A stretch of DNA of 64,000 nucleotides. Origin: an uncultured bacterium (GTDB lineage: Bacteria > CAIWAD01). Within the stretch, counting starts at the first letter, position 1. Each line of letters starts with the position of its first letter. Below the pieces are notes generated by a model. The model saw only the letters and a list, made by a program, of their open reading frames with translations. It did no database searches and was not told the origin of the DNA. The stretch is taken from the NCBI GenBank assembly GCA_903910645.1, contig CAIWAD010000040.1:14768-78767 (forward strand). The letters are read 5' to 3'. A program made the translations under genes and the position numbers. Shown in pieces: positions 1 through 64,000 of the stretch.

Positions 1-100
1 ATTTCTGTGCCCAAGCTGGCGCTCCACCATGAGGGCCCGGTTATGGAAAGGGCGACCTTGTTGTCCCAAGGCCGCCCTCGTTCAATTCACGCACATGACC

Positions 101-3037
101 TTACTTCACCAACAAGAGCTTCACCGTGCGCGTGCTTCCTTCCTGCCGTGCCCGCGCCAGGTACAGGCCGCTGGGCAGGGCGCTGCCATCCACCTGAAGG
201 CTCGTCTCCCCGGCGGGAAGGATGCCCTGATGCAGGACGCGCACCACCCGCCCCTGCATGTCCACCAGTTCCACCGTGGTGAAGGCCGCCCGCGCACTGG
301 CCAGGCGCAGGGTGGTGAAGGGGTTGAAAGGATTGGGCGCGGCGGGCAGCAAGCGGAAAGCCTTAGCAGCGCTGGCAGGATCCAGGTCCAGGAAAGGCAG
401 GCTCCAGCGACACAGGGAGCCGTTGGCGTTCCAGGTGGTGGCGCCATCACTCAGCTCCAGCCACAAGTCCACATCCATGCCGTACCAGTCGGGCAGGTTC
501 ACGCCACTGGACAGGGCGGACCAGGAATCGCCCTCCACCGGCCCCGTCCACATGGCGGCGCCATCCACCATCACGGAGGCACTAAGCGCGTGCTCCGCGC
601 CATTGGCCAGATCCAGTCCCACCGCGCCATTCAGCCAGTCGGGAATGAAGCCATCTGTGGCGCCTGGCAAATGGCCCAGCACCTCCACGGTGCCACAAGG
701 TGAGAACTGGCCGTGGCGAATGGTCGGGGCCACCGCTTCCGCCGTGCAGGGCAGGCTGCCGCAGGCATTGCCCAGATTCAGGTCGCAGGCCGTGGTGCCG
801 GCCATCTGGGGCGCGCAGCGCACGGTGACGGTGTGGAACTCCCCGGGGGCAAGGCTGTAGAAGGCGCCGCTTTGCACCGTGAATTCCTGGCAGGGGCTGC
901 TCACCGTGCCCGCCAGGGGCACCGTGCCCGTGTTCATCAGGGTGAAGCTCAGCTGATCGTGCCCGTCCACCAGCAGGGTGCCGAAATCCAGGGAGGCGGG
1001 CTCCACGCCGCAACTGGGCTGGGCCGTGGCCACCCAGGCCGCGCCGCCGGAGCTGTGATAGGCAGGAAATGGCTGGGTGAAGGATTGCCAGGGACCACCC
1101 GTGCCCAGGTTCCAAGCATAGGCGTCCACGCCATCGTCCCCGCGTGTAGCCGTCAGGAAGACCATGTTGTTTCCCACCGCCATGGCCCGGGCGCTGGAAT
1201 TGCTGCCCGGGTGGGAAGCGGCCAGGAAGGTGGTGGCGCCGCTCTCCACATCAATGGAATAGAGTCCGGTGGGGTTGCCGTACTCCGTGTAGCCGTAGAG
1301 CAGGCCGTCCTGGGCATTGCCGTCCAGGGCGAAGAAGCGGAAGCCCGAGGCCCCCAGGTCCAGCGCCAGCTCGCACTGGCCGCTGGCCAGGTCCACCCGG
1401 TAGATGCCCATGGGGCTGGCGAAGTTGGCGAAGCCGTAGAGTTCGCCGTTCACCCAACCCAGGCCGTGCAGGGCCACGCTGGTGGTGCACAGATAGGTGG
1501 TGGCGCCGGAGCTCAGGTTGTACTGGTGAATCTGGGTGGTGAAGGCTCCCTGGCACACATAAAGCGTGCCCTCCGGCGTGGCCGCCGCCCCGGCGATGTC
1601 GAAGGCCGTGTGGGCGTTCCAGGTCACATTGGGGAAGCCTCCCAAGTCCGTGGAGAGAGGCGCCACGCTGGCGTCCTCCAGGCCGGCGAAGAGCAGGCCG
1701 GTGACGGGCGTGGAGGCGGAGCACAGGATGTCCGGGCAGCTGCTGCCTGTCTCGATGGTGCAGGTGTGAGGGCCGGGCAGGCTGTTCTGGAACTGCACCA
1801 GGAAGTCCTGGCTGGCGCCGGGACCCAGATCATAGGCGCTGGCGCCCTGGATGGAAAAGCCCTGATCCGTGCATGCGCCCAGGCTCACCGTGCCACTCAA
1901 ATTGCCCTGCCCCGTGTTGGTGATGGTGAAGGGCATGGCGCTTACCACTTCGCCCGGCACTTCGCCGAAATCCAGGCTGGTGGTGCTCAGGCCGCAGGCC
2001 GGCTGCAGAGCCACCTCCGCAGTGCACTCCACCGGCGCGCAACTTCCACCAGATGCCACCTGACAGGTGAACTGACCGGCGCCTGAAGACAGGAAACGCA
2101 GAGTCACGGTCTGGCTCTGGCCCGCTCCCAGGCTATAGGTGGCGCCACTTTGCACACTGAACTCCGGGCAGTTCTCCGACACCGTGCCTGACAGGGTGCC
2201 TCCACCCGTGTTGGTGATGGTGAAGGTGCGCGTCACCGCGTTTCCCGGGGCCACTTCACCGAAATCCAGGCTGGAGGGGCTTACCTGGCATTGGGGAGTG
2301 GGCAGGGGCACCCAGGTGGCGCCGCCATTGGCGCTGAACTGGGGAAAAGGCTGCGTGAAGCTGGTCCAGGGGCCGCCCGTGCCCAGGTCCCAGGCCTGCA
2401 GGCCCACACCGATGCTGCCCTGGGTGGCGCACACATAGACCGTGTTGTTGCCCACGGCCAGGGCGCGGCCCATGGTGTTGTCCGCCGGGAAACTGCCCGT
2501 CACTGGCGTGATCTGGCCCGTGGCCGGATTGATGGAGTGCAGGCCGTCGGGACTGCCGTACTCGGTGTAGCCGTAAAGCAGGCCATCCACGGGGTTGAAG
2601 TCCAGCCCGAAGTAGCGGTAGCCCTGCTGGCTGGTGTCCACCACCAGCGTGCACAGGCCCGTGGTGGTGTTGATGGAATAGATGCCCATGGGCGTGGCGT
2701 AGTTGGCGAAGCCGTAGAGCACGCCGTTGCCGTAGCCAAGGGCATGGATGGCCACGCTGGCGGTGCACAGGACCTGTGCCGGGGCGTTGACGGAATTCAT
2801 GCGCAGGATCTGGGTGGTGAAGAAACCCGTGGCCAGATAGATGCTGCCCGCGGGGGTGGCGGCGGCGCCGTTCACGCTCTGCACGGCGTGGTCGGTCCAA
2901 CTGACGGCGGGAAAGCCCGACAGATCCGAGCTGCGCATGGCCGATCCCGTGTCCTCCAGCCCCACGAAGAGGCGCTGGGCGTGGAGCGGCAACGCGACAG
3001 CCGCGCACAGCGCAAGACCCAATGCAAGCTGTTTCAT
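101..3037 (-). CDS. Large secreted repeat protein (978 aa). It has an N-terminal signal peptide and two tandem copies of a beta-propeller-like 'LLYGYTEYG' repeat module. It also has ASH/'choice-of-anchor D'-like LDFGEV..TNTG domains and a C-terminal ~85-aa sorting domain resembling the T9SS CTD / FlgD-Ig-like fold
   Basis: ORF track; ATG at 3035-3037 with GGGAG 8 nt upstream; signal peptide MKQLALGLALCAAVALPLHAQ; internal duplication visible in translation; C-terminus NPFNPFTTL...SGLYLARARQEGSTRTVKLLLVK resembles por-secretion C-terminal sorting domains. Confidence 0.6.
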   Translation of the reverse strand: MKQLALGLALCAAVALPLHAQRLFVGLEDTGSAMRSSDLSGFPAVSWTDHAVQSVNGAAATPAGSIYLATGFFTTQILRMNSVNAPAQVLCTASVAIHALGYGNGVLYGFANYATPMGIYSINTTTGLCTLVVDTSQQGYRYFGLDFNPVDGLLYGYTEYGSPDGLHSINPATGQITPVTGSFPADNTMGRALAVGNNTVYVCATQGSIGVGLQAWDLGTGGPWTSFTQPFPQFSANGGATWVPLPTPQCQVSPSSLDFGEVAPGNAVTRTFTITNTGGGTLSGTVSENCPEFSVQSGATYSLGAGQSQTVTLRFLSSGAGQFTCQVASGGSCAPVECTAEVALQPACGLSTTSLDFGEVPGEVVSAMPFTITNTGQGNLSGTVSLGACTDQGFSIQGASAYDLGPGASQDFLVQFQNSLPGPHTCTIETGSSCPDILCSASTPVTGLLFAGLEDASVAPLSTDLGGFPNVTWNAHTAFDIAGAAATPEGTLYVCQGAFTTQIHQYNLSSGATTYLCTTSVALHGLGWVNGELYGFANFASPMGIYRVDLASGQCELALDLGASGFRFFALDGNAQDGLLYGYTEYGNPTGLYSIDVESGATTFLAASHPGSNSSARAMAVGNNMVFLTATRGDDGVDAYAWNLGTGGPWQSFTQPFPAYHSSGGAAWVATAQPSCGVEPASLDFGTLLVDGHDQLSFTLMNTGTVPLAGTVSSPCQEFTVQSGAFYSLAPGEFHTVTVRCAPQMAGTTACDLNLGNACGSLPCTAEAVAPTIRHGQFSPCGTVEVLGHLPGATDGFIPDWLNGAVGLDLANGAEHALSASVMVDGAAMWTGPVEGDSWSALSSGVNLPDWYGMDVDLWLELSDGATTWNANGSLCRWSLPFLDLDPASAAKAFRLLPAAPNPFNPFTTLRLASARAAFTTVELVDMQGRVVRVLHQGILPAGETSLQVDGSALPSGLYLARARQEGSTRTVKLLLVK

Positions 3038-3108
3038 GGTGTCTCCCAGATGGGTGTATGGCGTGCAAGCGGCCCAAAGGTACCGATTGCGGGCAGGCGG
3101 ATGGAGAA

Positions 3109-4359
3109 TCAGGTGCTGAGCCGGGCACCCAGTGCGCGCTTGAAGGACAAGGTCTTCAGGCGGCTTTCCCGCTCCTCGTCGGCGGGACGGCTGTCCCAGG
3201 TCAGGCCGCCTCCCGCCAGCAGGTGCAGGCCCCCGGCGTCAAGGCGCGCGGTGCGGATGGCCACGCTGAAGGCGAAGTCGCCCTGTGGATCCACCCAGCC
3301 CACAGCCCCGAAGGCCGGGCCACGGGCCTGGCGCTCCAGGGTGGCGATGCGCTCCATGGCGCGCTGGCGTGGACAACCGGTTACGCTGCCACAAGGGAAC
3401 GCTGCGGCGAAGGCATCCTGCAGGCCCGCGCCTCCACGCAGGCGGCCCTGGACCGTGGCGTAACTGTGCAACAGGCCCGGGGCCTCCAGCCACTGGGGAA
3501 AGGGCCCCACTTCCACTGTTCCCGGCCGGCACACGCGGGACAGGTCGTTGCGCATCAGATCCACGATCATGGACAGCTCCGCGCGATCCTTGGCACTGCC
3601 AAGCAGTTGCTGACGGGCGCTCTCCAGATGCCCCGGCCCCGCCACGGCCACGGTGCCCTTGATGGGCTGGGTCCACAGGCGATGGCCTCGTCGGGCCAAG
3701 AAGAGCTCGGGCGAGTCGCTCACCAGGGCGCGGTCCCGCCATTCCAGCAGGGCACGGTAACCAAAGGGGCGGCCATCCTGGGCGCGCAGGGCGGCGAAGA
3801 GGGCGGAGGCGTGGCACGGGGACAGGGACGCGCCGAAGGCCTGCACCAGATTCACCTGGTAGCAGTCTCCCCGGCGGATCAGCTGTCGCACCCGACGCAC
3901 GCCCCGACGGAACTCTTCAGGCGGAGCCAGGGCTTCCAGCTCCGTGGCGGGCAGCGTGGCCGCTTGTCCGCGCCAGCAGGCGGAAGTTCTGGATTGAAGA
4001 GGAAGGGACTCCTCCTCGGCGCACAGCAGGAACTCCATCAAGGGCCATCCCGCCACCGGGCCGGGGGGAGGCGGCAAGGACTGGAACAGGGCCGCGGCTT
4101 CATAAGACAGAAAGCCCGCCGCTTTCAAACCCAGGGCGCGGGCCCTTTCCTCCACAAAGGCCATGGGAGGCAGATCCCGGCGCTGTCGCCGCCCATCCCG
4201 CATTTGCCAGAGTTCGGGAGCGGCCGGATCCCCGCGCAGGAGCAGTCGCTCCACGGGGCGGGCCAACCGCAGCATGCGGCCATGGAAGGGCCCCAGCCAA
4301 AGGCGCGGCAACGGCGCTTCCACATGGCGGCGCCACAAGCCGGTAAGGGCATCAGGCAC
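3109..4359 (-). CDS. Chorismate-binding enzyme, aminodeoxychorismate synthase component I / anthranilate synthase component I family (PabB/TrpE-like)
   Basis: Conserved C-terminal motifs GDCYQVNL, ELSMIVDLMRNDL, GWVDPQGDFAFSVAIRT. The annotated start is GTG at 4359 and overlaps the ddl 3' end; an alternative ATG lies at 4275. Confidence 0.75.
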   Translation of the reverse strand: MPDALTGLWRRHVEAPLPRLWLGPFHGRMLRLARPVERLLLRGDPAAPELWQMRDGRRQRRDLPPMAFVEERARALGLKAAGFLSYEAAALFQSLPPPPGPVAGWPLMEFLLCAEEESLPLQSRTSACWRGQAATLPATELEALAPPEEFRRGVRRVRQLIRRGDCYQVNLVQAFGASLSPCHASALFAALRAQDGRPFGYRALLEWRDRALVSDSPELFLARRGHRLWTQPIKGTVAVAGPGHLESARQQLLGSAKDRAELSMIVDLMRNDLSRVCRPGTVEVGPFPQWLEAPGLLHSYATVQGRLRGGAGLQDAFAAAFPCGSVTGCPRQRAMERIATLERQARGPAFGAVGWVDPQGDFAFSVAIRTARLDAGGLHLLAGGGLTWDSRPADEERESRLKTLSFKRALGARLST

Positions 4360-5347
4360 GCAGGGCGGCGGCGCTGATGCGGGCCAGCAGGGCGGGGAAA
4401 TCCCACCCGTGTGCGGCGGCGGCCTTGGGCACCAGACTCTTGTCCGTCATGCCCGGCGTGATGTTGATTTCCAGGCAGAAAGGCCGTCCCTGGGGATCCA
4501 GGCGCCAGTCCGTGCGCGTGGCGCCGGCGCAGCCCAGACTCTGGTTCAGTTGCCGGGTCCAGTGCTGGATGCGCTGGGTGGTGTCCTCATCCACCGGGGC
4601 GGGGCAAAGGTAGTCCGTGCCGCCGCTGTACTTGCGGCGGTAATCGTACCAGCCACCATCCCGCGGGCGGATTTCCACCAAAGGCAGCACCTGGCCGTCC
4701 ACCCAGGCGCAGGTGAGTTCGCGACCGGGGATGAAGGCCTCCACCAGGGCGTCGTCCCCCAGGGCGAAGACCTCATCCAGGGCCTCTTCCACATCCTCCC
4801 GCTCCTCCAGGATGCGCACGCCCACACTGGAACCCATGCGGTTGGGCTTCACCACCAGTGTGCCCAGGGGCAGGTCGCCGGGCGGGACCTGCTCCCCCCG
4901 CGGTACCAAGAGGCCCGGCGCCACGGGAAGGCCCAGGCCTTTCAACCACTGGCGCGTGCGCTCCTTGTCCATGGCCAGGGCGGATGCCAGGCTGGGGCTG
5001 CTGCTCAAGGGCAAATCCAGCAGTTCGCACAGGGCGGCCAGATGTCCATCCTCGCCGAACCCGCCGTGGAGACAGTTGAACACCAGGGCGGGCTGCACGC
5101 TGCGCAGACAATCCACCAAGAGGGCCACTTGCCGGGCGTCCAGGCTTTGCAGTTCCGGTGAATCCGTGGTGGGGCCTGTGCCAAAGGGGAAATCCGCCAG
5201 AGGCAGGGCCGCCTCGGGCCGCAAGGGATCCAGCAGGAGCAGCTCGTGGCCCAGACCTTCCAGGGCAAGGGCGCAGGCACGGCCACTGGCCAGGCTTACA
5301 TCACGCTCCCCCGATTCTCCACCCAGCAAAAGCAGAATGCGCGCCAT
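4352..5347 (-). CDS. ddl: D-alanine--D-alanine ligase
   Basis: MARILLLLGGESGERDVSLASG... ATP-grasp Ddl signature; the ATG at 5345-5347 overlaps the folD stop as TGATG; the ORF track's longer 5' extension is rejected. Confidence 0.85.
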   Translation of the reverse strand: MARILLLLGGESGERDVSLASGRACALALEGLGHELLLLDPLRPEAALPLADFPFGTGPTTDSPELQSLDARQVALLVDCLRSVQPALVFNCLHGGFGEDGHLAALCELLDLPLSSSPSLASALAMDKERTRQWLKGLGLPVAPGLLVPRGEQVPPGDLPLGTLVVKPNRMGSSVGVRILEEREDVEEALDEVFALGDDALVEAFIPGRELTCAWVDGQVLPLVEIRPRDGGWYDYRRKYSGGTDYLCPAPVDEDTTQRIQHWTRQLNQSLGCAGATRTDWRLDPQGRPFCLEINITPGMTDKSLVPKAAAAHGWDFPALLARISAAALRA

Positions 5348-6249
5348 CAGACCCTTCCTCCCAACGGACGGGAGCGCCGACGGGCGCTGTCCAGCGTGTT
5401 CCTCAAGAGCATGGCGATGGTCATGGGGCCCACGCCTCCAGGCACGGGCGTGATGGCCGAACAGCGCGGAGCCACGCCTTCGAAGTCCACATCCCCCACC
5501 AGCCTGGAGCCTTTGGGGGCGGAGGGATCCTCCACCCGATTGATGCCCACATCCACCACCACCGCGCCTTCCTTCACCATGTCCGCCGTGATGAAGCGCG
5601 CCCGGCCAATGGCCGCCACCAGGATATCCGCCTGGCGGCAGATCTCCGGCAGGTTGCGCGTGCGGCTGTGACAAACGGTGACGGTGGCGTCGGCGCCCTC
5701 GCCCTTTTGCACCAGCAGGCTGGCCATGGGCTTGCCAACGATGTTGGAGCGTCCCACGATGACCACATGGGCGCCGGCGACGGAAATGCCCGAACGCTTC
5801 AACATCTCCTGAACGCCCGCCGGCGTGGCGGGGGAGAAAGCTCCTGGCAGACCCGCCAGCACGCGTCCGGCATTCACCGGGTGAAAGCCGTCCACATCCT
5901 TGTGGGGCTGGATGCGCTCGATCACCTCCTGCTCATCCAGATGGGCGGGCAGGGGCAGCTGCACCAGGATGCCGTCCCAGGAAGGATCGGCGTTAAGCAG
6001 GTCCACAAGTCCCAGCAACTGCTCCCTGGGACAATCCGCCGGCAGACGGAAAATCTCGCTGCGCAGACCAGCGCCCTGACAGGCCTTGTGCTTGTTGCGC
6101 ACATAGACCTGGCTGGCGGGATCCTCCCCCACCAGCACGGCGGCCAGTCCAGGAGGCCGGTGTCCTTCCGCGCACAGGGCCTGCACGCCCAGGGCCACTT
6201 CGGCCTGGATCTGGCCCGCCATGGCCTTGCCGTCAATCAAGGTGCCCAT
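5347..6249 (-). CDS. folD: Bifunctional methylenetetrahydrofolate dehydrogenase/cyclohydrolase
   Basis: MGTLIDGKAMAGQIQAEV...VGRSNIVGKPMASLL... canonical FolD; ATG 6247-6249 with AAGGAGG RBS immediately upstream. Confidence 0.9.
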   Translation of the reverse strand: MGTLIDGKAMAGQIQAEVALGVQALCAEGHRPPGLAAVLVGEDPASQVYVRNKHKACQGAGLRSEIFRLPADCPREQLLGLVDLLNADPSWDGILVQLPLPAHLDEQEVIERIQPHKDVDGFHPVNAGRVLAGLPGAFSPATPAGVQEMLKRSGISVAGAHVVIVGRSNIVGKPMASLLVQKGEGADATVTVCHSRTRNLPEICRQADILVAAIGRARFITADMVKEGAVVVDVGINRVEDPSAPKGSRLVGDVDFEGVAPRCSAITPVPGGVGPMTIAMLLRNTLDSARRRSRPLGGRV

Positions 6250-6271
6250 CCGTCCTCCTTGGCCTTCGCGC

Positions 6272-7297
6272 TCATGACTGTGTGTGAATTGCCGCCTGGC
6301 GGAATCCGCCTGCGTAGTGCAGGAAAACGGCCAGGTTGTAGAGCCTTTCCCCAAGCGGCAGGCCCATGGCATCCAGGGCCACCAGCAGGCGGTGCAAGCC
6401 CAGGCGCCAGGCGGCCTCCAGCACCCCCTGGGGATGGGGAGGCAACAGTCGCGTCAGTTGCAGTTCATCCAGCAGCGCGGGATGTCGCTCCACCAGCAAG
6501 GGAAGCGCTTCCCTCCCCATGCGCTCCAGGTTGGCGCAGTGGGCGGAGAAGGAGCGTTCCTGGGCGTGCAGGGCTCGGGCCTGACGGCAATAGACCATTT
6601 CCGCACCCGCCGCCTCCAGGCGCAGGCCCATGTCCATGTCCTCGCCACCCCAGCCGCGCAGCCTTTCATCGAAAGGTCCGGCCTTCTCCAACAGCTGGGC
6701 GGGCACGCAGCTGTTGCAGGTGTAGAAATAGCGGCCGGGCATGGCCCCGCCCTCCCGGTACTTCCAGGGACCGCGGGTTTCCAGATAGCGCTGGTAGGCC
6801 TTCAATCCAGAGCGGCGGGCGGCTTCGGCAGCGGCCTGGCCTTCCACCAGCGCCAAATCCAGCGGCGCGGCGGGATCTGTCTCATAGACCATTTCCCCCA
6901 CCACCACGCACCGGGAAGATTGGGCCATGGCCAGCAGAGCCTCCGCCCAGTCGGGGCCAACGCGCAAGTCCGCGTCCAGGAAGAGTCGATGTTTGCCACG
7001 CGCCCTTGCCAGGGCGGCGTTGCGTGCCGCGCTGCGCCCCCGGTTGGTGGACAGCTCCACCAGCACCAGAGGCAGTGCCCGCCAGCCGCCCGACTCCACA
7101 AGGGTGGACAAGGGTCCGCCATCGGCGCCTGGCCAGCCCATGCCGCGGCGCAACAGGGCGGCGCTGCCGTCGGTGGAACCATCCAGGGCCACCACCAACT
7201 CCCAGCGCTGATCCGTGTCCAAACGGCAAAGAGACTGGAGACAACGGGCCAGCAGGGCGCCATCATTGTAACTGGGAATGATGACGCTGAAATCCAT
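6272..7297 (-). CDS. Glycosyltransferase family 2
   Basis: N-terminus MDFSVIIPSYNDGALLARCL...LDGSTDGS (GT-A DXD-type fold); ATG verified at 7295-7297. Confidence 0.75.
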   Translation of the reverse strand: MDFSVIIPSYNDGALLARCLQSLCRLDTDQRWELVVALDGSTDGSAALLRRGMGWPGADGGPLSTLVESGGWRALPLVLVELSTNRGRSAARNAALARARGKHRLFLDADLRVGPDWAEALLAMAQSSRCVVVGEMVYETDPAAPLDLALVEGQAAAEAARRSGLKAYQRYLETRGPWKYREGGAMPGRYFYTCNSCVPAQLLEKAGPFDERLRGWGGEDMDMGLRLEAAGAEMVYCRQARALHAQERSFSAHCANLERMGREALPLLVERHPALLDELQLTRLLPPHPQGVLEAAWRLGLHRLLVALDAMGLPLGERLYNLAVFLHYAGGFRQAAIHTQS

Positions 7298-7374
7298 GCG
7301 CGGCCCTCGTCTGTTGCCTCTTTGTCGTGAACAAGGTCAAAAATCAGGAAGGGACAAGGGAGCCATCCCGTGAG

Positions 7375-7530
7375 CAACAGCTCTCGTTCTCGGATTCCCC
7401 CCGCCATGGGCGGGCGCTGTCTTCCCAGCGAAAGCTGGGATCACCTGTCACCGAAATGGCCTGCCCCCGCAGCGGCTCTCGTCCACGAGTCTCGGTTCAA
7501 TCCGCGATCAAGGAGCTGCGATCCCAATCC
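7375..7530 (+). repeat. Dispersed structured intergenic repeat, copy D (partial or rearranged; CTTCCCAGCGAAAGCTGGGATC hairpin)
   Basis: Shares GCGCTGTCTTCCCAGCGAA with copy C and GCTCTCGTTCTCGG with copy B. Confidence 0.55.
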
Positions 7531-7555
7531 TTCAGCGGTGTGTTGTCCATCAATC

Positions 7556-8740
7556 TCAACGCCCAATGCTGGCAGGGCCGTTTTCCAGGGCTCCGCCGCC
7601 TTGGGGAGTGAAGAGCTGCAGGAAGCGGGACTCCTCTTTTTCCCAGCACAAGTCCTGTGCCGCCGCTTCCAGCGCGGCCTGCCAGGTGGATTCCCGGGCA
7701 GGATCCAGCAGAATCGTGAGCTGGGCGGCAATGGCCGCCGCATTCTGGGGATCGGCACAGCGTCCCAATCCACGGCCCAGCACCACCGATGCGGTCTCCG
7801 GCAATGGGCTGGCCAACACGGGCAGACCGGCCTGGATGTATTCGAAGAGCTTGTTGGGCAGCAGGTAGCGATAGGAGAGACCCAGGTCCGGCACCATCAC
7901 CGTGCCGGCGTCGCAGCCTCGCAACAGGCCGTCCAATTGGTGGCCCGGGACCTTTCCCGCCAACAGCACCCGCTCCTTCCATGGCAATGTGGAGGCGTGG
8001 CGGCGGTGCAATTCCCATTGCGGGCCGTCACCCAGCATGAGCAGGTTCACCCCCCGGCCCTTCTCCTCCAGCAGGCCCACGGCGTCCATGAGCGGCCGGA
8101 AATCATAACCGGGCCAGAATCCGCCGGCATAGACCACTACGGGCCCTTGGCCCAGCGTGGGCCACAGACGGCCCAACTGGTGGCGACGCGTGGCTTCCCG
8201 TGGCCGCCAGGACAGGGCGGGCACATTGCGCACCACGGCCACCTCGCGGGAGAGGTGGTAGTCCTCCTGCAAGGCCCGGGCGATGGAGGCGCACACGGCA
8301 CAGGAGGCATCGGCTTGGCGCATGCCCCGCCCCTCTGTCCATTTCCAGACGGCGGTCATGAGGGGGCGGCTGCGCACAGTGGGCAACTCGCTCCAGTATT
8401 CCCTGGCATCGTACACCAAATGGAAAGGCCGACTGGCGCGCGCGCGCAGGGCCGGTCCCAGGGCGGGGGGATCCACGGCCAACACGGCGTGGGGCTTCTC
8501 CTGCAGGATCAGGCGGTGGAACCAGCCCATGAAACGCAGGAAGTAGAGCTTGCCGCCCAGGGCGCGGGAGGCCTGCAGGCGGTGCAGCGGGCGCTCCTTC
8601 CAGAAGTCCGAAAGCGGGGCTTCCCCGTTGTCAACCCAGGTGGCGCTCACCTGGTGGCCGGCGCGCTCCAGGCTCTCCACCATGCGTTCCTGGCGGCGCT
8701 CGTGGGACAATTCGGAGAGAATGCCCATCAGGATGCGCAT
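7556..8740 (-). CDS. Glycosyltransferase family 1 (GT-B)
   Basis: MRILMGILSELSHERRQERMVESLERAGHQV... and C-terminal GT1 motifs; ATG at 8738-8740 with GGAGG RBS; overlaps the upstream stop by 13 nt. Confidence 0.7.
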   Translation of the reverse strand: MRILMGILSELSHERRQERMVESLERAGHQVSATWVDNGEAPLSDFWKERPLHRLQASRALGGKLYFLRFMGWFHRLILQEKPHAVLAVDPPALGPALRARASRPFHLVYDAREYWSELPTVRSRPLMTAVWKWTEGRGMRQADASCAVCASIARALQEDYHLSREVAVVRNVPALSWRPREATRRHQLGRLWPTLGQGPVVVYAGGFWPGYDFRPLMDAVGLLEEKGRGVNLLMLGDGPQWELHRRHASTLPWKERVLLAGKVPGHQLDGLLRGCDAGTVMVPDLGLSYRYLLPNKLFEYIQAGLPVLASPLPETASVVLGRGLGRCADPQNAAAIAAQLTILLDPARESTWQAALEAAAQDLCWEKEESRFLQLFTPQGGGALENGPASIGR

Positions 8741-10263
8741 GGGCCGCCTCCCCATTGGACATCCTCCTCCAGCCGCCGCGCCCGGGCTCTCCAATGGTCG
8801 GCCACCGCGCCCATCCCGCCCACCCAGCAATCAGGTTGATCCAGCCTTGCCAGCAGGCTTTCGAAGTGCTCGCGGCGTCCGGGAAAGTCCTCGCGACACA
8901 TGGTGTGAGGGTGCCAGTTCACCGTCAACAGGCCGCCCACCCGGCGCACCTGCTCCATCACTTCCTCCGCCTGGCGTCTGGCGGCCAGGGGCGCAAGCTT
9001 CTGCTCATCGTAGAGTTGGCTGTCCATGAGCAGCAGGGGAAGCTCCAGCAGATTCAGAGCGTGACCCTCTTCATTCAAAGGATGGAAGGGCAGGCTGGTT
9101 CCCGCGCGGAAGCCTGGACGATCGTTGAAGCCCAGACTGCTGTCCACGCACAGGCCCGCCTGCATTTGGGCCGGCCAGGTGTGCTGGATGTTGAAACGCA
9201 GCCAGTGCTGGCGCGTGACAAGGGGTTTGCTTCCCATGGCGCGCTCCAGCTGCCGCGCCTGTTCTTTCATGCGCCTGGCGCTCATGCAGGATGTCCAGCC
9301 GCCGTGCAGACCCACTTCCACGGCCTGCTCCCGCAAGCGCGCCAGAAGTCCGCGCACCTGGGCCCTGCCCAACTGGTAGCGATAGGTCTGATGATCCCGC
9401 GGCTCCGCCAGGAAGAGCAAGGTGGACACCAGACCATGGCGCTGTTCCAGCTCCACCATTTCATCCACCAGAAACCAGGGATCCTGCCCCGTGCGCAGAC
9501 GCAGGCGCAACTCCTTCCAGCGATTGCGGAGCTGGGCCTGGCGATGATCCAGGGCGTGCAGCGGACTTTCCAGCAGAAGGCGCACCACCGTGCGCAAACG
9601 CCACTTGAAGAGCATGTCCACATCATGGCTCAGGCAGGCCGCCCAGGAGGCCCCGCCCGGCCAGCGCGGCAAGGATGTCGGCAATTGGCCGGCATCCACA
9701 TCCAGCAGCCGTGCCAGCAGACGCAGCAGGCGATCCACCCAGGGCGTCAAGGCCAAGTGGCGGGCATCCGGCGGCAAAGCGTCCAGCAGGGCCTGTCTCC
9801 ATGCATCGCCCCCGGGTCCCCGCTCCACATGACGCATCAGGGTATGGGCCAGGGGTTGCAGTGGATCGAAGCCCAGCTGCAGCAGGGTCTGCCCGCCCCG
9901 CATGGCCCAGCTGACAGGTGCCCCGCCTCCCATGTAGCGCCAGGGAAGCTCCCCCAGTCGGGGAAAGCGCACGGGTGAACCGAAGACGGGAATGGGTCCA
10001 GGCTCGATCCAGTCGCTGCGCAGGGACGCCTCTCCTTCTCCACTTACAGGCAGATAGAGCACGATGCGCACGGTGGGGGGAATCTGGAACTGGCCCGGAC
10101 TTCCCAGCACCAGCACGCGCTCCACGGGCCGGTGGGCGGGATCGTAGGGCCGCAGGCGCACTCCAAGCCCTGTCTGCAGAAAACGCAGCAGGGCGGGCAA
10201 CCAGGGGCGCTGGGGATTGGCATCGGCTCCCAGGCAGCCGATCTCCATCAGGGTGTGGGCCAT
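8728..10263 (-). CDS. Putative polysaccharide deacetylase-like protein (511 aa) with an uncharacterised N-terminal half
   Basis: Motifs SHDVD, LHGGWTS, QHWLRF, PGFRAGTSLPFHP resemble the polysaccharide deacetylase / CE4-related superfamily; embedded among glycosyltransferases; ATG verified at 10261-10263. Confidence 0.45.
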   Translation of the reverse strand: MAHTLMEIGCLGADANPQRPWLPALLRFLQTGLGVRLRPYDPAHRPVERVLVLGSPGQFQIPPTVRIVLYLPVSGEGEASLRSDWIEPGPIPVFGSPVRFPRLGELPWRYMGGGAPVSWAMRGGQTLLQLGFDPLQPLAHTLMRHVERGPGGDAWRQALLDALPPDARHLALTPWVDRLLRLLARLLDVDAGQLPTSLPRWPGGASWAACLSHDVDMLFKWRLRTVVRLLLESPLHALDHRQAQLRNRWKELRLRLRTGQDPWFLVDEMVELEQRHGLVSTLLFLAEPRDHQTYRYQLGRAQVRGLLARLREQAVEVGLHGGWTSCMSARRMKEQARQLERAMGSKPLVTRQHWLRFNIQHTWPAQMQAGLCVDSSLGFNDRPGFRAGTSLPFHPLNEEGHALNLLELPLLLMDSQLYDEQKLAPLAARRQAEEVMEQVRRVGGLLTVNWHPHTMCREDFPGRREHFESLLARLDQPDCWVGGMGAVADHWRARARRLEEDVQWGGGPCAS

Positions 10264-10278
10264 GGGCGAAGGTAGGAT

Positions 10279-11010
10279 TCAGGACGCGCCCAGGAAGTCC
10301 TCCAGGGCATCGGCCACGGCCCGGGGGGATTCCAGGCTGGCCAGGTGGCCGCAGTTACCTGGCACCACCACCAACTGCGCCGCCTCCATCAGCCCGGCCA
10401 TGGCCATGTGCAGGTCAGGGGGAGTCAGCTGGTCCTGGGCCCCGCACAGCACCAGGGCGCGGCCCTCGAAAGCGCGCAGGGTCTCCGCCATGTCCTCCCG
10501 CGTGAGCAGCATGCGCAGCTGGCGCACAAAGAGCCCCGCGCCCAGGCGGCGGAACATGTGGCGCACCGTGTCGCCCATGTCCTCCAGGCTTTGAGGTGAG
10601 AGCATGCGCGGCAGAAAGCCGTCCATCACCTCTTCCAGTCGCCCCTCCTCCAGGCGGTGGATCATCTCCTGCCGTGCGACGCGCCCCTCCTGCGTGTCCG
10701 CCCCGTGGCGCGCGCCCATCAACACCAGGCGTTTCACCGCGCTGGGACAGCGGGCAGCGCCGGCCATGGCAATGGCCGCACCCATGGACAGCCCGCCCAG
10801 GTCGAAACGACGCAGCCCCAGGCTGCCCAGCATGGCCAGCAGCTCTGAGGCGGCATCGCGGATGCTGTCCTCTCCCTCCGACTGGAAGATCATCACCCGC
10901 CGGCGCCGGGCCAGCCGATCCGCCTGCCCCGCGAAGAGCTCTTCGTCGCACATGAGAGCGCACACCAGCGCAAGGGGACTTCCTGAGCCGCGGTCGCTGA
11001 GCAGTTTCAT
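10279..11010 (-). CDS. Alpha/beta-fold hydrolase (3-oxoadipate enol-lactonase-like)
   Basis: GLSMGA nucleophile elbow, overall alpha/beta-hydrolase pattern; ATG 11008-11010 with GGAGG RBS. Confidence 0.7.
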   Translation of the reverse strand: MKLLSDRGSGSPLALVCALMCDEELFAGQADRLARRRRVMIFQSEGEDSIRDAASELLAMLGSLGLRRFDLGGLSMGAAIAMAGAARCPSAVKRLVLMGARHGADTQEGRVARQEMIHRLEEGRLEEVMDGFLPRMLSPQSLEDMGDTVRHMFRRLGAGLFVRQLRMLLTREDMAETLRAFEGRALVLCGAQDQLTPPDLHMAMAGLMEAAQLVVVPGNCGHLASLESPRAVADALEDFLGAS

Positions 11011-11087
11011 GGGGGGGGCCTCCTGCACAGGCGGGGCCACGCGGGCCCCGCCGAGAATCACATGCTTGGCGGTGGATGCCCGCCGTT

Positions 11088-13484
11088 TCAGAATTCCTGA
11101 CTCAGACGCAAAACGGTCTTCAAATAGCCGTCCTCCCGGTCTCCGGCCCAGGACTGCCAGTCCACCCGGGCGGCCAGTTCCATGCCCTGGCGGAAGCGCC
11201 AGTCCACCTGGCCGCCCAGATCCAGACGCGTGAAGCTCCCGCTCTCCAGGGCCGACTCGCTCGTCACGCTCTGGAACTGCAGGCGCACCGTGCTCTCGAG
11301 CCGCTTGTTCAGCCAGGGACGCCCCACGGCGGCGCGCAGGCTCCAGTGGCCGTAGTCCGCCATGGTGTCGTCGTCGTAGTCCGTGCTGTAGATGGAGAAG
11401 GCGGCATCCAGGCGCGTGTCCAGCACCAGGGGCGTCTTCCAGCCCAGGCTGAGCTGGTTGCCGCCAAAGCTGCGGTCCGCCCGCAGGGTATCGACCTGTC
11501 CCACTTCATCGCTGTAGGCCTGGCTCACCAGGTTCAGGCTCCACTGCAGGCGGCGGTCCAGCCAGGTGAAGCCGCCACCCAGACCCAGGCGGACCTGGCT
11601 CAGGGACCCTTCCACCTGCTGGCCCCTGGCGTTGCGCTCGGCCTCCGATCCCGCCGCGGCCCCCGCCTCGGCGGCGATGTCCAGGGCCTCGTTCATCTCG
11701 CCCTGCTGCTCGAAGCCCAGGCGCACCTGCAGGTCCCGCCCCTTGGGGTAGAAGCCCAGGCCCACGCTGAGCTGGTCACGCGTGGTGGTGCCCACGCTGC
11801 CATCGTTCTGGCCGTCCAGGTTGTCCGTGCTCTGGCCCGCGCCCAGATCCACATAGATCTGATTGCGCCACAAACGGAAGCGGTCGCTGAAGCGCATGTC
11901 CTGCCGGTCGGGGCTAAGGAACCCGTTGCCCAGGCTGCGGTAGGCGCCACCCACCCGGCGGAAGTCCACCGTCGTCTCGTTGGGTCCAAGGGCCAGCTGC
12001 CAGTTGGAACTAAGGGCCGTGGCGGTGAGCACATCCCCGTCCGCCAGATCCAGCGGGCTGAAGTACTCGTTGATGACGATGATGTCGTCATAGGAGCTGG
12101 GATCCGGCAGGTCCTTCCAGGCGCCACCCAGGGATTCCAGGTCTTCCTGCGTCCAGGCCCCGTCCGTGATGTTGGAATTGTAAAGGGAGAAGGCGGCCTG
12201 GTTGCGCACGGTGAAACTGCCCTTGAAGGCGTTGAAATCCAGGCGCGCGCCCAGCACGGCGTTGTCCTGGGGGGCAACCTGGCTTTCATCCCAGCCCGAG
12301 ATGCTCTCCACATCGTCCTTGGCCTTCAGCACGCTGAAGCCGCCCTCGAAAAGACCGTGGGCCCGGCCCATGCGCAGATCCAGTCCATAGAGATCCCGCG
12401 CGAATGCCCCGGAAAATGCCGCGTTGTCCCCCGCGCCGGGATCCCGCGCCTCCTGGCTGCGACCGCCCACCACATGCAGGCCGAAGTCCTTGAACTCGGC
12501 ATTCAGCTCGGCGCCACGCACCCGGGTGCCATTGAGCACAAGTCCACCCAGCTCCGGCTGACGGTCGCCCAGGCCCAAAAGGAAGCCCTTGCGCTCCAGC
12601 TCCAGCGAAAGGCGCGACTGGGGCTGCAGGTCCTCATGCTCCAGATCCACGGCGGAGAGCAGAACGCGTCCGCGCAGGTTCCACGCCTCTTCCCCGCGTC
12701 CACGCCAGGCGTGAAATCGCAACTGGCCGGCGTGGTAGCGCTGCCAGGACTCCACTGAAGCCGTCTCCCGGCTGTCCTGCCAGTCCATGTTGAACTCCTG
12801 CCAGGACGAGGCGCTGATGCCCGTGGGCACGCGGCTGCCATCCTCCACGGTCAGGAAGCTGCGGTAGGCGGGCAGATCCCGGCCCTGGCGGTCCTTCAGC
12901 TGCAACTCCACCGCGTGGCGTCCGGCGCCCAGCACCCCGCGCCAGGTGACCAGCCAGGGATCCTTTTCGAATTCCCCACCCGCCGGATTGCCGTCAATGA
13001 GCAGGCGGGCCGTGGACAAGTCCGCCCTGTCCCCCACGGCGCTGAAGGCCAGCAAGGCGTCCTCACCGGCCTGGATTTCTGTTTCGCTCAACAGCAGGAC
13101 AAGCGCCTCGCCGCCACCGGCCGCCAAAGGCAGACGCCAGGAGCCCGACCCCGGAGACGTCTCGCGCAGGGAGCCCTGGCGGAACTCGGCGCGGTAGGCC
13201 AGCTCGGCCCCGGTGAGCACGCCGGCGGGCACAGTGAAGACCACGCGGCCCGCCTCCAGCGTGGTGGGCGACAGGGCGGGCAGGCTGCGGCCGTCCAGCT
13301 CCAGCCAGAGCCTGGCCTCGTCCGGCGCCTGGGCAGCGGCGGGATCCAGGAACTCCAGCGCAAGGGGTTGGTCGGCAAAGCCCTGGGCCGGGGCATAGTG
13401 CGTCCAGCGGGCCTGGGCCGGCAGGCCAAGGCCAAGCAGAAGGCCCAGCAGGGCCGTGCCACGCAAAAATGAAGAAAGAGTCAT
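11088..13484 (-). CDS. Large outer-membrane beta-barrel protein (798 aa), uncharacterised
   Basis: Signal peptide MTLSSFLRGTALLGLLLGLGLPAQA; alternating beta-strand pattern; C-terminal ...LRLSQEF with terminal Phe, typical of OMP barrels; GGAGGG RBS. Confidence 0.6.
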   Translation of the reverse strand: MTLSSFLRGTALLGLLLGLGLPAQARWTHYAPAQGFADQPLALEFLDPAAAQAPDEARLWLELDGRSLPALSPTTLEAGRVVFTVPAGVLTGAELAYRAEFRQGSLRETSPGSGSWRLPLAAGGGEALVLLLSETEIQAGEDALLAFSAVGDRADLSTARLLIDGNPAGGEFEKDPWLVTWRGVLGAGRHAVELQLKDRQGRDLPAYRSFLTVEDGSRVPTGISASSWQEFNMDWQDSRETASVESWQRYHAGQLRFHAWRGRGEEAWNLRGRVLLSAVDLEHEDLQPQSRLSLELERKGFLLGLGDRQPELGGLVLNGTRVRGAELNAEFKDFGLHVVGGRSQEARDPGAGDNAAFSGAFARDLYGLDLRMGRAHGLFEGGFSVLKAKDDVESISGWDESQVAPQDNAVLGARLDFNAFKGSFTVRNQAAFSLYNSNITDGAWTQEDLESLGGAWKDLPDPSSYDDIIVINEYFSPLDLADGDVLTATALSSNWQLALGPNETTVDFRRVGGAYRSLGNGFLSPDRQDMRFSDRFRLWRNQIYVDLGAGQSTDNLDGQNDGSVGTTTRDQLSVGLGFYPKGRDLQVRLGFEQQGEMNEALDIAAEAGAAAGSEAERNARGQQVEGSLSQVRLGLGGGFTWLDRRLQWSLNLVSQAYSDEVGQVDTLRADRSFGGNQLSLGWKTPLVLDTRLDAAFSIYSTDYDDDTMADYGHWSLRAAVGRPWLNKRLESTVRLQFQSVTSESALESGSFTRLDLGGQVDWRFRQGMELAARVDWQSWAGDREDGYLKTVLRLSQEF

Positions 13485-13518
13485 GGGGATCCCTCCACGG
13501 GAAAGCGGCGCCGGGCGC

Positions 13519-14199
13519 CTACTCGTAGTACTCGATGATCAGCTCGCGACGCGTGTCGCCGTCCTGGATGGGCACCACCACGCGCTTCAACTCTCCGCGC
13601 TCCAGACCTTCCTGGTCCGCGTCGCTGGTGGGGCGCACCGTGCTCGCCTGGCCGTCGGAGTGCCCGGTCTGGCCACTCATCACATCCACCTCCTGGCTGC
13701 TCTCGCGGGAGGTGAGGCCCACGATGCCTTCCTCGGTGATGATGTCCGTGCCTTCCTCATCGGCCTTGGTCCACCAGGCCGTGCCCTTCACGGAGGCCAC
13801 GCTGGTGGGGGTGGCAATGCGGAACTCCCCTTGCTGGCGCGTGACCTTGCTCCACAGGGTGCCCTGGCTCATCTCCACTTCCTTGTCCGTGCGGCCGCTG
13901 CCCCGGCGGGCGTGCAGCACGACCTTGGTGTTGGGCGTCAACTTCAGCTGGCTCTTGTCGTCGGTGAACACCAGCACGGCGCGGCCGTCTGGTCCGGTGC
14001 GCACCTGGTCTCCATCATTCAGGCGCGCCCCGCTCTTCAGCGGACTCTCCGAAGAACCGGCCTTCACCAGCACTTCGCCCGTGGCCTTCACCGTAACCGC
14101 CACGCTCTTGTCCTGGGCCATGGAGGAAGTGGCCACCACACCCAACAGCACCGGCAGCAACAGGGCGGCCAGCAGGCTTCGCAATGGATTCGTCTTCAT
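13519..14199 (-). CDS. FecR-domain protein (anti-sigma/transmembrane sensor-like periplasmic domain)
   Basis: Signal peptide, then G..L..G..V.TG..G.A.L.F.D.S...L..NT.V FecR-like pattern; AAGGGGG RBS; ATG 14197-14199. Confidence 0.55.
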   Translation of the reverse strand: MKTNPLRSLLAALLLPVLLGVVATSSMAQDKSVAVTVKATGEVLVKAGSSESPLKSGARLNDGDQVRTGPDGRAVLVFTDDKSQLKLTPNTKVVLHARRGSGRTDKEVEMSQGTLWSKVTRQQGEFRIATPTSVASVKGTAWWTKADEEGTDIITEEGIVGLTSRESSQEVDVMSGQTGHSDGQASTVRPTSDADQEGLERGELKRVVVPIQDGDTRRELIIEYYE

Positions 14200-14209
14200 G
14201 GCGGCCCCC

Positions 14210-15229
14210 TTATTCAACACGAATGGACGCTAGGTTCAGCTCGCCCGATCCCAGGCGACGCAGCAGGTCCTGGAACTCCTCCAGGCTCACGGGGCGGCCG
14301 TCCACAAGGATGGTGCCACCCAGTTCGTAACCCTCCAGCAGCGCAGCCACCGCCGCCAGCTGGCCAGGGGTAAGGAAGTCCAGCAATTGCCCCATGTCCG
14401 GCTGATCGCCGCCACCCCCTTCATCCAGCCCAACCACGAAGCTGCGCAGGGGTCCGGCAAAACGCTGGTCCCCGGAGGTGGTGCTGAGCAGGGCTTCCAC
14501 CACCCACACATAGCGGCCGCCGTCCACAAGGGGGCGCGCCGGACCACCGCCCTGGCCGTAGACCACGCTGGTCTGGCCAAGCAGCTCCGCTTCCCACATG
14601 GGATCGCCGTGGATGGCCTCCTCCGGACTGCCGTGGCGCTCAGGATTGAACTCGCACACACGCAGCACATAGCGGCTGGCACGCCCGCTCCAGGAGAAGG
14701 CGGGCTGGTCCGTGTGCACCCGGGCACCATCGAAGGGCAGCTGCACATCCACCTGGCGGGGATCGAAAAAGCTGAAGAACTGGCTGACCCGGCCCGTCTC
14801 CGGCTGGGCGAACTCCAGTCTCAGCTCGTAGGTGCCGCTGGGCAGCGCATTTCCACTGATCTGGTCCAGGAAATTCTCATTGAACTCTCCGGCGCTTGAA
14901 TGGAACACGCCATCGTCCAACCCTTCGCGGATGTTTCCCAGGTTCCAGTGGAAGTCCCCTCCGTTCAGCACCTCGCCGGTGATGGTGCCGCGCACCAGCC
15001 AATGGTCACCAAACCACAAGCCCGCCACCAAGTGGTAAGGGCCGGGCTCCACATTGGTCAAGTTGATGGAGATCTCGTCCGCCACGCCCCCCAGGGTGCC
15101 CCGGGGATCCAGATCACCCACATAGTAGAGGTCATAGGGCGGCACGGAAATATTCAATTGCGGCAAGGCCCACGCGCTGCCTGTGCTGAGCAGCAGGGCC
15201 AATCCCAGCTGCCGGATCATCCTGTTCAT
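14210..15229 (-). CDS. Secreted hypothetical protein
   Basis: Signal peptide MNRMIRQLGLALLLSTGSAWALP; ATG 15227-15229 with GGAAGGGAG RBS; no recognisable family. Confidence 0.5.
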   Translation of the reverse strand: MNRMIRQLGLALLLSTGSAWALPQLNISVPPYDLYYVGDLDPRGTLGGVADEISINLTNVEPGPYHLVAGLWFGDHWLVRGTITGEVLNGGDFHWNLGNIREGLDDGVFHSSAGEFNENFLDQISGNALPSGTYELRLEFAQPETGRVSQFFSFFDPRQVDVQLPFDGARVHTDQPAFSWSGRASRYVLRVCEFNPERHGSPEEAIHGDPMWEAELLGQTSVVYGQGGGPARPLVDGGRYVWVVEALLSTTSGDQRFAGPLRSFVVGLDEGGGGDQPDMGQLLDFLTPGQLAAVAALLEGYELGGTILVDGRPVSLEEFQDLLRRLGSGELNLASIRVE

Positions 15230-15359
15230 GGGGTCTCCCTTCCTTGGGTCCCGGTCACCTTGCCCGGTCTTCGGCCAAAATAAGGCGCATGCCAAGCGCC
15301 CCGCTTGTGACGGGGCGCAAACGCCACGCGTGAAGTCCGTCGTCGAAGGTGTGTGTTGC

Positions 15360-15875
15360 TTATTGGCGAATGAAGTCCTGGAAAAGCACGCGATCCACGG
15401 TCCCCGCGCTCAGGAAGCGGTTGAGGGCCGTGCGCAAGCTGTCGCGCATGGCCTCACGATAGGAAATGTTGGAGAGAGAATCTTCCGTCATGGCGCCCAG
15501 GGTATTCAAGAGGTAGTCACGCATGAAAGGCGTGCGCTCCTCCAACTCCTTGGCCAACTCGGGATTGGCGGGGTCGTATTCCAGGCTAAGGCTGATTTTG
15601 AAGACCCGGCGACCGGAGCTGCCCCGCGGGTTGATGATAAGGTCCGGGATGGGATGGACGGCGCCGAATTCATAAGCCTTCTCGCCCTCGGCCCCCTCTG
15701 TGGGCTTGCCGTGGGCGTCCTTGGCCTCACCCTTTTCCCCATGGGCGTCCCCGGCTTCCACGGTGGCCTGCCCTGCGTCAATGGGCGGAACCAGGATGCG
15801 GGCCACGCCGAAACCCAGGCCGACGGCCACTGCCACCATGCCAAGGCCCACACCAATCTTCACCACCAGCTTCAT
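15360..15875 (-). CDS. fliL: FliL-like protein (flagellar basal-body-associated protein family)
   Basis: N-terminal TM helix, then ...RRVFKISLSLEYDPANPELAKELEERTPFMRDYLLNTLGAMTEDSL...RTALNRFLSAGTVDRVLFQDFIRQ matches the FliL architecture; GAGGTGGAG RBS. Confidence 0.6.
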   Translation of the reverse strand: MKLVVKIGVGLGMVAVAVGLGFGVARILVPPIDAGQATVEAGDAHGEKGEAKDAHGKPTEGAEGEKAYEFGAVHPIPDLIINPRGSSGRRVFKISLSLEYDPANPELAKELEERTPFMRDYLLNTLGAMTEDSLSNISYREAMRDSLRTALNRFLSAGTVDRVLFQDFIRQ

Positions 15876-15969
15876 GCTCCACCTCTGCCTTGGGTGCCTG
15901 GACGAATGCACGAGCGCACAGCCCCATCCTTCATCGGCTGGGCATGGAAAAACTTAAGCCGATACCTGT

Positions 15970-16160
15970 GCTCGATCCCTGGAGTCCATCCCAGCGTCAA
16001 CTGCGTTCCTTGAGCACGGTGTTCCCAGCGAAGGCCGGGTTCTCTTGTCAGCATGAACTCCCGCTTCACGGGAATGACAGGTCAGGTCCTGAGAGCTCGT
16101 TCACTCCCGGCGGCTCGCGTACTCGAGCACGAGGCCCGAGTACGAGGAGAGAGCTGCCGG
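15970..16160 (+). repeat. Dispersed structured intergenic repeat, copy E (core ACTCCCGCTTCACGGGAATGACAGG)
   Basis: Contains the TTCCCAGCGAAGGCCGGG module and the CTCGAG-rich flank. Confidence 0.6.
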
Positions 16161-16176
16161 AATCTGATGCTTGCTC

Positions 16177-17616
16177 CTACACGCCCACTTCAATCTTCCT
16201 GAAGCGCGCCGGGCTGGAGCCGTGGCTCATTTCCGCCGTTTGGCCGGGCTGGCCCTTGCCGCAATTGGCCACACCCACCAATTGCCAATGTTCCGGTCCG
16301 CAAATGGCATCGCAGCTGCCCCAGAACTCCGGAGTGATGCTTTGGTAGGTGGGGTTCTTCACCAGACCGGTGATTTTCCCCTTCTGCACGCGCCAGCCGA
16401 TTTCGCAACCGAACTGGAAGTTCAGGCGCTGCTGGTCGATGCTCCAGCACTTGTTGGCGTCCATGATCACGCCGTCTTCCACCTCGCCCACCAGGGCTTC
16501 CCAGGAATGGGTGCCCGGCATGAGGCTGAGATTGTTGATGCGCGTGATGGGCAGGTGGAACCATCCCTCGGCGCGGTTGCAGCCCCGGCTGCGCTCCTCA
16601 TCCACGCGATGGGCCAGCTCGCGATTGGTCATGTAACCCTTCAGGATGCCGTCCTGCACAATGTGCCAGCGGCCCTGGCGCACGCCGTCGTCGTCGTAGC
16701 CCTGGGTGGCCAAGCCGCCGGGAACGGTGCCGTCGGCCACCAGATTGACGATGGGGCTGCCGTAGCGGAAGTTGCCCAGCTTGTCCGTGGTGGCGAAACT
16801 GGTGCCGGCGTAGTTGGCCTCGAAGCCCAGCACGCGGTCCAGCTCGCTGGCGTGGCCCACGCTCTCGTGGATTTGCAGCACCAGCTGCATGGGCTTCAGG
16901 ATCAGGTCCAGACGCCCACTGGGACACTGGGGCGCGCTGAGCAGGGCAATGGCCTCCTCCCGCGTGCGCTCGGCGTTGCCCGCCAGATCCAGCGCCAGGA
17001 TGAGTTCCCAGCCCAGACCCATGTACTGGCCGCCGTGGCTCATGGGATAGCTGCGCTGCTGCACCTCGCCGTCCTTCACGGCCATGGCCGTGTAGCCGGC
17101 GCCGCTCCGCGTGAGGCGTTGCTCAATGTGCGCGCCCTCGCTGTTGGCATAGTGCTGGTGCTCGCGCAGGAAGCTCATGGAGCAGGTGGCCTCCTTCACG
17201 CGATCGTCGGCGCGCAGGATGCGGTCGCACTCCATGAGCAGGGCCAGCTTCTCCGGCAATCCCACACTGAAGGGATCGATCTGCACGGGAGTCTGCCAGA
17301 AGTCCCTCCACGCAGGTTCGGGCGCCAGGCGCACGGCGTCCTGGTTCAGGCTGGCGCTGGCGCGGGCAATGCGCACGGCCTCCGCCGCCTTGGCTTTCAA
17401 TTCAGCCGGCTCCAGTCGGTTGCTGGAGGCGAAACCCCAGGCCCCGCCGGCCAGCACGCGGATGCCAAAACCCATGTCCTCGCTGTCCGACAAGCCCGAC
17501 ACCTTGCCGTTGCGGGTCTGGATCACCTGGGAACGGGTGTGGATGATGCGCAGGTCGGCCCAGTCCGCGCCGGCGGCGCGAGCGGCGTCCAGCGCCAGTT
17601 GCAGCATGTCCTTCAT
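16177..17616 (-). CDS. tldD: TldD family metalloprotease
   Basis: MKDMLQLALDAARAAGADWADLRIIHTRSQ...GFGIRVLAGGAWGFASSN; HExxxH-type TldD core. Confidence 0.85.
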   Translation of the reverse strand: MKDMLQLALDAARAAGADWADLRIIHTRSQVIQTRNGKVSGLSDSEDMGFGIRVLAGGAWGFASSNRLEPAELKAKAAEAVRIARASASLNQDAVRLAPEPAWRDFWQTPVQIDPFSVGLPEKLALLMECDRILRADDRVKEATCSMSFLREHQHYANSEGAHIEQRLTRSGAGYTAMAVKDGEVQQRSYPMSHGGQYMGLGWELILALDLAGNAERTREEAIALLSAPQCPSGRLDLILKPMQLVLQIHESVGHASELDRVLGFEANYAGTSFATTDKLGNFRYGSPIVNLVADGTVPGGLATQGYDDDGVRQGRWHIVQDGILKGYMTNRELAHRVDEERSRGCNRAEGWFHLPITRINNLSLMPGTHSWEALVGEVEDGVIMDANKCWSIDQQRLNFQFGCEIGWRVQKGKITGLVKNPTYQSITPEFWGSCDAICGPEHWQLVGVANCGKGQPGQTAEMSHGSSPARFRKIEVGV

Positions 17617-17617
17617 A

Positions 17618-18967
17618 TCAGAATCCGCTTTCGCTGGTGAAGTGGAAGTCGCGAATCTTCATCCCCGGCAGGACGAATCCCCCACCGAAGAAGCCGCCAT
17701 GGAAAGCCTGGTCACGGGAGACGGCCTCGATGTTGGCGAAGGCCTTGAACAGGCTCTCGGTGAAGCGCATGTTGCGCACGGGGCGGGTGATGCGTCCGTT
17801 TTCAATGAGGAAAAGACCATCCCGCGTCATGCCCGTGAGCAGCATCTCGTTGGGGTCCTGGACATTGGTGTAGTGCAGGTGGGTCACAAAGAGGCCGCGC
17901 ACCGTGCCCGCCACCAGCTCTTCAACGGTGGAGTCACCGGGAGCCACCACCAGGTTACCCGGGAAGGGTCCGTGTGAATTGGGCCGTGGCAGGCCGTGTC
18001 CCGTGCTCTCCACACCGGCCTGACGCGCGGTGATGCGATCGTGCACGGGGCCCAGGAAGACACCCTTGTCCACCAGGGGCACGGTACGGCGGGACACGCC
18101 ATCGAAGTCGAAAGGCATGCCGTCGGCCAGGGGATGGGCCGCGTTGTCCGTGACGCTGAAATGGGGCGAGAAGAGGGTCTGACCCGCCTTGCCCGCCAGG
18201 GGGCTGGTGCCGGACAGGTAATCCTGGGCGCCCAGTCCCAACCAGTTGAGGAACATGATGAGGTCCGCCACGGCGGCGGGAGGCAGCACCACGGTCCAGG
18301 CGCCGGGTTCACCCTTGCCTGGGTTGGCCGCCGCCAGGGAGATGCGCCGCGCCTCCAGGCTAAGGGCCTCCACATCCAGGCCGGCGAAGCCCCGGGCCTC
18401 GCCCTCCGTCCAGCCGCTGGCGTCCTTGCCGTGGAAGGTGGTGGAGAAGCGCGCGCGGCTGCTCTGGTAGCGGCAGCGCAGGCCGGCGCTGTTGGCCAGG
18501 GCAAGCTGGGACCAGCTGTTGCTCAGGATGCCGGAAGCCGTCATCTCCCGCTCGCGGGCCAGATCGAAGGTGCGCCCCAGGAGGGCGGCCTTTTCCTCCG
18601 GGCCCCATTCCGCCGTGGCGGGATCCAGGCAGTCCTTCTCCGGCGTTGGGCAAGCAGCCTCCAGGGGCAGGAGATCCTTGGCTGGATCCTGGAAACTGGC
18701 CGTGCGACGGGCCGCCTCCACCAGGGCCTTCAAACCCTCCTCGTCCAGGCGGTTGGAGGTGGCGAAGCCTTCACGGCCATTCTCCACCACGCTTAAGTGC
18801 AGGGCGGCGTCCTGCTGACTCAGATTCTGCTGGATGCCGTTGTTGGCGAAACGCGAAAGGGATTCGGCGCTGGCGCTGAAGCGCAGCTCCGCCCGTTCCA
18901 CGCCCCGGCACAAATCCAGCGTGCGATCCAGGATGACATCCTGGGCTTCCTTCGTGTAGACACTCAT
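17618..18967 (-). CDS. pmbA: PmbA/TldE family protease partner
   Basis: MSVYTKEAQDVILDRTLDLCRGVERAELRFS...GFATSN; paired with tldD with a 1-nt gap. Confidence 0.8.
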   Translation of the reverse strand: MSVYTKEAQDVILDRTLDLCRGVERAELRFSASAESLSRFANNGIQQNLSQQDAALHLSVVENGREGFATSNRLDEEGLKALVEAARRTASFQDPAKDLLPLEAACPTPEKDCLDPATAEWGPEEKAALLGRTFDLAREREMTASGILSNSWSQLALANSAGLRCRYQSSRARFSTTFHGKDASGWTEGEARGFAGLDVEALSLEARRISLAAANPGKGEPGAWTVVLPPAAVADLIMFLNWLGLGAQDYLSGTSPLAGKAGQTLFSPHFSVTDNAAHPLADGMPFDFDGVSRRTVPLVDKGVFLGPVHDRITARQAGVESTGHGLPRPNSHGPFPGNLVVAPGDSTVEELVAGTVRGLFVTHLHYTNVQDPNEMLLTGMTRDGLFLIENGRITRPVRNMRFTESLFKAFANIEAVSRDQAFHGGFFGGGFVLPGMKIRDFHFTSESGF

Positions 18968-19068
18968 GGCGGCGCTCCTTGCTTGGCGCTCATGCATGGC
19001 CCCCCCGTGGTTGGGCCTTCTGTTGTCCCTTCAGTCCTTAAGCGGGTCTGGAATCTCAGCGTGCAATC

Positions 19069-20520
19069 CTACGGCTCCAGGCCCGACAACAAATCCCTCA
19101 GCACAGAGCCATGGCTATCCTGCGAGTCTGCAGGCAGAAGCTCCAATGCCTTCTGCCACAGGGCCCGTGCTTCCTCCACGCGGCCCTGTCGCTTGCGCAG
19201 GATGCCCAGGTGCAGAAGCACCTCCCAGTCCAGGGCACCGGCCATCAGGTCCCGGGCTCTTTCCAACTGGGTTTCAGCATCGGCCATGCGATTCAATTGC
19301 AGGTAGATCCACCCGATGGTGTCCCGATAGGCGGCGTTGTCCGGCTCCGCCTGCACGGCTTTTTCCGCCATGGCCAAGGCTTCGTTCAGCCCTTCGCCAA
19401 CCTGGGCCAGGGCATAGGCGTAGTTGTTCATGAAGTTGGGAGTGGCAGTATCGCCCAGTTCGCGTCGGCCCCGGTCATAAAGGGACAAAGCCTCCGTGTT
19501 GCGCCCCTGGCCCTGCAAAAGGGAGCACAGTTGCGTCCACACATCCTCATCCTCTGGTGTGGTGACCAACAGAACGCGCAAGCTGCTTTCCGCCTCGTCC
19601 AGCAATCCGGCATCTTCCTGGGCCAGGGCCATCAGGCTGATGATGCCCGGATCCTCCGGATCCAGGCGACGGGCCAGACGCAGTTCCTCCAATGCAAGCA
19701 AAGGCTCTTTGTCCTCCAGCGCCAGGCGGCCTGCCATGACGGGGTAGAAGGCCTCCAGGCTGTCCAGGCCACGGCCCACTTCCACGGCGCGGCGCAACGC
19801 CACCAAATCTTCGGACAGGGCGGCCATGCGCGCCCTAACCAGCCAGGCGGCGGCGTCCTGACTTGCCATGGGGCAGGTGGCAAGCCACCCATCGGCCTCC
19901 TTCAGGCGATCCTGACGCATGGAGAAAAGCAGGATCTGCTCCCACAACAGCCTGCTGCGCACACCCCAGCGCTCCCAGGAATCGGCGTTCTGGCGGAGAA
20001 GGTGGCGTAAAAGGGATTCCAGGGCCTGCACGCGCCCCAGGCTGTCCACCCGCACACCGGCCATGGGAGGATCCAGCAGGCGCTGCACGCGCAGGTGGAT
20101 GGAAACTGTGTCCGGCAAGGCCTGCAAGGCCATGTCCAGTTCGCCCAGACGCCCGCCAGTATAGAGGCGGTCCAACCACACCTGCACCTCGGGACGGGCG
20201 GGCTCCTTCACCATCAGCCAGCGGGCGGCTTTCTCCACCGCATCGTCGTCTCCTGCTTCCAGGCCCAGGCGGAACAGGGACTCCGCCGCCACGGCGGGGG
20301 CGTCCACTTCATCCAGTACTTTGCGGTAAAGGGCGCGGGCCACGCCCAGATCCCCCTGCATCTCCGACAGGCTGCCCTGCAGACAAAGGCGATCGGCCTG
20401 GGATGATGAGTTGGGCAGAAGCGTCGCGGCGGCGGAATGTGGACTTGTCCCGGCCAGCACCATGGCCAGCAGGATGAGGCGCAGCAGCAGGGGCGGCCTG
20501 ATCCGTTGGGCTGAAGCCAT
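19069..20520 (-). CDS. TPR-repeat protein, secreted or membrane-anchored
   Basis: Signal-like N-terminus and multiple TPR-like helical repeats; the ATG at 20518-20520 overlaps the rseP stop (ATGA). Confidence 0.6.
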   Translation of the reverse strand: MASAQRIRPPLLLRLILLAMVLAGTSPHSAAATLLPNSSSQADRLCLQGSLSEMQGDLGVARALYRKVLDEVDAPAVAAESLFRLGLEAGDDDAVEKAARWLMVKEPARPEVQVWLDRLYTGGRLGELDMALQALPDTVSIHLRVQRLLDPPMAGVRVDSLGRVQALESLLRHLLRQNADSWERWGVRSRLLWEQILLFSMRQDRLKEADGWLATCPMASQDAAAWLVRARMAALSEDLVALRRAVEVGRGLDSLEAFYPVMAGRLALEDKEPLLALEELRLARRLDPEDPGIISLMALAQEDAGLLDEAESSLRVLLVTTPEDEDVWTQLCSLLQGQGRNTEALSLYDRGRRELGDTATPNFMNNYAYALAQVGEGLNEALAMAEKAVQAEPDNAAYRDTIGWIYLQLNRMADAETQLERARDLMAGALDWEVLLHLGILRKRQGRVEEARALWQKALELLPADSQDSHGSVLRDLLSGLEP

Positions 20521-21635
20521 CACTTGCTTTCTTCCACAGGATCCACGGTGCCCTGGGCGCGCTGCACCAGGCGCATCACATCATTCTTCATCACCAGCAC
20601 CATCAAGAGCAGGAGAAGCACCATGCCCGCCTGCTGCACCCACAGTTTCACCCGGTTGGAGATGGGGCGGCGGATGGCGGCCTCGATGATGATGTAAACC
20701 AGGTGACCACCGTCCAGCACCGGAATGGGCAGGATGTTGAGGAAGCCGATGTTCACGGAGATGAAGGCAATGAAGCCCAGGAAGACCATCAGGCCTCCCC
20801 GCGCGGATTCGCCTGAGAGTTGGGCAATGAGAATGGGCCCGCCCAGATCCTTCAGCCCGGCCTGCCCCGTCACCAAGGCGGCGATGGTGGCGTAGGCCAT
20901 GCGCGACTCCTCCCAGGTCTTGCGCAGGCCAGCCCCAAGGGCGCCAAAGACTCCCACCTTCACGATCTCCACGCCGGGATCGATGCCGATGAGCCCTACC
21001 TGGCCCTGGCCGGGCACAGCCACGCGTTTGGGAGTCAGGCTAAGGTCCAGTGTGTCCGCCGGGGCGGATGCCGTCTGGCGCACCAGGGTAAGGGTGGTGG
21101 GAAGCTCCGGACGCTGGTGGATGGCTTCCGCCAGCTCCTCCCATGTGGCAATGGGAGCGCCCTGCACGGCAAGCACGCGATCCCCCGCCAGAAGTCCCGC
21201 CGCGGCCCCCGGCATGTCCGGCCTTAGGCCCGCCAGCACTGGCTCGCGGGAGGCCCTCCCCACGCCCCACACGCCGGCGATGACGGTGAAGAGCAGGATG
21301 GCCAGGATGCCGTTCATGAGCACGCCGGCGCTGATGACAAAGGCCTTCTGCCAGGCGTTCTTGCTCATGAACTCGTCCGCCGCGCCCGTGATGCTGGCGC
21401 CGTCGTCCAGGCTTTCGTCGATCATGCCCGCCATGCGCACATATCCGCCCAGGGGGAACCAGGCCACGCGGTATTCCGTGCCGCCGCTCTCGCGTTTCCA
21501 CATGGTGGGCCCGAAGCCGATGGAGAACACCTCCACGCGGATGCCGCAAAGGCGGGCCGCAATGAAGTGTCCCCATTCGTGCACGAGGATGATCACACCA
21601 ATGACGACGACGAAGGAAAGCAAGGTCAGCAGCAT
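20520..21635 (-). CDS. rseP: RIP metalloprotease RseP (site-2 protease)
   Basis: HEWGHFIAARL zinc motif, PDZ region, LDGGH motif. Confidence 0.85.
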   Translation of the reverse strand: MLLTLLSFVVVIGVIILVHEWGHFIAARLCGIRVEVFSIGFGPTMWKRESGGTEYRVAWFPLGGYVRMAGMIDESLDDGASITGAADEFMSKNAWQKAFVISAGVLMNGILAILLFTVIAGVWGVGRASREPVLAGLRPDMPGAAAGLLAGDRVLAVQGAPIATWEELAEAIHQRPELPTTLTLVRQTASAPADTLDLSLTPKRVAVPGQGQVGLIGIDPGVEIVKVGVFGALGAGLRKTWEESRMAYATIAALVTGQAGLKDLGGPILIAQLSGESARGGLMVFLGFIAFISVNIGFLNILPIPVLDGGHLVYIIIEAAIRRPISNRVKLWVQQAGMVLLLLLMVLVMKNDVMRLVQRAQGTVDPVEESK

Positions 21636-22804
21636 GGCGCGTCCTCATGGCCGCAGCGTTCGCGTGTGCGGCGTCGGGTTGAATGGTCCAGTTCGATGAG
21701 CTCGTGCAGCTCGTGGTGGCCGCCGGAGTAGGCGTTCAGGGCCTCCTCCACCACCACGGCGATGCGTCCGAAGGGCAGTCGGTCCTTCAGGAAAAGCTCC
21801 ACGGCCACCTCATTGGCGGCGTTGAGCACGCAGGGCCAGCCCTCGCCCCGGCGCAGGGCCTCCCGCGCCAGATCCAGGGCGCGGAAGACTTCCGTGTCCG
21901 GTTCCTCGAAATCCAAACGGCCCAGGCGGGCCCAATCAGGGGCTTCCATCTCCAGGCTCTCGTGGCGGGGCCAGCACAGGGCGTAGAGGATGGGAATGCG
22001 CATGTCCGGCAGGCCCAGTTGGGCCTTCACGCTCTTGTCCCGGAACTCCACCATGGAGTGGATGATGGACTGGGGATGCACCAGCACGCCGATGCGCTCC
22101 TCCGGCAGGTCGTAGAGCCAGGCGGCCTCGATGATCTCCAGCGCCTTGTTCATCATGGTGGCGCTGTCCACGGTGATTTTGTCTCCCATGGACCAGGTGG
22201 GATGGCGCAGGGCCTGCTCCTTGGTGGCCGCCAGGTAGCGCTCCCGGCTCCAGCCACGGAAAGGCCCTCCACTGGCCGTGAGCCAGATGCGCGCCACATC
22301 CTCCGGCGCTTCGCCCTGCAGACACTGCAGGATGGCGCTGTGCTCGCTGTCCACGGGGATGAACACGGCCTGACGGGCGCGCACTTCGCGCATGACGGCT
22401 TCGCCGGCCGTGACCAGCGGTTCCTTGTTGGCGAAGCAGATGCGCCGATGGGCCCGCAGCCCGGTCATGAGCGGCTCCAGGCCCGCGGTGCCCAACAAGG
22501 CGGAAAAGAGCGTGTCCACGCCTTCCCGGGCGGGCAGTTCCACCAGACTGTGGCGGCCGCACAACACCTCGATGCCCGTGCCCGACAGCTCGCGGCGCAG
22601 CTCGGCCTGGTGGGCCACATCCACATGCACAAAGTCGGGACGGTAAAGTCGGGCCTGCTCCGCCAGGCGCTCCCAGCGGCGGCCAGCGCTCAACCCCACC
22701 ACGCGGAAGCGCTCCGGATGCTGGCGAACCACATCCAGGGTGGATTCGCCAATGCTGCCGGTGGAACCCAGCAGCAGCACGCCCTCCCGCGACGATGCGC
22801 TCAT
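21626..22804 (-). CDS. dxr: 1-deoxy-D-xylulose 5-phosphate reductoisomerase
   Basis: LLLGSTGSIGESTLDVV...; full-length Dxr similarity. Confidence 0.9.
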   Translation of the reverse strand: MSASSREGVLLLGSTGSIGESTLDVVRQHPERFRVVGLSAGRRWERLAEQARLYRPDFVHVDVAHQAELRRELSGTGIEVLCGRHSLVELPAREGVDTLFSALLGTAGLEPLMTGLRAHRRICFANKEPLVTAGEAVMREVRARQAVFIPVDSEHSAILQCLQGEAPEDVARIWLTASGGPFRGWSRERYLAATKEQALRHPTWSMGDKITVDSATMMNKALEIIEAAWLYDLPEERIGVLVHPQSIIHSMVEFRDKSVKAQLGLPDMRIPILYALCWPRHESLEMEAPDWARLGRLDFEEPDTEVFRALDLAREALRRGEGWPCVLNAANEVAVELFLKDRLPFGRIAVVVEEALNAYSGGHHELHELIELDHSTRRRTRERCGHEDAPCC

Positions 22805-22859
22805 GCCTTCTCCCGCCTCACGCGTCTTGGCCTTTCCCTTGTAGCATCCGGCACGCGGC

Positions 22860-23648
22860 CTAAAAGAGATTCACCAACACACCCAGGGTGTAGGTGGGAT
22901 AATCCGTCAGCGCGTACTCGGCATTCAGCCGCAGGAGCGGGAAGGGCGTCAGATTCAGGCCCGCCGTCAGGCGCGTCACATCGGAATCCAGGGACACGCC
23001 CACATTTACCGGCGTCCCGGCGGCATCGTAAGTGTAGTCCAGATCCGTGGTGCCTTTCACCAGGCTAAGGCCGGCATAAGGCTCCAGGATGAGGAAGGAC
23101 TTGGACACAATGAGATCCACACCCGTGGTGGTGGTGGTGATGCTCTCGCCCACCTTCAACTGATTCCAGTCCCCCTGCAGGCCAATGCGCGGCATGATGA
23201 GGGGCACATGGAAGAGTTCATTCACTTCGAAACGCAGGCTGGCTCCCATGTGGTCCAGCTTGCCCACATCCTTGCTCAGTTCCAGGCTCATGTAACGGGC
23301 GCCCACCTGGAAGCCCTTGAACAGGCCCTTGTTCACCACCAGCATGGGCAGGCCCACGGCGCTGGCTTCGGTTTCTTTCAGCAAGGTCCCGGCAGGAATG
23401 TCCGCGGCGCCAAGTGGACTTAGCACCACCTTCAGTCCGGCGTCCAGCCCGGCGATGCCCTTGGAGCGCGCTCCATGGAAGGCCCCGGCGGAAGCCACCA
23501 CACTCAAGGCGTCGCCCAGGGGCTGGGCATAGGTCTTCACCTGGGCTTCGGCCTGTCCGGCCAGCAGATCATCGAAACTCTGGGCGGCGGCGCCCTGGCA
23601 CAGGGCCAGCATCAAGGCGCCACCCAGGGGCATGGTCCAAGGCTTCAT
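22860..23648 (-). CDS. Putative outer-membrane beta-barrel protein
   Basis: Signal peptide MKPWTMPLGGALMLALCQGAAAQ; C-terminal ...LGVLVNLF aromatic terminus; amphipathic strand pattern. Confidence 0.5.
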   Translation of the reverse strand: MKPWTMPLGGALMLALCQGAAAQSFDDLLAGQAEAQVKTYAQPLGDALSVVASAGAFHGARSKGIAGLDAGLKVVLSPLGAADIPAGTLLKETEASAVGLPMLVVNKGLFKGFQVGARYMSLELSKDVGKLDHMGASLRFEVNELFHVPLIMPRIGLQGDWNQLKVGESITTTTTGVDLIVSKSFLILEPYAGLSLVKGTTDLDYTYDAAGTPVNVGVSLDSDVTRLTAGLNLTPFPLLRLNAEYALTDYPTYTLGVLVNLF

Positions 23649-24610
23649 GCGATGTGTCCCTCCCTTGGGGCCGCCTCGGCGGCCGATTCAAAGCTTTCGC
23701 CCGCCTGCAGGCGCGCTCCCGCCAGCCAGGCCTGGGCCGTCATGCGCGGGCGCCCGGCGGGCACCAGCTCCAGGATTTCCAGTTCACCAGTTCCACAAGC
23801 CACCCACAGGCGTCCCTTCACCATGCGCAAGCGGCCCGCTTGGCCGGACTGGGGACTTTCCTCCACACGGGTCCGCAGCAATTGAAGGGTTTGGCCGCGA
23901 AACATGGCCAGGCTTCCCGGACTGGGCGACAATGCCCGCACGCGATTGTGCAGGTAAGACGCATCCAATTGAAAGTCCAGCAGGCGATCCTGGGGACCCA
24001 ACTTGGGAGCCAGAGGGAAGTCGCCCTCCGGCTGGGGATGACCCTGGGCCCGGCCATCCAGCACGGCCTGCACCGTGCTCGTCAACAAGGGAGCGCCCAG
24101 TTCCATCAAGCGGGCCCGCAGCTCGCCGGAAGTCTCATCCTGGGGCACGGCCACTTCCAGCTGATCCAGCACCAGGCCCGTGTCCACGCCGCGGTTGAGC
24201 AGGAAGGTGCTCAGCCCCGTGCGCTCCGCCCCGTCCATGAGGGCGCGCTCGATGGGCGCGGCCCCCCGATAGTGGGGCAGCAGGCTGCCATGGAGATTGA
24301 TGCTGCCCAGGCGGGGCAGCTCCAGCAGCGAGGCGGGCAGAATGCGGTAGGCCACCACGGCGAAAAGATCCGCCTCAAGCTCCGCCAATCGCTGGCGCAA
24401 GGCCGGATCCCGCAAGCGCTCCGGACGCTCCAGGGGCAGACCCTGCTCCAGTGCGAAGGAGGAAACGGCGGTGGGGCACAAGCGCCGACCGCGGCCGGCG
24501 GGCTGGTCGGGACGGGAAAGCACCAAGGCGATCTCGTGGCCCGCCGCCAGCAGGGCCTTCAGGGAAGGCAGCGCGAAGTCCGGGCTGCCCATGAAGACCA
24601 GGCGCCCCAT
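23645..24610 (-). CDS. fmt: Methionyl-tRNA formyltransferase
   Basis: MGRLVFMGSPDFALPSL...SINLHGSLLPHYRGAAPI; ATGA overlap with the upstream gene. Confidence 0.9.
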   Translation of the reverse strand: MGRLVFMGSPDFALPSLKALLAAGHEIALVLSRPDQPAGRGRRLCPTAVSSFALEQGLPLERPERLRDPALRQRLAELEADLFAVVAYRILPASLLELPRLGSINLHGSLLPHYRGAAPIERALMDGAERTGLSTFLLNRGVDTGLVLDQLEVAVPQDETSGELRARLMELGAPLLTSTVQAVLDGRAQGHPQPEGDFPLAPKLGPQDRLLDFQLDASYLHNRVRALSPSPGSLAMFRGQTLQLLRTRVEESPQSGQAGRLRMVKGRLWVACGTGELEILELVPAGRPRMTAQAWLAGARLQAGESFESAAEAAPREGHIA

Positions 24611-24612
24611 GG

Positions 24613-25140
24613 TCAGAGTCGGCCGCGCTGGGCCACCTGCTCCAGGCGGCGTTTCAGGGTGGCCTTGCGGGCGGGACTGATGCGGTCCGTGAAAAGCACG
24701 CCGTCCAGGTGGTCCATTTCGTGCAGGATGACGCGGGCCTCCAAATCCTCGAACCAGGCTTCCTGGGCAACACCGTCCAGATCCTGCCAGGCCAGGCGGA
24801 TGCGCGCCGGGCGCTCCACCTCCTCGCGGATTTCCGGGATGCTCAGGCAGCCCTCCTCCATCACGCAGCGGCCATCCTGCTCCAGGATGCGCGGATTGGC
24901 GAAGGCGTAGAGGGCCATGTCGTCGGAATCGTCCTCCGGAATGCCCACCACCAGGAAGCGCATGCTGAGGCCGATCTGCGGGGCCGCCAGGCCAATGCCC
25001 ACGGCGTCCGCCATGATGTCGTACATGCGGTCCGCCAGCGCCTTGAGGGGCGTGCCGAACTCGGTCACATCGGCGGCGCGCTTGCGCAGCACGGGATCCC
25101 CGATGATGCGGATCTCCAGATCCTGGTCCTCAGCGTGCAT
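24613..25140 (-). CDS. def: Peptide deformylase
   Basis: Motifs GIGLAAPQIG, EGCLSIP, HEMDHLDG; ATG verified at 25138-25140. Confidence 0.9.
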   Translation of the reverse strand: MHAEDQDLEIRIIGDPVLRKRAADVTEFGTPLKALADRMYDIMADAVGIGLAAPQIGLSMRFLVVGIPEDDSDDMALYAFANPRILEQDGRCVMEEGCLSIPEIREEVERPARIRLAWQDLDGVAQEAWFEDLEARVILHEMDHLDGVLFTDRISPARKATLKRRLEQVAQRGRL

Positions 25141-25156
25141 GGGGTCCTTTCCCGGC

Positions 25157-25447
25157 CTACTGGCCGTCACCGCTGCGGCTGGCAATGGCCGCGCGGCTGA
25201 TCTCCACCACCGTGTTCTCGGCGATCTTCACCAGCAGGGTGTCGTCGCGCACATCCTTCACCACGCCGTGCAAGCCGCCGCTGGTGATGACGCGATCCCC
25301 CTTCTTGACGGCATCCAGCATGGCCTGGTGCTCTTTCTGGCGTTTCTGCTGGGGGCGGATGATGAGGAAGTACATAACGGCGAACATCAAGCCGAATGTG
25401 ACCAGCATGCCACCCATGCCACCTTGTGCCTGCGCGAAAATCGGCAT
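25157..25447 (-). CDS. yajC: Preprotein translocase subunit YajC
   Basis: ...LMFAVMYFLIIRPQQKRQKEHQAMLDAVKKGDRVITSGGLHGVVKDV...; GGAG RBS for the ATG at 25447; alternative starts at 25459 and 25480. Confidence 0.8.
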   Translation of the reverse strand: MPIFAQAQGGMGGMLVTFGLMFAVMYFLIIRPQQKRQKEHQAMLDAVKKGDRVITSGGLHGVVKDVRDDTLLVKIAENTVVEISRAAIASRSGDGQ

Positions 25448-25538
25448 CTCGAACTCCATGTTGTTGGGGATTAACACCACCTGAAGGTAGCAAGCGGCAG
25501 GGGGAGTCGAAGCCCGGCGCGGCGGGAAGTGGGCCTTT

Positions 25539-26432
25539 TCAGCGTGAAATGGAAGGCGTCAGAAGCCAGACCAGGGCAGGACCCACCCGGCGGCGCCACG
25601 CGCTTTCGTGGTGGGAATCGCCGGGAAAGGCCAATGCCTGGCAATCCACTCCCCGCCGCCAGCCCAGGGAATCCAGGCGGGCGTTCACCCGAGCCTGCAG
25701 GGGCGGATAGGCGGCATCCAATGACTGGTCGCCGTGATCCATGTACAGGCGTTGTCCACTGGGGTGCGCGAAGCGCTGATCCAGCCACTTCTCCAGCCCC
25801 TGTTCTCCGGCCACCCAGTGGGTGCTGAGCGCGGCGGCACCTTTGAAGTGCCGGGGATGGCATAGGGCCCCCTCCAGCGCAATCAGCCCGCCAAAGCTGG
25901 AACCCACCAGAAAACTGCGCTCCGGCGCGGGAATCTGATGCAGTTGACGGGCCACGGCTGGCACCAGGCTTCCCGCCAACCAAGTCAGATAGAGCGTGGA
26001 CAAAGGCGCTCCGCCGTATGCATTGCGGAAAGCCTGCTGGGCGGCCGGAGGCAGTGCGTCGTAAAGTCCCTGGGGCATGTACTCCCGGCGGCGCTGGGGG
26101 CTGTTGCCAATGGCCACCACAATGGCTGGGCCCGGGTGCAGGCTGTCCACGGGCGCGGCCAGCAGCTCATCCAGGCCCCAGTCCACGCCACTGTAACTGC
26201 GCGCGGGGTCGAAGAGGTTCTGGCCATCCTGGGCGAACAAAATGGGCAGGCTCAGGGTGCTGTCCGCCAGATAGGCCGGAGGCAGCCACAGTTCCACCGG
26301 ACGGGGCTCCAGGCCTGGCGGCCATTTCAGTTCAAGGGAAAGGAGGCGCCCACAGGAGGGATCGGCAATGGCCACATGAACCAAGAGCAGGGCGCCCCAT
26401 AGCACAAGGGCCCCGCGCCCCGACTCAGGCAT
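25539..26432 (-). CDS. Secreted putative esterase (alpha/beta hydrolase, CE1/enterochelin-esterase-like)
   Basis: Signal peptide; GSSFGG nucleophile motif; 'putative esterase' family pattern; ATG 26430-26432. Confidence 0.6.
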   Translation of the reverse strand: MPESGRGALVLWGALLLVHVAIADPSCGRLLSLELKWPPGLEPRPVELWLPPAYLADSTLSLPILFAQDGQNLFDPARSYSGVDWGLDELLAAPVDSLHPGPAIVVAIGNSPQRRREYMPQGLYDALPPAAQQAFRNAYGGAPLSTLYLTWLAGSLVPAVARQLHQIPAPERSFLVGSSFGGLIALEGALCHPRHFKGAAALSTHWVAGEQGLEKWLDQRFAHPSGQRLYMDHGDQSLDAAYPPLQARVNARLDSLGWRRGVDCQALAFPGDSHHESAWRRRVGPALVWLLTPSISR

Positions 26433-26637
26433 GGGGGGAGGGGTCCGCGGCTGTTTCGTCCACATTGCCCACGAAGTCCAGCATGCCTTCCCGCCAGGGA
26501 TATTCCGCCTGGCAAGGCTGGCAGCGCGCCCCCGCCGGATTCCAGTCCAGCCTGCCCTGGCAGCGCGGGCAAATGAACAGCTCCCGCAGACTTTCCGGCA
26601 TGCCCTGGGGAAGGCTGGTGGACGGGCCTTGGCTCAT
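26425..26637 (-). CDS. Trm112-like small zinc-finger protein (DUF343 family)
   Basis: MPESLRELFICPRCQGRLDW...CQPCQAEYPWREGMLDF two CxxC pairs; ATGA overlap with the upstream stop; the true start could be the internal ATG at 26601. Confidence 0.55.
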   Translation of the reverse strand: MSQGPSTSLPQGMPESLRELFICPRCQGRLDWNPAGARCQPCQAEYPWREGMLDFVGNVDETAADPSPHA

Positions 26638-27104
26638 GAGGGACTCTCCTCCGGGGCGAGGCGCCCTTGCAAGAGCGGGCGCAGGGAATTGGGCATGCGG
26701 ATGGCGCGATTGCGTCCGGGGCCTTTCTCCATGAAGCAGTGGCGCGTGTGGCCCGTGTAGCACAGGGCCTGGCCCACCCAGGCCTCATAGGCGATGAGGA
26801 ACTGGATGTCCGATGGCCCTCCGCCTTTCATCACCGGGCGGAAGCCGGCCTTGAGCCGCAGTTCGTCGTCGTAGGTGGCAGCCAAGTGGTAATCCACATG
26901 AAGGGACAGAACTGGCAGCCACAAGCCCTGCTCCTCCAGATCGCGGTAGCAGTGGCCACTCAGGCGAAGCAATTCCGTGCGAGCCTGATCGAACCACACG
27001 GCGGCATGGCCGTGGTAGGCGAAGCGCATCTGGTCCGTCTCACCGTAGCGCACGCGCAGGCGGCAGACTTCGCGCAGGGCGGCGGGCCCGGCATCAGGCA
27101 TCAT
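26634..27104 (-). CDS. Acyl-CoA thioesterase (4HBT / YbgC-like hot-dog fold)
   Basis: [29 protein letters not shown]... typical YbgC/4HBT N-terminus. Confidence 0.7.
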
Positions 27105-28044
27105 AAATGCCCATGGCCTCGAACTTGGCCACGCGGCGGGCGATGCGTTCCTCCACGCCCAGGGCCTCCAACTCGTCCAAATGGCGCACCACGGCCTCTT
27201 TCAGGCTCATGGCGGCGGCGTCATGGTCCCGATGGGCACCGCCCAGCGGTTCGGACACCAGCTCATCCACCACGCCCATCTTCAGCAGGTTTCCGCCGGT
27301 GAGGCGCATGGCCTCGGCGGCATCCTGGGCGCGGCCGGCATCCCGGAAGAGGATGGACGCGCAGCCCTCCGGACTGATCACAGAATAGATGGCGTGCTCC
27401 AGCATGAGAATGCGATCCCCCACCGCCAGCGCCAAGGCGCCGCCGCTTCCCCCTTCCCCGATGACCACGGTCACCACCGGCACGCGCAGGCGGGCCATTT
27501 CAAAGAGGTTGCGGGCAATGGCCTCCGCCTGGCCGCGGGCTTCGGCACCCAGGCCGGGATAAGCGCCCGGCGTGTCCACCAGCGTGATGATGGGCCGACC
27601 GAAGCGCTCGGCGGTCTTCATGACGCGCAGGGCCTTGCGGTAGCCTTCCGGTTGGGGCATGCCGAAGTTGCGGTAGATGTTGCTGCGCGTGTCCCGGCCC
27701 TTCTGGTGCCCGATCAGGGCCACGCTGCGCCCGCCCAGCCGCCCGAAGCCCGCCACGATGGCGTGGTCGTCGGAGAAGGCGCGGTCGCCGTGGAGCTCGG
27801 TGAAGTCCGGGCTGATGCGCTGGAGATAATCCATGGTGAAGGGCCGCTGGGGATGCCGCGCCACCTGCACGGTCTGCCAGCAGCTCATGGAGCTGTAGGT
27901 CTCCTCCTTCAGGCGGGCCAGCTTGGCCTCCAGGCTGGCGATCTCCTGGCGCATGTCCACACGGGCGTTGGCCCGCATCTCCTCCAGCTGACGCTCCAGC
28001 GCCGCCACCGGCGCTTCAAAATCCATGGGGCTTGTTTGTGCCAT
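27094..28044 (-). CDS. accA: Acetyl-CoA carboxylase carboxyltransferase subunit alpha
   Basis: ...[13 protein letters not shown]...[26 protein letters not shown]...[12 protein letters not shown]; ATG 28042-28044 with AAGGA RBS; the longer ORF-track start is rejected. Confidence 0.9.
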
Positions 28045-28054
28045 GTCCCGTCCT

Positions 28055-28789
28055 TCAGATGCGGCCCAACAGGGCGCGCAGTTTGAGTTTCCACACCATC
28101 CATATGGCCTCGCGCACAATGGCCTTGCTCATCTTGCTGTGGCCCTGCAGACGGTCCACGAAGATGATGGGCACTTCCTCGATGCGCAGGCCCTTCCGCC
28201 ACACCATGAAATTCACCTCGATCTGGAAGCTGTAACCGCCGCTGTGGATGCGGCCCAGATCCAGTTTCTCCAGCGTGGTGCGGCGGAAGCACTTGAAGCC
28301 GCTGGTTGCGTCCCGCACAGGCATGCCGGTGATCCAGCGCGTGTACAGGCTGGCGCCGTAGGAAAGCAGAAGGCGGGACAAGGGCCAGTTGACCACGTTG
28401 ATGCCCGTCTTGTAGCGGCTGCCAATGACCAAATCACAGTGCTCGATGGCTTTAAGAAAATCCTTGAGCACGGCAGGGTCGTGGGAGAAATCCGCGTCCA
28501 TTTCGCACACGGCGTCATAGCCGCTCTCCACGGCCCAGCGGAATCCCGCCACATAGGCCGTGCCCAGTCCCAGCTTGCCGGGGCGATGCATCACATGCAC
28601 GCGGGGATTGGCGGCGGCCAGGCTGTCGGCGATGCGGCCGGTGCCATCGGGGCTGCCGTCGTCCACCACCAAGAGATCCAATCGGGGATCCTGGAGCAGC
28701 ACCTGGACGGCGATGGCCTCCAGGTTTTCCGCCTCATTGTAGGTGGGAACCACCACCAGCACCCGCTCGGGTCTCATGGGCACATCCAT
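28055..28789 (-). CDS. Polyprenol-phosphate mannosyltransferase-like GT2 (Dpm1/Ppm1 family)
   Basis: [19 protein letters not shown]...[10 protein letters not shown]...[10 protein letters not shown]...; start ambiguous among ATGs at 28777, 28789 and 28828. Confidence 0.8.
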
Positions 28790-28812
28790 TTCTTCACGAC
28801 CGGCAATGCCGA

Positions 28813-29748
28813 TCAGTTGTTCGACCATATTTCCGGCTGGTCGGCCAGCCAGCATTTCAGCGCGTCTTGAATGTCGGGAAAGCGAAGGTTCAGGGCCGCC
28901 TCCGTCTCCTGCAGCATCAGCCCCCCTTGCAGAGGACGCGGCGCGGCTTGTCCCAGCTCGGCGGTGGTGACGGGACGCACCAGAGATTCCTCCGCTCCCG
29001 CCAGGCGGGCCAGCATTTGCGCCATGGCGTAGCGGCTCATGTGTCCCCGCGAAGCCGCGTGGAAGAGCCCGGTGCGGCGCATGAAGAGGGCTTGCCGCAT
29101 GGCATTGGCCAAATCCAGCGCCCAGCAACAGGAGCCCAGCTGATCCGTCACCACTCGGATGGGGCGTCCTGCCCGCAATTCACCCAGAGCCCATTCGAAG
29201 AAGTCCGGCTTCACCCGCAGGGCCTTGCCGAAGAGCACGATGGTGCGGAAAATGGCGTGGGGGATCTCACCGCCCCGTACTTCATTCTCCGCCGCCAGCT
29301 TGCTTTGGGCATAAACACCCCGCGCCTGGGGAGGATCCTCGGGATGATAAGGCCCCTGCAGGCCATTGAAGACATAATCCGTGGAGACATGGCCAAGCCA
29401 CACACCATGGGGACGGCAGCAGGCCACCAGGCTGCGCGTCAGCTCCACATTGGCCCGCCAGCATTCCTCCCGGCGGGTCTCGGCGCCGTCCACATCCGTG
29501 AAGGCGGCGGCGTTGATCACGGCGTGGGGGCGGAAGTTCCGCATGTGGGACACCAGCTCACGGCGGGACACGCCACCCAATGGAGCATAATGAAAGCCCG
29601 CATGGGCCACGAAGCTGCGCTCCTCCAGCCCCAGGCCCAGCACCTCCGCATCAGGCAGCAGGACCCGCAGGAGATGTTGGCCCAGTCGGCCATGGCAGCC
29701 GGTAAGCAGAATGCGGGGACGATCTTCCCCGGTGGTGGCGGCATCCAT
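28813..29748 (-). CDS. rfbD: dTDP-4-dehydrorhamnose reductase
   Basis: ILLTGCHGRLGQ...HVSTDYVFNG...YAQSKLAAE RmlD motifs; the ATG at 29746-29748 overlaps the purE stop. Confidence 0.85.
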   Translation of the reverse strand: MDAATTGEDRPRILLTGCHGRLGQHLLRVLLPDAEVLGLGLEERSFVAHAGFHYAPLGGVSRRELVSHMRNFRPHAVINAAAFTDVDGAETRREECWRANVELTRSLVACCRPHGVWLGHVSTDYVFNGLQGPYHPEDPPQARGVYAQSKLAAENEVRGGEIPHAIFRTIVLFGKALRVKPDFFEWALGELRAGRPIRVVTDQLGSCCWALDLANAMRQALFMRRTGLFHAASRGHMSRYAMAQMLARLAGAEESLVRPVTTAELGQAAPRPLQGGLMLQETEAALNLRFPDIQDALKCWLADQPEIWSNN

Positions 29749-30212
29749 CAAGGCAGACGGGCCCCCGCCTCCATGAAGGCGTCCAGCTTCCTGGCCATAT
29801 CGGCGTCGCCCACGGACAAGATGCGTGCCGCAAGCACCGCGGCATTGATGGCGCCGGCCTTGCCCACGGCCAGGGTGGCCACGGGAATGCCGGCGGGCAT
29901 CTGCACGGTGGCCAACAGGGCGTCCAGCCCACCCAGGGGCGAAGCGTCCAGGGGCACGCCAATCACCGGCAGGGTGCTGTGGGCCGCCACGGCCCCCGCC
30001 AGATGGGCAGCCATGCCCGCGCCACACACAAGCACCGCCACACCCTGGGAACGGGCCTCGCGCGCCAGACGCGCGGTCTGCTCCGGATTGCGGTGGGCGC
30101 TGGAGATCCTCATCTCCGCCTGAATGCCGAAATGGGCGTACCAGGGGAGCGAAGCCTCAAAGACCGTGCGATCACTTTCGGAACCCATCAGGATCAGAAC
30201 ACGGGCGCTCAT
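29748..30212 (-). CDS. purE: N5-carboxyaminoimidazole ribonucleotide mutase
   Basis: VLILMGSESDRTVFEAS...SAHRNPEQT...GAGMAAHLAG; GGAGGAGGA RBS. Confidence 0.9.
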   Translation of the reverse strand: MSARVLILMGSESDRTVFEASLPWYAHFGIQAEMRISSAHRNPEQTARLAREARSQGVAVLVCGAGMAAHLAGAVAAHSTLPVIGVPLDASPLGGLDALLATVQMPAGIPVATLAVGKAGAINAAVLAARILSVGDADMARKLDAFMEAGARLP

Positions 30213-31267
30213 TCCTCCTCCTCCGGTTGCAGGGGGCCAATGGAACTGCCTTCGGCGTTGGTGCCCGCGAAGGTGGACACCAACAGGACCAGTTCGTGCA
30301 GGCTGGGAGACAAGGGGCCCTCGGTGCGGGCCACCGCCGCGTCAATATAAAAGGTGCGTCCTTGGCTGAGGCCCCGCGCGCCGGGAACATGCACCGCGTG
30401 GAAGAGAAAGGATGCGCCGGGCAGGGAGGGCGATTCCCACAGGCCGGCCAGCCGGGTGGCGGCCAGGCCATTCAGGCGCAGGGTGTCCAGTTCAAGCGGT
30501 TGGGGAAGGCTGATGTCCGTGTCCAGGTAGGCCTGCCCAAGGGCCTGGCGCTGGGCCAGCAAGTGGGACGCTTCGCCGGCAAGGCTGTCCAGGCCATCCA
30601 CCCAGTGCACGGTGATCCAGCGGTCGGGACGCAGAGCCCTGAAGCGGATGAAGGCGGGGGATTCCGCCCCCTGGATGATGAACCAGTCCTGGGGAATGGC
30701 CAGGCGGAAGCCGCAGGCAAGGGCCAGACTGTCTTCCAGGGATTGTTGCAGGGCGCTTGAGCGCAGGCCGCTTCGCGCCTTTTCTTCTTCGTGATCCACA
30801 AAGGCCTGTCGCAGATCCTGGGCCGCGGCCAGGAACTGGCGGCGGAAGCTGGCCGCGCCGGGTGCCGCGGCAATCACCAGGAGCTGGCCGCTGGCGAAGG
30901 CCTGGGGCTTGCGCAGCCAGAAACTCTCCTCCTTGCGCACGCGATCGCGCAGGGCGGGGTCCATCAACCTTTCCGCAAGCGCGGCCACAGGTCCCCCGGC
31001 CACGCCATCGTGCAGGATAAGCAGGTTGCGCGCGGACAGGGACAGGTCAGGGGTGGTGGCATTGCCCCAGCGCCAGGAGATGCGGCGCTCGGGCCGTGGG
31101 CAAATCCAGCTTTCCGCCAGCCACTGGTCCAGCAGTGGGGCCAGCTCCGCATGGCGTGAGCTGTCCGCCAGCACGGTGATTTCCCAGGCATCCCCCGTGG
31201 CCTGGGGACGGGCGCAGCCCAGCAGCCAGGCCACCACCAGCAAGGCGGCAAGGAGGCGGCCCATCAT
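30209..31267 (-). CDS. Hypothetical lipoprotein (possibly a DUF4837-like family)
   Basis: Lipoprotein signal MMGRLLAALLVVAWLLGC; ATGA overlaps at both ends; the family assignment is only a recollection. Confidence 0.5.
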   Translation of the reverse strand: MMGRLLAALLVVAWLLGCARPQATGDAWEITVLADSSRHAELAPLLDQWLAESWICPRPERRISWRWGNATTPDLSLSARNLLILHDGVAGGPVAALAERLMDPALRDRVRKEESFWLRKPQAFASGQLLVIAAAPGAASFRRQFLAAAQDLRQAFVDHEEEKARSGLRSSALQQSLEDSLALACGFRLAIPQDWFIIQGAESPAFIRFRALRPDRWITVHWVDGLDSLAGEASHLLAQRQALGQAYLDTDISLPQPLELDTLRLNGLAATRLAGLWESPSLPGASFLFHAVHVPGARGLSQGRTFYIDAAVARTEGPLSPSLHELVLLVSTFAGTNAEGSSIGPLQPEEEE

Positions 31268-33618
31268 GGCTCCGTCGTGACATTCCCGGAGGTGGCATCC
31301 GGTGCCCCGGCAAGGGGAAGAACCAGACCCAGCTCCCGCGCCGCCTGGTTGAAGAGAGGTCCTGTCATGCCAGCCTGGGCGGCCTGCTGCGCGAGCTCCC
31401 GCGCCGCGTCCGGACCCATGATCCGCATGCGGAAGCTCAGCCATTGGGCCAGGCGGCCATCCATGCCCGCCGGGGCGCTGGGCCATTGCACGGACTGGGA
31501 ATGCAGGCGATCCGCCTCCTGCAGGAGGGGCGTGGCCTCGGCGCCCCTGCCGGAGGCCGCCAGGGTGGAGGCGCTGCGTTCAAACACATCCGCCAGCAAT
31601 TGCAGCGCAGCGGCCTGTCCATAGGCCCGGTGGCCGCCCTGACGCATGTCGGCCTCCGCCTCCTGCACCAGGGAAGTGGCCTGGTTGCGTGCGCCTTCCA
31701 GGTCCCCCTGCTCCAGCAACCGGCGTATGCCCACCAGGACCAGATCCGCCGTGCCCGTCGTGGAGGCCATTTCCTCCTTCAGGCGCTGGATGCCGGAATC
31801 CAGAGCGGCGGGATCCTTCTTGCGGAAAATGAAAACGGCGTCGTGGTCGTAGTAGCGCAGGCTGAATTCCGCCGTGTGGTCGTCCACGGGAAAACCCAGC
31901 ACGGCGGGAAGCTCCTGGAAAACCGTGTCCACGGTGAAGCCCAGGCGTTCGGCGAAAAGCTCCTCGTAGAAGCGGCGCTCCGCCGGATATCGGCTGCAGC
32001 GGTCATAGCCCAGTTTGCGATTGGCTTCCAGGATGGCTGCCCATTCCACCTGGCGCAGGCGCTCGCCCAGGAAATCCAGCTTCTCCGCCTCCGTGGAACC
32101 CGTGGCGCGATAGACGGTGGGAATCTCCATGCACACATTGCGGTAGCGGGGCATGTGAAGGACCGGCTTGATGGAATTGGCGCTGCGCTCGTGCAGCAGG
32201 GCCACGCCTTGGGGCAGGTGGGCCGCCAGCCAGCGCCCGGCGGCGATGCGGCTGTCCTCTTTCCCGTGCACGCTGGCCAGTGCGGCGGTCCACGCCAGGG
32301 ATGGCAGGGCCACGGCCGCCACCAAGAGCCAGACCAGCACCCGGGCGGCGGAATTCCTGCGCGCCATTTCCACCAAATCCCAAAGCAGGACGGCGGCCAT
32401 GATGGCCAACAGGGGAAGGAAGGGCAGGGCGTAACGCATGAACAGCACCTTGGCGCCGCCCGTGAGGAGCAGGCCGGGCAGGAACCAGACCAGCAGCATC
32501 CAATCGGCGGGACGGCGCTTCCAGGCCAGCCAGGGCAGCGCCACAAGGCCTGCCATCAGCAGGAAGGGCCCGGCGGCCCACCACAGCACATTCCCCACCA
32601 GGAAAGGGAAGGGCGAGATGTCCTGGAACTGGATCTGGAAGGGGTAATAGAATTCACCGCGCACATTCTTCAGGATGTGCACCAGCCCAAAGGCGTGGTC
32701 GGCGAAGAGATAGGTACGCCAATCCAGGATGGCGTAGGGATTCATCAGGAAGAACACCGCCACCACGCCCGCCCCCGCAGCCCACAACCTGATAGTGAAC
32801 AGACGGCGCAGCAGGCTGGTGGCCCTGGCTGCGGCACCGCCAGGCAGGGGATCGCGCAGCAGCTCGGCCGCCACCAATGGAAGCGCCACCAGGGCGGCGT
32901 TGATCTTGGTGGACACGGCCAGACCCGCCGCCAGCGTGGCCAGCACCAGATCCAGATCCACATTCAGCGGTCCCACTTTCCGCAAGGCCGTCTGCCGCGG
33001 GCGCGCCAGCAGCCGGGCGCTGTGGAAGAAGCTCCACAGAATGAAGAAGACCATGGGCATGTCCACGGTGCCGAAACGGCCGCTTTGGGCGTGAAAGGCC
33101 GCCCCGGCCAGCAGCAGGGCCGCCAGGCGCGCCACGCCGCGTCCGTAGAGAACATGGGCCGCGCCGTAAAGCAGGGGAATGCAGGCAAGGCCCAACAAGG
33201 CGGTCAGCCAGCGCACGGCCAGCCAGGTGTTGCGGAAACTGCGCGGGTCCTGCTCGTCGAAGGGCGTGAAACTCCCCAGGGCGGCGGCCACATTCACCAC
33301 CGCGCTGTGCAGATAGATGGTGGTGGCGCCATAAAGGCTGTAATCCACCTTCTCACCATAGAGCTCGCCGGTGGGCCGCCAGCTGTCGGATTCGGTGAAG
33401 AGGCGGGCGGCGCGGATATTGGAGGCCTCATCCGGGTGGAAGGCGTAGAAGTGGCCCTCGCCACGGGCACCGGGCAGGGCTGGATCGAAATCCGTCCAGC
33501 CCCAGTCCAGGCCGTTGAAGCGCCAAATGGCCGCCAGCGCCATGATGAGCACCAGAATCAGATCCAGTCCCAGGGTCCGGCGGCCCAGGCGAAGCTCAAC
33601 AACACCCTGATTCAGCAT
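31264..33618 (-). CDS. Integral-membrane GT-C glycosyltransferase (ArnT / PMT / GT39-GT83-like) with a C-terminal TPR domain
   Basis: About 10 predicted TM helices in the N-terminal ~450 aa with an ArnT/PMT-like DE-loop region; C-terminal ~250 aa of TPR-like repeats; ATG 33616-33618. Confidence 0.7.
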   Translation of the reverse strand: MLNQGVVELRLGRRTLGLDLILVLIMALAAIWRFNGLDWGWTDFDPALPGARGEGHFYAFHPDEASNIRAARLFTESDSWRPTGELYGEKVDYSLYGATTIYLHSAVVNVAAALGSFTPFDEQDPRSFRNTWLAVRWLTALLGLACIPLLYGAAHVLYGRGVARLAALLLAGAAFHAQSGRFGTVDMPMVFFILWSFFHSARLLARPRQTALRKVGPLNVDLDLVLATLAAGLAVSTKINAALVALPLVAAELLRDPLPGGAAARATSLLRRLFTIRLWAAGAGVVAVFFLMNPYAILDWRTYLFADHAFGLVHILKNVRGEFYYPFQIQFQDISPFPFLVGNVLWWAAGPFLLMAGLVALPWLAWKRRPADWMLLVWFLPGLLLTGGAKVLFMRYALPFLPLLAIMAAVLLWDLVEMARRNSAARVLVWLLVAAVALPSLAWTAALASVHGKEDSRIAAGRWLAAHLPQGVALLHERSANSIKPVLHMPRYRNVCMEIPTVYRATGSTEAEKLDFLGERLRQVEWAAILEANRKLGYDRCSRYPAERRFYEELFAERLGFTVDTVFQELPAVLGFPVDDHTAEFSLRYYDHDAVFIFRKKDPAALDSGIQRLKEEMASTTGTADLVLVGIRRLLEQGDLEGARNQATSLVQEAEADMRQGGHRAYGQAAALQLLADVFERSASTLAASGRGAEATPLLQEADRLHSQSVQWPSAPAGMDGRLAQWLSFRMRIMGPDAARELAQQAAQAGMTGPLFNQAARELGLVLPLAGAPDATSGNVTTEP

Positions 33619-33647
33619 CTCTCTCCCCGATCACCTGACACACTCTC

Positions 33648-33790
33648 CGCAGCTCTCGTCTTCGAGCTTCGAATATCCTTCACAGCGCAAACGGTTCGCG
33701 GATTCCCGCTCTGCCAGCCCTGAACAAGCCGGGATCTCTCTTCAGCACAGAGTCCCGCTTTCGCGGGTATGACGGGTCAGCGTCCCGGAC
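33648..33790 (+). repeat. Dispersed structured intergenic repeat, copy A (core GTCCCGCTTTCGCGGGTATGACGGG)
   Basis: Aligned by eye against copy B over ~130 bp. Confidence 0.65.
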
Positions 33791-33827
33791 AAACCCGCAG
33801 CCCAGCGCCTTCCAAAGAGGGGAAGCC

Positions 33828-34571
33828 TTAGCCCTTCCGCCCGGGGCCGTACGCTCCCCGCAGGCGCCGTCCGGCAATATGCAGCAGGCCTTTCAGGCTG
33901 CCTGCGGTATCCCGCAGCAAGCGTACGCGCGTGTCCTCATCGTTGGTCCAGATCACGGGGATTTCTGTGATGGAGTAGTCCAGGTGCCGGGCCAGAAAGA
34001 GGATTTCCGCGTCGAAACTCCAATTGGTCAAAGTCTGGCGGCTGAAGATTTCCCGAGCCGCATCCCGGCGAAACAGCTTGAAGCCGCAGGTGAAGTCTGT
34101 CACTTGCACGCCGGCCAGGGACTGGGCCAACAAGGTGAAGCCCTTGCCCATGCTCTCGCGCAACCAGGGCTGATGGCGGGCAATCACCGCCTGGCGGTTC
34201 TTGCGCGTGCCAATCATCACCGGATGACCGGCGTCCATGGAGGGCAGGAAATGTTCCAGCATGGACATGGGCGTGCTCTCGTCGGCGTCGCAGAACAGAA
34301 TGAACTCGCCCTGGGCCTCCAACATGCCCCGACGCACGGCGCCGCCCTTTCCAAGGTTCCTCTCGTTCACCAGCCCGGTGAAGAGATGGGCATCCCTGGC
34401 CGCCTCCCGGGCGGCCTCCAGCGTGCCGTCGCTGGAGCCGTCGTCCACCACCAGCACCTCATGGGCAGGCACCAGCCTGCGCAACACATCCACACTGCGA
34501 CGCAGGCTGGGGGCAATGCGCCTCTCCTCGTTCCACGCCGGGATCACCACGCTCAGGCGCAGCTCAGCCAT
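33828..34571 (-). CDS. GT2 polyprenyl-phosphate sugar transferase (ArnC/GtrB/DPM-like)
   Basis: LSVVIPAWNEERRI...VVDDGSSDGT...FCDADEST... the classical lipid-phosphate glycosyltransferase pattern. Confidence 0.8.
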   Translation of the reverse strand: MAELRLSVVIPAWNEERRIAPSLRRSVDVLRRLVPAHEVLVVDDGSSDGTLEAAREAARDAHLFTGLVNERNLGKGGAVRRGMLEAQGEFILFCDADESTPMSMLEHFLPSMDAGHPVMIGTRKNRQAVIARHQPWLRESMGKGFTLLAQSLAGVQVTDFTCGFKLFRRDAAREIFSRQTLTNWSFDAEILFLARHLDYSITEIPVIWTNDEDTRVRLLRDTAGSLKGLLHIAGRRLRGAYGPGRKG

Positions 34572-35682
34572 GCACTCTCTCCACTCTCTTGGTGATAAGG
34601 GGGGGAAGCCAGTTCACATCCTTCACCGTGTGCCGGCCTCTCAAGCGAGCGGCCAGGGCGATGCTGCCCGGATAATGCAGGGCCTGCAGCTCCGCCTCCG
34701 GTACCTTGCGCAGGGCCTGGATGCCACGCCGCGCCCGCAGATCCTCCGGCAGTCGTCGCACAAATCCCGCCACCCCGCGCAGCGCCGCCCAGGCATGGGA
34801 AGGGCGCCCATCCGCCAAATAGGAAAGCAGGGCCGCGCCGTCCAGGAACAAGCGCAGGGGCAGGCGGCGCCACAGCGTGCCGCTGCCGGCATTGCGCAAC
34901 AGCATGCGCAGACTGTTGCGGTGGTTCAAATAGACTTTCAACGGGGACTCCGCCCCCAGACTGTAGCCGCTGTGATGACGCACCTGGCTGTCGGGAACGC
35001 TTGCAATGCTCCATCCCGCCAGGCGCAACCGCCAGTCCAGATCAATCTCCTCCATGTGCATGAAGAAGCTCTCCTCCAGCAGGCCCACCTGGCGCAAGGC
35101 TTCCGTGCGCAGGATGCAGGCGGTGCCGGAGGCCCAGGCCAGCAGGCGCGCCTCCCGCCAGTTGCCACCATCCTCCTCCACCATGCCCAGAATGCGGCCC
35201 AGGGCGAAGGGAAAGGCGTAGACGTCCAACAGGCCGCCCGCCGCGCCGCTGTAGTCCAGTCTGCCGGGAAAGGGGATGCTGAGCAGGCGGGGCTGGGCGG
35301 CCCCCAGACCGGGATGGGCATCCATTTGCGCCACCAGTGCTTCCAGCCAGCCTTCGTCCTGTTCCGTGTCGTTGTTGAGCAGCACGGCATAGGCGCAATG
35401 CGGGTCGTCTAGAGCCGCCTGCAGGCCCACATTGCAGCCTCCGGCAAAGCCCAGGTTCCGCGTCTGGGCCAGGATTTCCACAAAGGGAAAGTCCCGACGC
35501 ACCATGGACAGGCTGGCGTCGGGACTGGCGTTGTCCACCAGGAGCACGCGGCACAGGTGGTGGCTGCCATGCAGGCTGCGCAGGCATGCCGCCAGGATGC
35601 CCTCACCCCCCGCATGGGGAATGATGACCGACACCCGGCGGGCCAGCGCCACCCCTGGGAGCTTCGTCTCCGCCGCCTCCAT
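34564..35682 (-). CDS. Glycosyltransferase family 2 (rhamnosyl/galactosyltransferase-like)
   Basis: SVIIPHAGGEGILAACL...LLVDNASPD...; the ATG at 35680-35682 overlaps the upstream stop. Confidence 0.75.
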   Translation of the reverse strand: MEAAETKLPGVALARRVSVIIPHAGGEGILAACLRSLHGSHHLCRVLLVDNASPDASLSMVRRDFPFVEILAQTRNLGFAGGCNVGLQAALDDPHCAYAVLLNNDTEQDEGWLEALVAQMDAHPGLGAAQPRLLSIPFPGRLDYSGAAGGLLDVYAFPFALGRILGMVEEDGGNWREARLLAWASGTACILRTEALRQVGLLEESFFMHMEEIDLDWRLRLAGWSIASVPDSQVRHHSGYSLGAESPLKVYLNHRNSLRMLLRNAGSGTLWRRLPLRLFLDGAALLSYLADGRPSHAWAALRGVAGFVRRLPEDLRARRGIQALRKVPEAELQALHYPGSIALAARLRGRHTVKDVNWLPPLITKRVERVHG

Positions 35683-38612
35683 CACGGCGTGGTGGCCGCC
35701 TGCTCTTCCGTGGCGGCGGGCAAGGGCTTGCCGGCGGCCAAGGCCCGCAAGCGCGCCAGTTTGTCCAGGGCGCCGGGATCGTTGGGGCTAAGTTTCAACC
35801 ACGCCTCCACGCTTCGGATGGCGGCGGCGTAATCGCCCTGGGCCTCCAGCACGCGGATCAAGCCACCCACCGCCTCGGGCTGGTCAGGCTGGAATTTCAG
35901 CACGGCCTCGTAGCGTGCCCGCGCGGCGGCCATGGCCTCCTTGTTCTCCTTGCCCAGGCTTTCCAGCACTGCGGCCGTCTGCAAACGCACCTGCTGGCTG
36001 GCATCCTCGGACGCCAAGCTGTCCAACACGGCCAGACCCCGCTTCAAGTCTCCCAGGGGGCTAATCCAGTAGCTGCCCAGGTAGAACCGCTCCTCCTGGC
36101 TCAGCTTGGCGGGGTCCTGGATTTCCAGGCGGCTGCGCAGGGCCTTGGCATCGCCCAAACGCTCGAACAGCAGGCCCAACTGCATGGTAAGCATGGGGCT
36201 GACGCTGGGCACCACCGTTTCGGGCAGAGCCTTGTCCATGCGGCTCAAGGTTTTCAGCGCCAGGGCCCGCTGCTTGTTGGCGTCCAGCTCCATGGCTTGC
36301 TGGATGAAGGCGCTGCGGTAATTCTGCACCAGCTTCTGGATGTTGTCGTCGTAGTAGACGCCGGAATCGTCCAGGCCACGCAGGTTCTTTTCCATGATAT
36401 CCAGCTTGGCGCCCAGCACGTCCGTGTCCACCGCATTTTCCCGCTGGGGCCGGTCCATGACGCGGTAGGCCAGGCCGTCCATGCGCAAGTTCCTGTCCAG
36501 GCCCACAAAATTGTCCCGGGAGGTGGTGACGGCAAAGTAAATGGGGCGCTTCCAGTTGTTGGCGCGCACAATCTCCAGGATCATGCGGTCCTGCACGCGC
36601 AGGAAATTGCGCTCGTTGCTGCCGTCGCCCAATGGAACGGCCATCACCGGCGGCACCTGGATGAGATAGGACTGGCCATCCGCCGTGCGCATGGGTATGC
36701 TGAAGGGCGGCAGCTCCGTGCCGGTCCACAGATCCGCACCCCAGTAGCGCCACTGGAAGGCCGGGTCCCCCGTGCCGTCAATGGATTCGGCAATCATGGT
36801 GTCGGTGAACTCCGCCGCCAAGGGCACGGTGGGGGCCTCGTCACGCAACTGCTTCACATACCAGCCGGTGTTGAGCAGGCTAAGGTTCACCACGCGCACA
36901 TCCGTGCGGAAGCCTTCCACAATCTGCAGGTACCACAAGGGGAAGGTGTCGTTGTCCCCATTGGTGAACAGAATGGCGCCTTCCTCCAGCGTGGCCAGGG
37001 CATTGCGGGCATAATCCTGGGCCACGAAGTTGCCGCTGCGGTCATGCACGAAGTAGTTGGCACGGGTCATGTGAAGGGGCAGCAGGGCGAAGAGGGCAAT
37101 GGCCGCCAGGATCTGCACCGGCGTGGCCCACTTGCGGGCCGCTTTTCCCAGATCCTGGATAAGCACCCAGGCTCCCAGTCCAATCCACAGCGCGAAGGCG
37201 TAGTAGGATCCCACATACGCGTAGTCCCGCTCGCGGGGCTGGGGATTTTCCTGATTCAGGTAGACGACAATGGCCAAGCCCGTGAGCAGGAAAAGGTTGG
37301 CCACGGTGAAAGCGCGCTTCCAGTCCTTTGCCACCTGGGCACCCAGACCCCACAGGCCCACCAGCAAAGGCAGACCGAGGAGCTGCAGGTTCCACGCCCC
37401 CGACGCCATGTCCCGCCCAATGAAATTCCAGTTGAAGTAGCGCACATACATGTGGCCAATCTGCCAGCCCAGGAAGTCCGCCTTGCGGCTCAGGAGCTGG
37501 GTGACGATGGACTCCGTGCCGTACTGCTCGCGGCTCAGGTAGGAGATGAGAGCGCTCAGGGTCTGGGGGTCGTTTTCATCCAGGGGCGGATTCAGGCCGC
37601 TGCGCAGGAAGATCAGCACATAGCTGAGATAGCCCAGCATGGCCAGAAGCAGACCGGCGCTGGCCAGGGCCAGGGGACGGTTGCCCTTGTTGCGCCCCAC
37701 GAAATGCAGCGCGGCCAGAACTCCCAACAGAGCCAGCAGGCCCACCAGAGCCGACCAATGCCCGCCCACGCTTTCCAGCCACTTGATGAACTTGGGCAGC
37801 CACAACACAATGCCGGGATAGAAGGGCAGAATGCTCAAGGTGCCCAGTCCCCAATAGAGCAGGAAATGCTCGAAGCGGAAGGGCTTGCCCTCCTGCCAGT
37901 GGAAATACACAACCAGGAAGACCATGGGCAGGGCCAGCACATTCAGCAAGTGCACGCCAATGGCCAGTCCAATGATGTAGAAGATGAGCAGCAGGATGCG
38001 GTCGCCATCGTGCTGTTGGCGCAGTTCGAACTGGTGCCATACGAAGGCCAGCCACACCACCAAGGCCGTGAAGAGCATGCTGATGGCGTAGACTTCCGCC
38101 TCCACCGCGTTGAACCAGAAGGTGTCCGTGGCCATGAAGGCCAGGGCGCCAATGGCCGCGCCGGCCAGCTCCTGCCAGCCCATGCTTTCCCTCGGCTTCC
38201 AGTAGCGGATCAAGTGCACGGTGGTGAGATAGAGCAGAAGCACGGTCAAAGCGCTGGTAAGCACGCTGATGAAGTTCACCCGGGCGCCAATGTCCTCGAA
38301 GAGAGGCACCATGGTGAAGAGCCGGCCCAGCATGAGGAAGAAGGGCGCGCCCGGCGGATGGGGCACGGACAAGCTGTAGGAGCTGGCGATGAACTCGCCG
38401 CAATCCCAAAAGCTGGTGGTGGGCGCCATGGTCATGAAATACAGGGTCAAGGACGACAGGAACACCAGCGTGGCCGTGATTCCATGCCACAAGCCGAAGT
38501 TGAAGGCGTTCGCTTCAATTCCCTGAACATTCTGTTGCGGCATGAAGGAGACCTTTTCCTGCGTGCGCAGGGCCGGATCCTTTTTCTGGGCAATGCGATC
38601 GGGGGATGACAT
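35682..38612 (-). CDS. Large membrane protein of the DUF2723 / GT-C-like family with C-terminal TPR repeats (976 aa)
   Basis: ...TSFWDCGEFIASSYSLSVPHPPGAPFFLMLGRLF... characteristic DUF2723 N-terminal motif; more than 12 TM helices; TPR tail; alternative ATG at 38543. Confidence 0.65.
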   Translation of the reverse strand: MSSPDRIAQKKDPALRTQEKVSFMPQQNVQGIEANAFNFGLWHGITATLVFLSSLTLYFMTMAPTTSFWDCGEFIASSYSLSVPHPPGAPFFLMLGRLFTMVPLFEDIGARVNFISVLTSALTVLLLYLTTVHLIRYWKPRESMGWQELAGAAIGALAFMATDTFWFNAVEAEVYAISMLFTALVVWLAFVWHQFELRQQHDGDRILLLIFYIIGLAIGVHLLNVLALPMVFLVVYFHWQEGKPFRFEHFLLYWGLGTLSILPFYPGIVLWLPKFIKWLESVGGHWSALVGLLALLGVLAALHFVGRNKGNRPLALASAGLLLAMLGYLSYVLIFLRSGLNPPLDENDPQTLSALISYLSREQYGTESIVTQLLSRKADFLGWQIGHMYVRYFNWNFIGRDMASGAWNLQLLGLPLLVGLWGLGAQVAKDWKRAFTVANLFLLTGLAIVVYLNQENPQPRERDYAYVGSYYAFALWIGLGAWVLIQDLGKAARKWATPVQILAAIALFALLPLHMTRANYFVHDRSGNFVAQDYARNALATLEEGAILFTNGDNDTFPLWYLQIVEGFRTDVRVVNLSLLNTGWYVKQLRDEAPTVPLAAEFTDTMIAESIDGTGDPAFQWRYWGADLWTGTELPPFSIPMRTADGQSYLIQVPPVMAVPLGDGSNERNFLRVQDRMILEIVRANNWKRPIYFAVTTSRDNFVGLDRNLRMDGLAYRVMDRPQRENAVDTDVLGAKLDIMEKNLRGLDDSGVYYDDNIQKLVQNYRSAFIQQAMELDANKQRALALKTLSRMDKALPETVVPSVSPMLTMQLGLLFERLGDAKALRSRLEIQDPAKLSQEERFYLGSYWISPLGDLKRGLAVLDSLASEDASQQVRLQTAAVLESLGKENKEAMAAARARYEAVLKFQPDQPEAVGGLIRVLEAQGDYAAAIRSVEAWLKLSPNDPGALDKLARLRALAAGKPLPAATEEQAATTP

Positions 38613-39024
38613 CCCACTCCCGAATTTGATGGTGATCGGCCTGTCAGATATTCGTCAAGAGTGACATTCCAGTGGGATCGCGTCCTGATCGTTCTGCATG
38701 GGGGCCGTTCACCAGGCACATGTGCGGCATGCGCAGGCGAAGGCCCAGCCAGCTGACCCGATTGGACTTGAAGACCGCAAGGAAACGAGCATCAAGGGAC
38801 TGCGGGTCAAAATAGGAATTCAACAACGCCTTCACTTGACTTATTTCCGTACAAGACGCAAATGTGAAGCCCCCATTGCCGGGGGCTCCACTACTGCCAC
38901 ACTAATCTGATGCAAGATGCCCATGGTGGGGACCGGATGGGGGTGGGCAGGGCTCCCCTTCGATGGAAGGAAGAAGCCACCGCCGCGCCTCCGCCCCCAT
39001 CGTCCAGGGACAGAATGCGGGCCC

Positions 39025-39047
39025 AGCGTTAACGGGAGCGTTAACGG
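39025..39047. promoter_or_regulatory. Tandem direct repeat AGCGTTAACGG-G-AGCGTTAACGG (each copy contains the palindrome CGTTAACG), a candidate transcription-factor binding site
   Basis: Seen in the 620-bp intergenic region that should hold the promoter of the DUF2723-GT2 gene array. Confidence 0.3.
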
Positions 39048-39184
39048 TTCCCCACTCTTGCGGAAAATCTGCGCCTTTTGCGGTTCGAAAGCCAATGAAG
39101 CTTGAGCCTTGCAAGGGTTTGGCGCCTTTGAAGAGGCCAAGATCCTGGTGCTTTCCCCATGCAGGACTGGCTTCCTGGCTGGGG

Positions 39185-39237
39185 TCAGTCCCGAATTCCG
39201 AATGAGAAAGTGCCGCTTTCGGGACATGACCAGGTCC
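39185..39237 (+). repeat. Dispersed structured intergenic repeat, copy F (3' module only: GTGCCGCTTTCGGGACATGACCAGGTCC)
   Basis: It abuts the ybgF stop codon. Confidence 0.45.
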
Positions 39238-39240
39238 ACA

Positions 39241-40011
39241 TCAAGAGCCCAGTTCCGCCAGGCGTTCCTTCGCCATTTCGGCCTCTGGGCGCTGGGGCCA
39301 CCGACTGCGAATGGTTTCCAGCAGACTGCGCGCCTGCTCCTTCTTCCCCTTGCCAGCCAGGATCATCGCCCGGCGCAGCATGGAGGCGGGCACCTGGGCA
39401 TGCTCCGGATGCTGCTTCTCAAAGGCCTGATACTGGATGAGTGCCGAGTCCGGCTGCTGTTCGCTTAGCCAGGTGTCACCCATCCAATAGCGGCAAAAGG
39501 CCGTCATTTCACCCTTGGGAAAGCGCGTCAGGTACTCGCGATAACCGGCCCGGGCCAATTGGGGCAGGCCGCGCACGCGATCCAGGCTGGCCTGGTTGTA
39601 AAGCCAGGAAGGATCCGCCTGGGCCAGGCTGTCCCGCTCCTGGCGCAAGCCCTGGCGGGCCAGAATCAGGTTCAGCTCATCCACTTTCTGGGCCAGACGC
39701 CGATTGTAGGTTTGGGCATCCTCCAGCGTGCTGCGCACTTCGGTGATCAGGCCGCGCAGGTCTTCCGTGCCTTGAAGCTGATCGGCCTTCAGGACGCGCA
39801 GCACGGTCTCCGTGTCGCGGAAGCGCTCCTTCAAGTATTCCACCCGGCCAATCAGCAGGCTGTCCTGATCACTCTGACGCAACTGGACAGCCTCCACCGT
39901 GCCACGGATGCTGGCCAGCTCCTCCTGGAAGCCCAGGATCTCCCGGCGGCTGGCACATCCGCCCACCAGCAGGGCGCCGGCAAGACTTGCGCGGATGACG
40001 AGGGATTTCAT
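39241..40011 (-). CDS. ybgF: Tol-Pal system protein YbgF/CpoB-like (lipoprotein, coiled-coil plus TPR)
   Basis: MKSLVIRASLAGALLVGGCAS lipobox; long coiled-coil then TPR; AAGGAG RBS; last gene of the tol-pal array. Confidence 0.65.
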   Translation of the reverse strand: MKSLVIRASLAGALLVGGCASRREILGFQEELASIRGTVEAVQLRQSDQDSLLIGRVEYLKERFRDTETVLRVLKADQLQGTEDLRGLITEVRSTLEDAQTYNRRLAQKVDELNLILARQGLRQERDSLAQADPSWLYNQASLDRVRGLPQLARAGYREYLTRFPKGEMTAFCRYWMGDTWLSEQQPDSALIQYQAFEKQHPEHAQVPASMLRRAMILAGKGKKEQARSLLETIRSRWPQRPEAEMAKERLAELGS

Positions 40012-40053
40012 GCACATCTCCTTGGAAAGCCCACCTGGGAATGCTCCCAGGGC

Positions 40054-41391
40054 CTACTCCACTTTCACCGGCTCCCAACTGGGGTTCTCACCACCGCCGC
40101 GGCTGATCTGCCGGCGACCGGTGCCATCCGCCATCATCACCCATACTTCATTTTTCCAGGTATAGGCCAGATGCTGACCGTCCGGTGACCAGCGCGGATC
40201 GAAGTGATTGCCCACCTCATCCGTCAGACGCACCCAGTCGCTGCCGTCCGGGCGCATTTGGAAAATCTGCCAGCCGTTGCGCTCCCGGCTGATGAAGGCG
40301 ATCCATTCCCCGTCCGGTGACCAGCTGGGGCAGTCGCTGCCCGTGCCCACAAAACTGATGCGTTGTTCGTCCATGCCGTCCACCATCACGGTGTAGAGCT
40401 GCAGGCTGCCACTGCGGTCGCTGCTGAACACCAGATGGCGGCCGTCCGGGGCCCAGGACGGATTGGTGTCGATGGCCTGATGCCGGGTCAGGCGGCGCGG
40501 TTCGCCCGTGCGGCGCCCGGTGGCGGGATCCATGGGGATGAGGTACAGGTCGGTGTTGGCGTTCACGGTGGCGGCGCAGGCCAGCCAGCGGCCATCGGGG
40601 GACCAGGCGGGGGCGGCTTCCGATTCCCGGCCGCCCAGCACCAGTTCCGCTTCGCCACCCGCCACCGGGCCGCTCCAGATGTCGGCGCCCCGCTCTGGAT
40701 GCACCTGGGTCCAGGCGTAGAAGCGTCCGTTGGGGCTCCAGGCGGGCATCACGCGGGTTTTGCCGCCACGACTGAGCACCAGGCGGTCTTCACCAAAGAA
40801 ATCCGCCAGCACCAGTTGGGTGCCCCCCTTGTCCGGCTGCACATAGAGCAGACGCGAGGCGAAGGGCGCCTTGTAGCCGGTAAGTAGCAGCAGAATCTCC
40901 TGGGCCATGTCCAGGGCGCGCTGTTCGGCATCGGCGCCCAGGGGCAGACTCCAGTCCGCCACCGGATCTCCGCCACTCACATTCACCAGGGCCAGGTCCA
41001 GGCGCGCGCCCTTGTCCTTCACCCTCTCCTCCAGACGCACCAGGCTGGCGGCTTCCGAGGAACTGAGCTGTTCGGCCTTGGGCTGGCCTTCCCACAATTT
41101 CAGCGTGCCCGCCAGAGCCAGTGCTTCGCGCAGGCGGTTCTCGAAGGTCTGCAAAGGAACAGAGCCCTGCAGGGCCGGCGCCAGCACAAGGCCGGGGCGA
41201 TAGTAACTGAGAGTGCGCGCCTCCAGCTTCACTTCCGGCACGGCGCCGGGCGGGAAGAAGCCGCCCTCGGGCACCTTGTCCTCGGCCCTTGCATCCCACG
41301 CGGACACAAGCACCAACAGGAAGAGCAGGACACAAAGCGTGGGAAGCGCATGTCCGGCGCTTGCCCGGCGGGGGGGATTACTCGTCCACAA
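40054..41391 (-). CDS. tolB: Tol-Pal system beta-propeller protein TolB
   Basis: Repeated WSPDG...L.F beta-propeller blades (WSPDGRWLA, WAPDGRHLVF, WSPDGEWIAF, WSPDGQHLAY); the start appears to be TTG at 41391. Confidence 0.85.
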   Translation of the reverse strand: MWTSNPPRRASAGHALPTLCVLLFLLVLVSAWDARAEDKVPEGGFFPPGAVPEVKLEARTLSYYRPGLVLAPALQGSVPLQTFENRLREALALAGTLKLWEGQPKAEQLSSSEAASLVRLEERVKDKGARLDLALVNVSGGDPVADWSLPLGADAEQRALDMAQEILLLLTGYKAPFASRLLYVQPDKGGTQLVLADFFGEDRLVLSRGGKTRVMPAWSPNGRFYAWTQVHPERGADIWSGPVAGGEAELVLGGRESEAAPAWSPDGRWLACAATVNANTDLYLIPMDPATGRRTGEPRRLTRHQAIDTNPSWAPDGRHLVFSSDRSGSLQLYTVMVDGMDEQRISFVGTGSDCPSWSPDGEWIAFISRERNGWQIFQMRPDGSDWVRLTDEVGNHFDPRWSPDGQHLAYTWKNEVWVMMADGTGRRQISRGGGENPSWEPVKVE

Positions 41392-42112
41392 AGGTGAAAG
41401 TCACTCCGATTTTGTCATAGGGGAAGGCTGGCGGCAAGGGCGGCAACTGGGCGCGCATCAGGGCGCTGCGCCCGGCCAGATCCAGGCCCGGCAAGCCCGA
41501 TTCCACCACTTGCTCCAGATCCTCGACATGTCCCGCGCGGTCAATGATGAAATGAAAGACCGCGCGCTTGCCACTGGAGCGGGCTGGGTACTTGAAGGCC
41601 CGCTGGATGCCGTTTTCCACCCGTGTCAGGTACTGGCTCATGCCTGGCGCGTCGGGCTGATCGGACAAGGCGCCAGTGCGGCTGCTGCCTTGCCCACGGG
41701 GTCCGGCGCCCGTGTCCCGCGTCCTGCCCTGGCGTCCATCGGTGGGCAGGGCCTGCTCAGACTCCCGGGTAGGGGTCCTGGGTTCCCGTGCAGGCGCTTT
41801 TTGTGGGGCGGCAGCTGTGGACGGCGTGCGCGCCAGGGTGGGTTCCTTGCGCGCCGGAGCAGGCGCCTCCTCCACCACGGCTTCGGTCTCGGGTTCCGGC
41901 TTGGCGGGTTGGGGATCCGGACTCATGTCCTCGGAGACCCAGCCGGCCTTGCCCTGGCCGCCACCCGCCAGGCGCACCATGCGGATCTGGTAGGCCTGCT
42001 CCTGCTTCCAGCGTGGCCCGCCCCACCACAACAAGGCCAGCAGAATGCCGTGAAGGGCAAGGGAGAAGAGCAGGAAGCGGCCCTGGAAGACGCCGCCGGA
42101 GGATGAGCTCAT
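41378..42112 (-). CDS. tolA: TolA/TonB-family energy-transducer protein
   Basis: N-terminal TM anchor, Pro/Ala/Glu-rich linker, C-terminal TonB/TolA-like domain (...RVENGIQRAFKYPA...GVTFTFVDE). Confidence 0.65.
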   Translation of the reverse strand: MSSSSGGVFQGRFLLFSLALHGILLALLWWGGPRWKQEQAYQIRMVRLAGGGQGKAGWVSEDMSPDPQPAKPEPETEAVVEEAPAPARKEPTLARTPSTAAAPQKAPAREPRTPTRESEQALPTDGRQGRTRDTGAGPRGQGSSRTGALSDQPDAPGMSQYLTRVENGIQRAFKYPARSSGKRAVFHFIIDRAGHVEDLEQVVESGLPGLDLAGRSALMRAQLPPLPPAFPYDKIGVTFTFVDE

Positions 42113-42546
42113 GGACGGGCGTCGGGGGAGGGGGGCTCGGTCATGAGGCCCACATCCTCGAAACCCGCCTCCCGGATGCGATCCAGCAGGGCCACCACCT
42201 CGCCATAGGCCACTCGTTCGTCGGCGGCCAGGAAAATGGGTGTGCGCCGGGCGGCCGTGCTGTCGCCACCTTGCAGGGGCAGGGCCTGGGCCAGCAGTCG
42301 CTCGCCCAGTTCCTGCGCCCGCACGGGATCGCGACCCAGCACCAGCTGGCCGTCACGCCGCAATTCCACGGTAATGCCCGTGTCGCCCCGGCGACTGCCG
42401 CTTTCGGATTGGGGCAAACCCACTTCCAGCGCCGTTTTGAGCACGGGCGCGGTGATCATGAAAATCACCAGCAACACCAGGAAAACGTCCACCAGGGGAG
42501 TGACGTTGATCTCGGACAGGGGGCCCCGGTCGGGCGCGGCCTTCAT
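42109..42546 (-). CDS. tolR: TolR/ExbD biopolymer transport protein
   Basis: MKAAPDRGPLSEINVTPLVDVFLVLLVIFMITAP...; the ATG at 42544-42546 overlaps the tolQ stop (ATGA); the ORF-track upstream extension is rejected. Confidence 0.8.
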   Translation of the reverse strand: MKAAPDRGPLSEINVTPLVDVFLVLLVIFMITAPVLKTALEVGLPQSESGSRRGDTGITVELRRDGQLVLGRDPVRAQELGERLLAQALPLQGGDSTAARRTPIFLAADERVAYGEVVALLDRIREAGFEDVGLMTEPPSPDARP

Positions 42547-43211
42547 GCCGGTCCCACCTCCCGCACCAGGGCGGTCACGAGCTCTTTCAGGGATTCGCAG
42601 CGCTCCCGCAGGCGGCGGGAAGAGGCCAGGAAGTAGTTGTAGGCAATGGTGGCGGGAATGGCCGTGGCCAAGCCCACCACTGTGGCGATGAGGGCTTCGG
42701 CGATGCCCGGCCCCACCACTTCCAGCATGGCCTGGCCCTGCTGATTGCCAATGCGCAGGAAGGCCACCATGACGCCCCACACCGTGCCCATCAGGCCAAT
42801 GAAGGGGCTGGAGCTGCTCACCGTGGCCAACAGGCTTAAGTGACGATCCGCTTCCGCCATGGTCTTGCGCTCGGCGGTGGACAACACGCCTTCCCACACG
42901 GCGGCGGGAGGCAGGGGACGGCCACTGGGCGGACCGCCCTGGGGGACATGCGGCAGCAGGCGGCGAACCGCCTGCTGCAGCATGCGGGCGCTGGGCGCCC
43001 CTTTGTGATGCTCGGCCAATCGCACCAGATCGGGCAAGCCCCGCACCTGGTCGGCGCCTTCCTCAAAGGCCGTCTCGGCCTCCTTGGAGCGCCGGAAATA
43101 CCGGATGCGATCCAGGATGGCCGTCCAGCTGAGCACGGAGAGCAGCACCAGGATCAACAGCACGGCCTTGGAAAAGAGCGATGCGTGAGCGACAAAGCCC
43201 CAAAGACTCAT
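42543..43211 (-). CDS. tolQ: TolQ/ExbB/MotA-family proton channel
   Basis: MSLWGFVAHASLFSKAVLLILVLLS...SPFIGLMGTVWGVMVAF... Confidence 0.85.
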   Translation of the reverse strand: MSLWGFVAHASLFSKAVLLILVLLSVLSWTAILDRIRYFRRSKEAETAFEEGADQVRGLPDLVRLAEHHKGAPSARMLQQAVRRLLPHVPQGGPPSGRPLPPAAVWEGVLSTAERKTMAEADRHLSLLATVSSSSPFIGLMGTVWGVMVAFLRIGNQQGQAMLEVVGPGIAEALIATVVGLATAIPATIAYNYFLASSRRLRERCESLKELVTALVREVGPA

Positions 43212-43819
43212 GGATTAAGGGCCTTGAACTCGCAGCGGCGATTCTTGGACCAGGCGGACTCGTCATGGCCGGCGTCCACAGGCTGGGACTTGCCGAAGGA
43301 GATGGTCTCGAAACGGGCTTCGTCCAGGCCCAGGTTCACGAAATATCCCTTCACGGCATTGGCGCGCTTGTCGCCCAGGGCCAGGTTGTAGGCCACGCTG
43401 CCATTCTCATCGCAATGGCCTTCCAGCTTCACGCGCAGATCGCCATAAGTGCGCAGCAGGTCCCCGTGGGAGGCCAGCGTGGCGCGGGTGTCCTCGCGCA
43501 GCTCGAAGCGGTCGAAATCGAAATAGACAGCACCCAGGCTGCCAACGGCATTGGCGCGTGCCAAACGGACCTGCTCCTCGGCCTGGGCCTTGGCGCGCTC
43601 GGCGGCGGCCAGGCGCTCGGCCTCGGCGGCGGCGGCGGCACGCTGGGCCTCAAGACGGGCAGCCTCATCGGCGGCAGCCTTGGCGGCGGCATCGTCCACC
43701 TGCTCCGACTGGGTCAGCTGCTGCTCGGCAGCGGGATCCACCTTCTTCTTGCATGCCGTGCTGCCCAGTCCGGCGGCCACCACCAGGGCGACCAACAGGG
43801 CGGTACGCAGAGTGTTCAT
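43208..43819 (-). CDS. pal: Peptidoglycan-associated lipoprotein (OmpA-family C-terminal domain)
   Basis: Lipobox LGSTAC; Ala/Glu-rich linker; OmpA-like domain (VYFDFDRFELREDTRATL...LEGHCDENGSVAYNLALGDKRANAV). Confidence 0.8.
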   Translation of the reverse strand: MNTLRTALLVALVVAAGLGSTACKKKVDPAAEQQLTQSEQVDDAAAKAAADEAARLEAQRAAAAAEAERLAAAERAKAQAEEQVRLARANAVGSLGAVYFDFDRFELREDTRATLASHGDLLRTYGDLRVKLEGHCDENGSVAYNLALGDKRANAVKGYFVNLGLDEARFETISFGKSQPVDAGHDESAWSKNRRCEFKALNP

Positions 43820-45216
43820 GCGTCGAACTCCTCGATTTGGGGCCAGGAAAAGATCTTGGCCGGGTTCAGAATATTGTTTGGGTCAAAAAGCCGTTTGATG
43901 TTCATCTGCAGCTGCTCACTTTGCGGAGACAGCTCAATGCCAATATAAGGCTGCTTCCAGCAACCCACACCATGTTCGGCGGTGATGGTTCCCCCAAAAT
44001 CCACGGCCAGCCGGAAGATTTCCTCCACCACCTGCCACATGCGCGCCAGGGAAGCCTCTCCCTCCTCCCTGGACAACACATTCACATGCAGATTGCCGTC
44101 CCCAAGATGTCCGTATGCCAGCACATGCACGCCCTTTGCTTGTCCCAGGCGTCGACACGCCTCCAGGCATTCCTGCAACCGATCCAGGGGCACGGCGATG
44201 TCTTCCGACAATTTCTGTGCGAAGCGTTCCCGCGTGGTGTGCGACAACCTGCGGCGAACCTCCCACAAACGCGCGGCCTTTTCGCCGCCTTCGGCCATCC
44301 ACACATCCAGGGCTCCAGCCTCCCCGCACAGATGTCCCAGACGCTCCGCCAGCTCCTCCGCCTCAGCGCGCCCGCCGTCCGCCTCCAGGAGTAGAAGGCT
44401 GCGGCACCCCTCTGGCAGAGCCATGGGCAGGTCACCGCGCACCAGCTCCACCGCCGCCTCGTCCATGAATTCCAGGGCGGAAGGCGTCAGTCCTTCCCGG
44501 TTGATGGTGGCGGCCAGAGCGCAGGCGGAGGCCGAATCGGGCAGCAGGGCCAACAGGGTAAGGGTGCGGGCCGGCTTGGGCTGCAGGCGCAACACCATGC
44601 GCGTGATCACCGCCAGGGTGCCTTCACTGCCAATGAGCAAATCGCGCAGGCTGTAGCCCGCCACACCCTTGCGCGTGCGGGGGCCACAAGTAATGACCTC
44701 GCCGGAAGGCAGCACGGCCTCCAGTTGCAACACATAGGCCCGCGTGACGCCGTACTTCACACAGCGTGGCCCGCCGGCGTCCTCCGCCACATTGCCGCCC
44801 AGGCTGCTGGACTCCCATGATGCAGGATCAGGCGGGTAGAAGAGGCCATGGGGGGCGGCGGCCTCCTGCAATTGGAAGTTGATCACTCCCGGCTCCACCA
44901 CGGCCCAGCGGTTGACGGGATCGATCTCCAGAATGCGGTTGAACCGCGCCATGCTGAGCACCACTCCGCCCCGCACAGCAAGCGCGCCACCGGACAATCC
45001 GGTCCCCGCTCCACGAGGCGTCACCGGCACCTTGTGGCGATTGGCCCAGCGCAGCAAGGCCTGGATGTCCGCCACGCTGCGGGCCTCCACCACTGCATGG
45101 GGAAGGTAGGGCACCTTCAGCTCGTCGGCGGCAAAGGCGACGCGGCGCTCGTCCAAAATGAGCGAAGCCGCTCCCACGGCGGCCTCCAGCTCGCGCAGCT
45201 GTTCAGCGCTCAACAT
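43816..45216 (-). CDS. FAD-linked oxidase (glycolate oxidase GlcD / D-lactate dehydrogenase family)
   Basis: FAD-binding PCMH domain motifs (PRGAGTGLSGGA...), C-terminal FAD-oxidase domain; GGAGG RBS; start-stop overlap with pal. Confidence 0.8.
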   Translation of the reverse strand: MLSAEQLRELEAAVGAASLILDERRVAFAADELKVPYLPHAVVEARSVADIQALLRWANRHKVPVTPRGAGTGLSGGALAVRGGVVLSMARFNRILEIDPVNRWAVVEPGVINFQLQEAAAPHGLFYPPDPASWESSSLGGNVAEDAGGPRCVKYGVTRAYVLQLEAVLPSGEVITCGPRTRKGVAGYSLRDLLIGSEGTLAVITRMVLRLQPKPARTLTLLALLPDSASACALAATINREGLTPSALEFMDEAAVELVRGDLPMALPEGCRSLLLLEADGGRAEAEELAERLGHLCGEAGALDVWMAEGGEKAARLWEVRRRLSHTTRERFAQKLSEDIAVPLDRLQECLEACRRLGQAKGVHVLAYGHLGDGNLHVNVLSREEGEASLARMWQVVEEIFRLAVDFGGTITAEHGVGCWKQPYIGIELSPQSEQLQMNIKRLFDPNNILNPAKIFSWPQIEEFDA

Positions 45217-45337
45217 CCAGCCTCCAAGACTCTCTCAGCAGCTCTCCTGCCCGAGCCGCGGGTTCTTTCAATGCGCAGCGCATGTCTCCTCTCCAGTCCG
45301 CCAGGGCGGAGGCCTTCAACGCTTCGCATTGAAGGTG

Positions 45338-45768
45338 AAGGCAACCTTTCTGTCGCGCCAGAAAGGTTGCGCCAAAGAGCGCTCTCCAAGACCCGGCGCG
45401 CTGAAGCGGACGGCTTCCCGGCCGTCCTTGGCAGCGCGCATTGAGCCCAAGGGGACGCCATGGCAGTTGGTTCCGGCCTGTCGGCCGTCACCGGGAATTC
45501 CCGCCACCGCAACATCTCCCTGGATTCGGGCCTTGAGATCCTACTCGGCGCAAATGCAACCTTTCTGTCGCGCCAGAAAGGTTGCGCCAAAGAGCGCTCT
45601 CCAAGCCCCAGCGCGCTGAAGCGGCCGGCCTCCCGGCCGTCCTTGGCAGCGCGCATTGCGCCCAAGGTGACGCCATGGCAGTTGGTTCCGGCCTATCGGC
45701 CGTCACCGAGAATTCCCGCCACCCAACATCTCTCGGACTCGAGTCTTGAGATCCTTCTCAGCCAGTGG
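45338..45768. repeat. Tandem direct repeat, 2 copies of 215 bp at ~90% identity. Each unit holds a 10-bp-stem hairpin AACCTTTCTG-TCGCGC-CAGAAAGGTT and the palindrome AGAGCGCTCT
   Basis: The period was measured between identical landmarks (45343 vs 45558; 45501 vs 45716); non-coding. Confidence 0.8.
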
Positions 45769-45930
45769 CTCTCGTTCGCGGGTTCGCTGCGCGAGTCCTC
45801 AATCGTGTCATCCCAGCCAAGGCTGGGATCTCGCGACAAAACAGATTCCCGCTTTCGCGGGAATGACAGGTCCAATTCAAGCTTTTCAACGCATCAGCTC
45901 CCCTCCTCAAGATGTGCGACTCGAGGAGGA
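45716..45930 (+). repeat. Dispersed structured intergenic repeat, copy B (contains ATTCCCGCTTTCGCGGGAATGACAGG at 45845-45870)
   Basis: Shares ordered modules with copies at 7375, 15970, 33648, 39185 and 52897. Confidence 0.7.
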
Positions 45931-45946
45931 TCGATGACCAGGGGGG

Positions 45947-47179
45947 CTACTTTCCTGCGAATTCCCTCTCATAGAGACCATGCAGGAAGCGCATCAGCTC
46001 TTCCTCGCAGGAAGCAAGCGTCAAGCCCCGACGCTCTTTCACAATGCGTGCCGTGGCCAGGGCTTTTTCCAAATCATATGCGTCAATGCCATCCTGGGGT
46101 CCGCCCCAGGAGAAGGGCGGAACTTCCTTTGGGGGAAAACCGCCGCCCCAGATGTTGGCGAACAGGCCCACCACGGTGCCGGTGTTGAACATGGTGTTGA
46201 TGCCGGTCTTGGCGTGGTCGCCCATCATCAGGCCCACGAAGCGCTGGCCCGTGTCCACTTTCTGGCCGCGCAGGCTGACCTGCACTGCGCCGTAGTTGTT
46301 CTTCAGGTCGCTGTTGTTGGTGTCCGCCCCCAGGTTGGTCCATTCACCCAGGTAGGCGTGGCCCAGGAATCCGTCGTGCTGCTTGTTGGCGTATCCCTGC
46401 AGGATGCTCTCCGCCACCTCACCGGCCACACGGCAACAGGGCCCCAGGTGGTTGCCACCCAACAGGCGCGTGCCAGCCTTCAACCGGGATCCCTCGCCAA
46501 TGAAGCACGGCCCTTCCACCACGCAGAAAGGGCCAATCTGCACGCCGCGGTCAATGACAATGGGTCCATGGGAGGCATCCAGCACACAATAGGGCGCCAC
46601 GGTGGCGCCGGCCTCGATGTGGATGCGTTCGGCGGCCAGGAAGCGCACACTCAAGTCCACGCCTTCCGGTGGAGCGGCGTCTCCCAGGAGTTGCAGGCGC
46701 TCTTCCAGATATGGGAAATCCGCCTCCGCGGCTTGCGGCAGCACATGCACGAGGTCCCACAGGCGCTGGGCCAACACCATGCCCTCCGGGCATTCCATGA
46801 TGTCCAGCTCCGGCCCTCCGCCATCCAGGTGGGCCAGGCCATCCGCCTCCAGGCGCGCCGCCATCAGCACATCATCCTCGGAAAGAATGCCCTGACCGGG
46901 TTCAAGGGAGAGCACGGCCTCGGCGTCCAGCTCCAACAGGCGGCCGTTCACCATCAGGATGTCCCCACCCTCCTCAAACTCAGGCTGGCCCAACCCCAGA
47001 CGCGCTGCCACCGCCTGCAAGGGTCCTCGGCACAGGCCGCCGGAGGCCACCATTCCCAGGCGCCATTCCAGGCGCTCCCGCAGGGTGCCCAGCCCTGTGC
47101 GCAGGTCCCACACAGGGCGCAGTTCCGTCAAGGGATAGAAATCCCGCACCTGGGGATCTTCGAAGAGGATCAGTCTCAT
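45947..47179 (-). CDS. Left-handed beta-helix (hexapeptide-repeat) protein with an N-terminal nucleotidyltransferase-like region (GlmU-like putative sugar-phosphate nucleotidyltransferase/acyltransferase)
   Basis: Hexapeptide repeats in the C-terminal half (...EWTNLGADTNNSDLKNNYGAVQV...GINTMFNTGTVVG...); ATGA overlap with parB. Confidence 0.5.
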   Translation of the reverse strand: MRLILFEDPQVRDFYPLTELRPVWDLRTGLGTLRERLEWRLGMVASGGLCRGPLQAVAARLGLGQPEFEEGGDILMVNGRLLELDAEAVLSLEPGQGILSEDDVLMAARLEADGLAHLDGGGPELDIMECPEGMVLAQRLWDLVHVLPQAAEADFPYLEERLQLLGDAAPPEGVDLSVRFLAAERIHIEAGATVAPYCVLDASHGPIVIDRGVQIGPFCVVEGPCFIGEGSRLKAGTRLLGGNHLGPCCRVAGEVAESILQGYANKQHDGFLGHAYLGEWTNLGADTNNSDLKNNYGAVQVSLRGQKVDTGQRFVGLMMGDHAKTGINTMFNTGTVVGLFANIWGGGFPPKEVPPFSWGGPQDGIDAYDLEKALATARIVKERRGLTLASCEEELMRFLHGLYEREFAGK

Positions 47180-48063
47180 GAGGCGTCCATGGCTTGCAGC
47201 AGTTCCACCAGGCGATCCAGCTCCTCCCGGGTGTGATACTCAATGCGGATCTGCCCGCGGTTGCGGTTGGGGCTGATGCTCACGCGGGCACCCAGGCAAC
47301 CGCAGAGGTTTTCCTCCGCCTGCAGGATGTCGAAGGGCTTCACCACCGCCGGCGCGGGTTGGGCCTCACGCTGGCGGCGCACCAGCTCCTCCAGTTGGCG
47401 GACGCTTAAATCCCGCTTCACGCAGAGCTGCCAGCAGCGGATTTTCTCATCGTCCGAGCCCAGGCCCAGCAACACCTTGGCGTGGCCGAAGGAGATCTTG
47501 CCCTCCTTCAGACTGACCTTGATCACCGTGGGCAGCTTGTTCAGGCGCAGCAGATTGCTCACCGCCGGGCGGCTCATGCCCAGGGTCTGGCCCAATTCCT
47601 CCTGGCTCATGCCGTGCTCCTCAATTAGCACGCGCAGACCGTTGGACAAGTCCAGGGGGTGCAAATCCTCGCGCTGGATGTTCTCCAACAGGGCCAGCTT
47701 CATCAACCCGCCTTCGTCCGGCCGCTCCCGCACAAGGGCGGGAATGGTCTTGCGTCCGGCAAGCTGGCTGGCGCGCCAGCGGCGCTCGCCGGCGATGAGC
47801 GTGTACAGGCCGCCGTCCTCGAAGACCAGCACGGGCTGCAACACGCCATTGGCGCGGATGCTCTGGGCCAGCTCCTCCAGCTCGGCGGATTCAAAGTCCC
47901 GTCGGGGCTGCTGGCGGTTGCGATTGATCAGTTCCAGGGGCAGCTGATGCACGCGCTCGCCGTCGGGAAGAGAAGGCTCGGTGGCTTGCGTGGCAAGAGC
48001 GGTGTCGGCGGGCTTTTGAATGAGGGCCGATAGGCCTCTACCCAGTGGTTTGGACCGATTCAT
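47176..48063 (-). CDS. parB: Chromosome partitioning protein ParB/Spo0J
   Basis: ParB box motifs (...YTLIAGERRWRASQLAG...), HTH (MSQEELGQTLGMSRPAVSNLLRL); ATG 48061-48063. Confidence 0.9.
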   Translation of the reverse strand: MNRSKPLGRGLSALIQKPADTALATQATEPSLPDGERVHQLPLELINRNRQQPRRDFESAELEELAQSIRANGVLQPVLVFEDGGLYTLIAGERRWRASQLAGRKTIPALVRERPDEGGLMKLALLENIQREDLHPLDLSNGLRVLIEEHGMSQEELGQTLGMSRPAVSNLLRLNKLPTVIKVSLKEGKISFGHAKVLLGLGSDDEKIRCWQLCVKRDLSVRQLEELVRRQREAQPAPAVVKPFDILQAEENLCGCLGARVSISPNRNRGQIRIEYHTREELDRLVELLQAMDAS

Positions 48064-48814
48064 CAAGGATCTCCTGGGCCAGGGCGATGTAGTTCTGGCT
48101 GCCCGGGCTGCCCGCGTCGTAGAGCAGGATGGGCTTGCCGTGGCTGGGGGCCTCGCCCAGCTTCACATTGCGGCGGATGATGCTGGAGTACATGCGGTCG
48201 CCGAAGTGGTCCTCCACTTCCTTGCGCACCATGTTGCACAGATTCAGGCGGCTGTCGTACATGGTAAGCACCACGCCACGCACCACCAGCTGCGGGTTCA
48301 GGCTTTCGCGCACCAGCTCGATGGTGTTCAGCAGCTGGCTTAGACCCTCCAGTGCGTAGTACTCGGCCTGGATGGGGATGATCACGCCGTCCGCCGCGCA
48401 CAGGGTGTTCACGGTGAGCAGGCTCAAGGAGGGTGGGCAGTCAATGAGGATGTACTCATAGTCCGCCGCCACCTGGGCCAGTGCTTTCTTCAGACGATAC
48501 TCGCGGCCAAGCGCGGCCACCAGCTCCACTTCCGCCCCCACCAGACGCATGCTGCTGGGCAGGATGTCCAGCCCCTCGATCTGGGTGGGATGAATGGCCT
48601 CCCGCACTTGGGAGGGATCCAGCAGGCATTCGTAGACGCAGGGACGCCCGTCCTCCCGCTCCAACCCGCTGCCACTGGAGGCATTGGCCTGGGGATCCAT
48701 GTCCACCAGAAGCACACGGCGCTCCGAGACAGCCAGGCAGGCGGCAAGATTGACGGCGGTGGTGGTTTTGCCAACTCCACCCTTTTGATTGGCAAACGCA
48801 ATGATTTCAGCCAT
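48038..48814 (-). CDS. parA: Chromosome partitioning ATPase ParA/Soj
   Basis: Deviant Walker A IIAFANQKGGVGKTTTAVNLAA; ATG 48812-48814; overlaps parB by 26 nt. Confidence 0.9.
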   Translation of the reverse strand: MAEIIAFANQKGGVGKTTTAVNLAACLAVSERRVLLVDMDPQANASSGSGLEREDGRPCVYECLLDPSQVREAIHPTQIEGLDILPSSMRLVGAEVELVAALGREYRLKKALAQVAADYEYILIDCPPSLSLLTVNTLCAADGVIIPIQAEYYALEGLSQLLNTIELVRESLNPQLVVRGVVLTMYDSRLNLCNMVRKEVEDHFGDRMYSSIIRRNVKLGEAPSHGKPILLYDAGSPGSQNYIALAQEILDESVQTTG

Positions 48815-49170
48815 GGCCGAATATAGGAAGGGGGAAGCGCCTTCCGCAGGGGCATCCCGCGCGGATGGACGCCCAGCCACGGATTTGGAGGTTTGCGTCA
48901 AGGCCAATGGGCGATGTTCTGTTTAAGATCTGTTCAGTGGTGACCGATTTGCAACATTTCGCAGAATCTTCTGTTCATTTTCATAACATTTTCACCATGA
49001 AATGGGCGGCAGAAACATCCAATTATCAGCAACATCCATAGTCTATTCATACAATTTTTAACGATTTCTATCGGGAATTTCCACCGACTGGCCTGATTCT
49101 TGCCAATATCTCTCCATCAACCCGCTTGGCGGGCTTGCACACAGCACATTTTCAACCATCGGAGTCCATC
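48815..49170. promoter_or_regulatory. AT-rich intergenic region between parA (leftward) and the first plus-strand gene, holding a strand-orientation switch point
   Basis: Local GC is visibly far below the ~69% background (runs such as TTCATTTTCATAACATTTTCACCATGAAAT, CAATTTTTAACGATTTCTATCGG); no canonical DnaA box or parS was found. Confidence 0.4.
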
Positions 49171-50658
49171 ATGAAACAGGCGCTTGTCTTGTCCCTGGTG
49201 CTTGGGCTGTCCCAGGCGGTTCTGGCAGAGGAATACTCCCAATGGAAGGCGTCGCAGGGGCCCTCGGGCGCCCAGCGCAGCTTCCTTTCCGTGAGCAACG
49301 GGGCCGTGGAGGCCCATGTGGGTGAACTGGGCACAGGCAACACGGGCCGCTTCACCATCGGCACGGGGGCGGGCGAATACCTGCTTTACGGCCACGGTGG
49401 CGACCCGTGGAGCAGCTATGTGCGCATCCGTGTGGATGGTTTGGTGTACGCCCCGGAGGGCGGCGGTCTCTTTGATGTGGCCATGTTGCCCGTGGCGGGA
49501 CCGGCCATTGTGGGCAATGGCATCGTCACATCGTGGAGTGCCGATGGCGTGATGCTCACACAGACCCTGACGCCGGTGATGGTGAACGGCGAAGGCACTG
49601 TGGCCATTGATTACGAGGTATTGAACACCAGCACCTATGGACGCGAGGTCTCGGTGATGCTGGAAATGGACACCATGGTGAACTGGAATGACGCGGCGCC
49701 CATTTCCACCAGCAATGGCTACATCGCTGTGGAAAGCTGCTATACCGGCGGTCAGGTGCCCAACACCTGGCAGGCCTTTGAAGAAAGCCCCACCCAGGAT
49801 CCCAGTCTATTGGTGGGTTGTGGCATCCTGAACGGCTTCGGCGCCACCCTACCGGACTTCGCAGCCTTTGGTGCCTGGGGCAATGTGTACGGTGGCCCCT
49901 TCGACTTTGTTTGCTCGGGCTACGGCTACGGCGACAGCGGCTGCCTGCTGCGCTGGAACGCCGGCCTGATGATGCCGGGCCAGGGCGATTCCTATAAGAC
50001 CTTTTACGGAACCTGCACCGAATACACGGTGCCTGGTGAGCTAAGCCTGAGTCTGGGCGGCACCACGGCCCTGAGCTGCCAGAATGGCGAGATTGAGCCC
50101 AATCCCTTTGATGTGAACCTGCTGGTGACGAATACGGGTGGCGAGCTTTGCCACGATGTGGTGGCCACCGTCTACCCGGGCGCTGGCTTGATCGGCGGCG
50201 CGCCGGTGTGGATTGGCGACCTGGCCCCCGGTGGCGTGGGCGCGGCCTCCTTCTTCATCACGGCAATGGAGCCCTATTGCGACTACTGGGGCTTCTACAC
50301 GGTGGAAGTGACATCGGCGGACTGCCCGGGCAATGTGATCAGCCGGGAGATCTGGGTGCCCTGCTGCGATGCTGTGAACGCACCTGAGCAGGTTCTTGCC
50401 TTCCAGCTGGGCGCGGCCCATCCCAATCCCTTCAACCCGGTGACCACCCTCTCCTTCACCATGGCGGAGACCGGTGCGGCCACCCTGGCGGTGTTCAACC
50501 TGGCGGGCGTGGAAGTGGCCCGTCCCTTCAACGGCCTGGCGGAGCGGGGCGAGCACGCGCTGACCTTCGACGCCAGCGGCCTGCCCAGCGGCATCTACCT
50601 CTACACCCTGAGCACGGCCCAGGGCGTGCAGACGAGGAAGATGATCCTGACCAAGTAG
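49171..50658 (+). CDS. Secreted protein with a C-terminal T9SS-CTD/FlgD-Ig-like sorting domain (cargo paralog 1)
   Basis: ATG 49171 with GGAG 7 nt upstream; signal peptide MKQALVLSLVLGLSQAVLA; C-terminus ...HPNPFNPVTTLSFTMAETGAATLAVFNLAGVEVARPFNGLAERGEHALTFDASGLPSGIYLYTLSTAQGVQTRKMILTK. Confidence 0.65.
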   Translation: MKQALVLSLVLGLSQAVLAEEYSQWKASQGPSGAQRSFLSVSNGAVEAHVGELGTGNTGRFTIGTGAGEYLLYGHGGDPWSSYVRIRVDGLVYAPEGGGLFDVAMLPVAGPAIVGNGIVTSWSADGVMLTQTLTPVMVNGEGTVAIDYEVLNTSTYGREVSVMLEMDTMVNWNDAAPISTSNGYIAVESCYTGGQVPNTWQAFEESPTQDPSLLVGCGILNGFGATLPDFAAFGAWGNVYGGPFDFVCSGYGYGDSGCLLRWNAGLMMPGQGDSYKTFYGTCTEYTVPGELSLSLGGTTALSCQNGEIEPNPFDVNLLVTNTGGELCHDVVATVYPGAGLIGGAPVWIGDLAPGGVGAASFFITAMEPYCDYWGFYTVEVTSADCPGNVISREIWVPCCDAVNAPEQVLAFQLGAAHPNPFNPVTTLSFTMAETGAATLAVFNLAGVEVARPFNGLAERGEHALTFDASGLPSGIYLYTLSTAQGVQTRKMILTK

Positions 50659-50696
50659 CAACCCCGTGCGGCACCCCAACCGCATCAACCTGGGAG

Positions 50697-50728
50697 CCCG
50701 GCGGAGTGCCTGCCGCCGGGCCCCGTTT
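50697..50728 (+). terminator. Putative intrinsic terminator after cargo paralog 1 (CCCGGCGG-AGTGCCTG-CCGCCGGG, then CCCCGTTT)
   Basis: GC-rich hairpin followed by a short T-rich run; a paralogous copy follows the next gene. Confidence 0.45.
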
Positions 50729-50763
50729 ACAACCCGCGGAAGATTCCGCAGAAGGAGAGTCCC

Positions 50764-51681
50764 ATGCATCGTGCCACGACACCTGTCCTGACCCTGGCGG
50801 CCGCCCTGCTTTTGGGGAGCTTGGCAACCGCCCAGGCGGAGACCATCACCCTGCGCAGTGGCAATGGCCCTGCCGGTGGCCCCGACGCTGTCCTGACCTT
50901 TTTTCAAGGTCCACTGGACGGCGAGTTCAGTGTTCCCTTCACGCCCATTGACTACGCCAGCGCCCTGGCTGGCCCGCCGGCAGAGATCCTGACCCAGCTC
51001 AACGGCGCATGGACGCCCACGCTGGTGGCGGATCCCCTGGCCCAATGGGTTTCGGATAGCCAATCCGGTGCATGGAGCGGCAGCACAAACCTTTACGCCA
51101 TTCCTTTCGTGGTAAGCAGCGCGGTGGTCAGCTCCGCCACGCTGGACTTTCACTTCCTGTGTGACAACTGGGTGGGCGAGTACTACGCCAACATCAACGA
51201 GGGACTCCACCTCAATGGGTCGAGTGTGGCTGGCACCATTGGCGGCAACTACGCCAACGAGACCAATTGGTACAGCATCCCCGTCACCGGCCTGGTGAAC
51301 CCCGGCCCCAATGTGCTCTATGTGCTGTCCAGCGATGTGGGCGGACCTGGTGGCATTGTGTTCAGCGCCACCCTGCGCATCAATGGCGATGGCACCGTGG
51401 ACGCGCCGGAGAGCGCGCAGGCTTTCCAGCTGGGCGAAGCCTATCCCAATCCCTTCAACCCGGTGACCACCCTTTCCTTCACCATGGCTGAGACTGGCCC
51501 CGCCACGCTGGCGGTGCACAATCTGGCGGGTGTGGAAGTGGCCCGTCCCTTCAGCGGCATGGCGGAGCGTGGAAGCCACGAGCTGACCTTCGACGCCTCG
51601 GCCCTGCCCAGCGGCATCTACCTCTACACCCTGAGCACGGAGAGCGGGGTGCAGACGCGCAAGATGATCCTGACCAAATAG
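50764..51681 (+). CDS. Secreted protein with a near-identical C-terminal sorting domain (cargo paralog 2)
   Basis: GGAGAG RBS; signal peptide; C-terminal 85 aa >90% identical to the preceding gene's CTD; unrelated N-terminal domain. Confidence 0.65.
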   Translation: MHRATTPVLTLAAALLLGSLATAQAETITLRSGNGPAGGPDAVLTFFQGPLDGEFSVPFTPIDYASALAGPPAEILTQLNGAWTPTLVADPLAQWVSDSQSGAWSGSTNLYAIPFVVSSAVVSSATLDFHFLCDNWVGEYYANINEGLHLNGSSVAGTIGGNYANETNWYSIPVTGLVNPGPNVLYVLSSDVGGPGGIVFSATLRINGDGTVDAPESAQAFQLGEAYPNPFNPVTTLSFTMAETGPATLAVHNLAGVEVARPFSGMAERGSHELTFDASALPSGIYLYTLSTESGVQTRKMILTK

Positions 51682-51714
51682 CGTCCTTGCGGCACCCCTG
51701 CCGCTTCTACCTGG

Positions 51715-51750
51715 AGCCCGGTCGCCAACACGGCCGGGCTCTTCTTTATT
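51715..51750 (+). terminator. Putative intrinsic terminator after cargo paralog 2 (AGCCCGG...CCGGGCT, then CTTCTTTATT)
   Basis: GC hairpin followed by a T-rich tract. Confidence 0.55.
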
Positions 51751-51866
51751 GTCTGTCGCCAAAGCCGGATTGCTGAGCCGTCGGGCGATTTCCCTTCCCT
51801 GCATCGAGGGGGAGCGCCGTGGCTAAATGATATTCCCCCCATTCATTGGCAGAGCGGCGAGGCCCC

Positions 51867-52895
51867 ATGCATACGCACAGTCTGAAGACCCACCACCATC
51901 ACCATCGCACCCATGACGAGCGCCATCATGAGCGCCGTCGCACCACCCAGGTGCTGGTGCTGACCCTCATCACCATGGGGGCGGAGATCGTGGCCGGAAT
52001 GGTCACGGGATCCATGGCCCTTTTGGCGGACGGCTGGCACATGGCCACCCACGCGGCGGCATTCGCCATTGCCCTGTTCGCCTGGGATTTTGCCGAGCGA
52101 CACGGGGACAATCCGCGTTTCTCCTTCGGCACAGGGAAAGTGGGCGTGCTGGGCGGCTTCGCCAGTGCCGTGGCGCTGGCGGTGGCGGCCCTGATGATGG
52201 TGGTGGAATCCGTGATGCGCCTGCTGCGCCCGGAGGAGATCCGCTTTGGTGAGGCCATCCTGGTGGCAGTGCTGGGGCTGTCGGTGAATCTGGCCAGCGC
52301 CTGGCTGCTCTCGCGGGCGGGCGGACATGGGCACCCGCATGTGCACGGGCACGGGCACAGGCATGCGCACGAACATGAGCATGACCACACGCACGAGCAC
52401 GAGCATGCGCGCGACAGCGGCATGAACAGCGCAGGCAAAGAGGAGCACCATGGGGATCACAATTTGCGGGGTGCCTTGCTGCATGTCATGGCCGATGCCC
52501 TGACCAGCGTGCTGGCCATTGGCGCGCTCCTGGCCGGCATGTTCTGGGGCTGGAAGTGGATGGACCCAGCCATGGGTCTGGTGGGCGCTGCGCTGATCCT
52601 GCGCTGGTCGGCGGGCCTGTTGAAGGAAACCGCCCTTATCCTGCTGGATGGCGGCGCGGACAGCCAGGTGATGGAGGAAATCCGCCACAGGGTGGAGGCC
52701 GACGGGGATGCCCGCGTGGCCGACCTGCATGTGTGGCAGCTGGGACCCGGACGGCTGTCCGTGGCCATCAGTCTGGTGGCCGATCGCCCGCTGGCACCTC
52801 AGGACTACAAGGACCGCCTGGCCAGATTGCCTGGGATTGCCCATGTGGTGGTGGAAGTGAATCCCTGCGAGGCTGGTGACTGCGCAGCCACCTAA
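51867..52895 (+). CDS. Cation diffusion facilitator (CDF) family divalent-metal efflux transporter (CzcD/ZitB-like)
   Basis: Six TM helices, a His-rich cytoplasmic loop (HGHPHVHGHGHRHAHEHEHDHTHEHEH), and the C-terminal cytoplasmic domain typical of CDF; ATG 51867, or TTG at 51846 per the ORF track. Confidence 0.85.
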   Translation: MHTHSLKTHHHHHRTHDERHHERRRTTQVLVLTLITMGAEIVAGMVTGSMALLADGWHMATHAAAFAIALFAWDFAERHGDNPRFSFGTGKVGVLGGFASAVALAVAALMMVVESVMRLLRPEEIRFGEAILVAVLGLSVNLASAWLLSRAGGHGHPHVHGHGHRHAHEHEHDHTHEHEHARDSGMNSAGKEEHHGDHNLRGALLHVMADALTSVLAIGALLAGMFWGWKWMDPAMGLVGAALILRWSAGLLKETALILLDGGADSQVMEEIRHRVEADGDARVADLHVWQLGPGRLSVAISLVADRPLAPQDYKDRLARLPGIAHVVVEVNPCEAGDCAAT

Positions 52896-52896
52896 C

Positions 52897-53047
52897 TGCC
52901 CCGTACTCAAGTCTCGTGGCAGGAAGACACGGTGGGACAAGCCTCTGTCAATCCCGCGAAAGCGGGAAGCTGTGGCGAGAAAAGACCCCCGCCTTCGCTG
53001 GGAAGACAGCGCTCATTTTCGAGAGTTGCTGATGGGTGGTCGAGTTC
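52897..53047 (-). repeat. Dispersed structured intergenic repeat, copy C (inverted; the plus strand reads CTGTCAATCCCGCGAAAGCGGGAAG)
   Basis: The reverse complement aligns with copies B and D, including GCGCTGTCTTCCCAGCGAA. Confidence 0.65.
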
Positions 53048-54204
<1,157 letters not shown>

Positions 54205-54208
<4 letters not shown>

Positions 54209-54651
54209 GCCGGCTGGATGACGGCCAGCACTGCTCCTTCCAGCACCGCGTCCCCTTCCTTCACCCGCATTTCCTGCAGGGTGCCGCTCAGGGCGCAGCG
54301 GATCTCGTTTTCCATTTTCATCGCCTCCATCACCATGATGGACTGTCCCGCCTGGACCTTGTCCCCCACGCGCACGGAGAGGCGCAACACAATGCCCGGC
54401 AGCGGCGACTTCACCAGCCCCACGCCGATCTCGGAGCCGGGTTTCGCCGTCAGGGCGGCCTTCTCCACCGTCTCCGGGATGACCCGGGTGCGCTCCAGGC
54501 GCGGCGTTTTGCTGACCGCCGCTTCCTCGCGCTCCATCTCCACCGTGATCTCCGTCCCATTCACCAGCAGGCGGGCGCCATCCTCGTCGTGGCGCAAGAC
54601 CTTCACTTCAAAAGGCGTGTCCTGCATGCGAAAGCGGTAGGTGCGTGCCAT
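54205..54651 (-). CDS. Biotin carboxyl-carrier / biotinyl-domain subunit of the decarboxylase complex
   Basis: Biotinylation motif VMEAMKMENEI; GGAGGAGAG RBS. Confidence 0.8.
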
Positions 54652-54659
54652 CTCTCCTC

Positions 54660-55094
54660 CTACATGCCCTGCCGGGGAACGCGCACAATGCGGCCCGGGG
54701 CGGCGTTGGCGCGCCAGCGCAGGCGGCGCGTGTGCAGACTGGTCTTTCCATCCATCACCCAGGGGCTGAAGGGGCGGATCATCTCCGTCCAGGTCAGGCG
54801 GCGGGCCTCCAGCTCCCGGTGGGCGTGCTCGTCCAGGTGCAAAGCCAGGGCAACCGCCGCGGCCATTTCCGCACTGATGGCGCCGCCGTCGGCCCTGCTC
54901 ACCTTCACACCCTCACCCGAGGGCTGCACCACCGTGCCCTCCTGTCCGCCGAGGCTTGGCGACGGGACGCCGCCCAGGGCCGTGCTCTTGCGGGTGAAGG
55001 CCCAGGTGCTGAGATACATGGCCCATTGCAGGAGGGTCAGGCCCACGAAGACCACGCCCATGCCCATGCCCAGGGCAGTGAAGGCCGTGCTCAT
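54660..55094 (-). CDS. Small membrane subunit of the decarboxylase, OadG/MmdD-like (uncertain)
   Basis: N-terminal TM helix MSTAFTALGMGMGVVFVGLTLL then AISAEMAAAVALALHL, typical of OadG; the C-terminal ~60-aa extension is unusual. Confidence 0.45.
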   Translation of the reverse strand: MSTAFTALGMGMGVVFVGLTLLQWAMYLSTWAFTRKSTALGGVPSPSLGGQEGTVVQPSGEGVKVSRADGGAISAEMAAAVALALHLDEHAHRELEARRLTWTEMIRPFSPWVMDGKTSLHTRRLRWRANAAPGRIVRVPRQGM

Positions 55095-55114
55095 TTTATC
55101 GTCCACAAGGCCTC

Positions 55115-56659
55115 CTACAGCGGAATGTTGCCGTGCTTCTTGGGCGGATTGCCGTCCTTCTTGGACGAGCACATCTCCAGGGCGCGGATGAGGCGGAAGC
55201 GCGTGCGGCTGGGGATGATGATGTCGTCCACATAGCCCCGCCCCGCCGCCACATAGGGATTGGCGAAGCTCTCCGTGTACTCCTTCTCCTTCTGCGCCAG
55301 GAAGGCGGCGGGATCCTCCGCCTGGGCGGCCTCACGGGCATGAAGCACCTGCACGGCGCCCTTGGCGCCCATCACGGCGATCTCCGCCGAGGGCCAGGCG
55401 TAGTTGATGTCGCCACGGATGTGCTTGGAACTCATCACATCATAGGCGCCGCCGTAGGCCTTGCGCGTGATGAGGGTGATCTTGGGCACGGTGGCTTCGC
55501 AATAGGCGTAGAGCAGCTTGGCCCCGTGGCGGATGATGCCGCCATACTCCTGGGCGCTGCCCGGCAGGAATCCCGGCACATCCACCAGGGTAAGGATGGG
55601 CACATTGAAGGCGTCGCACAGGCGCACGAAGCGCGCGGCCTTGTTGGAGGCGTTGATGTCCAGCACGCCCGCCAGATAGCTGGGCTGGTTGGCCACAATG
55701 CCCACACTGCGGCCATTCATGCGCGCGAAGCCGGTGATAATGTTGGGGGCGAAGTAGCGCTGCTGCTCCAGGAATTCGTGCTCGTCCACGATCTCCAGGA
55801 TAAGCTCCTTCATGTCGTAGGCCTTGCTGGGGCTGTCCGGAATGATGCTGTCCAGCACGGGACACTCCCGGTCGTAGGGATCCCGGCAGGGCAGGAGCGG
55901 CGGCTCCTCCAGGTTGTTCTGGGGCAGGTAGCTGAGGAGCTTGCGCAGCAGGACCAGGCACTCCTCCTCGTCCTCCGCCGCGTAGTGCACCACGCCACTC
56001 TTGGCCACATGCACCATGGCGCCGCCCAGATCCTCGTCACTGAGTTCTTCGCCGGTGACGGCCTTCACCACCTTGGGGCCGGTGACAAACATGGTGCTGG
56101 TCTTCTTCACCATGATGATCACATCCGTCAGGGCCGGACTGTACACGGCGCCACCTGCGCAGGGGCCCATCACGGCACTGAGCTGGGGAATGACGCCCGA
56201 GGCCATCACATTGCGCTGAAAGATCTCCGCGTAGGCGGCCAGGCTCTCAATGCCTTCCTGGATGCGCGCCCCGCCGGAGTCGTTCAACCCAATGAGCGGC
56301 GCACCCATTTTCATGGCCATGTCCATCACCTTGCAGATCTTCTCCGCATAGGTCTCCGACAGGCTGCCTCCCAGCACGGTGAAATCCTGGCTGAACACGA
56401 AGACCAGGCGGCCGTCGATGGTGCCGGAGCCGGTAACCACGCCATCGCCCAGGAATTGCTGCTGCTCCAGGCCGAAGTTCGTGCAGCGGTGCTGCTTGAA
56501 CATGTCGTACTCTTCGAAGGAGCCGTCGTCCAGCAGGCGCAGCACGCGTTCCCTGGCCGTGAGCTTGCCCTTGGCGTGCTGGGCCTCAATGCGCTTCTCG
56601 CCGCCGCCCAACTGGGCCTGGCGACGCATGGCCCGCAATTTCTCCACCCCGGATGCCAT
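55115..56659 (-). CDS. Acyl-CoA carboxyltransferase, methylmalonyl-CoA decarboxylase alpha / propionyl-CoA carboxylase beta family
   Basis: Full-length carboxyltransferase pattern (...[52 protein letters not shown]...); ATG 56657-56659; the ORF-track TTG extension is rejected. Confidence 0.9.
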
Positions 56660-56920
56660 GGGGCATTCCTCCGCTGCTGTGGGCCTTCCCAATCCTGGGA
56701 GGACCAAGGCTTGCCTTGTCAATTCCGTGAAGGGGCTGGAAGTCAGCGGCTTGTCTGTCAATCAGTTAACAAGCCTGGGACTTCCATGGGCACCCACGGT
56801 TGCCAATTGCGTGCCAACTGGCCGCCATAGCGTGCCTGGCGATGAACGGCCCTTGTCCACATCAAACTCTGTAATACCTTGAGCCGTCCCACCACTGGCA
56901 ACTCAAAGACGGAGCACCCC

Positions 56921-58459
56921 ATGAGACTGGACCGCTCGTCCTTTTCCCTGCTCGTCGCCCTGGCCAGCCTTGGCCTCCTGGGCGCCTGCCGTGAAGCCTT
57001 CGTCCTCCACCGCACTCTTCTCAAGCCCGACCAGGCGGCAACCCTTAGTCCGCGCAGTCCCTATGTGAAGGCCCACCTGCTGGACGGCGGCGTGGTGCTG
57101 TTCAGCCAGTGGACTGTGGATGAGGAGGCGGGCACTCTGTTGGGACAGGCCCGGCGCTTCAGTGCCTCACGCAAGGCGCTGACAGAGGGTTTCACCACCC
57201 TGCCCCTGGACTCCGCCGTGCTGCTGGAAACCAACACGCTGGAGCGATTCCGCGGCAAGGCCGTGCTGCAAGGCATGGCAGGCTTCTACCTGGTGGGGGA
57301 CCTGCTCTGCATCAGCGTCCCCAAGGCCTGCTTCGGCAGCTGCCCAACTTTCTACACCCTGGATGAAGGAGAGGCGCTTCAGGCGGAAGGCTTCTCCGCC
57401 AGCATTGCCCCCGCCCTGGAAGCCACCGATGTGGATGCCATGTGCCGTCCCCACGGCCTGGGCCGGGACTTCACGCTGGAAGTGCGAAACGAGGCCCTGG
57501 AGACCCACGCCATCCGCCACGCGGATCTGCTGCTGTTGCCGCGCCAGCCTGGGGAGGAGATTCTGCGGGATTCCCAGGGCGCCTTCTGGACGGCCAGGAC
57601 GATGCAGGCCCCCACCAGCGCGCCGGGAGTGTCAAGGGTTGAATTGGCGGCCCTGTCCACCAAGGACGGCCAGGAGTGGAGTGAAGGCGCGGACAGCCTG
57701 GATCTGGGTCGGCGCAGGCAGTTGGAATTCACCTTTCCCACTTCAAGTGGCCATCGGCAAGGCGTGGCCATCTGCGGACGCCAGAGCCTGCTCACCACCT
57801 TCGTGTTCTACCAGGCCCTGGCCTGGATGGGTACCCGCGCCGGGGACGCCCTGGCGGCCCTGGAACGCGGGGAGTTTCATTGGGACGGCGGCATCGGGGA
57901 TTTGGCCGAAGTGCGCGTAAGCGTGTGGGACGGTGGCCAGTGGAGACTGGCGGGCAGCTTCAGTGAAGTGGGTCCCCTGGCCCTGGATGAACATGTGGTG
58001 CCGCTGCCCGCGGACCTCCCCGACCAGGAAACCAGACGCGTGCGCCTGGATTTCACCCAGGGCGCCTGGCGCTGGGATCGCGTGGCCCTGGCCCGCCTGG
58101 ACGCGGCCGCCGAGCCTTTGCGCGTGGCTCCACAAGCCGTCACCCGGGGTGGCGCGCCCTCGCCGGAGGCGCTGGCGGCCCTGCGGGACCCCGCCCGTTT
58201 GCTCATGACCGAGCCCGGCGACGCCTACCGCCTGCACTATGACATCCCGGCGGGCCATGAGGGCGATGTGGCCTTTCTGGAGACCCGGGGCTGGTATCTG
58301 GAGTGGATGCGCGAGGAGTGGTTGAAAGAGGAGAATCCCCGCCGCCTGGCCAGCCTGCTGAGGGATCCCGCGCGGGAATTGAAGGCCTTGGCCCCTTCCT
58401 ACAAGGCGGTGGAGGCAGAGATGGACAAGGTCTTCTGGGGAAGCAAGTATGCGCGCTAA
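56921..58459 (+). CDS. Hypothetical lipoprotein (512 aa)
   Basis: ATG 56921 with GGAG 7 nt upstream; lipobox LLGAC; no recognisable family. Confidence 0.55.
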   Translation: MRLDRSSFSLLVALASLGLLGACREAFVLHRTLLKPDQAATLSPRSPYVKAHLLDGGVVLFSQWTVDEEAGTLLGQARRFSASRKALTEGFTTLPLDSAVLLETNTLERFRGKAVLQGMAGFYLVGDLLCISVPKACFGSCPTFYTLDEGEALQAEGFSASIAPALEATDVDAMCRPHGLGRDFTLEVRNEALETHAIRHADLLLLPRQPGEEILRDSQGAFWTARTMQAPTSAPGVSRVELAALSTKDGQEWSEGADSLDLGRRRQLEFTFPTSSGHRQGVAICGRQSLLTTFVFYQALAWMGTRAGDALAALERGEFHWDGGIGDLAEVRVSVWDGGQWRLAGSFSEVGPLALDEHVVPLPADLPDQETRRVRLDFTQGAWRWDRVALARLDAAAEPLRVAPQAVTRGGAPSPEALAALRDPARLLMTEPGDAYRLHYDIPAGHEGDVAFLETRGWYLEWMREEWLKEENPRRLASLLRDPARELKALAPSYKAVEAEMDKVFWGSKYAR

Positions 58460-59486
58460 ATCCCACTTCTCCTTGGGCCTGCTGGCCCTATTGATGCTGG
58501 GCTGCGCCGTCAGCCGCAGTCCCCGGGGCTACCGGGCGGATGCCGAACACATGCAGACGGATGTGCGCGGCGCGTGGATCCAGCTGAAGACCCTGCAGCG
58601 GCAAACCATTGCGGGTGAACTGCTGGCCGTGGACTGCGACAGCCTGCGCTTGCTGGTGGCCGATGGACGCGTGGAGCGCCTGTCCTGGCGCGCGGTGCGC
58701 AAGGCTCGACTGGAGGCCTGGAAAACCCGCACAAGAAGCATGGTGGGCCTGCAAGGAGCGGGCACGGCCCTGGCCATTGGCCATGGGTGGTGGGGAATCA
58801 TCACCCTTCCTTTGTGGCATCTCACCGGCAGCGTGCTGACAGGGAACTACACTTTCGACCCCATTGTGACGGTGCCCGATGGCACCTGGAGCGATCTGAT
58901 CCCCTTCGCACGCTATCCAGGCGGCCTGCCCGCCAACCTTGGTGAGAACGAACTGAGCCTGCAACTGGCCAGCGACGAGCCCGTGTCCACCCGTGTACTC
59001 ACCATGGATGAGGCCACCATTGAACGCGCCGAGGAGCGCCAGTCGCGCTTGCGTTTGCTGGAGGAGGCAAATACCCCGACTGCGGGGCATCCCTTCATGC
59101 CCCGTCCATCATCCGGGCCTGCCGGACTGCCCGGAGCCTGGGTGCGCGGCCTGGTGAAGGAGCCGGCAGGACTGAAGCCGCGCCTCTTCGCCGGCGAATT
59201 GCTGGCGGTGGATGCCCAAGGCTTGTTTTTGTGGGCAGGTGGACTGCGCCGATTGGAGCTGAAAGAGCTGAGTACCTGCAAGGTGCAAAGCGCCGCGGCG
59301 GGCAGCCGCGTGTTGACACTGGTGGGGGACTTGAAGGTGCAGGATCCTCTGCGTTTCAAGCGCTTGTGCGCCTACCCAGCGGGGCTTCCTTCCCTTGGGG
59401 ATGTGCAGCTGGATCACGAGACCCTGAAGGCCGAGAAAAGAGCCGCGTGGCGCTACCTCAACAAGCACAGCCGTTGGCCGAAGTAG
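58449..59486 (+). CDS. Hypothetical lipoprotein (345 aa) with an internal repeated AGELLAVD motif
   Basis: The start overlaps the upstream stop by 11 nt; lipobox LMLGCAV; duplicated motif AGELLAVDCDSLRLL / AGELLAVDAQGLFLW. Confidence 0.55.
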   Translation: MRAKSHFSLGLLALLMLGCAVSRSPRGYRADAEHMQTDVRGAWIQLKTLQRQTIAGELLAVDCDSLRLLVADGRVERLSWRAVRKARLEAWKTRTRSMVGLQGAGTALAIGHGWWGIITLPLWHLTGSVLTGNYTFDPIVTVPDGTWSDLIPFARYPGGLPANLGENELSLQLASDEPVSTRVLTMDEATIERAEERQSRLRLLEEANTPTAGHPFMPRPSSGPAGLPGAWVRGLVKEPAGLKPRLFAGELLAVDAQGLFLWAGGLRRLELKELSTCKVQSAAAGSRVLTLVGDLKVQDPLRFKRLCAYPAGLPSLGDVQLDHETLKAEKRAAWRYLNKHSRWPK

Positions 59487-59487
59487 T

Positions 59488-59988
59488 TTAGACGTGGTAG
59501 GGTGTGCCGGCCAGGACGCTGTTGTGAAAGCGGCTGTCGGCCCCCACCTCCTCACCAATCCAGGCGGGCAGCAACAGGGAGCTGCAAGGATCCTCAAGCT
59601 CCACTTCCGCCAGCACCAGACCCTCATTCAGGCCATGAAAGACATCCACCACCCACAGCCGCCCGCCGCATTCCACGGCATGGCGGCTTTTCTCCACCAC
59701 GAAAGGTCGGCACAGCTTCAGCCACTCCCGCGCCAGGACAGGCTCCAGGGGCAACTCCCACTCCATGCGGCACAAGGTGGCGCCCCGGCCAGGATCCGGC
59801 GCGCCCTTCACCGTCAGCCAGGCCTCCTCTCCCCCAGGCGGATTCTCCACAAGGCGCACACGCACCACGCGTTGGGGATCCCGACTCAGGTAGCCCTGCT
59901 GAATGAGCTGCCCCGGCGCAGAACCCACGGCCGCGGCGGCGTCCGTCACCAGGAAACGGCGCTCCACCTCCAACAGGCCCCGGCTCAT
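59488..59988 (-). CDS. CYTH-domain protein (CyaB/thiamine-triphosphatase-like triphosphate tunnel metalloenzyme)
   Basis: EVERRFLV N-terminal signature, ...VRVRL...LTVKG...RMEWELPL...WVVDVFHGLNEGLVLAEVELED; ATGA overlap with the upstream gene. Confidence 0.7.
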   Translation of the reverse strand: MSRGLLEVERRFLVTDAAAAVGSAPGQLIQQGYLSRDPQRVVRVRLVENPPGGEEAWLTVKGAPDPGRGATLCRMEWELPLEPVLAREWLKLCRPFVVEKSRHAVECGGRLWVVDVFHGLNEGLVLAEVELEDPCSSLLLPAWIGEEVGADSRFHNSVLAGTPYHV

Positions 59989-62321
59989 GGCTGGATTGCG
60001 ACCACTTGCAAAGTGAGCCGGGCACAGGCACCGGCCTTCACCTGGGTCCATGCGTGGCGCACGGCGGCGGAGCCGTCCTCCCGGCGCTGTCCGCCACTGA
60101 TCACATAAAGGCCTTCGGGCAGTTCCACGGGAAAGGTCATGGCGCTCAATGGCTGCTCCCAGCCCAGATCCACGGCCTCCAGATGATCCTCTTCCCAACG
60201 GCTAAGACACCAGTCCTTGAAGACCGGCGCGGCGGCGCTGGCGCTGTCCGCCGCCACCAGTTCCAACTGCCCCAACCGCGGGGCCTTGGCACCTTTCTCC
60301 CGCTTGAAGAGCTCCACCTTTTGCCAGGCCCCCTGATCCCAGCGCTGCAACTGGCCGCTTAACGCATCCACGCGGGCTGCCATGCCCCGCGCACGGCAAA
60401 GCCCCTGGTAGAGGCGGGCCACATCGCCCCGGCTGCCACGCATCAGCACAAGCACTTGGGCCGGCGTAAGCGGGGCGCCCAGACGGTCGCGTCCGGTATC
60501 CACCTTCACCTGGCGGCGCAACCACTTCACCAGGGCTTTGTCGCCAGGTGAATCCGCCAGCTCTGGATGCAGGGCCAGGAAGGTCTGCAATTCGCCACGC
60601 CAGGGCAGGCAGGGCTCACCGTCTATGCGGCAGGGCAGGACATGGGCGTCCAGCCTGGCCATGAGCAGACTGTCCCCCTCATCTGGCAAGGGCAGGCCCG
60701 GCAGGCCTGTTCGGGGATGCCACAGCGCCATCTCATGATCCACCAGGCAAGGCACCTCCACCTCCGCCAAGTCCTTGTCGGATAGCGCATCCAACAAGCG
60801 CAGGCGACGCTTCACCGCCTGGGCGGGTTGGTCGCCACGGGGGCTTGGTGCGCCGAGCAGACCCAGTACCACGCTCCAATTTCCGCGGGCGCGGCGCAGC
60901 AGGTGCATCACGCGATGGGGATCCGCTCCCTGGCGCTCCAGCATGGTCAGCATGGGCTTCAGGCGCAAGCTGTCCGGCGCTCCGCCCAGCAGGCTGTCCG
61001 GCCGGAAGGGATCCGCCTCGCGCTCCCTGGCGGTCCACATGCGCGCGGCGCGCAGGCTGTCCTCCCGCTGCATAAGGGTGTGGAAGGCTTCATCACGCCG
61101 GCGCTGGGCCGTGGTGTCTATCAGGCCGCGGGCAACACCCTCGGCGAAATCCACGCCAGCCGATTCACGGGTGGCCTGCGCCACGGGAGGCTGGTACTCC
61201 AACAAGGAAGGCGGCGCAAGGCTTCCTGCATTCGCCAGCACCAGACGTACATGCGTATCCTCCGGGGCGGCGTGGGCCAGGGACGCCCCTTTTCCACCTC
61301 CCGCGCTCACCAGCCAGCTGCCACGCCCACAGCCCAGCTCCACAATTCCCGCGTCGTCCGTGTCCCGGGCCAGTGCGGGCATCCAGCCTCCATAGTTGAA
61401 CAGGCTGAACACCACGCGGGTGCGGGGACTGGGGCGACCCTTGGCATCCACCACCTCCACGCGCAAGGTCTTCACGGGGCCGTACACGGCCGTGCTGTTC
61501 ACGCTGGTGCTGCGGCCTTCAGCCTTCAACACAGGCTCGCCGCCCTGCTCCACCGTGCCATATGCCTGGCTGACCACCAACATGGCCCGACGCGCGGCGT
61601 CCGTGAACCAGGCCTGACCCAGTGCGGGAGCGGGCTCGCAGGCGCCCATGTAAGACCAGGCGCCTTCCGTCCACACCTCAACCCAGGCGTGGTTGTCATT
61701 GCTGTGGGCCCAATAGGGTGTGTAACACTGGCGGGCGGGAATGCCCACACTGCGCAAGGCGGCAATGGCCAGGATCATTTCCTCCTCGCAACGGCCGCGG
61801 CCGGCGCGCAGAGTGGTCAAGGGGTCCTGATCCCGTCCATCGGTGGGTGTGTAAGTGGCCTGCTCATGGCACCAATGGTTCACCTCCAATGCGGCCTGGC
61901 TCATCCCCATCCCCTGCAGACGGGGCTCCAGCTCCTTCAGGAAACGGGTGCGCCAGCGGGTGAACGGCTCCTGTGAGATGCGGTGTGGCAACACATAATG
62001 GCGCCACAAGTCCCTGGGCACAGTGCGCGCCCAGGAGAACTTCAGTTTGGCGCGGATGGCTGCGCGCACATTGTCCAGCAGGTCCTTCGCCTCCATGGAG
62101 GCCAGGTCGGACAGGGGCAGGTTGGCCAGCAGGAAACCATAGTCCGCGCGCTCGTCCAGCGTAAGGCTGCTGCCTTTGTCCAGGGGAGCGAAAAGCGCCT
62201 CCGCGCGCTGACCGGCGCGCAGGCGCTGCACGCTAAGCAGGGAATCCAGATTGTCTGCGCGGGCCTGGCCAACCAATAGGGCCAAGAGCAAGGGCAGGAT
62301 GAATGGGGCAATGCGCTTCAT
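59985..62321 (-). CDS. Secreted transglutaminase-like superfamily protein (778 aa)
   Basis: Signal peptide; transglutaminase core GRGRCEEEMILAIAALRSVGIPARQCYTPYWAHSNDNHAWVEVW (Cys/His/Asp arrangement). Confidence 0.7.
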   Translation of the reverse strand: MKRIAPFILPLLLALLVGQARADNLDSLLSVQRLRAGQRAEALFAPLDKGSSLTLDERADYGFLLANLPLSDLASMEAKDLLDNVRAAIRAKLKFSWARTVPRDLWRHYVLPHRISQEPFTRWRTRFLKELEPRLQGMGMSQAALEVNHWCHEQATYTPTDGRDQDPLTTLRAGRGRCEEEMILAIAALRSVGIPARQCYTPYWAHSNDNHAWVEVWTEGAWSYMGACEPAPALGQAWFTDAARRAMLVVSQAYGTVEQGGEPVLKAEGRSTSVNSTAVYGPVKTLRVEVVDAKGRPSPRTRVVFSLFNYGGWMPALARDTDDAGIVELGCGRGSWLVSAGGGKGASLAHAAPEDTHVRLVLANAGSLAPPSLLEYQPPVAQATRESAGVDFAEGVARGLIDTTAQRRRDEAFHTLMQREDSLRAARMWTAREREADPFRPDSLLGGAPDSLRLKPMLTMLERQGADPHRVMHLLRRARGNWSVVLGLLGAPSPRGDQPAQAVKRRLRLLDALSDKDLAEVEVPCLVDHEMALWHPRTGLPGLPLPDEGDSLLMARLDAHVLPCRIDGEPCLPWRGELQTFLALHPELADSPGDKALVKWLRRQVKVDTGRDRLGAPLTPAQVLVLMRGSRGDVARLYQGLCRARGMAARVDALSGQLQRWDQGAWQKVELFKREKGAKAPRLGQLELVAADSASAAAPVFKDWCLSRWEEDHLEAVDLGWEQPLSAMTFPVELPEGLYVISGGQRREDGSAAVRHAWTQVKAGACARLTLQVVAIQP

Positions 62322-62371
62322 GGTGGAAGGCCTTTCTCTTCAGGGCCCGCGCGGGCCACGACGATGGGCAA

Positions 62372-63919
62372 TCAGAGCATGCCGTGCAGACGGCGCCAGA
62401 TCCACTCCCCAGCCAGCAACAGAATCGAGACCGCCAGGATCCAGCCTTCGGCAGCCAGCTCCCGCTGGCGCCCCACGCGTCGCAGGAGCGGCCTCATTTC
62501 AAGGCTGTCCAAGGCGGAAGCATCCGCCAGGCGGCGACGATCCTCTTGCCGATCCAGATCCAGGGCACGGCCTCCACCCACGCTGGCCAGCTCAAGCAGC
62601 AGGCGGGGATGACGGCTGGCGTCCAGGCTTTCAGGGCTGCGATCCTCCACCAGCACGCGCCCACTGTCCGCCACCACTGGTCTATCGCCCTGCCGGGCCT
62701 CGGCGCGCCAGCTCCACGTTCCTGGCGCCAGGGCGGACACTTCGCCCCGATAGGTCCCACCGCCCAGGTCCGCCAGATCCACATGCGTTTCAAGGGAATC
62801 GCTGACCAGCACCAGCCGCACCGCGGCCCCTTCGCGCGACCGGCCATCCTCTTCCCGCAGGCGGGCGTCAAAGGCCAGCGGCGCACCGACGGGCAGGATG
62901 TCGCGATCCGGCTGAACATCCAGCAGGCCTTGTCCAGGCGCCGCCAACACCCACCCCACCAGGCGATCCCCCAGTTCAAGGGCGCGCCGATTATGTCCCA
63001 GGCTCAGCTGGCTTCCCACCCCCCACCGCCACAGGCCCTGCATGAGGATCCATCCCTGGCGCAACCCCGCCCGCTCCTGCAGGAGGATCAAGGGATGGCC
63101 TTGCGCGCTCTCCAGCAGGGCCCGTGATCCGGCAGGCAGGGCATTGGACTTTTCCTGTCCCCTCGTGGCAATGAGAGGTGGCATCTCGCTGTAGACGGAA
63201 CGCAGCTCGCCCAGGTTCTCCTCGGGGCCCAACAGGGGATCGAGCGCCGGCACGCGCGCCGCCCCCTCTGATGCCGTCTGCCAGGGGCCCAGGGCACGCG
63301 CCAATGCGGGCTGAAGCGCCCCAAGATCCAGGCCGGCGCCATCCAGCACCAGCATGGGTACGCGTCCGGCCCTGGCGGCCACACGGGCGATCATGTCCCT
63401 GCTGCCCCGCCCGGCCAGGGGCCACTGCGCCAGCACCAGCAACGCGGCCTTGTCCACAGCGGCGCGCAGGTCTGCCGGATCCGTGCCCGGCCGTTCGGGC
63501 ATGGCGAAGAAGAGTTCAAGATCCTCGCGGGCTTCAAGCACCTGGCGCAGAAAGGCCAGATCCTCAGAAGGACGGCCGGCCAATAGCAGCACAGGAAGAC
63601 GGCCTTCATCCACCATCACCTGCACCTTGCGGCGGTTGTTCTCCAATGTGCGCTCGCCGCCTCCCTCGACCTGAAGCACGGCTTCCAGCGCACGGGGACC
63701 CACACGCTCGGCCTTCCATTCAAGGGCCAGTCGGCGCCGACCTCCATCCGCCCCCAGCACAAAGTCCACAGCCGCGCGCTCCACCCCTTCCTCCAGAAGA
63801 AGCAGGCGGGCCTTGCGCCCGTTCAGGCCACGGCCCTCCACCTCCACTTCAACAGGCTGCACCTGGCCCTTGCGTACGCGTCGATTCAGATCCATCTGGC
63901 GCACCAATGCATCGGCCAC
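62372..63919 (-). CDS. Hypothetical protein with a C-terminal TM anchor, possibly continuing 5' beyond the window
   Basis: Long ORF with coding-like composition and a C-terminal hydrophobic helix WILAVSILLLAGEWIW; the start is not defined inside the window. Confidence 0.4.
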   Translation of the reverse strand: MADALVRQMDLNRRVRKGQVQPVEVEVEGRGLNGRKARLLLLEEGVERAAVDFVLGADGGRRRLALEWKAERVGPRALEAVLQVEGGGERTLENNRRKVQVMVDEGRLPVLLLAGRPSEDLAFLRQVLEAREDLELFFAMPERPGTDPADLRAAVDKAALLVLAQWPLAGRGSRDMIARVAARAGRVPMLVLDGAGLDLGALQPALARALGPWQTASEGAARVPALDPLLGPEENLGELRSVYSEMPPLIATRGQEKSNALPAGSRALLESAQGHPLILLQERAGLRQGWILMQGLWRWGVGSQLSLGHNRRALELGDRLVGWVLAAPGQGLLDVQPDRDILPVGAPLAFDARLREEDGRSREGAAVRLVLVSDSLETHVDLADLGGGTYRGEVSALAPGTWSWRAEARQGDRPVVADSGRVLVEDRSPESLDASRHPRLLLELASVGGGRALDLDRQEDRRRLADASALDSLEMRPLLRRVGRQRELAAEGWILAVSILLLAGEWIWRRLHGML

Positions 63920-64000
63920 CGGGTCCAGCCGCCCGGTGCCCGCCGTCCAGATGCGTGCCGGCAGTGCCTTTGCCCTCTCCAGCGGCCAATCACCCCGGGT

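Follow-up and report, generated by a model that had tools for sequence, protein, structure and literature searches.

Hairpin-forming repeats recur between genes in the window, a 64-kb stretch of genome from an uncultured freshwater bacterium. Are they elements of mRNA 3' ends, genes for small RNAs or repeats that act as DNA? The initial annotation had counted at least six copies, assigned them to no known family and leaned towards the first of these answers.

Five intergenic copies and their flanking module

The core motif is a repeated, non-random sequence. A pattern search of the 64-kb window for TCCCGCTTTCGCGGGA with up to two mismatches returned three matches against 0.08 expected; a search for the core extended to ...WTGACAGG returned four against 0.39. 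Five places are connected by blastn and repeat finding, at about 7414-7450, 16014-16083, 33708-33778, 45802-45872 and, inverted, 52945-53012 (E 1e-4 to 1e-11). Exactly these five sites, and none besides, were recovered in the 64 kb at E<0.1 by R1, a covariance model made from 57 units of the Ssn-related motif (SRM) taken from other phyla only. They are the five sites in about 82 kb (the window and 18 kb beyond its ends), and all five are intergenic. One further copy of the same lineage was found, at locus L144.

The count of six copies thus holds for five, all far beyond chance; the sixth, at 39185-39237 (+ strand; copy 4 in the original numbering, which we keep), is at best a marginal relic. 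It matched neither in blastn nor with R1, and its local alignment score of 16 barely passes the shuffled maximum of 13-15, so that it represents at most a very decayed right unit (GTGCCGCTTTCGGGACATGACCAGGTCC).

The flanking genes had been named correctly. Every copy lies 35-110 nt past a stop codon, and those between co-directional genes are each also upstream of the next gene; copy 6, inverted as a whole, is located between CDF and OAD-beta, which are convergent. The described common sense relative to the upstream gene is automatic for this convergent-gene copy but is real for the four co-directional copies and L144: all five informative copies are alike (two-sided p about 0.06). Such a shared orientation is unexpected for a purely DNA-level, strand-symmetric doublet of the kind described below.

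The CTCTCG/CTCGAG-rich flank also exists, as a 17-nt module M with consensus CAGCTCTCGTYCNCGAG. With up to three mismatches it has nine matches against 1.4 expected, all within the intergenic regions of the copies. Since all nine are on the + strand, M is a direct repeat in copies 1-5 and not TIR-like, as had been supposed; the real inverted repeat is the hairpin pair, not the flanks. Pattern search places M to the left (7378-7394) and, again directly, to the right (7473-7489) of the copy 1 core, the latter also matching the left flank of L144 by blastn. Further modules stand right of copy 2 (16111-16127), left of copy 3 (33650-33666), twice left of copy 5 (within 45727-45782, at 45727-45743 and 45766-45782) and once to its right (45895-45911). 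None was found in 81 kb of relatives. Our best explanation does not account for the module, which counts against it.

The hairpin unit and the Ssn-related motif

The core consists of two hairpin units of about 28 nt in inverted orientation: GTCAT-stem-GAAR-stem-ATC, a spacer of 7-8 nt, and the reverse complement. A unit opens at its 5' end with (H)GTCAT, continues through an 8-bp stem whose two arms enclose a GAAR loop, and closes with ATC-3'. There is one unit on each strand, and the GTCA ends face outward. What had been listed as two separate hairpin modules are, by fold and by R1, variants of a single unit facing opposite ways.

In copy 5, the left unit (TGTCATCCCAGCCAAGGCTGGGATCTCG; 45802-45837, + strand; R1 29.7 bits, E 1.6e-6) folds with a perfect 8-bp stem, and two compensated pairs distinguish it from the right unit (TGTCATTCCCGCGAAAGCGGGAATCTGT; 45837-45872, - strand; 40.4 bits, E 1e-9). 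The latter passes the strict SRM regex, matches the NTS consensus at 26 of 28 positions and includes, at 45845-45864, the window's only exact dRS3 (ATTCCC-N8-GGGAAT). Folding z-scores of -3.6 to -5.2 mark the hairpins of this copy as stable. Copy 6 pairs a canonical-type unit (52942-52977, +; 24.6 bits, E 5e-5) with a CCCAGC-type one that carries two mismatched pairs (52977-53012, -; 11.1 bits, regex match at 52981-53008); together they can fold as one long hairpin (z -4.3).

In copy 1 the left unit is recognised by R1 and by alignments (7414-7449, +; 23.0 bits, E 1.6e-4), while the right one is deleted or unrecognisable. Copy 2 retains a degenerate left unit with an A-C mismatch in its stem (16014-16049, +), identified by blastn to copies 5 and 6 and by a partial R1 match (16024-16039; 13.5 bits, E 0.12), and a right unit that has lost 1 nt in the loop/stem (16049-16083, -; 14.8 bits, E 0.05). 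The right unit of copy 3 is found by R1 (33744-33778, -; 19.9 bits, E 1.4e-3); the heavily decayed left one (33708-33744, +) has no R1 match and is revealed only by repeat families and alignment to the other copies.

This unit belongs to a described family, contrary to the first impression: it fits the published NTS, or SRM, including the exact dRS3 of copy 5. Chenal et al. (Nat Commun 2025; PMC11893778) give the NTS consensus CGTCATTCCCGCGMAVGCGGGAATCYRG and the SRM regex HGTCWYN(0-2)YYVSBRHN(0-5)WNVSBRGN(0-2)RNCYNB. SsnA, a small ssDNA-specific GIY-YIG nuclease, recognises this hairpin unit, which contains the Neisseria dRS3; SRM repeats are present in many copies per genome, nearly all of them intergenic (PMC11893778). 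The strict regex has exact matches at 45841-45868 and 52981-53008, both on the - strand, where shuffles give a mean of 0.72 per window. Only these 2 of about 10 window units pass it; the others miss by one to three positions.

In the training alignment of R1, 96.5% of cells are paired, with double changes at five of the eight pairs. In the window R1 detects eight units, five of them at E<=1.4e-3 and the remaining three at E 0.05-0.6. All eight fall at the five sites, and the model reports nothing further at E<0.7. Twelve genuine NTS units around the gonococcal ssnA homologue score 32.7-49.3 bits, a range that includes the best window unit at 40.4 bits. Shared with the published motif (PMC11893778) are the GTC, the 8-bp GC-rich stem, the GAAR loop, the C after the palindrome and the multi-copy, intergenic occurrence; here, in contrast, most units are degenerate and ssn was not found in the 82 kb. 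The host differs as well: it is an uncultured bacterium from fresh water that carries type IX secretion genes, where PMC11893778 highlights groups of symbionts and pathogens. Term searches in the main text of that report turned up neither the tight doublet form nor module M.

The doublet arrangement is widespread. In a set of 120 loci drawn from many phyla, SRM pairs most often face outward: of 73 adjacent pairs, 51 have this +/- layout, and their spacers are mostly 5-50 nt long. At three of these loci (L063, L114 and L115), where the bracketing sequences were read directly, such a pair encloses a GIY-YIG gene of about 96-109 aa, and PF01541 was confirmed by Pfam for all three proteins. A fourth, L064, encloses an ssn-like gene detected by tblastn. 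The L115 protein is 63% identical to that of the Neisseria gonorrhoeae ssnA locus, which has the same +/- SRM pairs. The ssn gene is a single-domain GIY-YIG gene (cd10448), typically SRM-bracketed and present in 81% of genomes carrying over 200 SRMs (PMC11893778). Neither ssn nor another GIY-YIG gene was found in the 64-kb window or the 18 kb that flank it.

As the outward-facing pair encloses ssn elsewhere among bacteria, the doublet resembles a miniature form of the SRM-ssn-SRM cassette that lacks ssn. We consider it likely that these are intergenic mosaic repeats with such a miniature at their core, which spread together with module M and are now decaying.

RNA-level and REP-type alternatives

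The reading first proposed makes the copies cis-acting mRNA 3'-end elements, whose hairpins would terminate transcription or, in the manner of E. coli REP sequences, block 3'-to-5' exonucleases, and would be kept for that purpose. The distance to the stop codons, the uniform polarity relative to the upstream gene and the hairpin stability of copy 5 all agree with it, as do T-rich tails after the hairpins of copies 5 and 6, which were flagged as terminator-like. The other three copies have no such tail, and terminator-like sites are not enriched overall (19 vs 13 +/- 3.4 and 10 vs 11.2); as a set, the copies do not qualify as intrinsic terminators, in which a U-tract directly follows the GC-rich hairpin.

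Conservation also speaks against a maintained RNA function. Among the paralogous copies 79% of cells are paired, and covariation does not exceed that of shuffles; differences between copies disrupt pairs, and the compensatory substitutions that had been suggested as a check of the hairpins did not emerge. The cores are polymorphic at 7 of 373 positions, no lower than genes (2.0%). The relative L163, with a TldD 86% identical, lacks the element at both orthologous sites examined: a 9-nt gap separates the GT4-type and GT2 genes at the position of copy 1, and the interval between tldD and fliL carries no copy. Elsewhere L163 has an SRM variant of its own. The GT4-type gene has diverged at its 3' end, so the precise boundaries of the empty site and any target duplication are not readable there. 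Finally, the unit recurs across phyla in a symmetric layout and is tied to a DNA nuclease gene. Uncompensated pair loss, element-free sites in L163 and only two T-rich tails therefore leave a terminator or stability role unsupported, and we regard it as unlikely.

The doublets could instead be genes for a small-RNA family like FtrB of Francisella, a verified 115-nt transcript co-oriented with neighbouring genes, whose Northern probe includes GTCATTCCCGCGTAGGCGGGAATCTC, an SRM hairpin (PMC3091763). The multi-copy small RNA alternative raised at the outset thereby gains one real precedent, with an SRM hairpin at the start of a verified transcript. Copy 5 matches Rfam RF02748 (FtrB) end to end on the strand of the flanking genes, with 27 bits (E 0.013 in a 251-nt search); this is far under the gathering threshold of 66, so it is not a member of RF02748, and the other copies give no match at E<=10. 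The likeness lies in the architecture, namely an SRM hairpin followed by a second one on the strand of neighbouring genes (RF02748; PMC3091763); a terminator tail is not consistently present in the window copies. A search of 33500-53200 for sigma-70-like promoters returned none, and the copies are decayed. Deletion of FtrB gave no phenotype (PMC3091763), and transcription may therefore be incidental even in Francisella. A small-RNA gene family is, in our estimation, very unlikely.

Comparison with REP/BIME was structurally apt, as both are intergenic mosaic elements around hairpin repeats. Mobilisation as classical REP/REPIN by RAYT, an IS200/IS605-like Y1 transposase, is extremely improbable: the hairpin with a conserved 5' tetranucleotide, the intergenic location and the inverted doublets, which in copy 6 could fold into a single long hairpin, are shared, but the Pfam-annotated genes covering the whole window include no Y1 transposase family, the gene between such hairpins in other genomes is a GIY-YIG nuclease, and the sequence fits the published SRM and not GTAG-type REP. 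In both systems a small dedicated nuclease, encoded between the repeats, recognises the hairpin as ssDNA, and the repeats form inverted doublets and accumulate between genes; they differ in motif sequence and in the partner enzyme, GIY-YIG instead of HUH/Y1.

MITEs are defined by terminal inverted repeats and a target-site duplication. Here the SRM units do form an inverted repeat, but the composite has directly repeated M modules at its borders. In NIMEs, reported as Neisseria-specific, dRS3 inverted repeats flank RS elements of 19-214 bp in long arrays (PMC1797815). Hairpins of dRS3 type and lineage-specific filler modules in intergenic DNA are common to both; the window has a single exact dRS3 and isolated doublets with 7-8 nt spacers, no arrays, and its module lies outside the pair and not between the units, so that these copies are not NIMEs.

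Proposed spread and decay of the composite

Under the preferred explanation, an ssn-less SRM doublet, the doublet would stand to the SRM-ssn-SRM cassette as a REPIN or MITE does to its autonomous parent. The hairpins would form in single-stranded DNA, such as arises in replication, transformation or repair. A putative cognate Ssn would bind the hairpin and the following C and cut a few bases 5' of GTC, a mechanism that has been demonstrated just for Neisseria and three further homologues (PMC11893778). In Neisseria, Ssn cutting restricts incoming transforming DNA (PMC11893778); it may also promote the spread of the repeats.

Here the doublet and the lineage-specific 17-nt M would have spread together, as a composite of about 150-200 bp, after the split from the nearest sampled relative, and the copies would have been decaying since. 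Any influence on mRNA 3' ends would follow incidentally from the stable GC-rich hairpins.

Altogether, this is not a new RNA element: the core is a hairpin repeat described in 2025, present here as decaying inverted pairs. More speculatively, and with considerable doubt, the M-doublet-M composite could be a non-autonomous mobile element, amplified in trans by an unseen Ssn-type nuclease and inserted with fixed polarity relative to transcription. Transposon-like behaviour of Ssn/SRM has been raised as an idea, not demonstrated (PMC11893778). If the composite is such an element, it would provide genomic evidence that Ssn/SRM systems behave like a transposon family, with a GIY-YIG nuclease as the driver and with MITE- or REPIN-like derivatives.

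Intergenic repeats and their genomic setting

The core motif TCCCGCTTTCGCGGGA occurs three times in the window with at most two mismatches (0.08 expected) and, extended by (A/T)TGACAGG, four times (0.39 expected), which is far from chance. Reading of six regions, a repeat finder and pairwise blastn of intergenic regions delineate one core of ~70 nt common to five sites. This shared core and the motif excess confirm the multi-copy intergenic family proposed in the initial annotation, which had also named the flanking genes at all six sites correctly. As delimited by the repeat finder and blastn, the core of copy 1 (7414-7450) lies between genes for a GT4-type and a GT2 glycosyltransferase, that of copy 2 (16014-16083) between TldD and FliL, that of copy 3 (33708-33778) between a GT2 glycosyltransferase and a PMT-like protein, and that of copy 5 (45802-45872) between a hexapeptide nucleotidyltransferase and an FAD oxidase. 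The core of copy 6 (52945-53012) is inverted, and there the CDF transporter gene is convergent with OAD-beta. A sixth, partial copy had been claimed at 39185-39237, between genes for a TPR (YbgF-like) and a TMEM260-like protein; this stretch has no significant blastn similarity to other intergenic regions, and its alignment score of 16 is marginal against a shuffled-window maximum of 13-15. The 628 nt at 38613-39240, upstream of the TMEM260-like O-mannosyltransferase gene, hold no genes and no Rfam match at E<=1.

The minus strand carries nearly all genes of the window. The host genome, of ~65% G+C, encodes type IX secretion, the Tol-Pal system and flagellar components. The names of the metagenome samples suggest that the host is an uncultured bacterium of stratified lakes. 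Cumulative GC skew falls near steadily through the window without lasting reversal, and so gives no sign of a replication origin or terminus there; parA and parB lie on the minus strand at 47176-48907, immediately upstream of the gene for the hexapeptide transferase.

Other repeats are also present. A tandem repeat adjoining copy 5 (45341-45759; 215-nt unit, 2.0 copies, 92% identity) has units that begin with the 30-nt palindromic GCAACCTTTCTGTCGCGCCAGAAAGGTTGC, whose arms are 93% complementary, and gave no Rfam match above noise. A contig of the same population from another assembly (L159) carries three such units, and several short contigs terminate within the repeat region. A 286-nt direct repeat with 84% identity (50374-50659 and 51397-51682) falls within two neighbouring genes of the plus strand; the proteins of both have the C-terminal sorting domain of type IX secretion (Por_Secre_tail), so the genes are recent paralogues. 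At 1254-2870, a 978-aa minus-strand gene with Ig-like and Por_Secre_tail domains contains internal repeats with a 1278-nt period and 77-83% identity.

Paired SRM hairpins within a composite element

What had been described as two different hairpins is, judged by both unit sequences, a single unit in two orientations: TGTCAT-CCCAGC-CAAG-GCTGGG-ATC on the plus strand at the left and TGTCAT-TCCCGC-GAAA-GCGGGA-ATC on the minus strand at the right. Each has an 8-bp stem, and two compensated pairs distinguish the variants. The GTCA ends of the paired units point outward, across a gap of 7-8 nt; copy 6 can alternatively fold into a single long hairpin. The CTCTCG/CTCGAG-rich flanks exist as reported, and contain a 17-nt module M, CAGCTCTCGTYCNCGAG, with nine matches in the window against 1.4 expected (<=3 mismatches). 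All nine are on the plus strand, so the flanks are not terminal inverted repeats. Since the matches share one strand and lie on either side of the core, always within element-bearing intergenic regions, the composite reads as module, doublet (the inverted pair of units), module. Folds of whole ~200-nt elements revealed no consistent flank-flank pairing.

Scanning one genome per species returned at least 120 stretches matching TCCCGCTTTCGCGGGWWTGAC. Among the matches listed are Alpha-, Beta- and Gammaproteobacteria, Dehalococcoidia, candidate-phyla-radiation lineages, Bacteroidota, Planctomycetota, Zixibacteria and others, and the inverted pair is a frequent form. The motif was traced by full-text search to Chenal et al. 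2025 (PMC11893778), who describe the 28-nt NTS, CGTCATTCCCGCGMAVGCGGGAATCYRG, within which the Neisseria dRS3 repeat lies, and its generalised form, the Ssn-related motif (SRM). SsnA, a small GIY-YIG nuclease with a single domain, binds and cuts NTS solely when the DNA is single-stranded, and NTS hairpins typically bracket its gene, ssnA (PMC11893778).

The strict published SRM regex matches only two window units exactly, so a covariance model was needed. Our model R1 was built on 57 SRM units from other phyla, leaving out the search-bait unit and the window. In this alignment the hairpin is 96.5% paired, five of eight pairs are changed on both sides, and the pairing and covariation scores were reached by no shuffle. 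R1 recovers eight window units, each at one of the five accepted sites (40.4, 29.7, 24.6, 23.0, 19.9, 14.8, 13.5 and 11.1 bits), and nothing elsewhere in it at E<0.7. Within 1.5 kb around a gonococcal ssnA homologue it finds 12 units of 32.7-49.3 bits; the best window units thus score like genuine NTS. The core of the window repeats is thus a member of the SRM/NTS (dRS3) family, which is already known.

RNA-level readings and the nuclease cassette

The analysis does not support the earlier reading of the repeats as a new kind of RNA element. At gathering thresholds, an Rfam search of the window gave no match. T-rich tails occur in copies 5 and 6 only, and terminator-like sites are not enriched in the window. 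All five informative copies share one polarity relative to flanking genes, a suggestive pattern (p ~0.06); in the copy whose neighbours converge, that polarity is automatic. In a permissive Rfam search, the gene strand of copy 5 (45782-45874, minus strand) aligned to FtrB of Francisella (RF02748) with 27 bits, where the gathering score is 66; none of the window copies counts as an FtrB member. The Rfam family of this Francisella sRNA B has an SRM/NTS hairpin at its start, and the main text of PMC11893778 makes no mention of Francisella. The published FtrB probe contains an SRM hairpin; transcription of FtrB, as a 115-nt RNA, has been verified, and its deletion had no phenotype (PMC3091763). 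FtrB shows that stable RNAs can be made from such doublets, from which function does not follow.

Among the 120 cross-phylum loci listed, the tight outward-facing doublet is the dominant SRM arrangement across many phyla: 51 of 73 adjacent pairs are oriented +/- and facing outward, with spacers mostly of 5-50 nt. At three loci (L063, L114, L115) such a pair brackets a GIY-YIG gene of ~96-109 aa (Pfam PF01541), one of the products being 63% identical to that of the Neisseria locus; tblastn finds an ssn-like gene at L064 as well. Because the same arrangement brackets ssn elsewhere, the doublet looks like an ssn-less miniature of the SRM-ssn-SRM cassette. Term searches found no description of the tight doublet in the main text of PMC11893778; the related NIME arrays of Neisseria, in which dRS3 flanks RS elements, are long known (PMC1797815).

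Neither a GIY-YIG gene nor a transposase was found in the window or 18 kb past its ends, by searches and Pfam-annotated gene lists, and these 18 kb hold no further SRMs. Plasmid records rarely contain ssn-like genes (33 of 72,556, several being mislabelled chromosomes) and phages gave distant GIY-YIG matches only, which leaves no obvious vector for spread. Going by other organisms, the most likely mechanism is Ssn-type recognition: the hairpin would be extruded in single-stranded DNA and then recognised by an Ssn-type nuclease, and the doublet would in consequence be amplified as a non-autonomous derivative.

The SRM hairpins of other genomes often have incomplete copies of the unit's outer half in tandem on their outer side (for example ...GCGGGAATGAC, two to four times, in L126 at 3640-3800, L012, L029, L063 at 1575-1700 and L163 at 149-200). 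They resemble a trace left at the cleavage side by slippage or by successive rounds of cutting and rejoining.

Gain and decay in the lineage

A metagenome scan with the doublet pattern gave 21 loci, only one of which (L144, from another metagenome) is of the same lineage. Across the six same-lineage copies, L144 and the five in the window, only 79% of stem cells are paired. Variation among them breaks pairs instead of compensating, and no measure exceeds shuffles. Strain-level contigs, 97.4-100% identical, all carry the elements, with no presence/absence polymorphism among them. Polymorphic positions number 7/373 in cores and 43/1241 in the rest of the intergenic regions, with 2.0% in genes, giving no clear signal of selection. 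What looked like a structural variant in L158 is a short duplication of assembly origin; it lies within the PMT gene and not at the element.

A relative, L163 (TldD 86% identical), is unlike the window at both comparable sites: a 9-nt gap separates the GT4-type and GT2 genes at the site of copy 1, and the tldD-fliL spacer is unrelated to copy 2. L163 has its own SRM variant, CGTCATCCCGGCGAAAGCCGGGACC, at another site. Module M is absent from 81 kb of sequence from relatives. These differences date the gain, or amplification, of the composite to after the split from these relatives; it is now in decay. Where the window has an SRM element, the tldD-fliL spacer of L163 (6835-6880) holds a different palindromic repeat, GGACCTATAGGACCTATGGGACTCATAGGTCCTATAGGTCC.

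According to term searches, doublet dominance, co-amplification with decay, and the FtrB hairpin go beyond the main text of PMC11893778. The doublet, co-amplification and FtrB results touch on, and do not settle, whether Ssn/SRM is selfish and mobile or domesticated. The chief value of the analysis is right filing: a supposed undescribed RNA element is the recognition hairpin of Ssn single-strand DNA nucleases. Amplification of the doublet can carry along a flanking module peculiar to the lineage, and decay of the copies can follow.

Follow-up and report, generated by a model that had tools for sequence, protein, structure and literature searches.

Between positions 28,055 and 38,612 of a 64,000-nucleotide stretch of DNA from an uncultured bacterium (hereafter the window), eight genes are packed on the minus strand, each found in our ORF check at the coordinates and size given by the initial annotation. 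From upstream to downstream, and together with two intergenic regions, they are:

38613..39240 (-), intergenic region of 628 nt between ybgF/cpoB (39241-40017) and the DUF2723 gene
35682..38612 (-), TMEM260-like (DUF2723) GT-C glycosyltransferase, 976 aa, Pfam PF11028
34564..35685 (-), GT2, 373 aa, Pfam Glycos_transf_2 / Glyco_tranf_2_3
33828..34571 (-), GT2, 247 aa, polyprenyl-phosphate glycosyltransferase type (ArnC/GtrB/DPMS-like)
33619..33827 (-), spacer of 209 nt between the ArnC-like GT2 gene and the PMT-like GT-C gene
31264..33618 (-), PMT/PMT_2-type GT-C glycosyltransferase, 784 aa, Pfam PMT and PMT_2
30209..31267 (-), DUF4837 lipoprotein, 352 aa, Pfam PF16125 (E=5e-9)
29748..30212 (-), purE (N5-CAIR mutase), TIGR01162 at 165 bits (cutoff 149.6), Pfam AIRC (E=3e-51)
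28813..29748 (-), RmlD-like NAD(P)-dependent sugar-nucleotide reductase, 311 aa
28055..28828 (-), DPMS-like GT2, 257 aa, alternative start at 28789

As read from the sequence, five of the seven inter-gene junctions overlap, bearing out the earlier statement that most do. In order from the DUF2723 gene they are TGATG, an 8-nt overlap, a 209-nt gap, ATGA, ATGA, TGATG and a 16-nt overlap, the last (RmlD-like to DPMS-like) becoming +23 with the alternative start; accA follows the DPMS-like gene at +10. The 209-nt spacer is the sole real gap within the array; no terminator or promoter consensus was found in it, and in the relative L081 the ArnC-like GT2 and PMT-like GT-C genes abut without it. The 628-nt upstream region, where GC falls to 0.61, holds no convincing ORF, Rfam family or sigma-70 consensus; it is likely the transcription start region of the array and would contain its promoter. 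We infer that the array is co-transcribed. The uninterrupted minus-strand run is not a trait of the cluster itself, as nearly all genes from ~100 to 48900 lie on that strand.

The 976-aa protein, first described as a DUF2723-type GT-C enzyme with a TPR tail, is confirmed as such by Pfam PF11028 (TMEM260-like; 198.5 bits, cutoff 24.2, E=1e-58) and by genuine TPR_16/19/14 matches at residues 890-955. A multi-pass membrane module (~40-523) is followed by a mixed alpha/beta periplasmic domain (~530-745) and the TPR tail (~756-959), and the AlphaFold model has a pLDDT of 84 and a pTM of 0.81. Phmmer aligns the protein with human TMEM260 (PDB 9rql; E=1.4e-18) over the first membrane helices, loop 1, where D70 falls on the catalytic D52, and part of the luminal domain, which is reached by a second homologous stretch at residues 477-596; D70, E73 and an HPPG motif are invariant among 24 homologues. 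The two proteins have in common PF11028, the GT-C fold and C-terminal TPRs facing away from the cytoplasm, D52 and the luminal TPR region having been described for the human enzyme (PMC10214176). The bacterial protein exceeds the human one in length by ~250 residues, its periplasmic alpha/beta domain being larger and its TPR tail longer, and it has an invariant bacterial motif, FTNGDNDTFPLWY, that is divergent in the aligned human segment; in place of dolichol it would use a bacterial polyprenol as carrier. The acceptors of TMEM260 in humans are IPT domains. The literature searched held no biochemical data on bacterial DUF2723 proteins, which we count against the reading preferred below.

The 784-aa protein is a divergent PMT/PMT_2-type GT-C enzyme (Pfam PMT 38.4 bits, PMT_2 32.6 bits, each above cutoff), built of a membrane module (~16-452), an alpha/beta periplasmic domain (~473-600) and an eight-helix tail (603-762). 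P62-D63-E64 in its first loop is invariant in 20 homologues, its profile matches yeast Pmt2 (E=1.3e-5) and Pmt1, and the AlphaFold model (pLDDT 84, pTM 0.83) has AglB/STT3, ALG12, ArnT and Pmt4 as its best Foldseek matches, at probability 1.0. The GT-C part of the original description, an ArnT/PMT-like enzyme with a TPR tail, stands; the tail is only weakly TPR-like, its eight modelled helices giving no Pfam TPR match and weak TPR matches in profile searches (E 0.007-0.1). Exhaustive HMMER searching at E<=1e-10 retrieved 1200 cluster representatives with ~30% identity across residues 20-600/650; the helical tail is common to close relatives only, and true Pfam TPR tails occur in relatives ~30% identical to the 784-aa protein. 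Systems that combine a PMT (GT39) with a polyprenyl-P-mannose synthase, such as yeast Pmt1/Pmt2 and actinobacterial PMT with Ppm1, resemble this protein in the Pfam PMT/PMT_2 assignment, the GT-C fold, the DE motif in the first extracytoplasmic loop and the presence of a DPMS-type GT2 in the same gene string. Unlike in those systems, only ~120 residues align to the Pfam models, the MIR domain is absent, an extra alpha/beta periplasmic domain and helical tail are present, and the adjoining GT2 is ArnC/GtrB-like rather than DPMS-like.

Each GT-C gene had been said to adjoin a polyprenyl-phosphate sugar GT2. This holds for the PMT-like gene, with the ArnC-like 247-aa GT2 directly upstream, but not for the DUF2723 gene, whose neighbour, the 373-aa GT2, is a generic nucleotide-sugar (Leloir) GT-A enzyme and not of the Dpm1/ArnC type, the DPMS-like gene lying 6.5 kb off beyond purE. 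For the 373-aa enzyme, a PDB profile search returned generic GT2 N-domains only, and NCBIfam gave only sub-threshold matches to MftF, rhamnosyltransferase (50 bits, cutoff 200) and GlfT1. The other two of the three GT2s, 29% identical to each other, are polyprenyl-phosphate sugar synthase types (ArnC/GtrB-like and DPMS-like). The 247-aa protein matches ArnC (PDB phmmer, E=4e-19), GtrB (sll0501, 2.6e-14) and P. furiosus DPMS (1.4e-11), with ArnC, PgfS and Dol-P-hexose transferase as best NCBIfam models, all under their cutoffs; it has a DAD motif at 95 and comprises the catalytic domain alone, without C-terminal TM helices. The 257-aa protein, with a DAD motif at 111, matches P. furiosus Dol-P-Man synthase (5mlz; phmmer E=4e-31 over residues 20-248) and is a candidate polyprenyl-phosphate mannose (hexose) synthase; loci of other candidate phyla (KSB1, Calditrichota, unnamed lineages) have orthologues of 54-63% identity, and the one in L001, a close relative, reaches 78%. 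No TM segment was found in any of the three GT2s.

The lipoprotein and purE assignments hold as well: the DUF4837 protein, for which no PDB relative was found, has a signal peptide and an LLGC lipobox, and purE, above its TIGR01162 cutoff, is a purine housekeeping gene that lies inside the array. The gene called dTDP-4-dehydrorhamnose reductase probably encodes that enzyme, given its match to Pfam RmlD_sub_bind (187.5 bits, E=4e-55) and its GxxGxxG (at 17) and YxxxK (at 146) motifs, but at 188 bits it misses the TIGR01214 equivalog cutoff of 224; no rmlA/B/C was present among the window genes scanned. In a further trio reported at 6272-10263, the GT2 (6272-7336) and the GT4/GT1 gene (7556-8830) are supported, but for the "deacetylase-like" ORF (8728-10278) Pfam gives no match at a threshold as loose as E 0.05.

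The complete gene order of the array is kept in four other contigs (L001, L081, L083 and a JGI contig), down to 45% identity, and because it recurs in independent contigs with differing upstream flanks it is more than chance. The downstream genes accA, thioesterase, def, dxr and rseP nevertheless keep their order equally well in relatives, which weakens this evidence, so that synteny alone is no proof of a common pathway. Adjacency could then reflect only a long, packed, co-directional string of core genes, with the GT-Cs, the GT2s and RmlD acting in unrelated processes, as may be argued from purE within the array, the housekeeping genes next to it, the shared minus strand of nearly every gene between 0.1 and 48.9 kb and the occurrence of DUF2723 among lepA, lepB and hemW in Bacteroidota-, Ignavibacteria- and Chlorobi-labelled loci. 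We consider this highly improbable: five glycosylation genes, complementary in type (lipid-sugar synthases and GT-C enzymes), are unlikely to sit within 10.5 kb if unrelated, the adjacency of DUF2723 and GT2 holds across phyla with differing flanks, other glycan genes repeatedly occupy the variable slot described below, and the ArnC-like GT2 and PMT-like GT-C were gained jointly and are still paired down to 45% identity.

Among 81 DUF2723 loci, the 373-aa GT2 family is linked in 22 and directly adjacent in ~20 of these, at -3 to +138 nt, in several candidate phyla. A DPMS/ArnC-type GT2 lies <=8.4 kb from DUF2723 in 18 of the 81 (directly adjacent in L067 and L079), DUF4837 is found downstream in 16, and an RmlD-like gene is conserved in 14. 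The slot between DUF2723 and DUF4837 holds, in relatives, a flippase-like LPG_synthase_TM protein, a methyltransferase or a second DUF2723. In several of these relatives a fusion of a GT2 with a sugar-phosphate transferase separates the DPMS-like gene from accA further downstream; such changing glycan genes are a typical pattern of glycan diversification. What the initial annotation took for a single "super-cluster" is instead composite. An old block, common to KSB1, Calditrichota and related candidate phyla, consists of DUF2723 and the 373-aa GT2, then DUF4837, purE, the RmlD-like gene, the DPMS-like gene and accA; the ArnC-like GT2 and PMT-like GT-C are a lineage-specific insertion into its variable slot.

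Both large proteins fall within the GT-C superfamily by profile, PDB-sequence and fold searches, and their linkage to GT2 genes is conserved in relatives; the hedged conclusion already drawn (protein O-glycosylation in the periplasm, or modification of envelope glycans) is therefore still the best reading, argued from homology. We favour, with moderate confidence, two separable periplasmic glycosylation modules fed by polyprenyl-phosphate sugars, the acceptor of the DUF2723 enzyme likely being protein Ser/Thr. Periplasmic GT-C glycosylation from such sugars is in itself very probable; a protein acceptor has an even chance for the DUF2723 enzyme, and a somewhat poorer one for the PMT-like enzyme. 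The scheme is built on what was observed: the families to which the proteins belong, the GT-C fold, the conservation of catalytic residues, the subtypes of the GT2s and the linkage of the genes. In it, each GT2, soluble or peripheral, would charge polyprenyl phosphate with a sugar from a nucleotide sugar on the cytoplasmic side, in the case of the DPMS-like enzyme probably with mannose from GDP-Man; the lipid-linked sugar would be flipped by a transporter encoded outside the window; and the GT-C enzyme would pass the sugar to a periplasmic acceptor via its conserved Asp (D70 in the DUF2723 protein, D63/E64 in the PMT-like one). The helical repeat tails would choose the acceptor, for DUF2723 most likely Ser/Thr of exported proteins. 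The DUF2723 module would thus probably serve protein O-mannosylation, the acceptor, donor sugars and flippase, the pairing of the DPMS-like and DUF2723 enzymes, and the roles of the 373-aa GT2 and RmlD being our proposals. Several points count against the scheme: the DPMS-like gene is parted from DUF2723 by purE and others, and is absent within 10 kb of it in most Neomarinimicrobiota, Ignavibacteria and Chlorobi loci; the 373-aa GT2, being of the cytoplasmic Leloir type, is unable to extend periplasmic O-mannose; the genes of three distant relatives of the PMT-like enzyme lack a GT2 neighbour; and the window holds no flippase candidate.

Alternatively, one or both GT-C enzymes may modify envelope glycans or lipids rather than proteins, attaching side-branch sugars in the periplasm to the LPS core or O-antigen, to lipid A or to some other envelope polysaccharide, like ArnC/ArnT and GtrB/GtrC, with the helical tails docking onto assembly machinery. 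The pairing of GT2 and GT-C is the classical Gtr/Arn layout (PMC11194591): in GtrA/GtrB/GtrC and ArnC/ArnE-F/ArnT, as here, a polyprenyl-phosphate GT2 is encoded directly upstream of the GT-C transferase, among proteins of solved structure the 247-aa GT2 is most similar to ArnC (the closest) and GtrB, and ArnT is among the best fold matches of both GT-C models. The array also lies just downstream of the tol-pal/ybgF envelope genes, the GT2 fusion in several KSB1-type loci is to a polyprenyl-phosphate sugar-phosphate transferase, and DUF2723 neighbours in other clades include GT4 enzymes, a GT9 heptosyltransferase (Ignavibacteria) and lpxA (Chlorobi), the last two hinting at LPS rather than protein. 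However, the tol-pal linkage is not kept in L081, L083 or the JGI contig, the C-terminal transmembrane helices present in ArnC and GtrB are missing from the 247-aa GT2, a GtrA/ArnE-F-type flippase gene is absent from the cluster, and both GT-C proteins bear helical-repeat tails that GtrC and ArnT do not have. Among GT-C enzymes, such TPR tails typify those that act on proteins (TMTC and TMEM260), and not ArnT or GtrC. TMTC1-4 (GT105), which are TPR-tailed ER O-mannosyltransferases, share the order of N-terminal GT-C membrane module and TPR repeats, a likeness of architecture only, as no direct sequence match to the window proteins was detected; their luminal repeats are thought to select protein clients (PMC10214176). 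TMEM260, the sole characterised DUF2723 member, is itself a protein O-mannosyltransferase (PMC10214176), and its catalytic Asp and luminal domain are conserved in the 976-aa protein. We regard envelope-glycan modification as rather unlikely.

The DUF2723 protein might also be an O-oligosaccharyltransferase or ligase, the 373-aa GT2 (using dTDP-rhamnose via RmlD) and other cytoplasmic GTs building a short undecaprenyl-pyrophosphate glycan that is flipped and then moved en bloc to proteins. STT3 and PglB, aligned over 616-798 columns, lead the Foldseek matches of its model, followed by Pmt4, ArnT and ALG9/12 (probability 1.0); the tight cross-phylum pairing with a Leloir GT2 would be sensible if that enzyme built the donor glycan, and the fused GT2/sugar-phosphate transferase and the retained RmlD-like gene fit the same idea. 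Yet TM-scores to the oligosaccharyltransferases are low (0.3-0.46) and those to ArnT, Pmt4 and ALG9 are similar, and the match is therefore one to a generic GT-C fold. A motif scan found no WWDYG, the related TMEM260 uses the monophosphate donor Dol-P-Man (PMC10214176), the window contains no initiating phosphoglycosyltransferase or Wzx-like gene, and the 373-aa GT2 scores far under the rhamnosyltransferase cutoff, all of which make en bloc transfer improbable.

Protein O-mannosylation, our preferred function for the DUF2723 module, would have a parallel in the general protein O-glycosylation of Bacteroidota, which belong to the same superphylum as the source of the window and have a Man-dHex-GlcA core in which the protein-linked sugar is a hexose (mannose), with a deoxyhexose next; the transferase, core flippase and core-glycan enzymes of that system are still to be found (PMC12871550, PMC10897501). 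The block described here joins an O-mannosyltransferase homologue to DPMS-like, RmlD-like and GT2 genes. A search for DUF2723 orthologues in Bacteroidia species with known glycoproteomes returned only generically labelled MAGs. Secreted, Ser/Thr/Gly-rich CTD proteins of the window had been put forward as natural substrates; these T9SS cargo proteins are real, but their Ser/Thr/Gly content is moderate (27-30%) and Bacteroidota-type sequons number 0-1 per protein, with no enrichment in the window's exported proteins, leaving the proposal unsupported.

An ancient module, shared by several FCB-group candidate phyla, would comprise the DUF2723 GT-C enzyme with its periplasmic TPR tail and the neighbouring 373-aa Leloir GT2, along with the RmlD-like reductase and DPMS-like GT2 6.5 kb downstream. 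The second, in which the gene for an ArnC/GtrB-like GT2 precedes that for a PMT_2-type GT-C with a helical, TPR-like tail, would have been inserted between the 373-aa GT2 and the DUF4837 gene. Judged by its sequence relationships, the region appears to be a well-conserved instance of enzyme families already known, and not a novel type of system; two separable periplasmic GT-C systems would stand head-to-tail within a long conserved housekeeping string.

ORF listing and translation recovered an unbroken run of eight minus-strand genes at 28055-38612, the two large membrane proteins having the sizes originally noted (976 and 784 aa). Pfam and NCBIfam searches gave the assignments below.

Genes of the array in order of transcription, as assigned by Pfam and NCBIfam
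35682-38612, minus strand: TMEM260-like (DUF2723) protein with TPR, 976 aa
34564-35685, minus strand: GT2 glycosyltransferase, 373 aa
33828-34571, minus strand: GT2 glycosyltransferase, 247 aa
31264-33618, minus strand: PMT/PMT_2 protein (PMT-like), 784 aa
30209-31267, minus strand: DUF4837 lipoprotein
29748-30212, minus strand: purE
28813-29748, minus strand: RmlD-like reductase
28055-28828, minus strand: GT2 glycosyltransferase, 257 aa

The array is followed by accA (27094-28044) and preceded by ybgF/cpoB and tolB (39241-41391). Read from the sequence in gene order, its junctions are TGATG, an 8-nt overlap, a 209-nt gap, ATGA, ATGA, TGATG and a 16-nt overlap, so that the description of mostly overlapping genes holds, the sole exception being the spacer before the PMT-like gene. 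This non-coding spacer (33619-33827) separates the gene for the ArnC-like 247-aa GT2 from the PMT-like gene, two genes that abut in the related locus L081; an internal promoter could lie within it, and a search of the spacer for a promoter consensus found none. Across 27000-40200 a promoter and terminator scan gave no signal exceeding the shuffled background, and no Rfam family reached threshold anywhere in the window. The shared strand is no peculiarity of the cluster: a GC3-based gene call places minus-strand genes nearly throughout 0.1 to 48.9 kb, many of them housekeeping genes (folD, tldD/pmbA, rseP, dxr, def, accA, tol-pal, parAB). Long plus-strand ORFs lie antisense to both GT-C genes (36297-38609, 770 aa; 31444-33723, 759 aa), and all-against-all ORF clustering groups the one opposite DUF2723 into a cluster present in 26 loci of the best 80 of more than 599 plus the window. 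We rejected both as genes, regarding them as the shadow ORFs typical of high-GC coding DNA.

The first protein of the array is a GT-C enzyme of DUF2723 type with a TPR tail, as initially proposed. PF11028 matches residues 70-238 with 198.5 bits against a cutoff of 24.2, Pfam TPR_16/19/14 models match at 890-955, and TMEM260_2 (PF28495) is listed among the precomputed matches of an identical protein (P0001). When the first 723 residues were compared by phmmer with all PDB sequences, the sole match was human TMEM260 (9rql, E=1.4e-18). The HMMER alignment with 9rql sets D70 (motif FWDCGEF) against TMEM260 D52 (GGDSGEL), and a second homologous stretch (477-596, corresponding to TMEM260 368-484) extends into the luminal domain. 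D70, E73 and an HPPG motif are invariant among 24 DUF2723 homologues, as is FTNGDNDTFPLWY, a bacterial motif found where the periplasmic domain starts. In human TMEM260, D52 is the likely catalytic aspartate, and the C-terminal TPR region is luminal and probably substrate-selecting (PMC10214176); by homology, the C-terminal TPR region of the bacterial protein would likewise lie on the non-cytoplasmic side. Because the protein is homologous to a proven protein O-mannosyltransferase and carries a TPR tail, we favour a protein as the acceptor for DUF2723.

A confident AlphaFold model (pLDDT 84, pTM 0.81) places about eleven helices at the C-terminus, behind a membrane module of many helices and a domain of mixed alpha/beta type. 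Foldseek searches of the PDB with this model return STT3/PglB, Pmt4, ArnT and ALG9/12 at probability 1.0 and TM-scores of 0.3-0.5, which on the predicted structure is a generic GT-C match. The family itself is very large: a word-index search scored at least 7997 of 8000 candidates at E<=1e-10, with named members from Calditrichota, KSB1, Zixibacteria, Delongbacteria and others. Some homologues are publicly annotated as 'protein O-mannosyl-transferase family', and literature searches found no functional study of any bacterial DUF2723/PF11028 protein.

The 784-aa protein had been read as a PMT-like GT-C enzyme, correctly so: Pfam PMT (38.4 bits vs 22.7) and PMT_2 (32.6 bits vs 26.1) both exceed threshold, the alignment being restricted to residues 128-251, and the profile of its family matches yeast Pmt2 (E=1.3e-5), Pmt1 and Pmt4. 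Within the first loop, P62-D63-E64 does not vary among 20 PMT-like homologues; in the AlphaFold model it opens the first helix of that loop, and it is a candidate counterpart of D77/E78, the acidic DE motif of Pmt1. In the model (pLDDT 84, pTM 0.83) a membrane module precedes a small periplasmic domain of alpha/beta type (473-600), after which come eight helices (603-762), and Foldseek relates the model to the GT-C enzymes AglB/STT3, ALG12, ArnT and Pmt4. The hallmark of eukaryotic GT39 PMTs is a MIR (beta-trefoil) domain in a luminal loop. No MIR domain was matched by Pfam at E<=0.01 and no beta-trefoil appears in the model, and the protein is therefore not a canonical eukaryote-type PMT.

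A word-index search finds approximately 20 close homologues of this protein, and an exhaustive HMMER search adds breadth, with 1200 cluster representatives at E<=1e-10 that are ~30% identical over residues 20-600/650; the tail is common to the close relatives only. Among the distant relatives are several with true TPR tails recognized by Pfam and others that are fusions with DUF2298 and NHL propellers; of the three whose neighbourhoods were inspected, none adjoins a GT2 gene. The TPR tail attributed to the 784-aa protein is plausible, but its repeat is degenerate: Pfam finds no TPR in it, and profile matches of the tail to TPR proteins are weak (E 0.007-0.1).

Oligosaccharyltransferases (STT3/PglB/AglB) are recognized by a WWDYG motif in the periplasmic domain. 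Neither the 976-aa nor the 784-aa protein contains a WWD or WWDYG-like motif, and on this ground we rejected membership of that class; fold matches of the two models to oligosaccharyltransferases reach TM-scores of only 0.3-0.46.

Among the three GT2 enzymes, residues 20-248 of the 257-aa protein match the catalytic domain of the Pyrococcus Dol-P-Man synthase (5mlz) at E=4e-31, with a DAD motif at 111. No NCBIfam equivalog reaches its cutoff, so that the family match does not fix the sugar specificity of this DPMS-like protein. The 247-aa GT2, which shares 29% identity and the DAD motif with it, is closest in the PDB to ArnC (4e-19), followed by GtrB (2.6e-14) and DPMS (1.4e-11). The 373-aa GT2 has no match to PDB sequences on its own; a profile of its orthologues gives generic GT2 nucleotide-binding-domain matches only, and its NCBIfam matches (MftF, rhamnosyltransferase, GlfT1) fall far under their cutoffs. 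No hydrophobic segment was detected in any of the three, and the membrane helices present in ArnC, GtrB and archaeal DPMS are accordingly missing from them.

The ArnC-like character of the 247-aa protein supports the main rival reading, in which the locus modifies a glycan or LPS in the manner of the three-component Gtr/Arn systems (PMC11194591). As in those systems, a polyprenyl-phosphate GT2 gene adjoins a GT-C gene (the 247-aa GT2 and PMT-like pair). Unlike GtrB and ArnC, however, with their C-terminal membrane helices, the 247-aa and 257-aa proteins have none, and the dedicated small flippase of those systems (GtrA, ArnE/F) has no counterpart in 28055-38612, where every ORF is accounted for and none encodes a transporter. 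When LPG_synthase_TM, GT2-PGT fusion, GT4 and methyltransferase proteins of related loci served as tblastn queries against the window, no flippase, LPG_synthase_TM homologue or initiating transferase was found, the cross-matches being to GT2 domains only.

Of the remaining genes, the RmlD-like reductase matches Pfam RmlD_sub_bind with 187.5 bits and has the SDR motifs GxxGxxG and YxxxK, and it stays under equivalog level (TIGR01214, 188 bits vs a cutoff of 224). No rmlA, rmlB or rmlC was seen among the window genes scanned, and DUF4837 has no match to PDB sequences. Adjoining parB, a sugar nucleotidyltransferase gene (NTP_transf_4 plus hexapeptide repeats; 45947-47239, minus strand) is a possible nucleotide-sugar supply gene.

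Conservation of the linkage was assessed in loci from a pattern scan with one genome per species, taking the best 80 of more than 599 loci with 10-kb flanks; these were compared by tblastn with the window proteins, and the 80 loci and the window (81 in all) were subjected to all-against-all ORF clustering. The linkage of large GT-C and GT2 genes initially predicted for related genomes is borne out. The full order DUF2723, GT2, GT2, PMT-like, DUF4837, purE, rmlD-like, DPMS-like, accA recurs in four relatives (loci L001, L081 and L083, and a JGI contig), all of which keep the 247-aa GT2 gene directly upstream of the PMT-like gene, even where the PMT-like protein is 45% identical to that of the window (L083). 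Their upstream flanks vary (tolB-ybgF, a toxin-antitoxin pair with CitMHS, or a sigma-54 activator). Downstream, the order of accA, thioesterase and Trm112 is kept equally well; L081 and the JGI contig also retain yajC, def, fmt, DUF6588 and dxr, and the latter rseP as well. Since this housekeeping string is as conserved as the array, gene order alone is weak evidence of shared function. L001 (CAYFPS010000006.1), the nearest genome record in the scan, is titled 'uncultured Bacteroidaceae bacterium', yet its genes keep the entire order of the high-GC window and its proteins are 56-78% identical to those encoded there; its taxon label is probably wrong. The labels of several MAG records look unreliable and call for care.

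Across candidate phyla, a member of the 373-aa GT2 family occurs together with DUF2723 in 22 of the 81 loci (the best 80 of more than 599 plus the window), and in about 20 of those it adjoins DUF2723 directly, at -3 to +138 nt. In the same sample a DPMS/ArnC-type GT2 lies within 8.4 kb of DUF2723 in 18 of 81 loci (directly adjacent in L067 and L079), and DUF4837 is found in 16, an RmlD-like gene in 14, purE in 13 and accA in 11. Loci from other lineages (KSB1, Calditrichota, Neomarinimicrobiota and unnamed lineages) lack the PMT-like gene and its ArnC-like GT2. The same position is held there by a second DUF2723, an outer-membrane beta-barrel, a methyltransferase or, in 12 loci of the best 80 of more than 599, a flippase-like LPG_synthase_TM protein; several of these loci also encode, between the DPMS-like gene and accA, a fusion of a GT2 with a sugar-phosphate transferase. 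The absence of the PMT-like module and the presence of other genes in its place indicate that the module was inserted into an older block, at a variable 'glycan slot'. The single 'super-cluster' of the initial annotation was thus right in outline but over-unified. In some KSB1-type genomes a second DUF2723 paralogue follows the first in tandem (L016, 12716-15364; L022, 12755-15415), which suggests that acceptor or donor specificity has diversified within the family.

In loci labelled Bacteroidota, Ignavibacteria and Chlorobi, DUF2723 follows lepA, lepB, lepB and hemW and is itself followed by a methyltransferase or GT4, GT9, or lpxA. It lies directly downstream of the HemW-like radical SAM gene in 22 such loci (L024-L076), and in most of those labelled Bacteroidota or Ignavibacteria lepA and two signal peptidase I genes come before it; this proximity to genes of protein export could reflect a real link or simply the synteny of housekeeping genes. 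DUF2723 behaves as a core-like gene whose neighbours change from clade to clade and in many cases relate to the envelope or to glycans, and the LPS-type neighbours in other clades again lend support to glycan or LPS modification. The frequent pairing of DUF2723 with a Leloir GT2, otherwise puzzling, would be accounted for by a third reading, in which DUF2723, supplied by the 373-aa GT2 and RmlD, acts as an en-bloc O-oligosaccharyltransferase, although support for such transfer goes no further than generic fold similarity to STT3/PglB.

The best-supported interpretation has two GT-C modules that draw on polyprenyl-phosphate sugars as donors. Polyprenyl phosphate would be loaded in the cytoplasm by the DPMS-like and ArnC-like GT2s, a transporter encoded outside the window would flip the lipid-linked sugar, and the GT-C enzymes would transfer it in the periplasm through the conserved aspartate. 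The locus is a well-conserved member of known enzyme kinds. For the O-glycosylation of Bacteroidota, reviews describe a core of hexose (mannose)-deoxyhexose-glucuronic acid linked to protein, and report its transferase, core flippase and core enzymes as unidentified (PMC12871550, PMC10897501). By comparison, the gene content of the older block, in which a homologue of an O-mannosyltransferase stands with a GT2 and with DPMS-like and RmlD-like enzymes, is suggestive. A profile search for DUF2723 orthologues in model Bacteroidia gave only MAGs labelled 'Bacteroidota/Bacteroidetes bacterium'. It seems rather unlikely that the TMEM260-like GT-C, 373-aa GT2, RmlD-like and DPMS-like proteins are the initiating machinery of a general protein O-glycosylation in the FCB superphylum, with the ArnC-like GT2 and PMT-like GT-C as a lineage-specific add-on decorating the same glycoproteins.

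As substrates, the secreted Ser/Thr/Gly-rich proteins with C-terminal domains encoded in the window had been put forward. Three are indeed T9SS cargo.

T9SS cargo genes of the window
101-3238, minus strand: T9SS cargo with Por_Secre_tail, 1045 aa
49042-50658, plus strand: T9SS cargo with Por_Secre_tail
50659-51681, plus strand: T9SS cargo with Por_Secre_tail

Their Ser+Thr+Gly content is 27-30%, vs 17-23% in cytoplasmic proteins. Each has 0-1 Bacteroidota-type sequons, and nothing ties them to the cluster. In a small sample of exported and cytoplasmic window proteins neither the sequon D[ST][AILVMT] nor Ser/Thr/Gly content gave enrichment. The two adjacent plus-strand genes (49042-51681) have nearly identical C-terminal ~95 residues (AFQLG.A.PNPFNPVTTLSFTMAETG.ATLAV.NLAGVEVARPF...LYTLST..GVQTRKMILTK) and different N-terminal parts, which suggests that the sorting domain was recently duplicated or underwent gene conversion. 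The 101-3238 protein combines Ig-like domains of HYDIN/ASH/DUF1573 type with DUF6923 repeats. Since human TMEM260 mannosylates Ig-like IPT domains, Ig-like exported proteins might, as pure speculation by analogy, be the first candidate clients of DUF2723.

Elsewhere in the window, the ORF at 8728-10278 (minus strand, 516 aa), earlier labelled deacetylase-like, has no Pfam match even at E 0.05, nor at that threshold do those at 11088-13538 (minus, 816 aa), 14210-15409 (minus, 399 aa) and 56846-58459 (plus, 537 aa); all four show coding-type GC3 bias. The 48-kb minus-strand run ends with parB and parA (47176-48922, minus strand) and plus-strand genes lie beyond ~48.9-49.0 kb, a switch, conceivably close to the replication origin, at which cumulative GC skew has no clear turning point.

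Thousands of bacterial proteins are related to the human O-mannosyltransferase TMEM260, and their genes are core-like in many phyla of the FCB group. The locus places DUF2723 in a conserved neighbourhood with a homologue of a lipid-mannose synthase and other sugar enzymes, and yields a specific pathway model open to testing, together with a set of partner genes. Should the acceptor be a glycan, the system would simply be one more Gtr/Arn-like envelope modification. If it is a protein, O-mannosylation by the TMEM260 family would be older than eukaryotes and active in Gram-negative periplasms, and could bear on the missing enzymes of Bacteroidota O-glycosylation.

Follow-up and report, generated by a model that had tools for sequence, protein, structure and literature searches.

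The 64,000-nucleotide stretch of DNA analysed here (the window) carries a 215-bp tandem repeat at the junction between a parA-parB-NTP_transf gene block and the glcD and tol-pal genes. We hold, with slightly better than even confidence, that this array is a palindrome-rich intercistronic insert which was locally duplicated into a variable-number tandem repeat (VNTR), which would be co-transcribed with its neighbours and which would have effects of the REP/BIME kind at most. The array adds one more example to a kind of feature that is already known, and does not amount to a new kind of system.

A tandemly repeated unit in a 730-bp intercistronic gap

A single long-period array was detected in the 64 kb by Tandem Repeats Finder, at 45341-45759, with a period of 215, 2.0 copies, 92% matches and a score of 729. 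A repeat search of the window aligned 45338-45508 with 45553-45723 at 95% identity, and blastn aligned unit with unit at 93% over 202 nt. The array consists of two head-to-tail units on the minus strand, namely a glcD-proximal unit P (215 nt, 45341-45555) and a glcD-distal unit D (213 nt, 45556-45768), which are about 92-93% identical. An earlier reading of this DNA from its sequence alone (the sequence-only reading) had described two head-to-tail 215-bp units of ~90% identity, and this description was borne out by the Tandem Repeats Finder (92%) and blastn (93%) values, both above the ~70% line that the reading had drawn for itself. Units D and P differ by 13 substitutions and two 1-nt indels, or ~8% of positions, located mostly in the glcD-distal part, and have one 53-nt end that is identical between them. 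Unit D is the more diverged edge copy. The units abut directly; neither a target-site duplication at their boundary nor a direct repeat in the flanks is seen. In having at least two head-to-tail copies of a unit longer than ~10 bp, the array agrees with an intergenic VNTR (minisatellite).

The gap that harbours the array is exactly 730 bp long (45217-45946), as the sequence-only reading had stated, and all surrounding genes are on the minus strand. A Pfam scan of seven ORFs flanking the gap identified the upstream gene as a sugar nucleotidyltransferase with hexapeptide repeats (NTP_transf_4 + Hexapep, GlmU-like; 45947-47179, minus strand), which is also present in the conspecific contigs and is the last gene of the block formed with parA (48907-48038, minus strand) and parB (48066-47176, minus strand). 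The downstream gene encodes a glcD-like FAD-linked oxidase (43816-45216, minus strand, by Pfam) and is followed by pal (OmpA), tolQ, tolR, tolA (TonB_2), tolB and a TPR gene. The linkage of partition genes, an FAD oxidase and Tol-Pal in an apparent single operon (43816-48907) is itself unusual.

In the direction of transcription, the gap contains a post-stop hairpin, a REPIN-like element, a 38-nt spacer, unit D, unit P and a 124-nt leader. The post-stop hairpin (45902-45929, minus strand), located by inverted-repeat search, has a 10-bp stem, CCTCCTCGAG..CTTGAGGAGG, and lies 18 nt past the NTP_transf stop codon. The unique glcD leader (45217-45340, minus strand) has 0 differences from that of a 98.8%-identical strain (L135), and carries a small hairpin at 45313-45335, a long-range inverted repeat (45267-45280/45320-45333) and a GGAGG five nt before the ATG.

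Both units are rich in inverted repeats. Each contains a perfect hairpin with a 12-bp stem, GCAACCTTTCTG / CAGAAAGGTTGC, and a 6-nt loop, found by inverted-repeat search, which closes unit D at 45556-45585 (consensus pairs at columns 189-218) and unit P at 45341-45370 (also seen in the consensus fold) in gene orientation. The sequence-only reading had placed a perfect hairpin in each unit, which was correct except that the stem is of 12 bp and not 10 bp. The 10-bp palindrome that it had noted in each unit, AGAGCGCTCT, was located in both, at 45376-45385 and 45591-45600, and a long GCGCGC...GCGCGC hairpin is also present in both. A GGCCGG-CCTC-CCGGCC inner hairpin, earlier assigned to each unit, was found in unit D (45556-45768) only; unit P has GGACGGCTTCCCGGCCGTCC at that place. 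Conversely, unit P carries a perfect palindrome, CGGGAATTCCCG, which is changed to CGGGAATTCTCG in unit D.

The REPIN-like element beside unit D (copy B, 45806-45872) was identified both as a member of a repeat family and by inverted-repeat search. It is one of three intergenic copies in the window (33712-33778, 45806-45872 and 52946-53012, the last, copy C, being reversed), so that the dispersed-element copy reported earlier in the gap is indeed present along with two others. Its two hairpin-forming arms of ~26 nt each lie in inverted orientation, GTCATTCCCGCGAAAGCGGGAAT ... ATCCCAGCCTTGGCTGGGATGAC. On the minus strand, the first hairpin of copy B together with CTGTTTTGTC resembles an intrinsic terminator after NTP_transf (site 45864-45845). 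An Rfam match to FtrB (27 bits) fell on this element and was rejected, being far under the threshold of 66. As a short imperfect palindrome with dispersed copies, copy B belongs with the REP/BIME/REPIN elements; the 215-bp unit does not.

The sequence-only reading had gone further and proposed that the tandem repeat was an expansion of this dispersed element, fused to it, with a third unit replaced by or diverged into copy B. A related possibility is that the unit is a MITE inserted twice. The array does lie only 38 nt from the element, and the unit has an outer stem reminiscent of imperfect terminal inverted repeats. We nevertheless give little credence to either version. The two features are adjacent, with ~38 nt between them, and not fused; the unit resembles neither the REPIN-like element nor the sequences that flank the other two copies of it; and the 215 nt past unit D are only 27% identical to the unit, which is the random level, leaving no trace of a partial triplication. 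The match that had been seen between the 3' ends of the units and the 5' flank of copy B adds no independent evidence, since that flank is the end of the second unit itself. The exact head-to-tail arrangement, with no target-site duplication between the units, also speaks against repeated insertion, as does the failure to find dispersed copies in the window, the conspecific and related loci, one metagenome scan and the called proteins.

These searches found no other copy of the unit in the 64 kb, in the ~150 kb covered at conspecific and related loci, or through the one metagenome scan. A covariance model of the unit, which scored 261 bits on unit P and 225 bits on unit D, detected no further copy in the window and 12 conspecific or related loci. 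Among the matches listed for the pattern AACCTTTCTG-N3-9-CAGAAAGGTT in a genome collection there were chance hairpins only, mostly from low-G+C genomes, and none had the unit. Nothing was found by blastn against plasmids and phages or with one viral-contig pattern.

Unit number in conspecifics and the junction in relatives

Copy-number variation, which the sequence-only reading had proposed to look for, was found at this locus. Conspecific metagenome contigs were retrieved by exact look-up of the two proteins flanking the gap. The window and contig L001 share a gap length of 730 bp, as against 945 bp (730 + 215) in L002 and L005, where the extra unit is always of the P type, and both P units are identical to each other within each of these 3-unit contigs. 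Four short-read contigs (L003, L004, L006 and L007) end inside or beside the array, which is a systematic assembly break point for this genome. A metagenome scan with a longer hairpin pattern had as its sole find the same locus in another strain (L135), 98.8% identical over 3.3 kb, which carries D and P in a 730-bp gap and with SNPs of its own. Copy number thus varies between two and three units, and possibly more, among conspecifics, although the count of three comes from short-read scaffolds, in which an assembly-graph loop could miscount because the 53-nt end is identical in D and P.

An assembly artefact behind the repeat, or behind its difference in copy number, has to be considered here, as all the data are metagenome assemblies, several of them break in the array, and the identical P units of the 3-unit contigs are what a twice-traversed graph loop would give. 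We regard this as only a slight chance. The D+P arrangement was recovered by at least three independent assemblies, one of them from a strain with 1.2% divergence, and D and P are ~8% apart, a state not derivable from duplicating a single copy; the repeat itself is therefore not an artefact. As to the third unit, the junction of a P end with a P start could not be built from the reads of a D+P genome if the k-mer exceeded the shared 53 nt.

In the reading that we favour, a first local duplication would have arisen by illegitimate recombination, using the short TTGC/TGCGC homology found where the units end, and unequal crossing-over or replication slippage between the units would then have changed their number.

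Homologues of NTP_transf at 69-86% identity were traced to their contigs (eight contig sets). All eight sets keep the order parA-parB-NTP_transf-glcD-pal-tolQ-tolR. The wider order parA-parB-NTP_transf(GlmU-like)-glcD-pal-tolQ-tolR-tolA-tolB, with overlapping or tight junctions, is kept in relatives (L129-L138) down to 69% protein identity. In L137 and L138, NTP_transf and glcD lie 18 bp apart. The spacing is 55 bp for L129 and L130, 84 bp for L134, 85 bp for L132 and L133, 138 bp for the P0008 contig, 176 bp for L131 and 186 bp for L136. None of these junctions (18-186 bp) is related in sequence to the gap of the window, and no set among the eight has the array. As the relatives keep the gene order with short, unrelated junctions, the array appears to be a species-specific insertion or expansion and not a conserved regulatory region.

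The shortest junction, of 18 bp, occurs in the most distant syntenic relatives (L137 and L138), and the closer ones have unrelated junctions of 55-186 bp. The ancestral arrangement therefore seems to have been a single uninterrupted transcription unit from parA to tol-pal with a tight junction, to which the 730-945 bp would be a late addition. Three relatives have long imperfect palindromes of their own in this junction, mutually unrelated, with arms of 60 nt (L131, 6239-6377), 33 nt (L136, 4322-4456) and 14 nt (L134, 2357-2455). Such unrelated palindromes suggest that the junction has repeatedly gained structured inserts, and the NTP_transf|glcD junction seems to be a place where they repeatedly land or grow.

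The gap had been taken in the sequence-only reading as the place where the promoter of the glcD/tol-pal operon should be. The 18-186 bp junctions of the relatives argue against this expectation, and the idea of an obligatory tol-pal promoter is weakened if the insert is late and species-specific. A sigma-70-like promoter was not found on either strand, with a consensus that may not be the one used by this lineage, and the Bacteroidetes -7 motif TAnnTTTG was not enriched in the window.

Coding potential, predicted fold and possible roles of the unit

The 215-bp unit is clearly non-coding. Its period is not a multiple of 3, D and P differ by two 1-nt indels, a search of 5.8 billion proteins with the translations of both open frames matched this locus alone, and a Pfam scan of six ORFs gave no match. 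In the best frame, 7 of the 13 substitutions fall at third positions, which is not significant. The suggestion that the region is non-coding and its ORFs repeat-driven was upheld by the frame, indel, Pfam and protein-search evidence alike, and no conserved protein was found. The contrary proposal, that the units encode small proteins such as a type I toxin-antitoxin or MIRU-like coupled ORFs, could draw on two frames, one per strand, that are open across the whole unit, and on a 170-aa ORF annotated here by the gene caller that ends 5 nt into glcD. It is close to refuted, for in addition to the period, the indels and the lack of homologues or a Pfam family, the ORF translations abound in Arg, Pro and Ala and lack any hydrophobic segment; a type I toxin-antitoxin system was rejected for want of a hydrophobic small ORF.

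The predicted fold of each unit is a closed multi-branch structure with the 12-bp hairpin after it. The minimum free energy (MFE) was ~-122 kcal/mol for unit P, the type that is doubled in the 3-unit contigs, and ~-108 kcal/mol in gene orientation for unit D. Fold energies were compared with those of dinucleotide shuffles, and the z-scores in gene orientation were -6.8 for unit P and -4.6 for unit D; on the opposite strand they were -4.3 and -3.3, respectively. Three coding controls gave -1.4 to +1.9 over both strands. Folding of each unit, which the sequence-only reading had suggested to predict, thus yielded strong structure in both. The consensus of five distinct unit variants has 76 pairs, including 7 invariant G-U pairs that can form in gene orientation only, and almost all nucleotides of the unit take part in the predicted fold. 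Columns 10-32 pair with 164-188 to form the outer stem, a bulged and imperfect inverted repeat that does not include the terminal 30-nt hairpin.

Compensatory changes were seen in 0 of the 76 pairs, among five near-identical variants that give such a comparison low power; the one-sided changes kept 6 pairs as wobbles and broke ~5. The fold thus draws its support from thermodynamics only. When the window is compared with L135, 8 of 428 positions (1.9%) in the units and 25 of 894 third codon positions (2.8%) in the neighbouring genes are different, so that the divergence of the units between strains appears about neutral and compatible with little or no constraint. The stability and strand asymmetry of the fold exceed what would be expected of a random duplicated spacer, and the unit may serve, or may once have served, some function of its own; the case for any such function being at the RNA level and on the operon strand is made mainly by the asymmetry.

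The main rival to our reading follows from these properties. The unit could be, or could derive from, a new structured ncRNA of ~185 nt in which the 12-bp hairpin would be a U-poor terminator, present either as a recently tandem-duplicated sRNA gene or as a cis-acting leader of glcD-tol-pal. The very stable, strand-asymmetric fold with its 7 G-U pairs in gene orientation, the participation of nearly all nucleotides in it and the perfect hairpin at the end of each unit are all in keeping with this idea. Tandem paralogous sRNA genes are also known elsewhere, as in PrrF1/PrrF2, AbcR1/AbcR2 and the NsiR1 arrays, and the array resembles them in having near-identical structured intergenic units in tandem, each ending in a hairpin. 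However, each unit of those genes has its own promoter and terminator, and the genes are shared between species. Here, the search for a promoter-like site was negative and the unit leaves no room for one outside the fold, no U-tract or T-run follows the unit hairpin, and the unit is absent from all the relatives and was found at no other locus. Rfam (15) returned 0 matches at the gathering score, and even at E up to 10 the best hit on the unit reached 18 bits as against thresholds of 52-93, so that no family can be assigned. Given also the lack of covariation and the near-neutral divergence, we consider the ncRNA unlikely, although it deserves to be taken seriously.

A bolder form of the same idea is slightly more doubtful still. 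It would make the unit an undescribed lineage-restricted structured RNA, with a three-branch fold plus the 12-bp hairpin, functional only in gene orientation, recently gained at the parAB / tol-pal junction and now being amplified, such that the number of units would tune the transcription or mRNA reaching glcD-tol-pal.

The unit might alternatively act as DNA. Its palindromes (the 12+6+12 bp hairpin, AGAGCGCTCT and, in unit P, CGGGAATTCCCG) could form an iterated protein-binding site, either an operator array or, close to parAB, a centromere-like site resembling sopC of plasmid F. Each unit has several perfect palindromes, the array is ~1.4 kb downstream of parB, and no canonical parS-like site (TGTTNCACGTGNAACA, up to 2 mismatches) was found in the 64 kb, despite the chromosomal-type parA and parB. 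On the other side, the array is missing in all relatives with the same parAB, one gene separates it from parB, its copy number is variable, and its edge unit is decaying, as seen in the change of CGGGAATTCCCG to CGGGAATTCTCG in unit D; the strand asymmetry of the fold would, moreover, favour RNA over duplex DNA. We see only a slim chance of such a role, a little slimmer than that of an expanded dispersed element. Its variant as a replication origin was rejected, as the gap lacks DnaA boxes and the GC skew does not turn there.

We return, then, to a locally duplicated palindromic insert. Under this explanation, the array would be transcribed with the operon parA-parB-NTP_transf | glcD-pal-tolQRA-tolB from the minus strand, and each unit would fold on its own into the closed multi-branch structure and the 12-bp hairpin. 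At most, the array would then serve as a barrier to 3'-5' exonucleases or as a partial terminator or pause site, in the manner of REP/BIME palindromes, and such a barrier or terminator could loosen the coupling of parAB-NTP_transf expression to that of glcD-tol-pal. Its effect on fitness is probably small.

Relation to known repeats and significance

According to a review of small bacterial repeats (PMC3184786), REP/BIME clusters occur in transcribed intergenic regions and affect mRNA stability, and their known effects further include termination and recombination. The array is like the REP/BIME elements of enterobacteria and pseudomonads, and like REPINs, in being G+C-rich, palindromic, transcribed intergenic DNA of a kind that can occur in tandem clusters, assuming that it is indeed co-transcribed. 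It differs in scale and distribution, as REP units are of 20-40 nt and number tens to hundreds per genome, whereas no dispersed copy of the 215-bp unit was found.

Mycobacterial interspersed repetitive units (MIRU) were first described in the senX3-regX3 operon, as that review cites Supply et al. (in PMC3184786). In common with MIRU VNTRs, the array has head-to-tail repeats within an operon between co-oriented genes, a strain-variable copy number and no conserved protein product. In contrast, MIRUs are of 40-100 bp, occupy dozens of loci and often contain small ORFs that couple translation, whereas the unit described here is of 215 bp, was found at one locus, is predicted to be strongly self-folding and has no single frame across the units. 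The MITE-like BOX, RUP, SPRITE and Correia repeats are closer in size (~100-200 nt), with predicted stable RNA folds, intergenic positions and co-transcription with their neighbours; unlike the single-locus array, they are dispersed, and they have terminal inverted repeats and often target-site duplications, the latter of which the array lacks.

The practical value of the array is modest. It offers a ready strain-typing marker, as a VNTR, for an uncultured lineage of the FCB group whose nearest named relative among the matches is Candidatus Delongbacteria, and it accounts for the breaking of short-read assemblies of this species at this place. The unrelated palindromic inserts of the sister lineages at one and the same junction amount to a small natural experiment on how far the parAB-to-tol-pal unit tolerates large structured spacers. 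If the unit were a functional RNA, the locus would represent a very recent birth and amplification of a structured RNA, though no result requires this.

Two other repeats were observed in the window. A 286-nt direct repeat (50374-50659 and 51397-51682, 84% identity, spacing 1023 nt) lies in a region that, in the conspecific contigs, encodes two neighbouring Por_Secre_tail (T9SS-sorted) paralogues, 495 and 305 aa long. The ORF at 101-3037 (minus strand, 978 aa) has internal repeats within 1166-2870, with spacings of 1278 and 141 nt, which suggests a protein with repeated domains.
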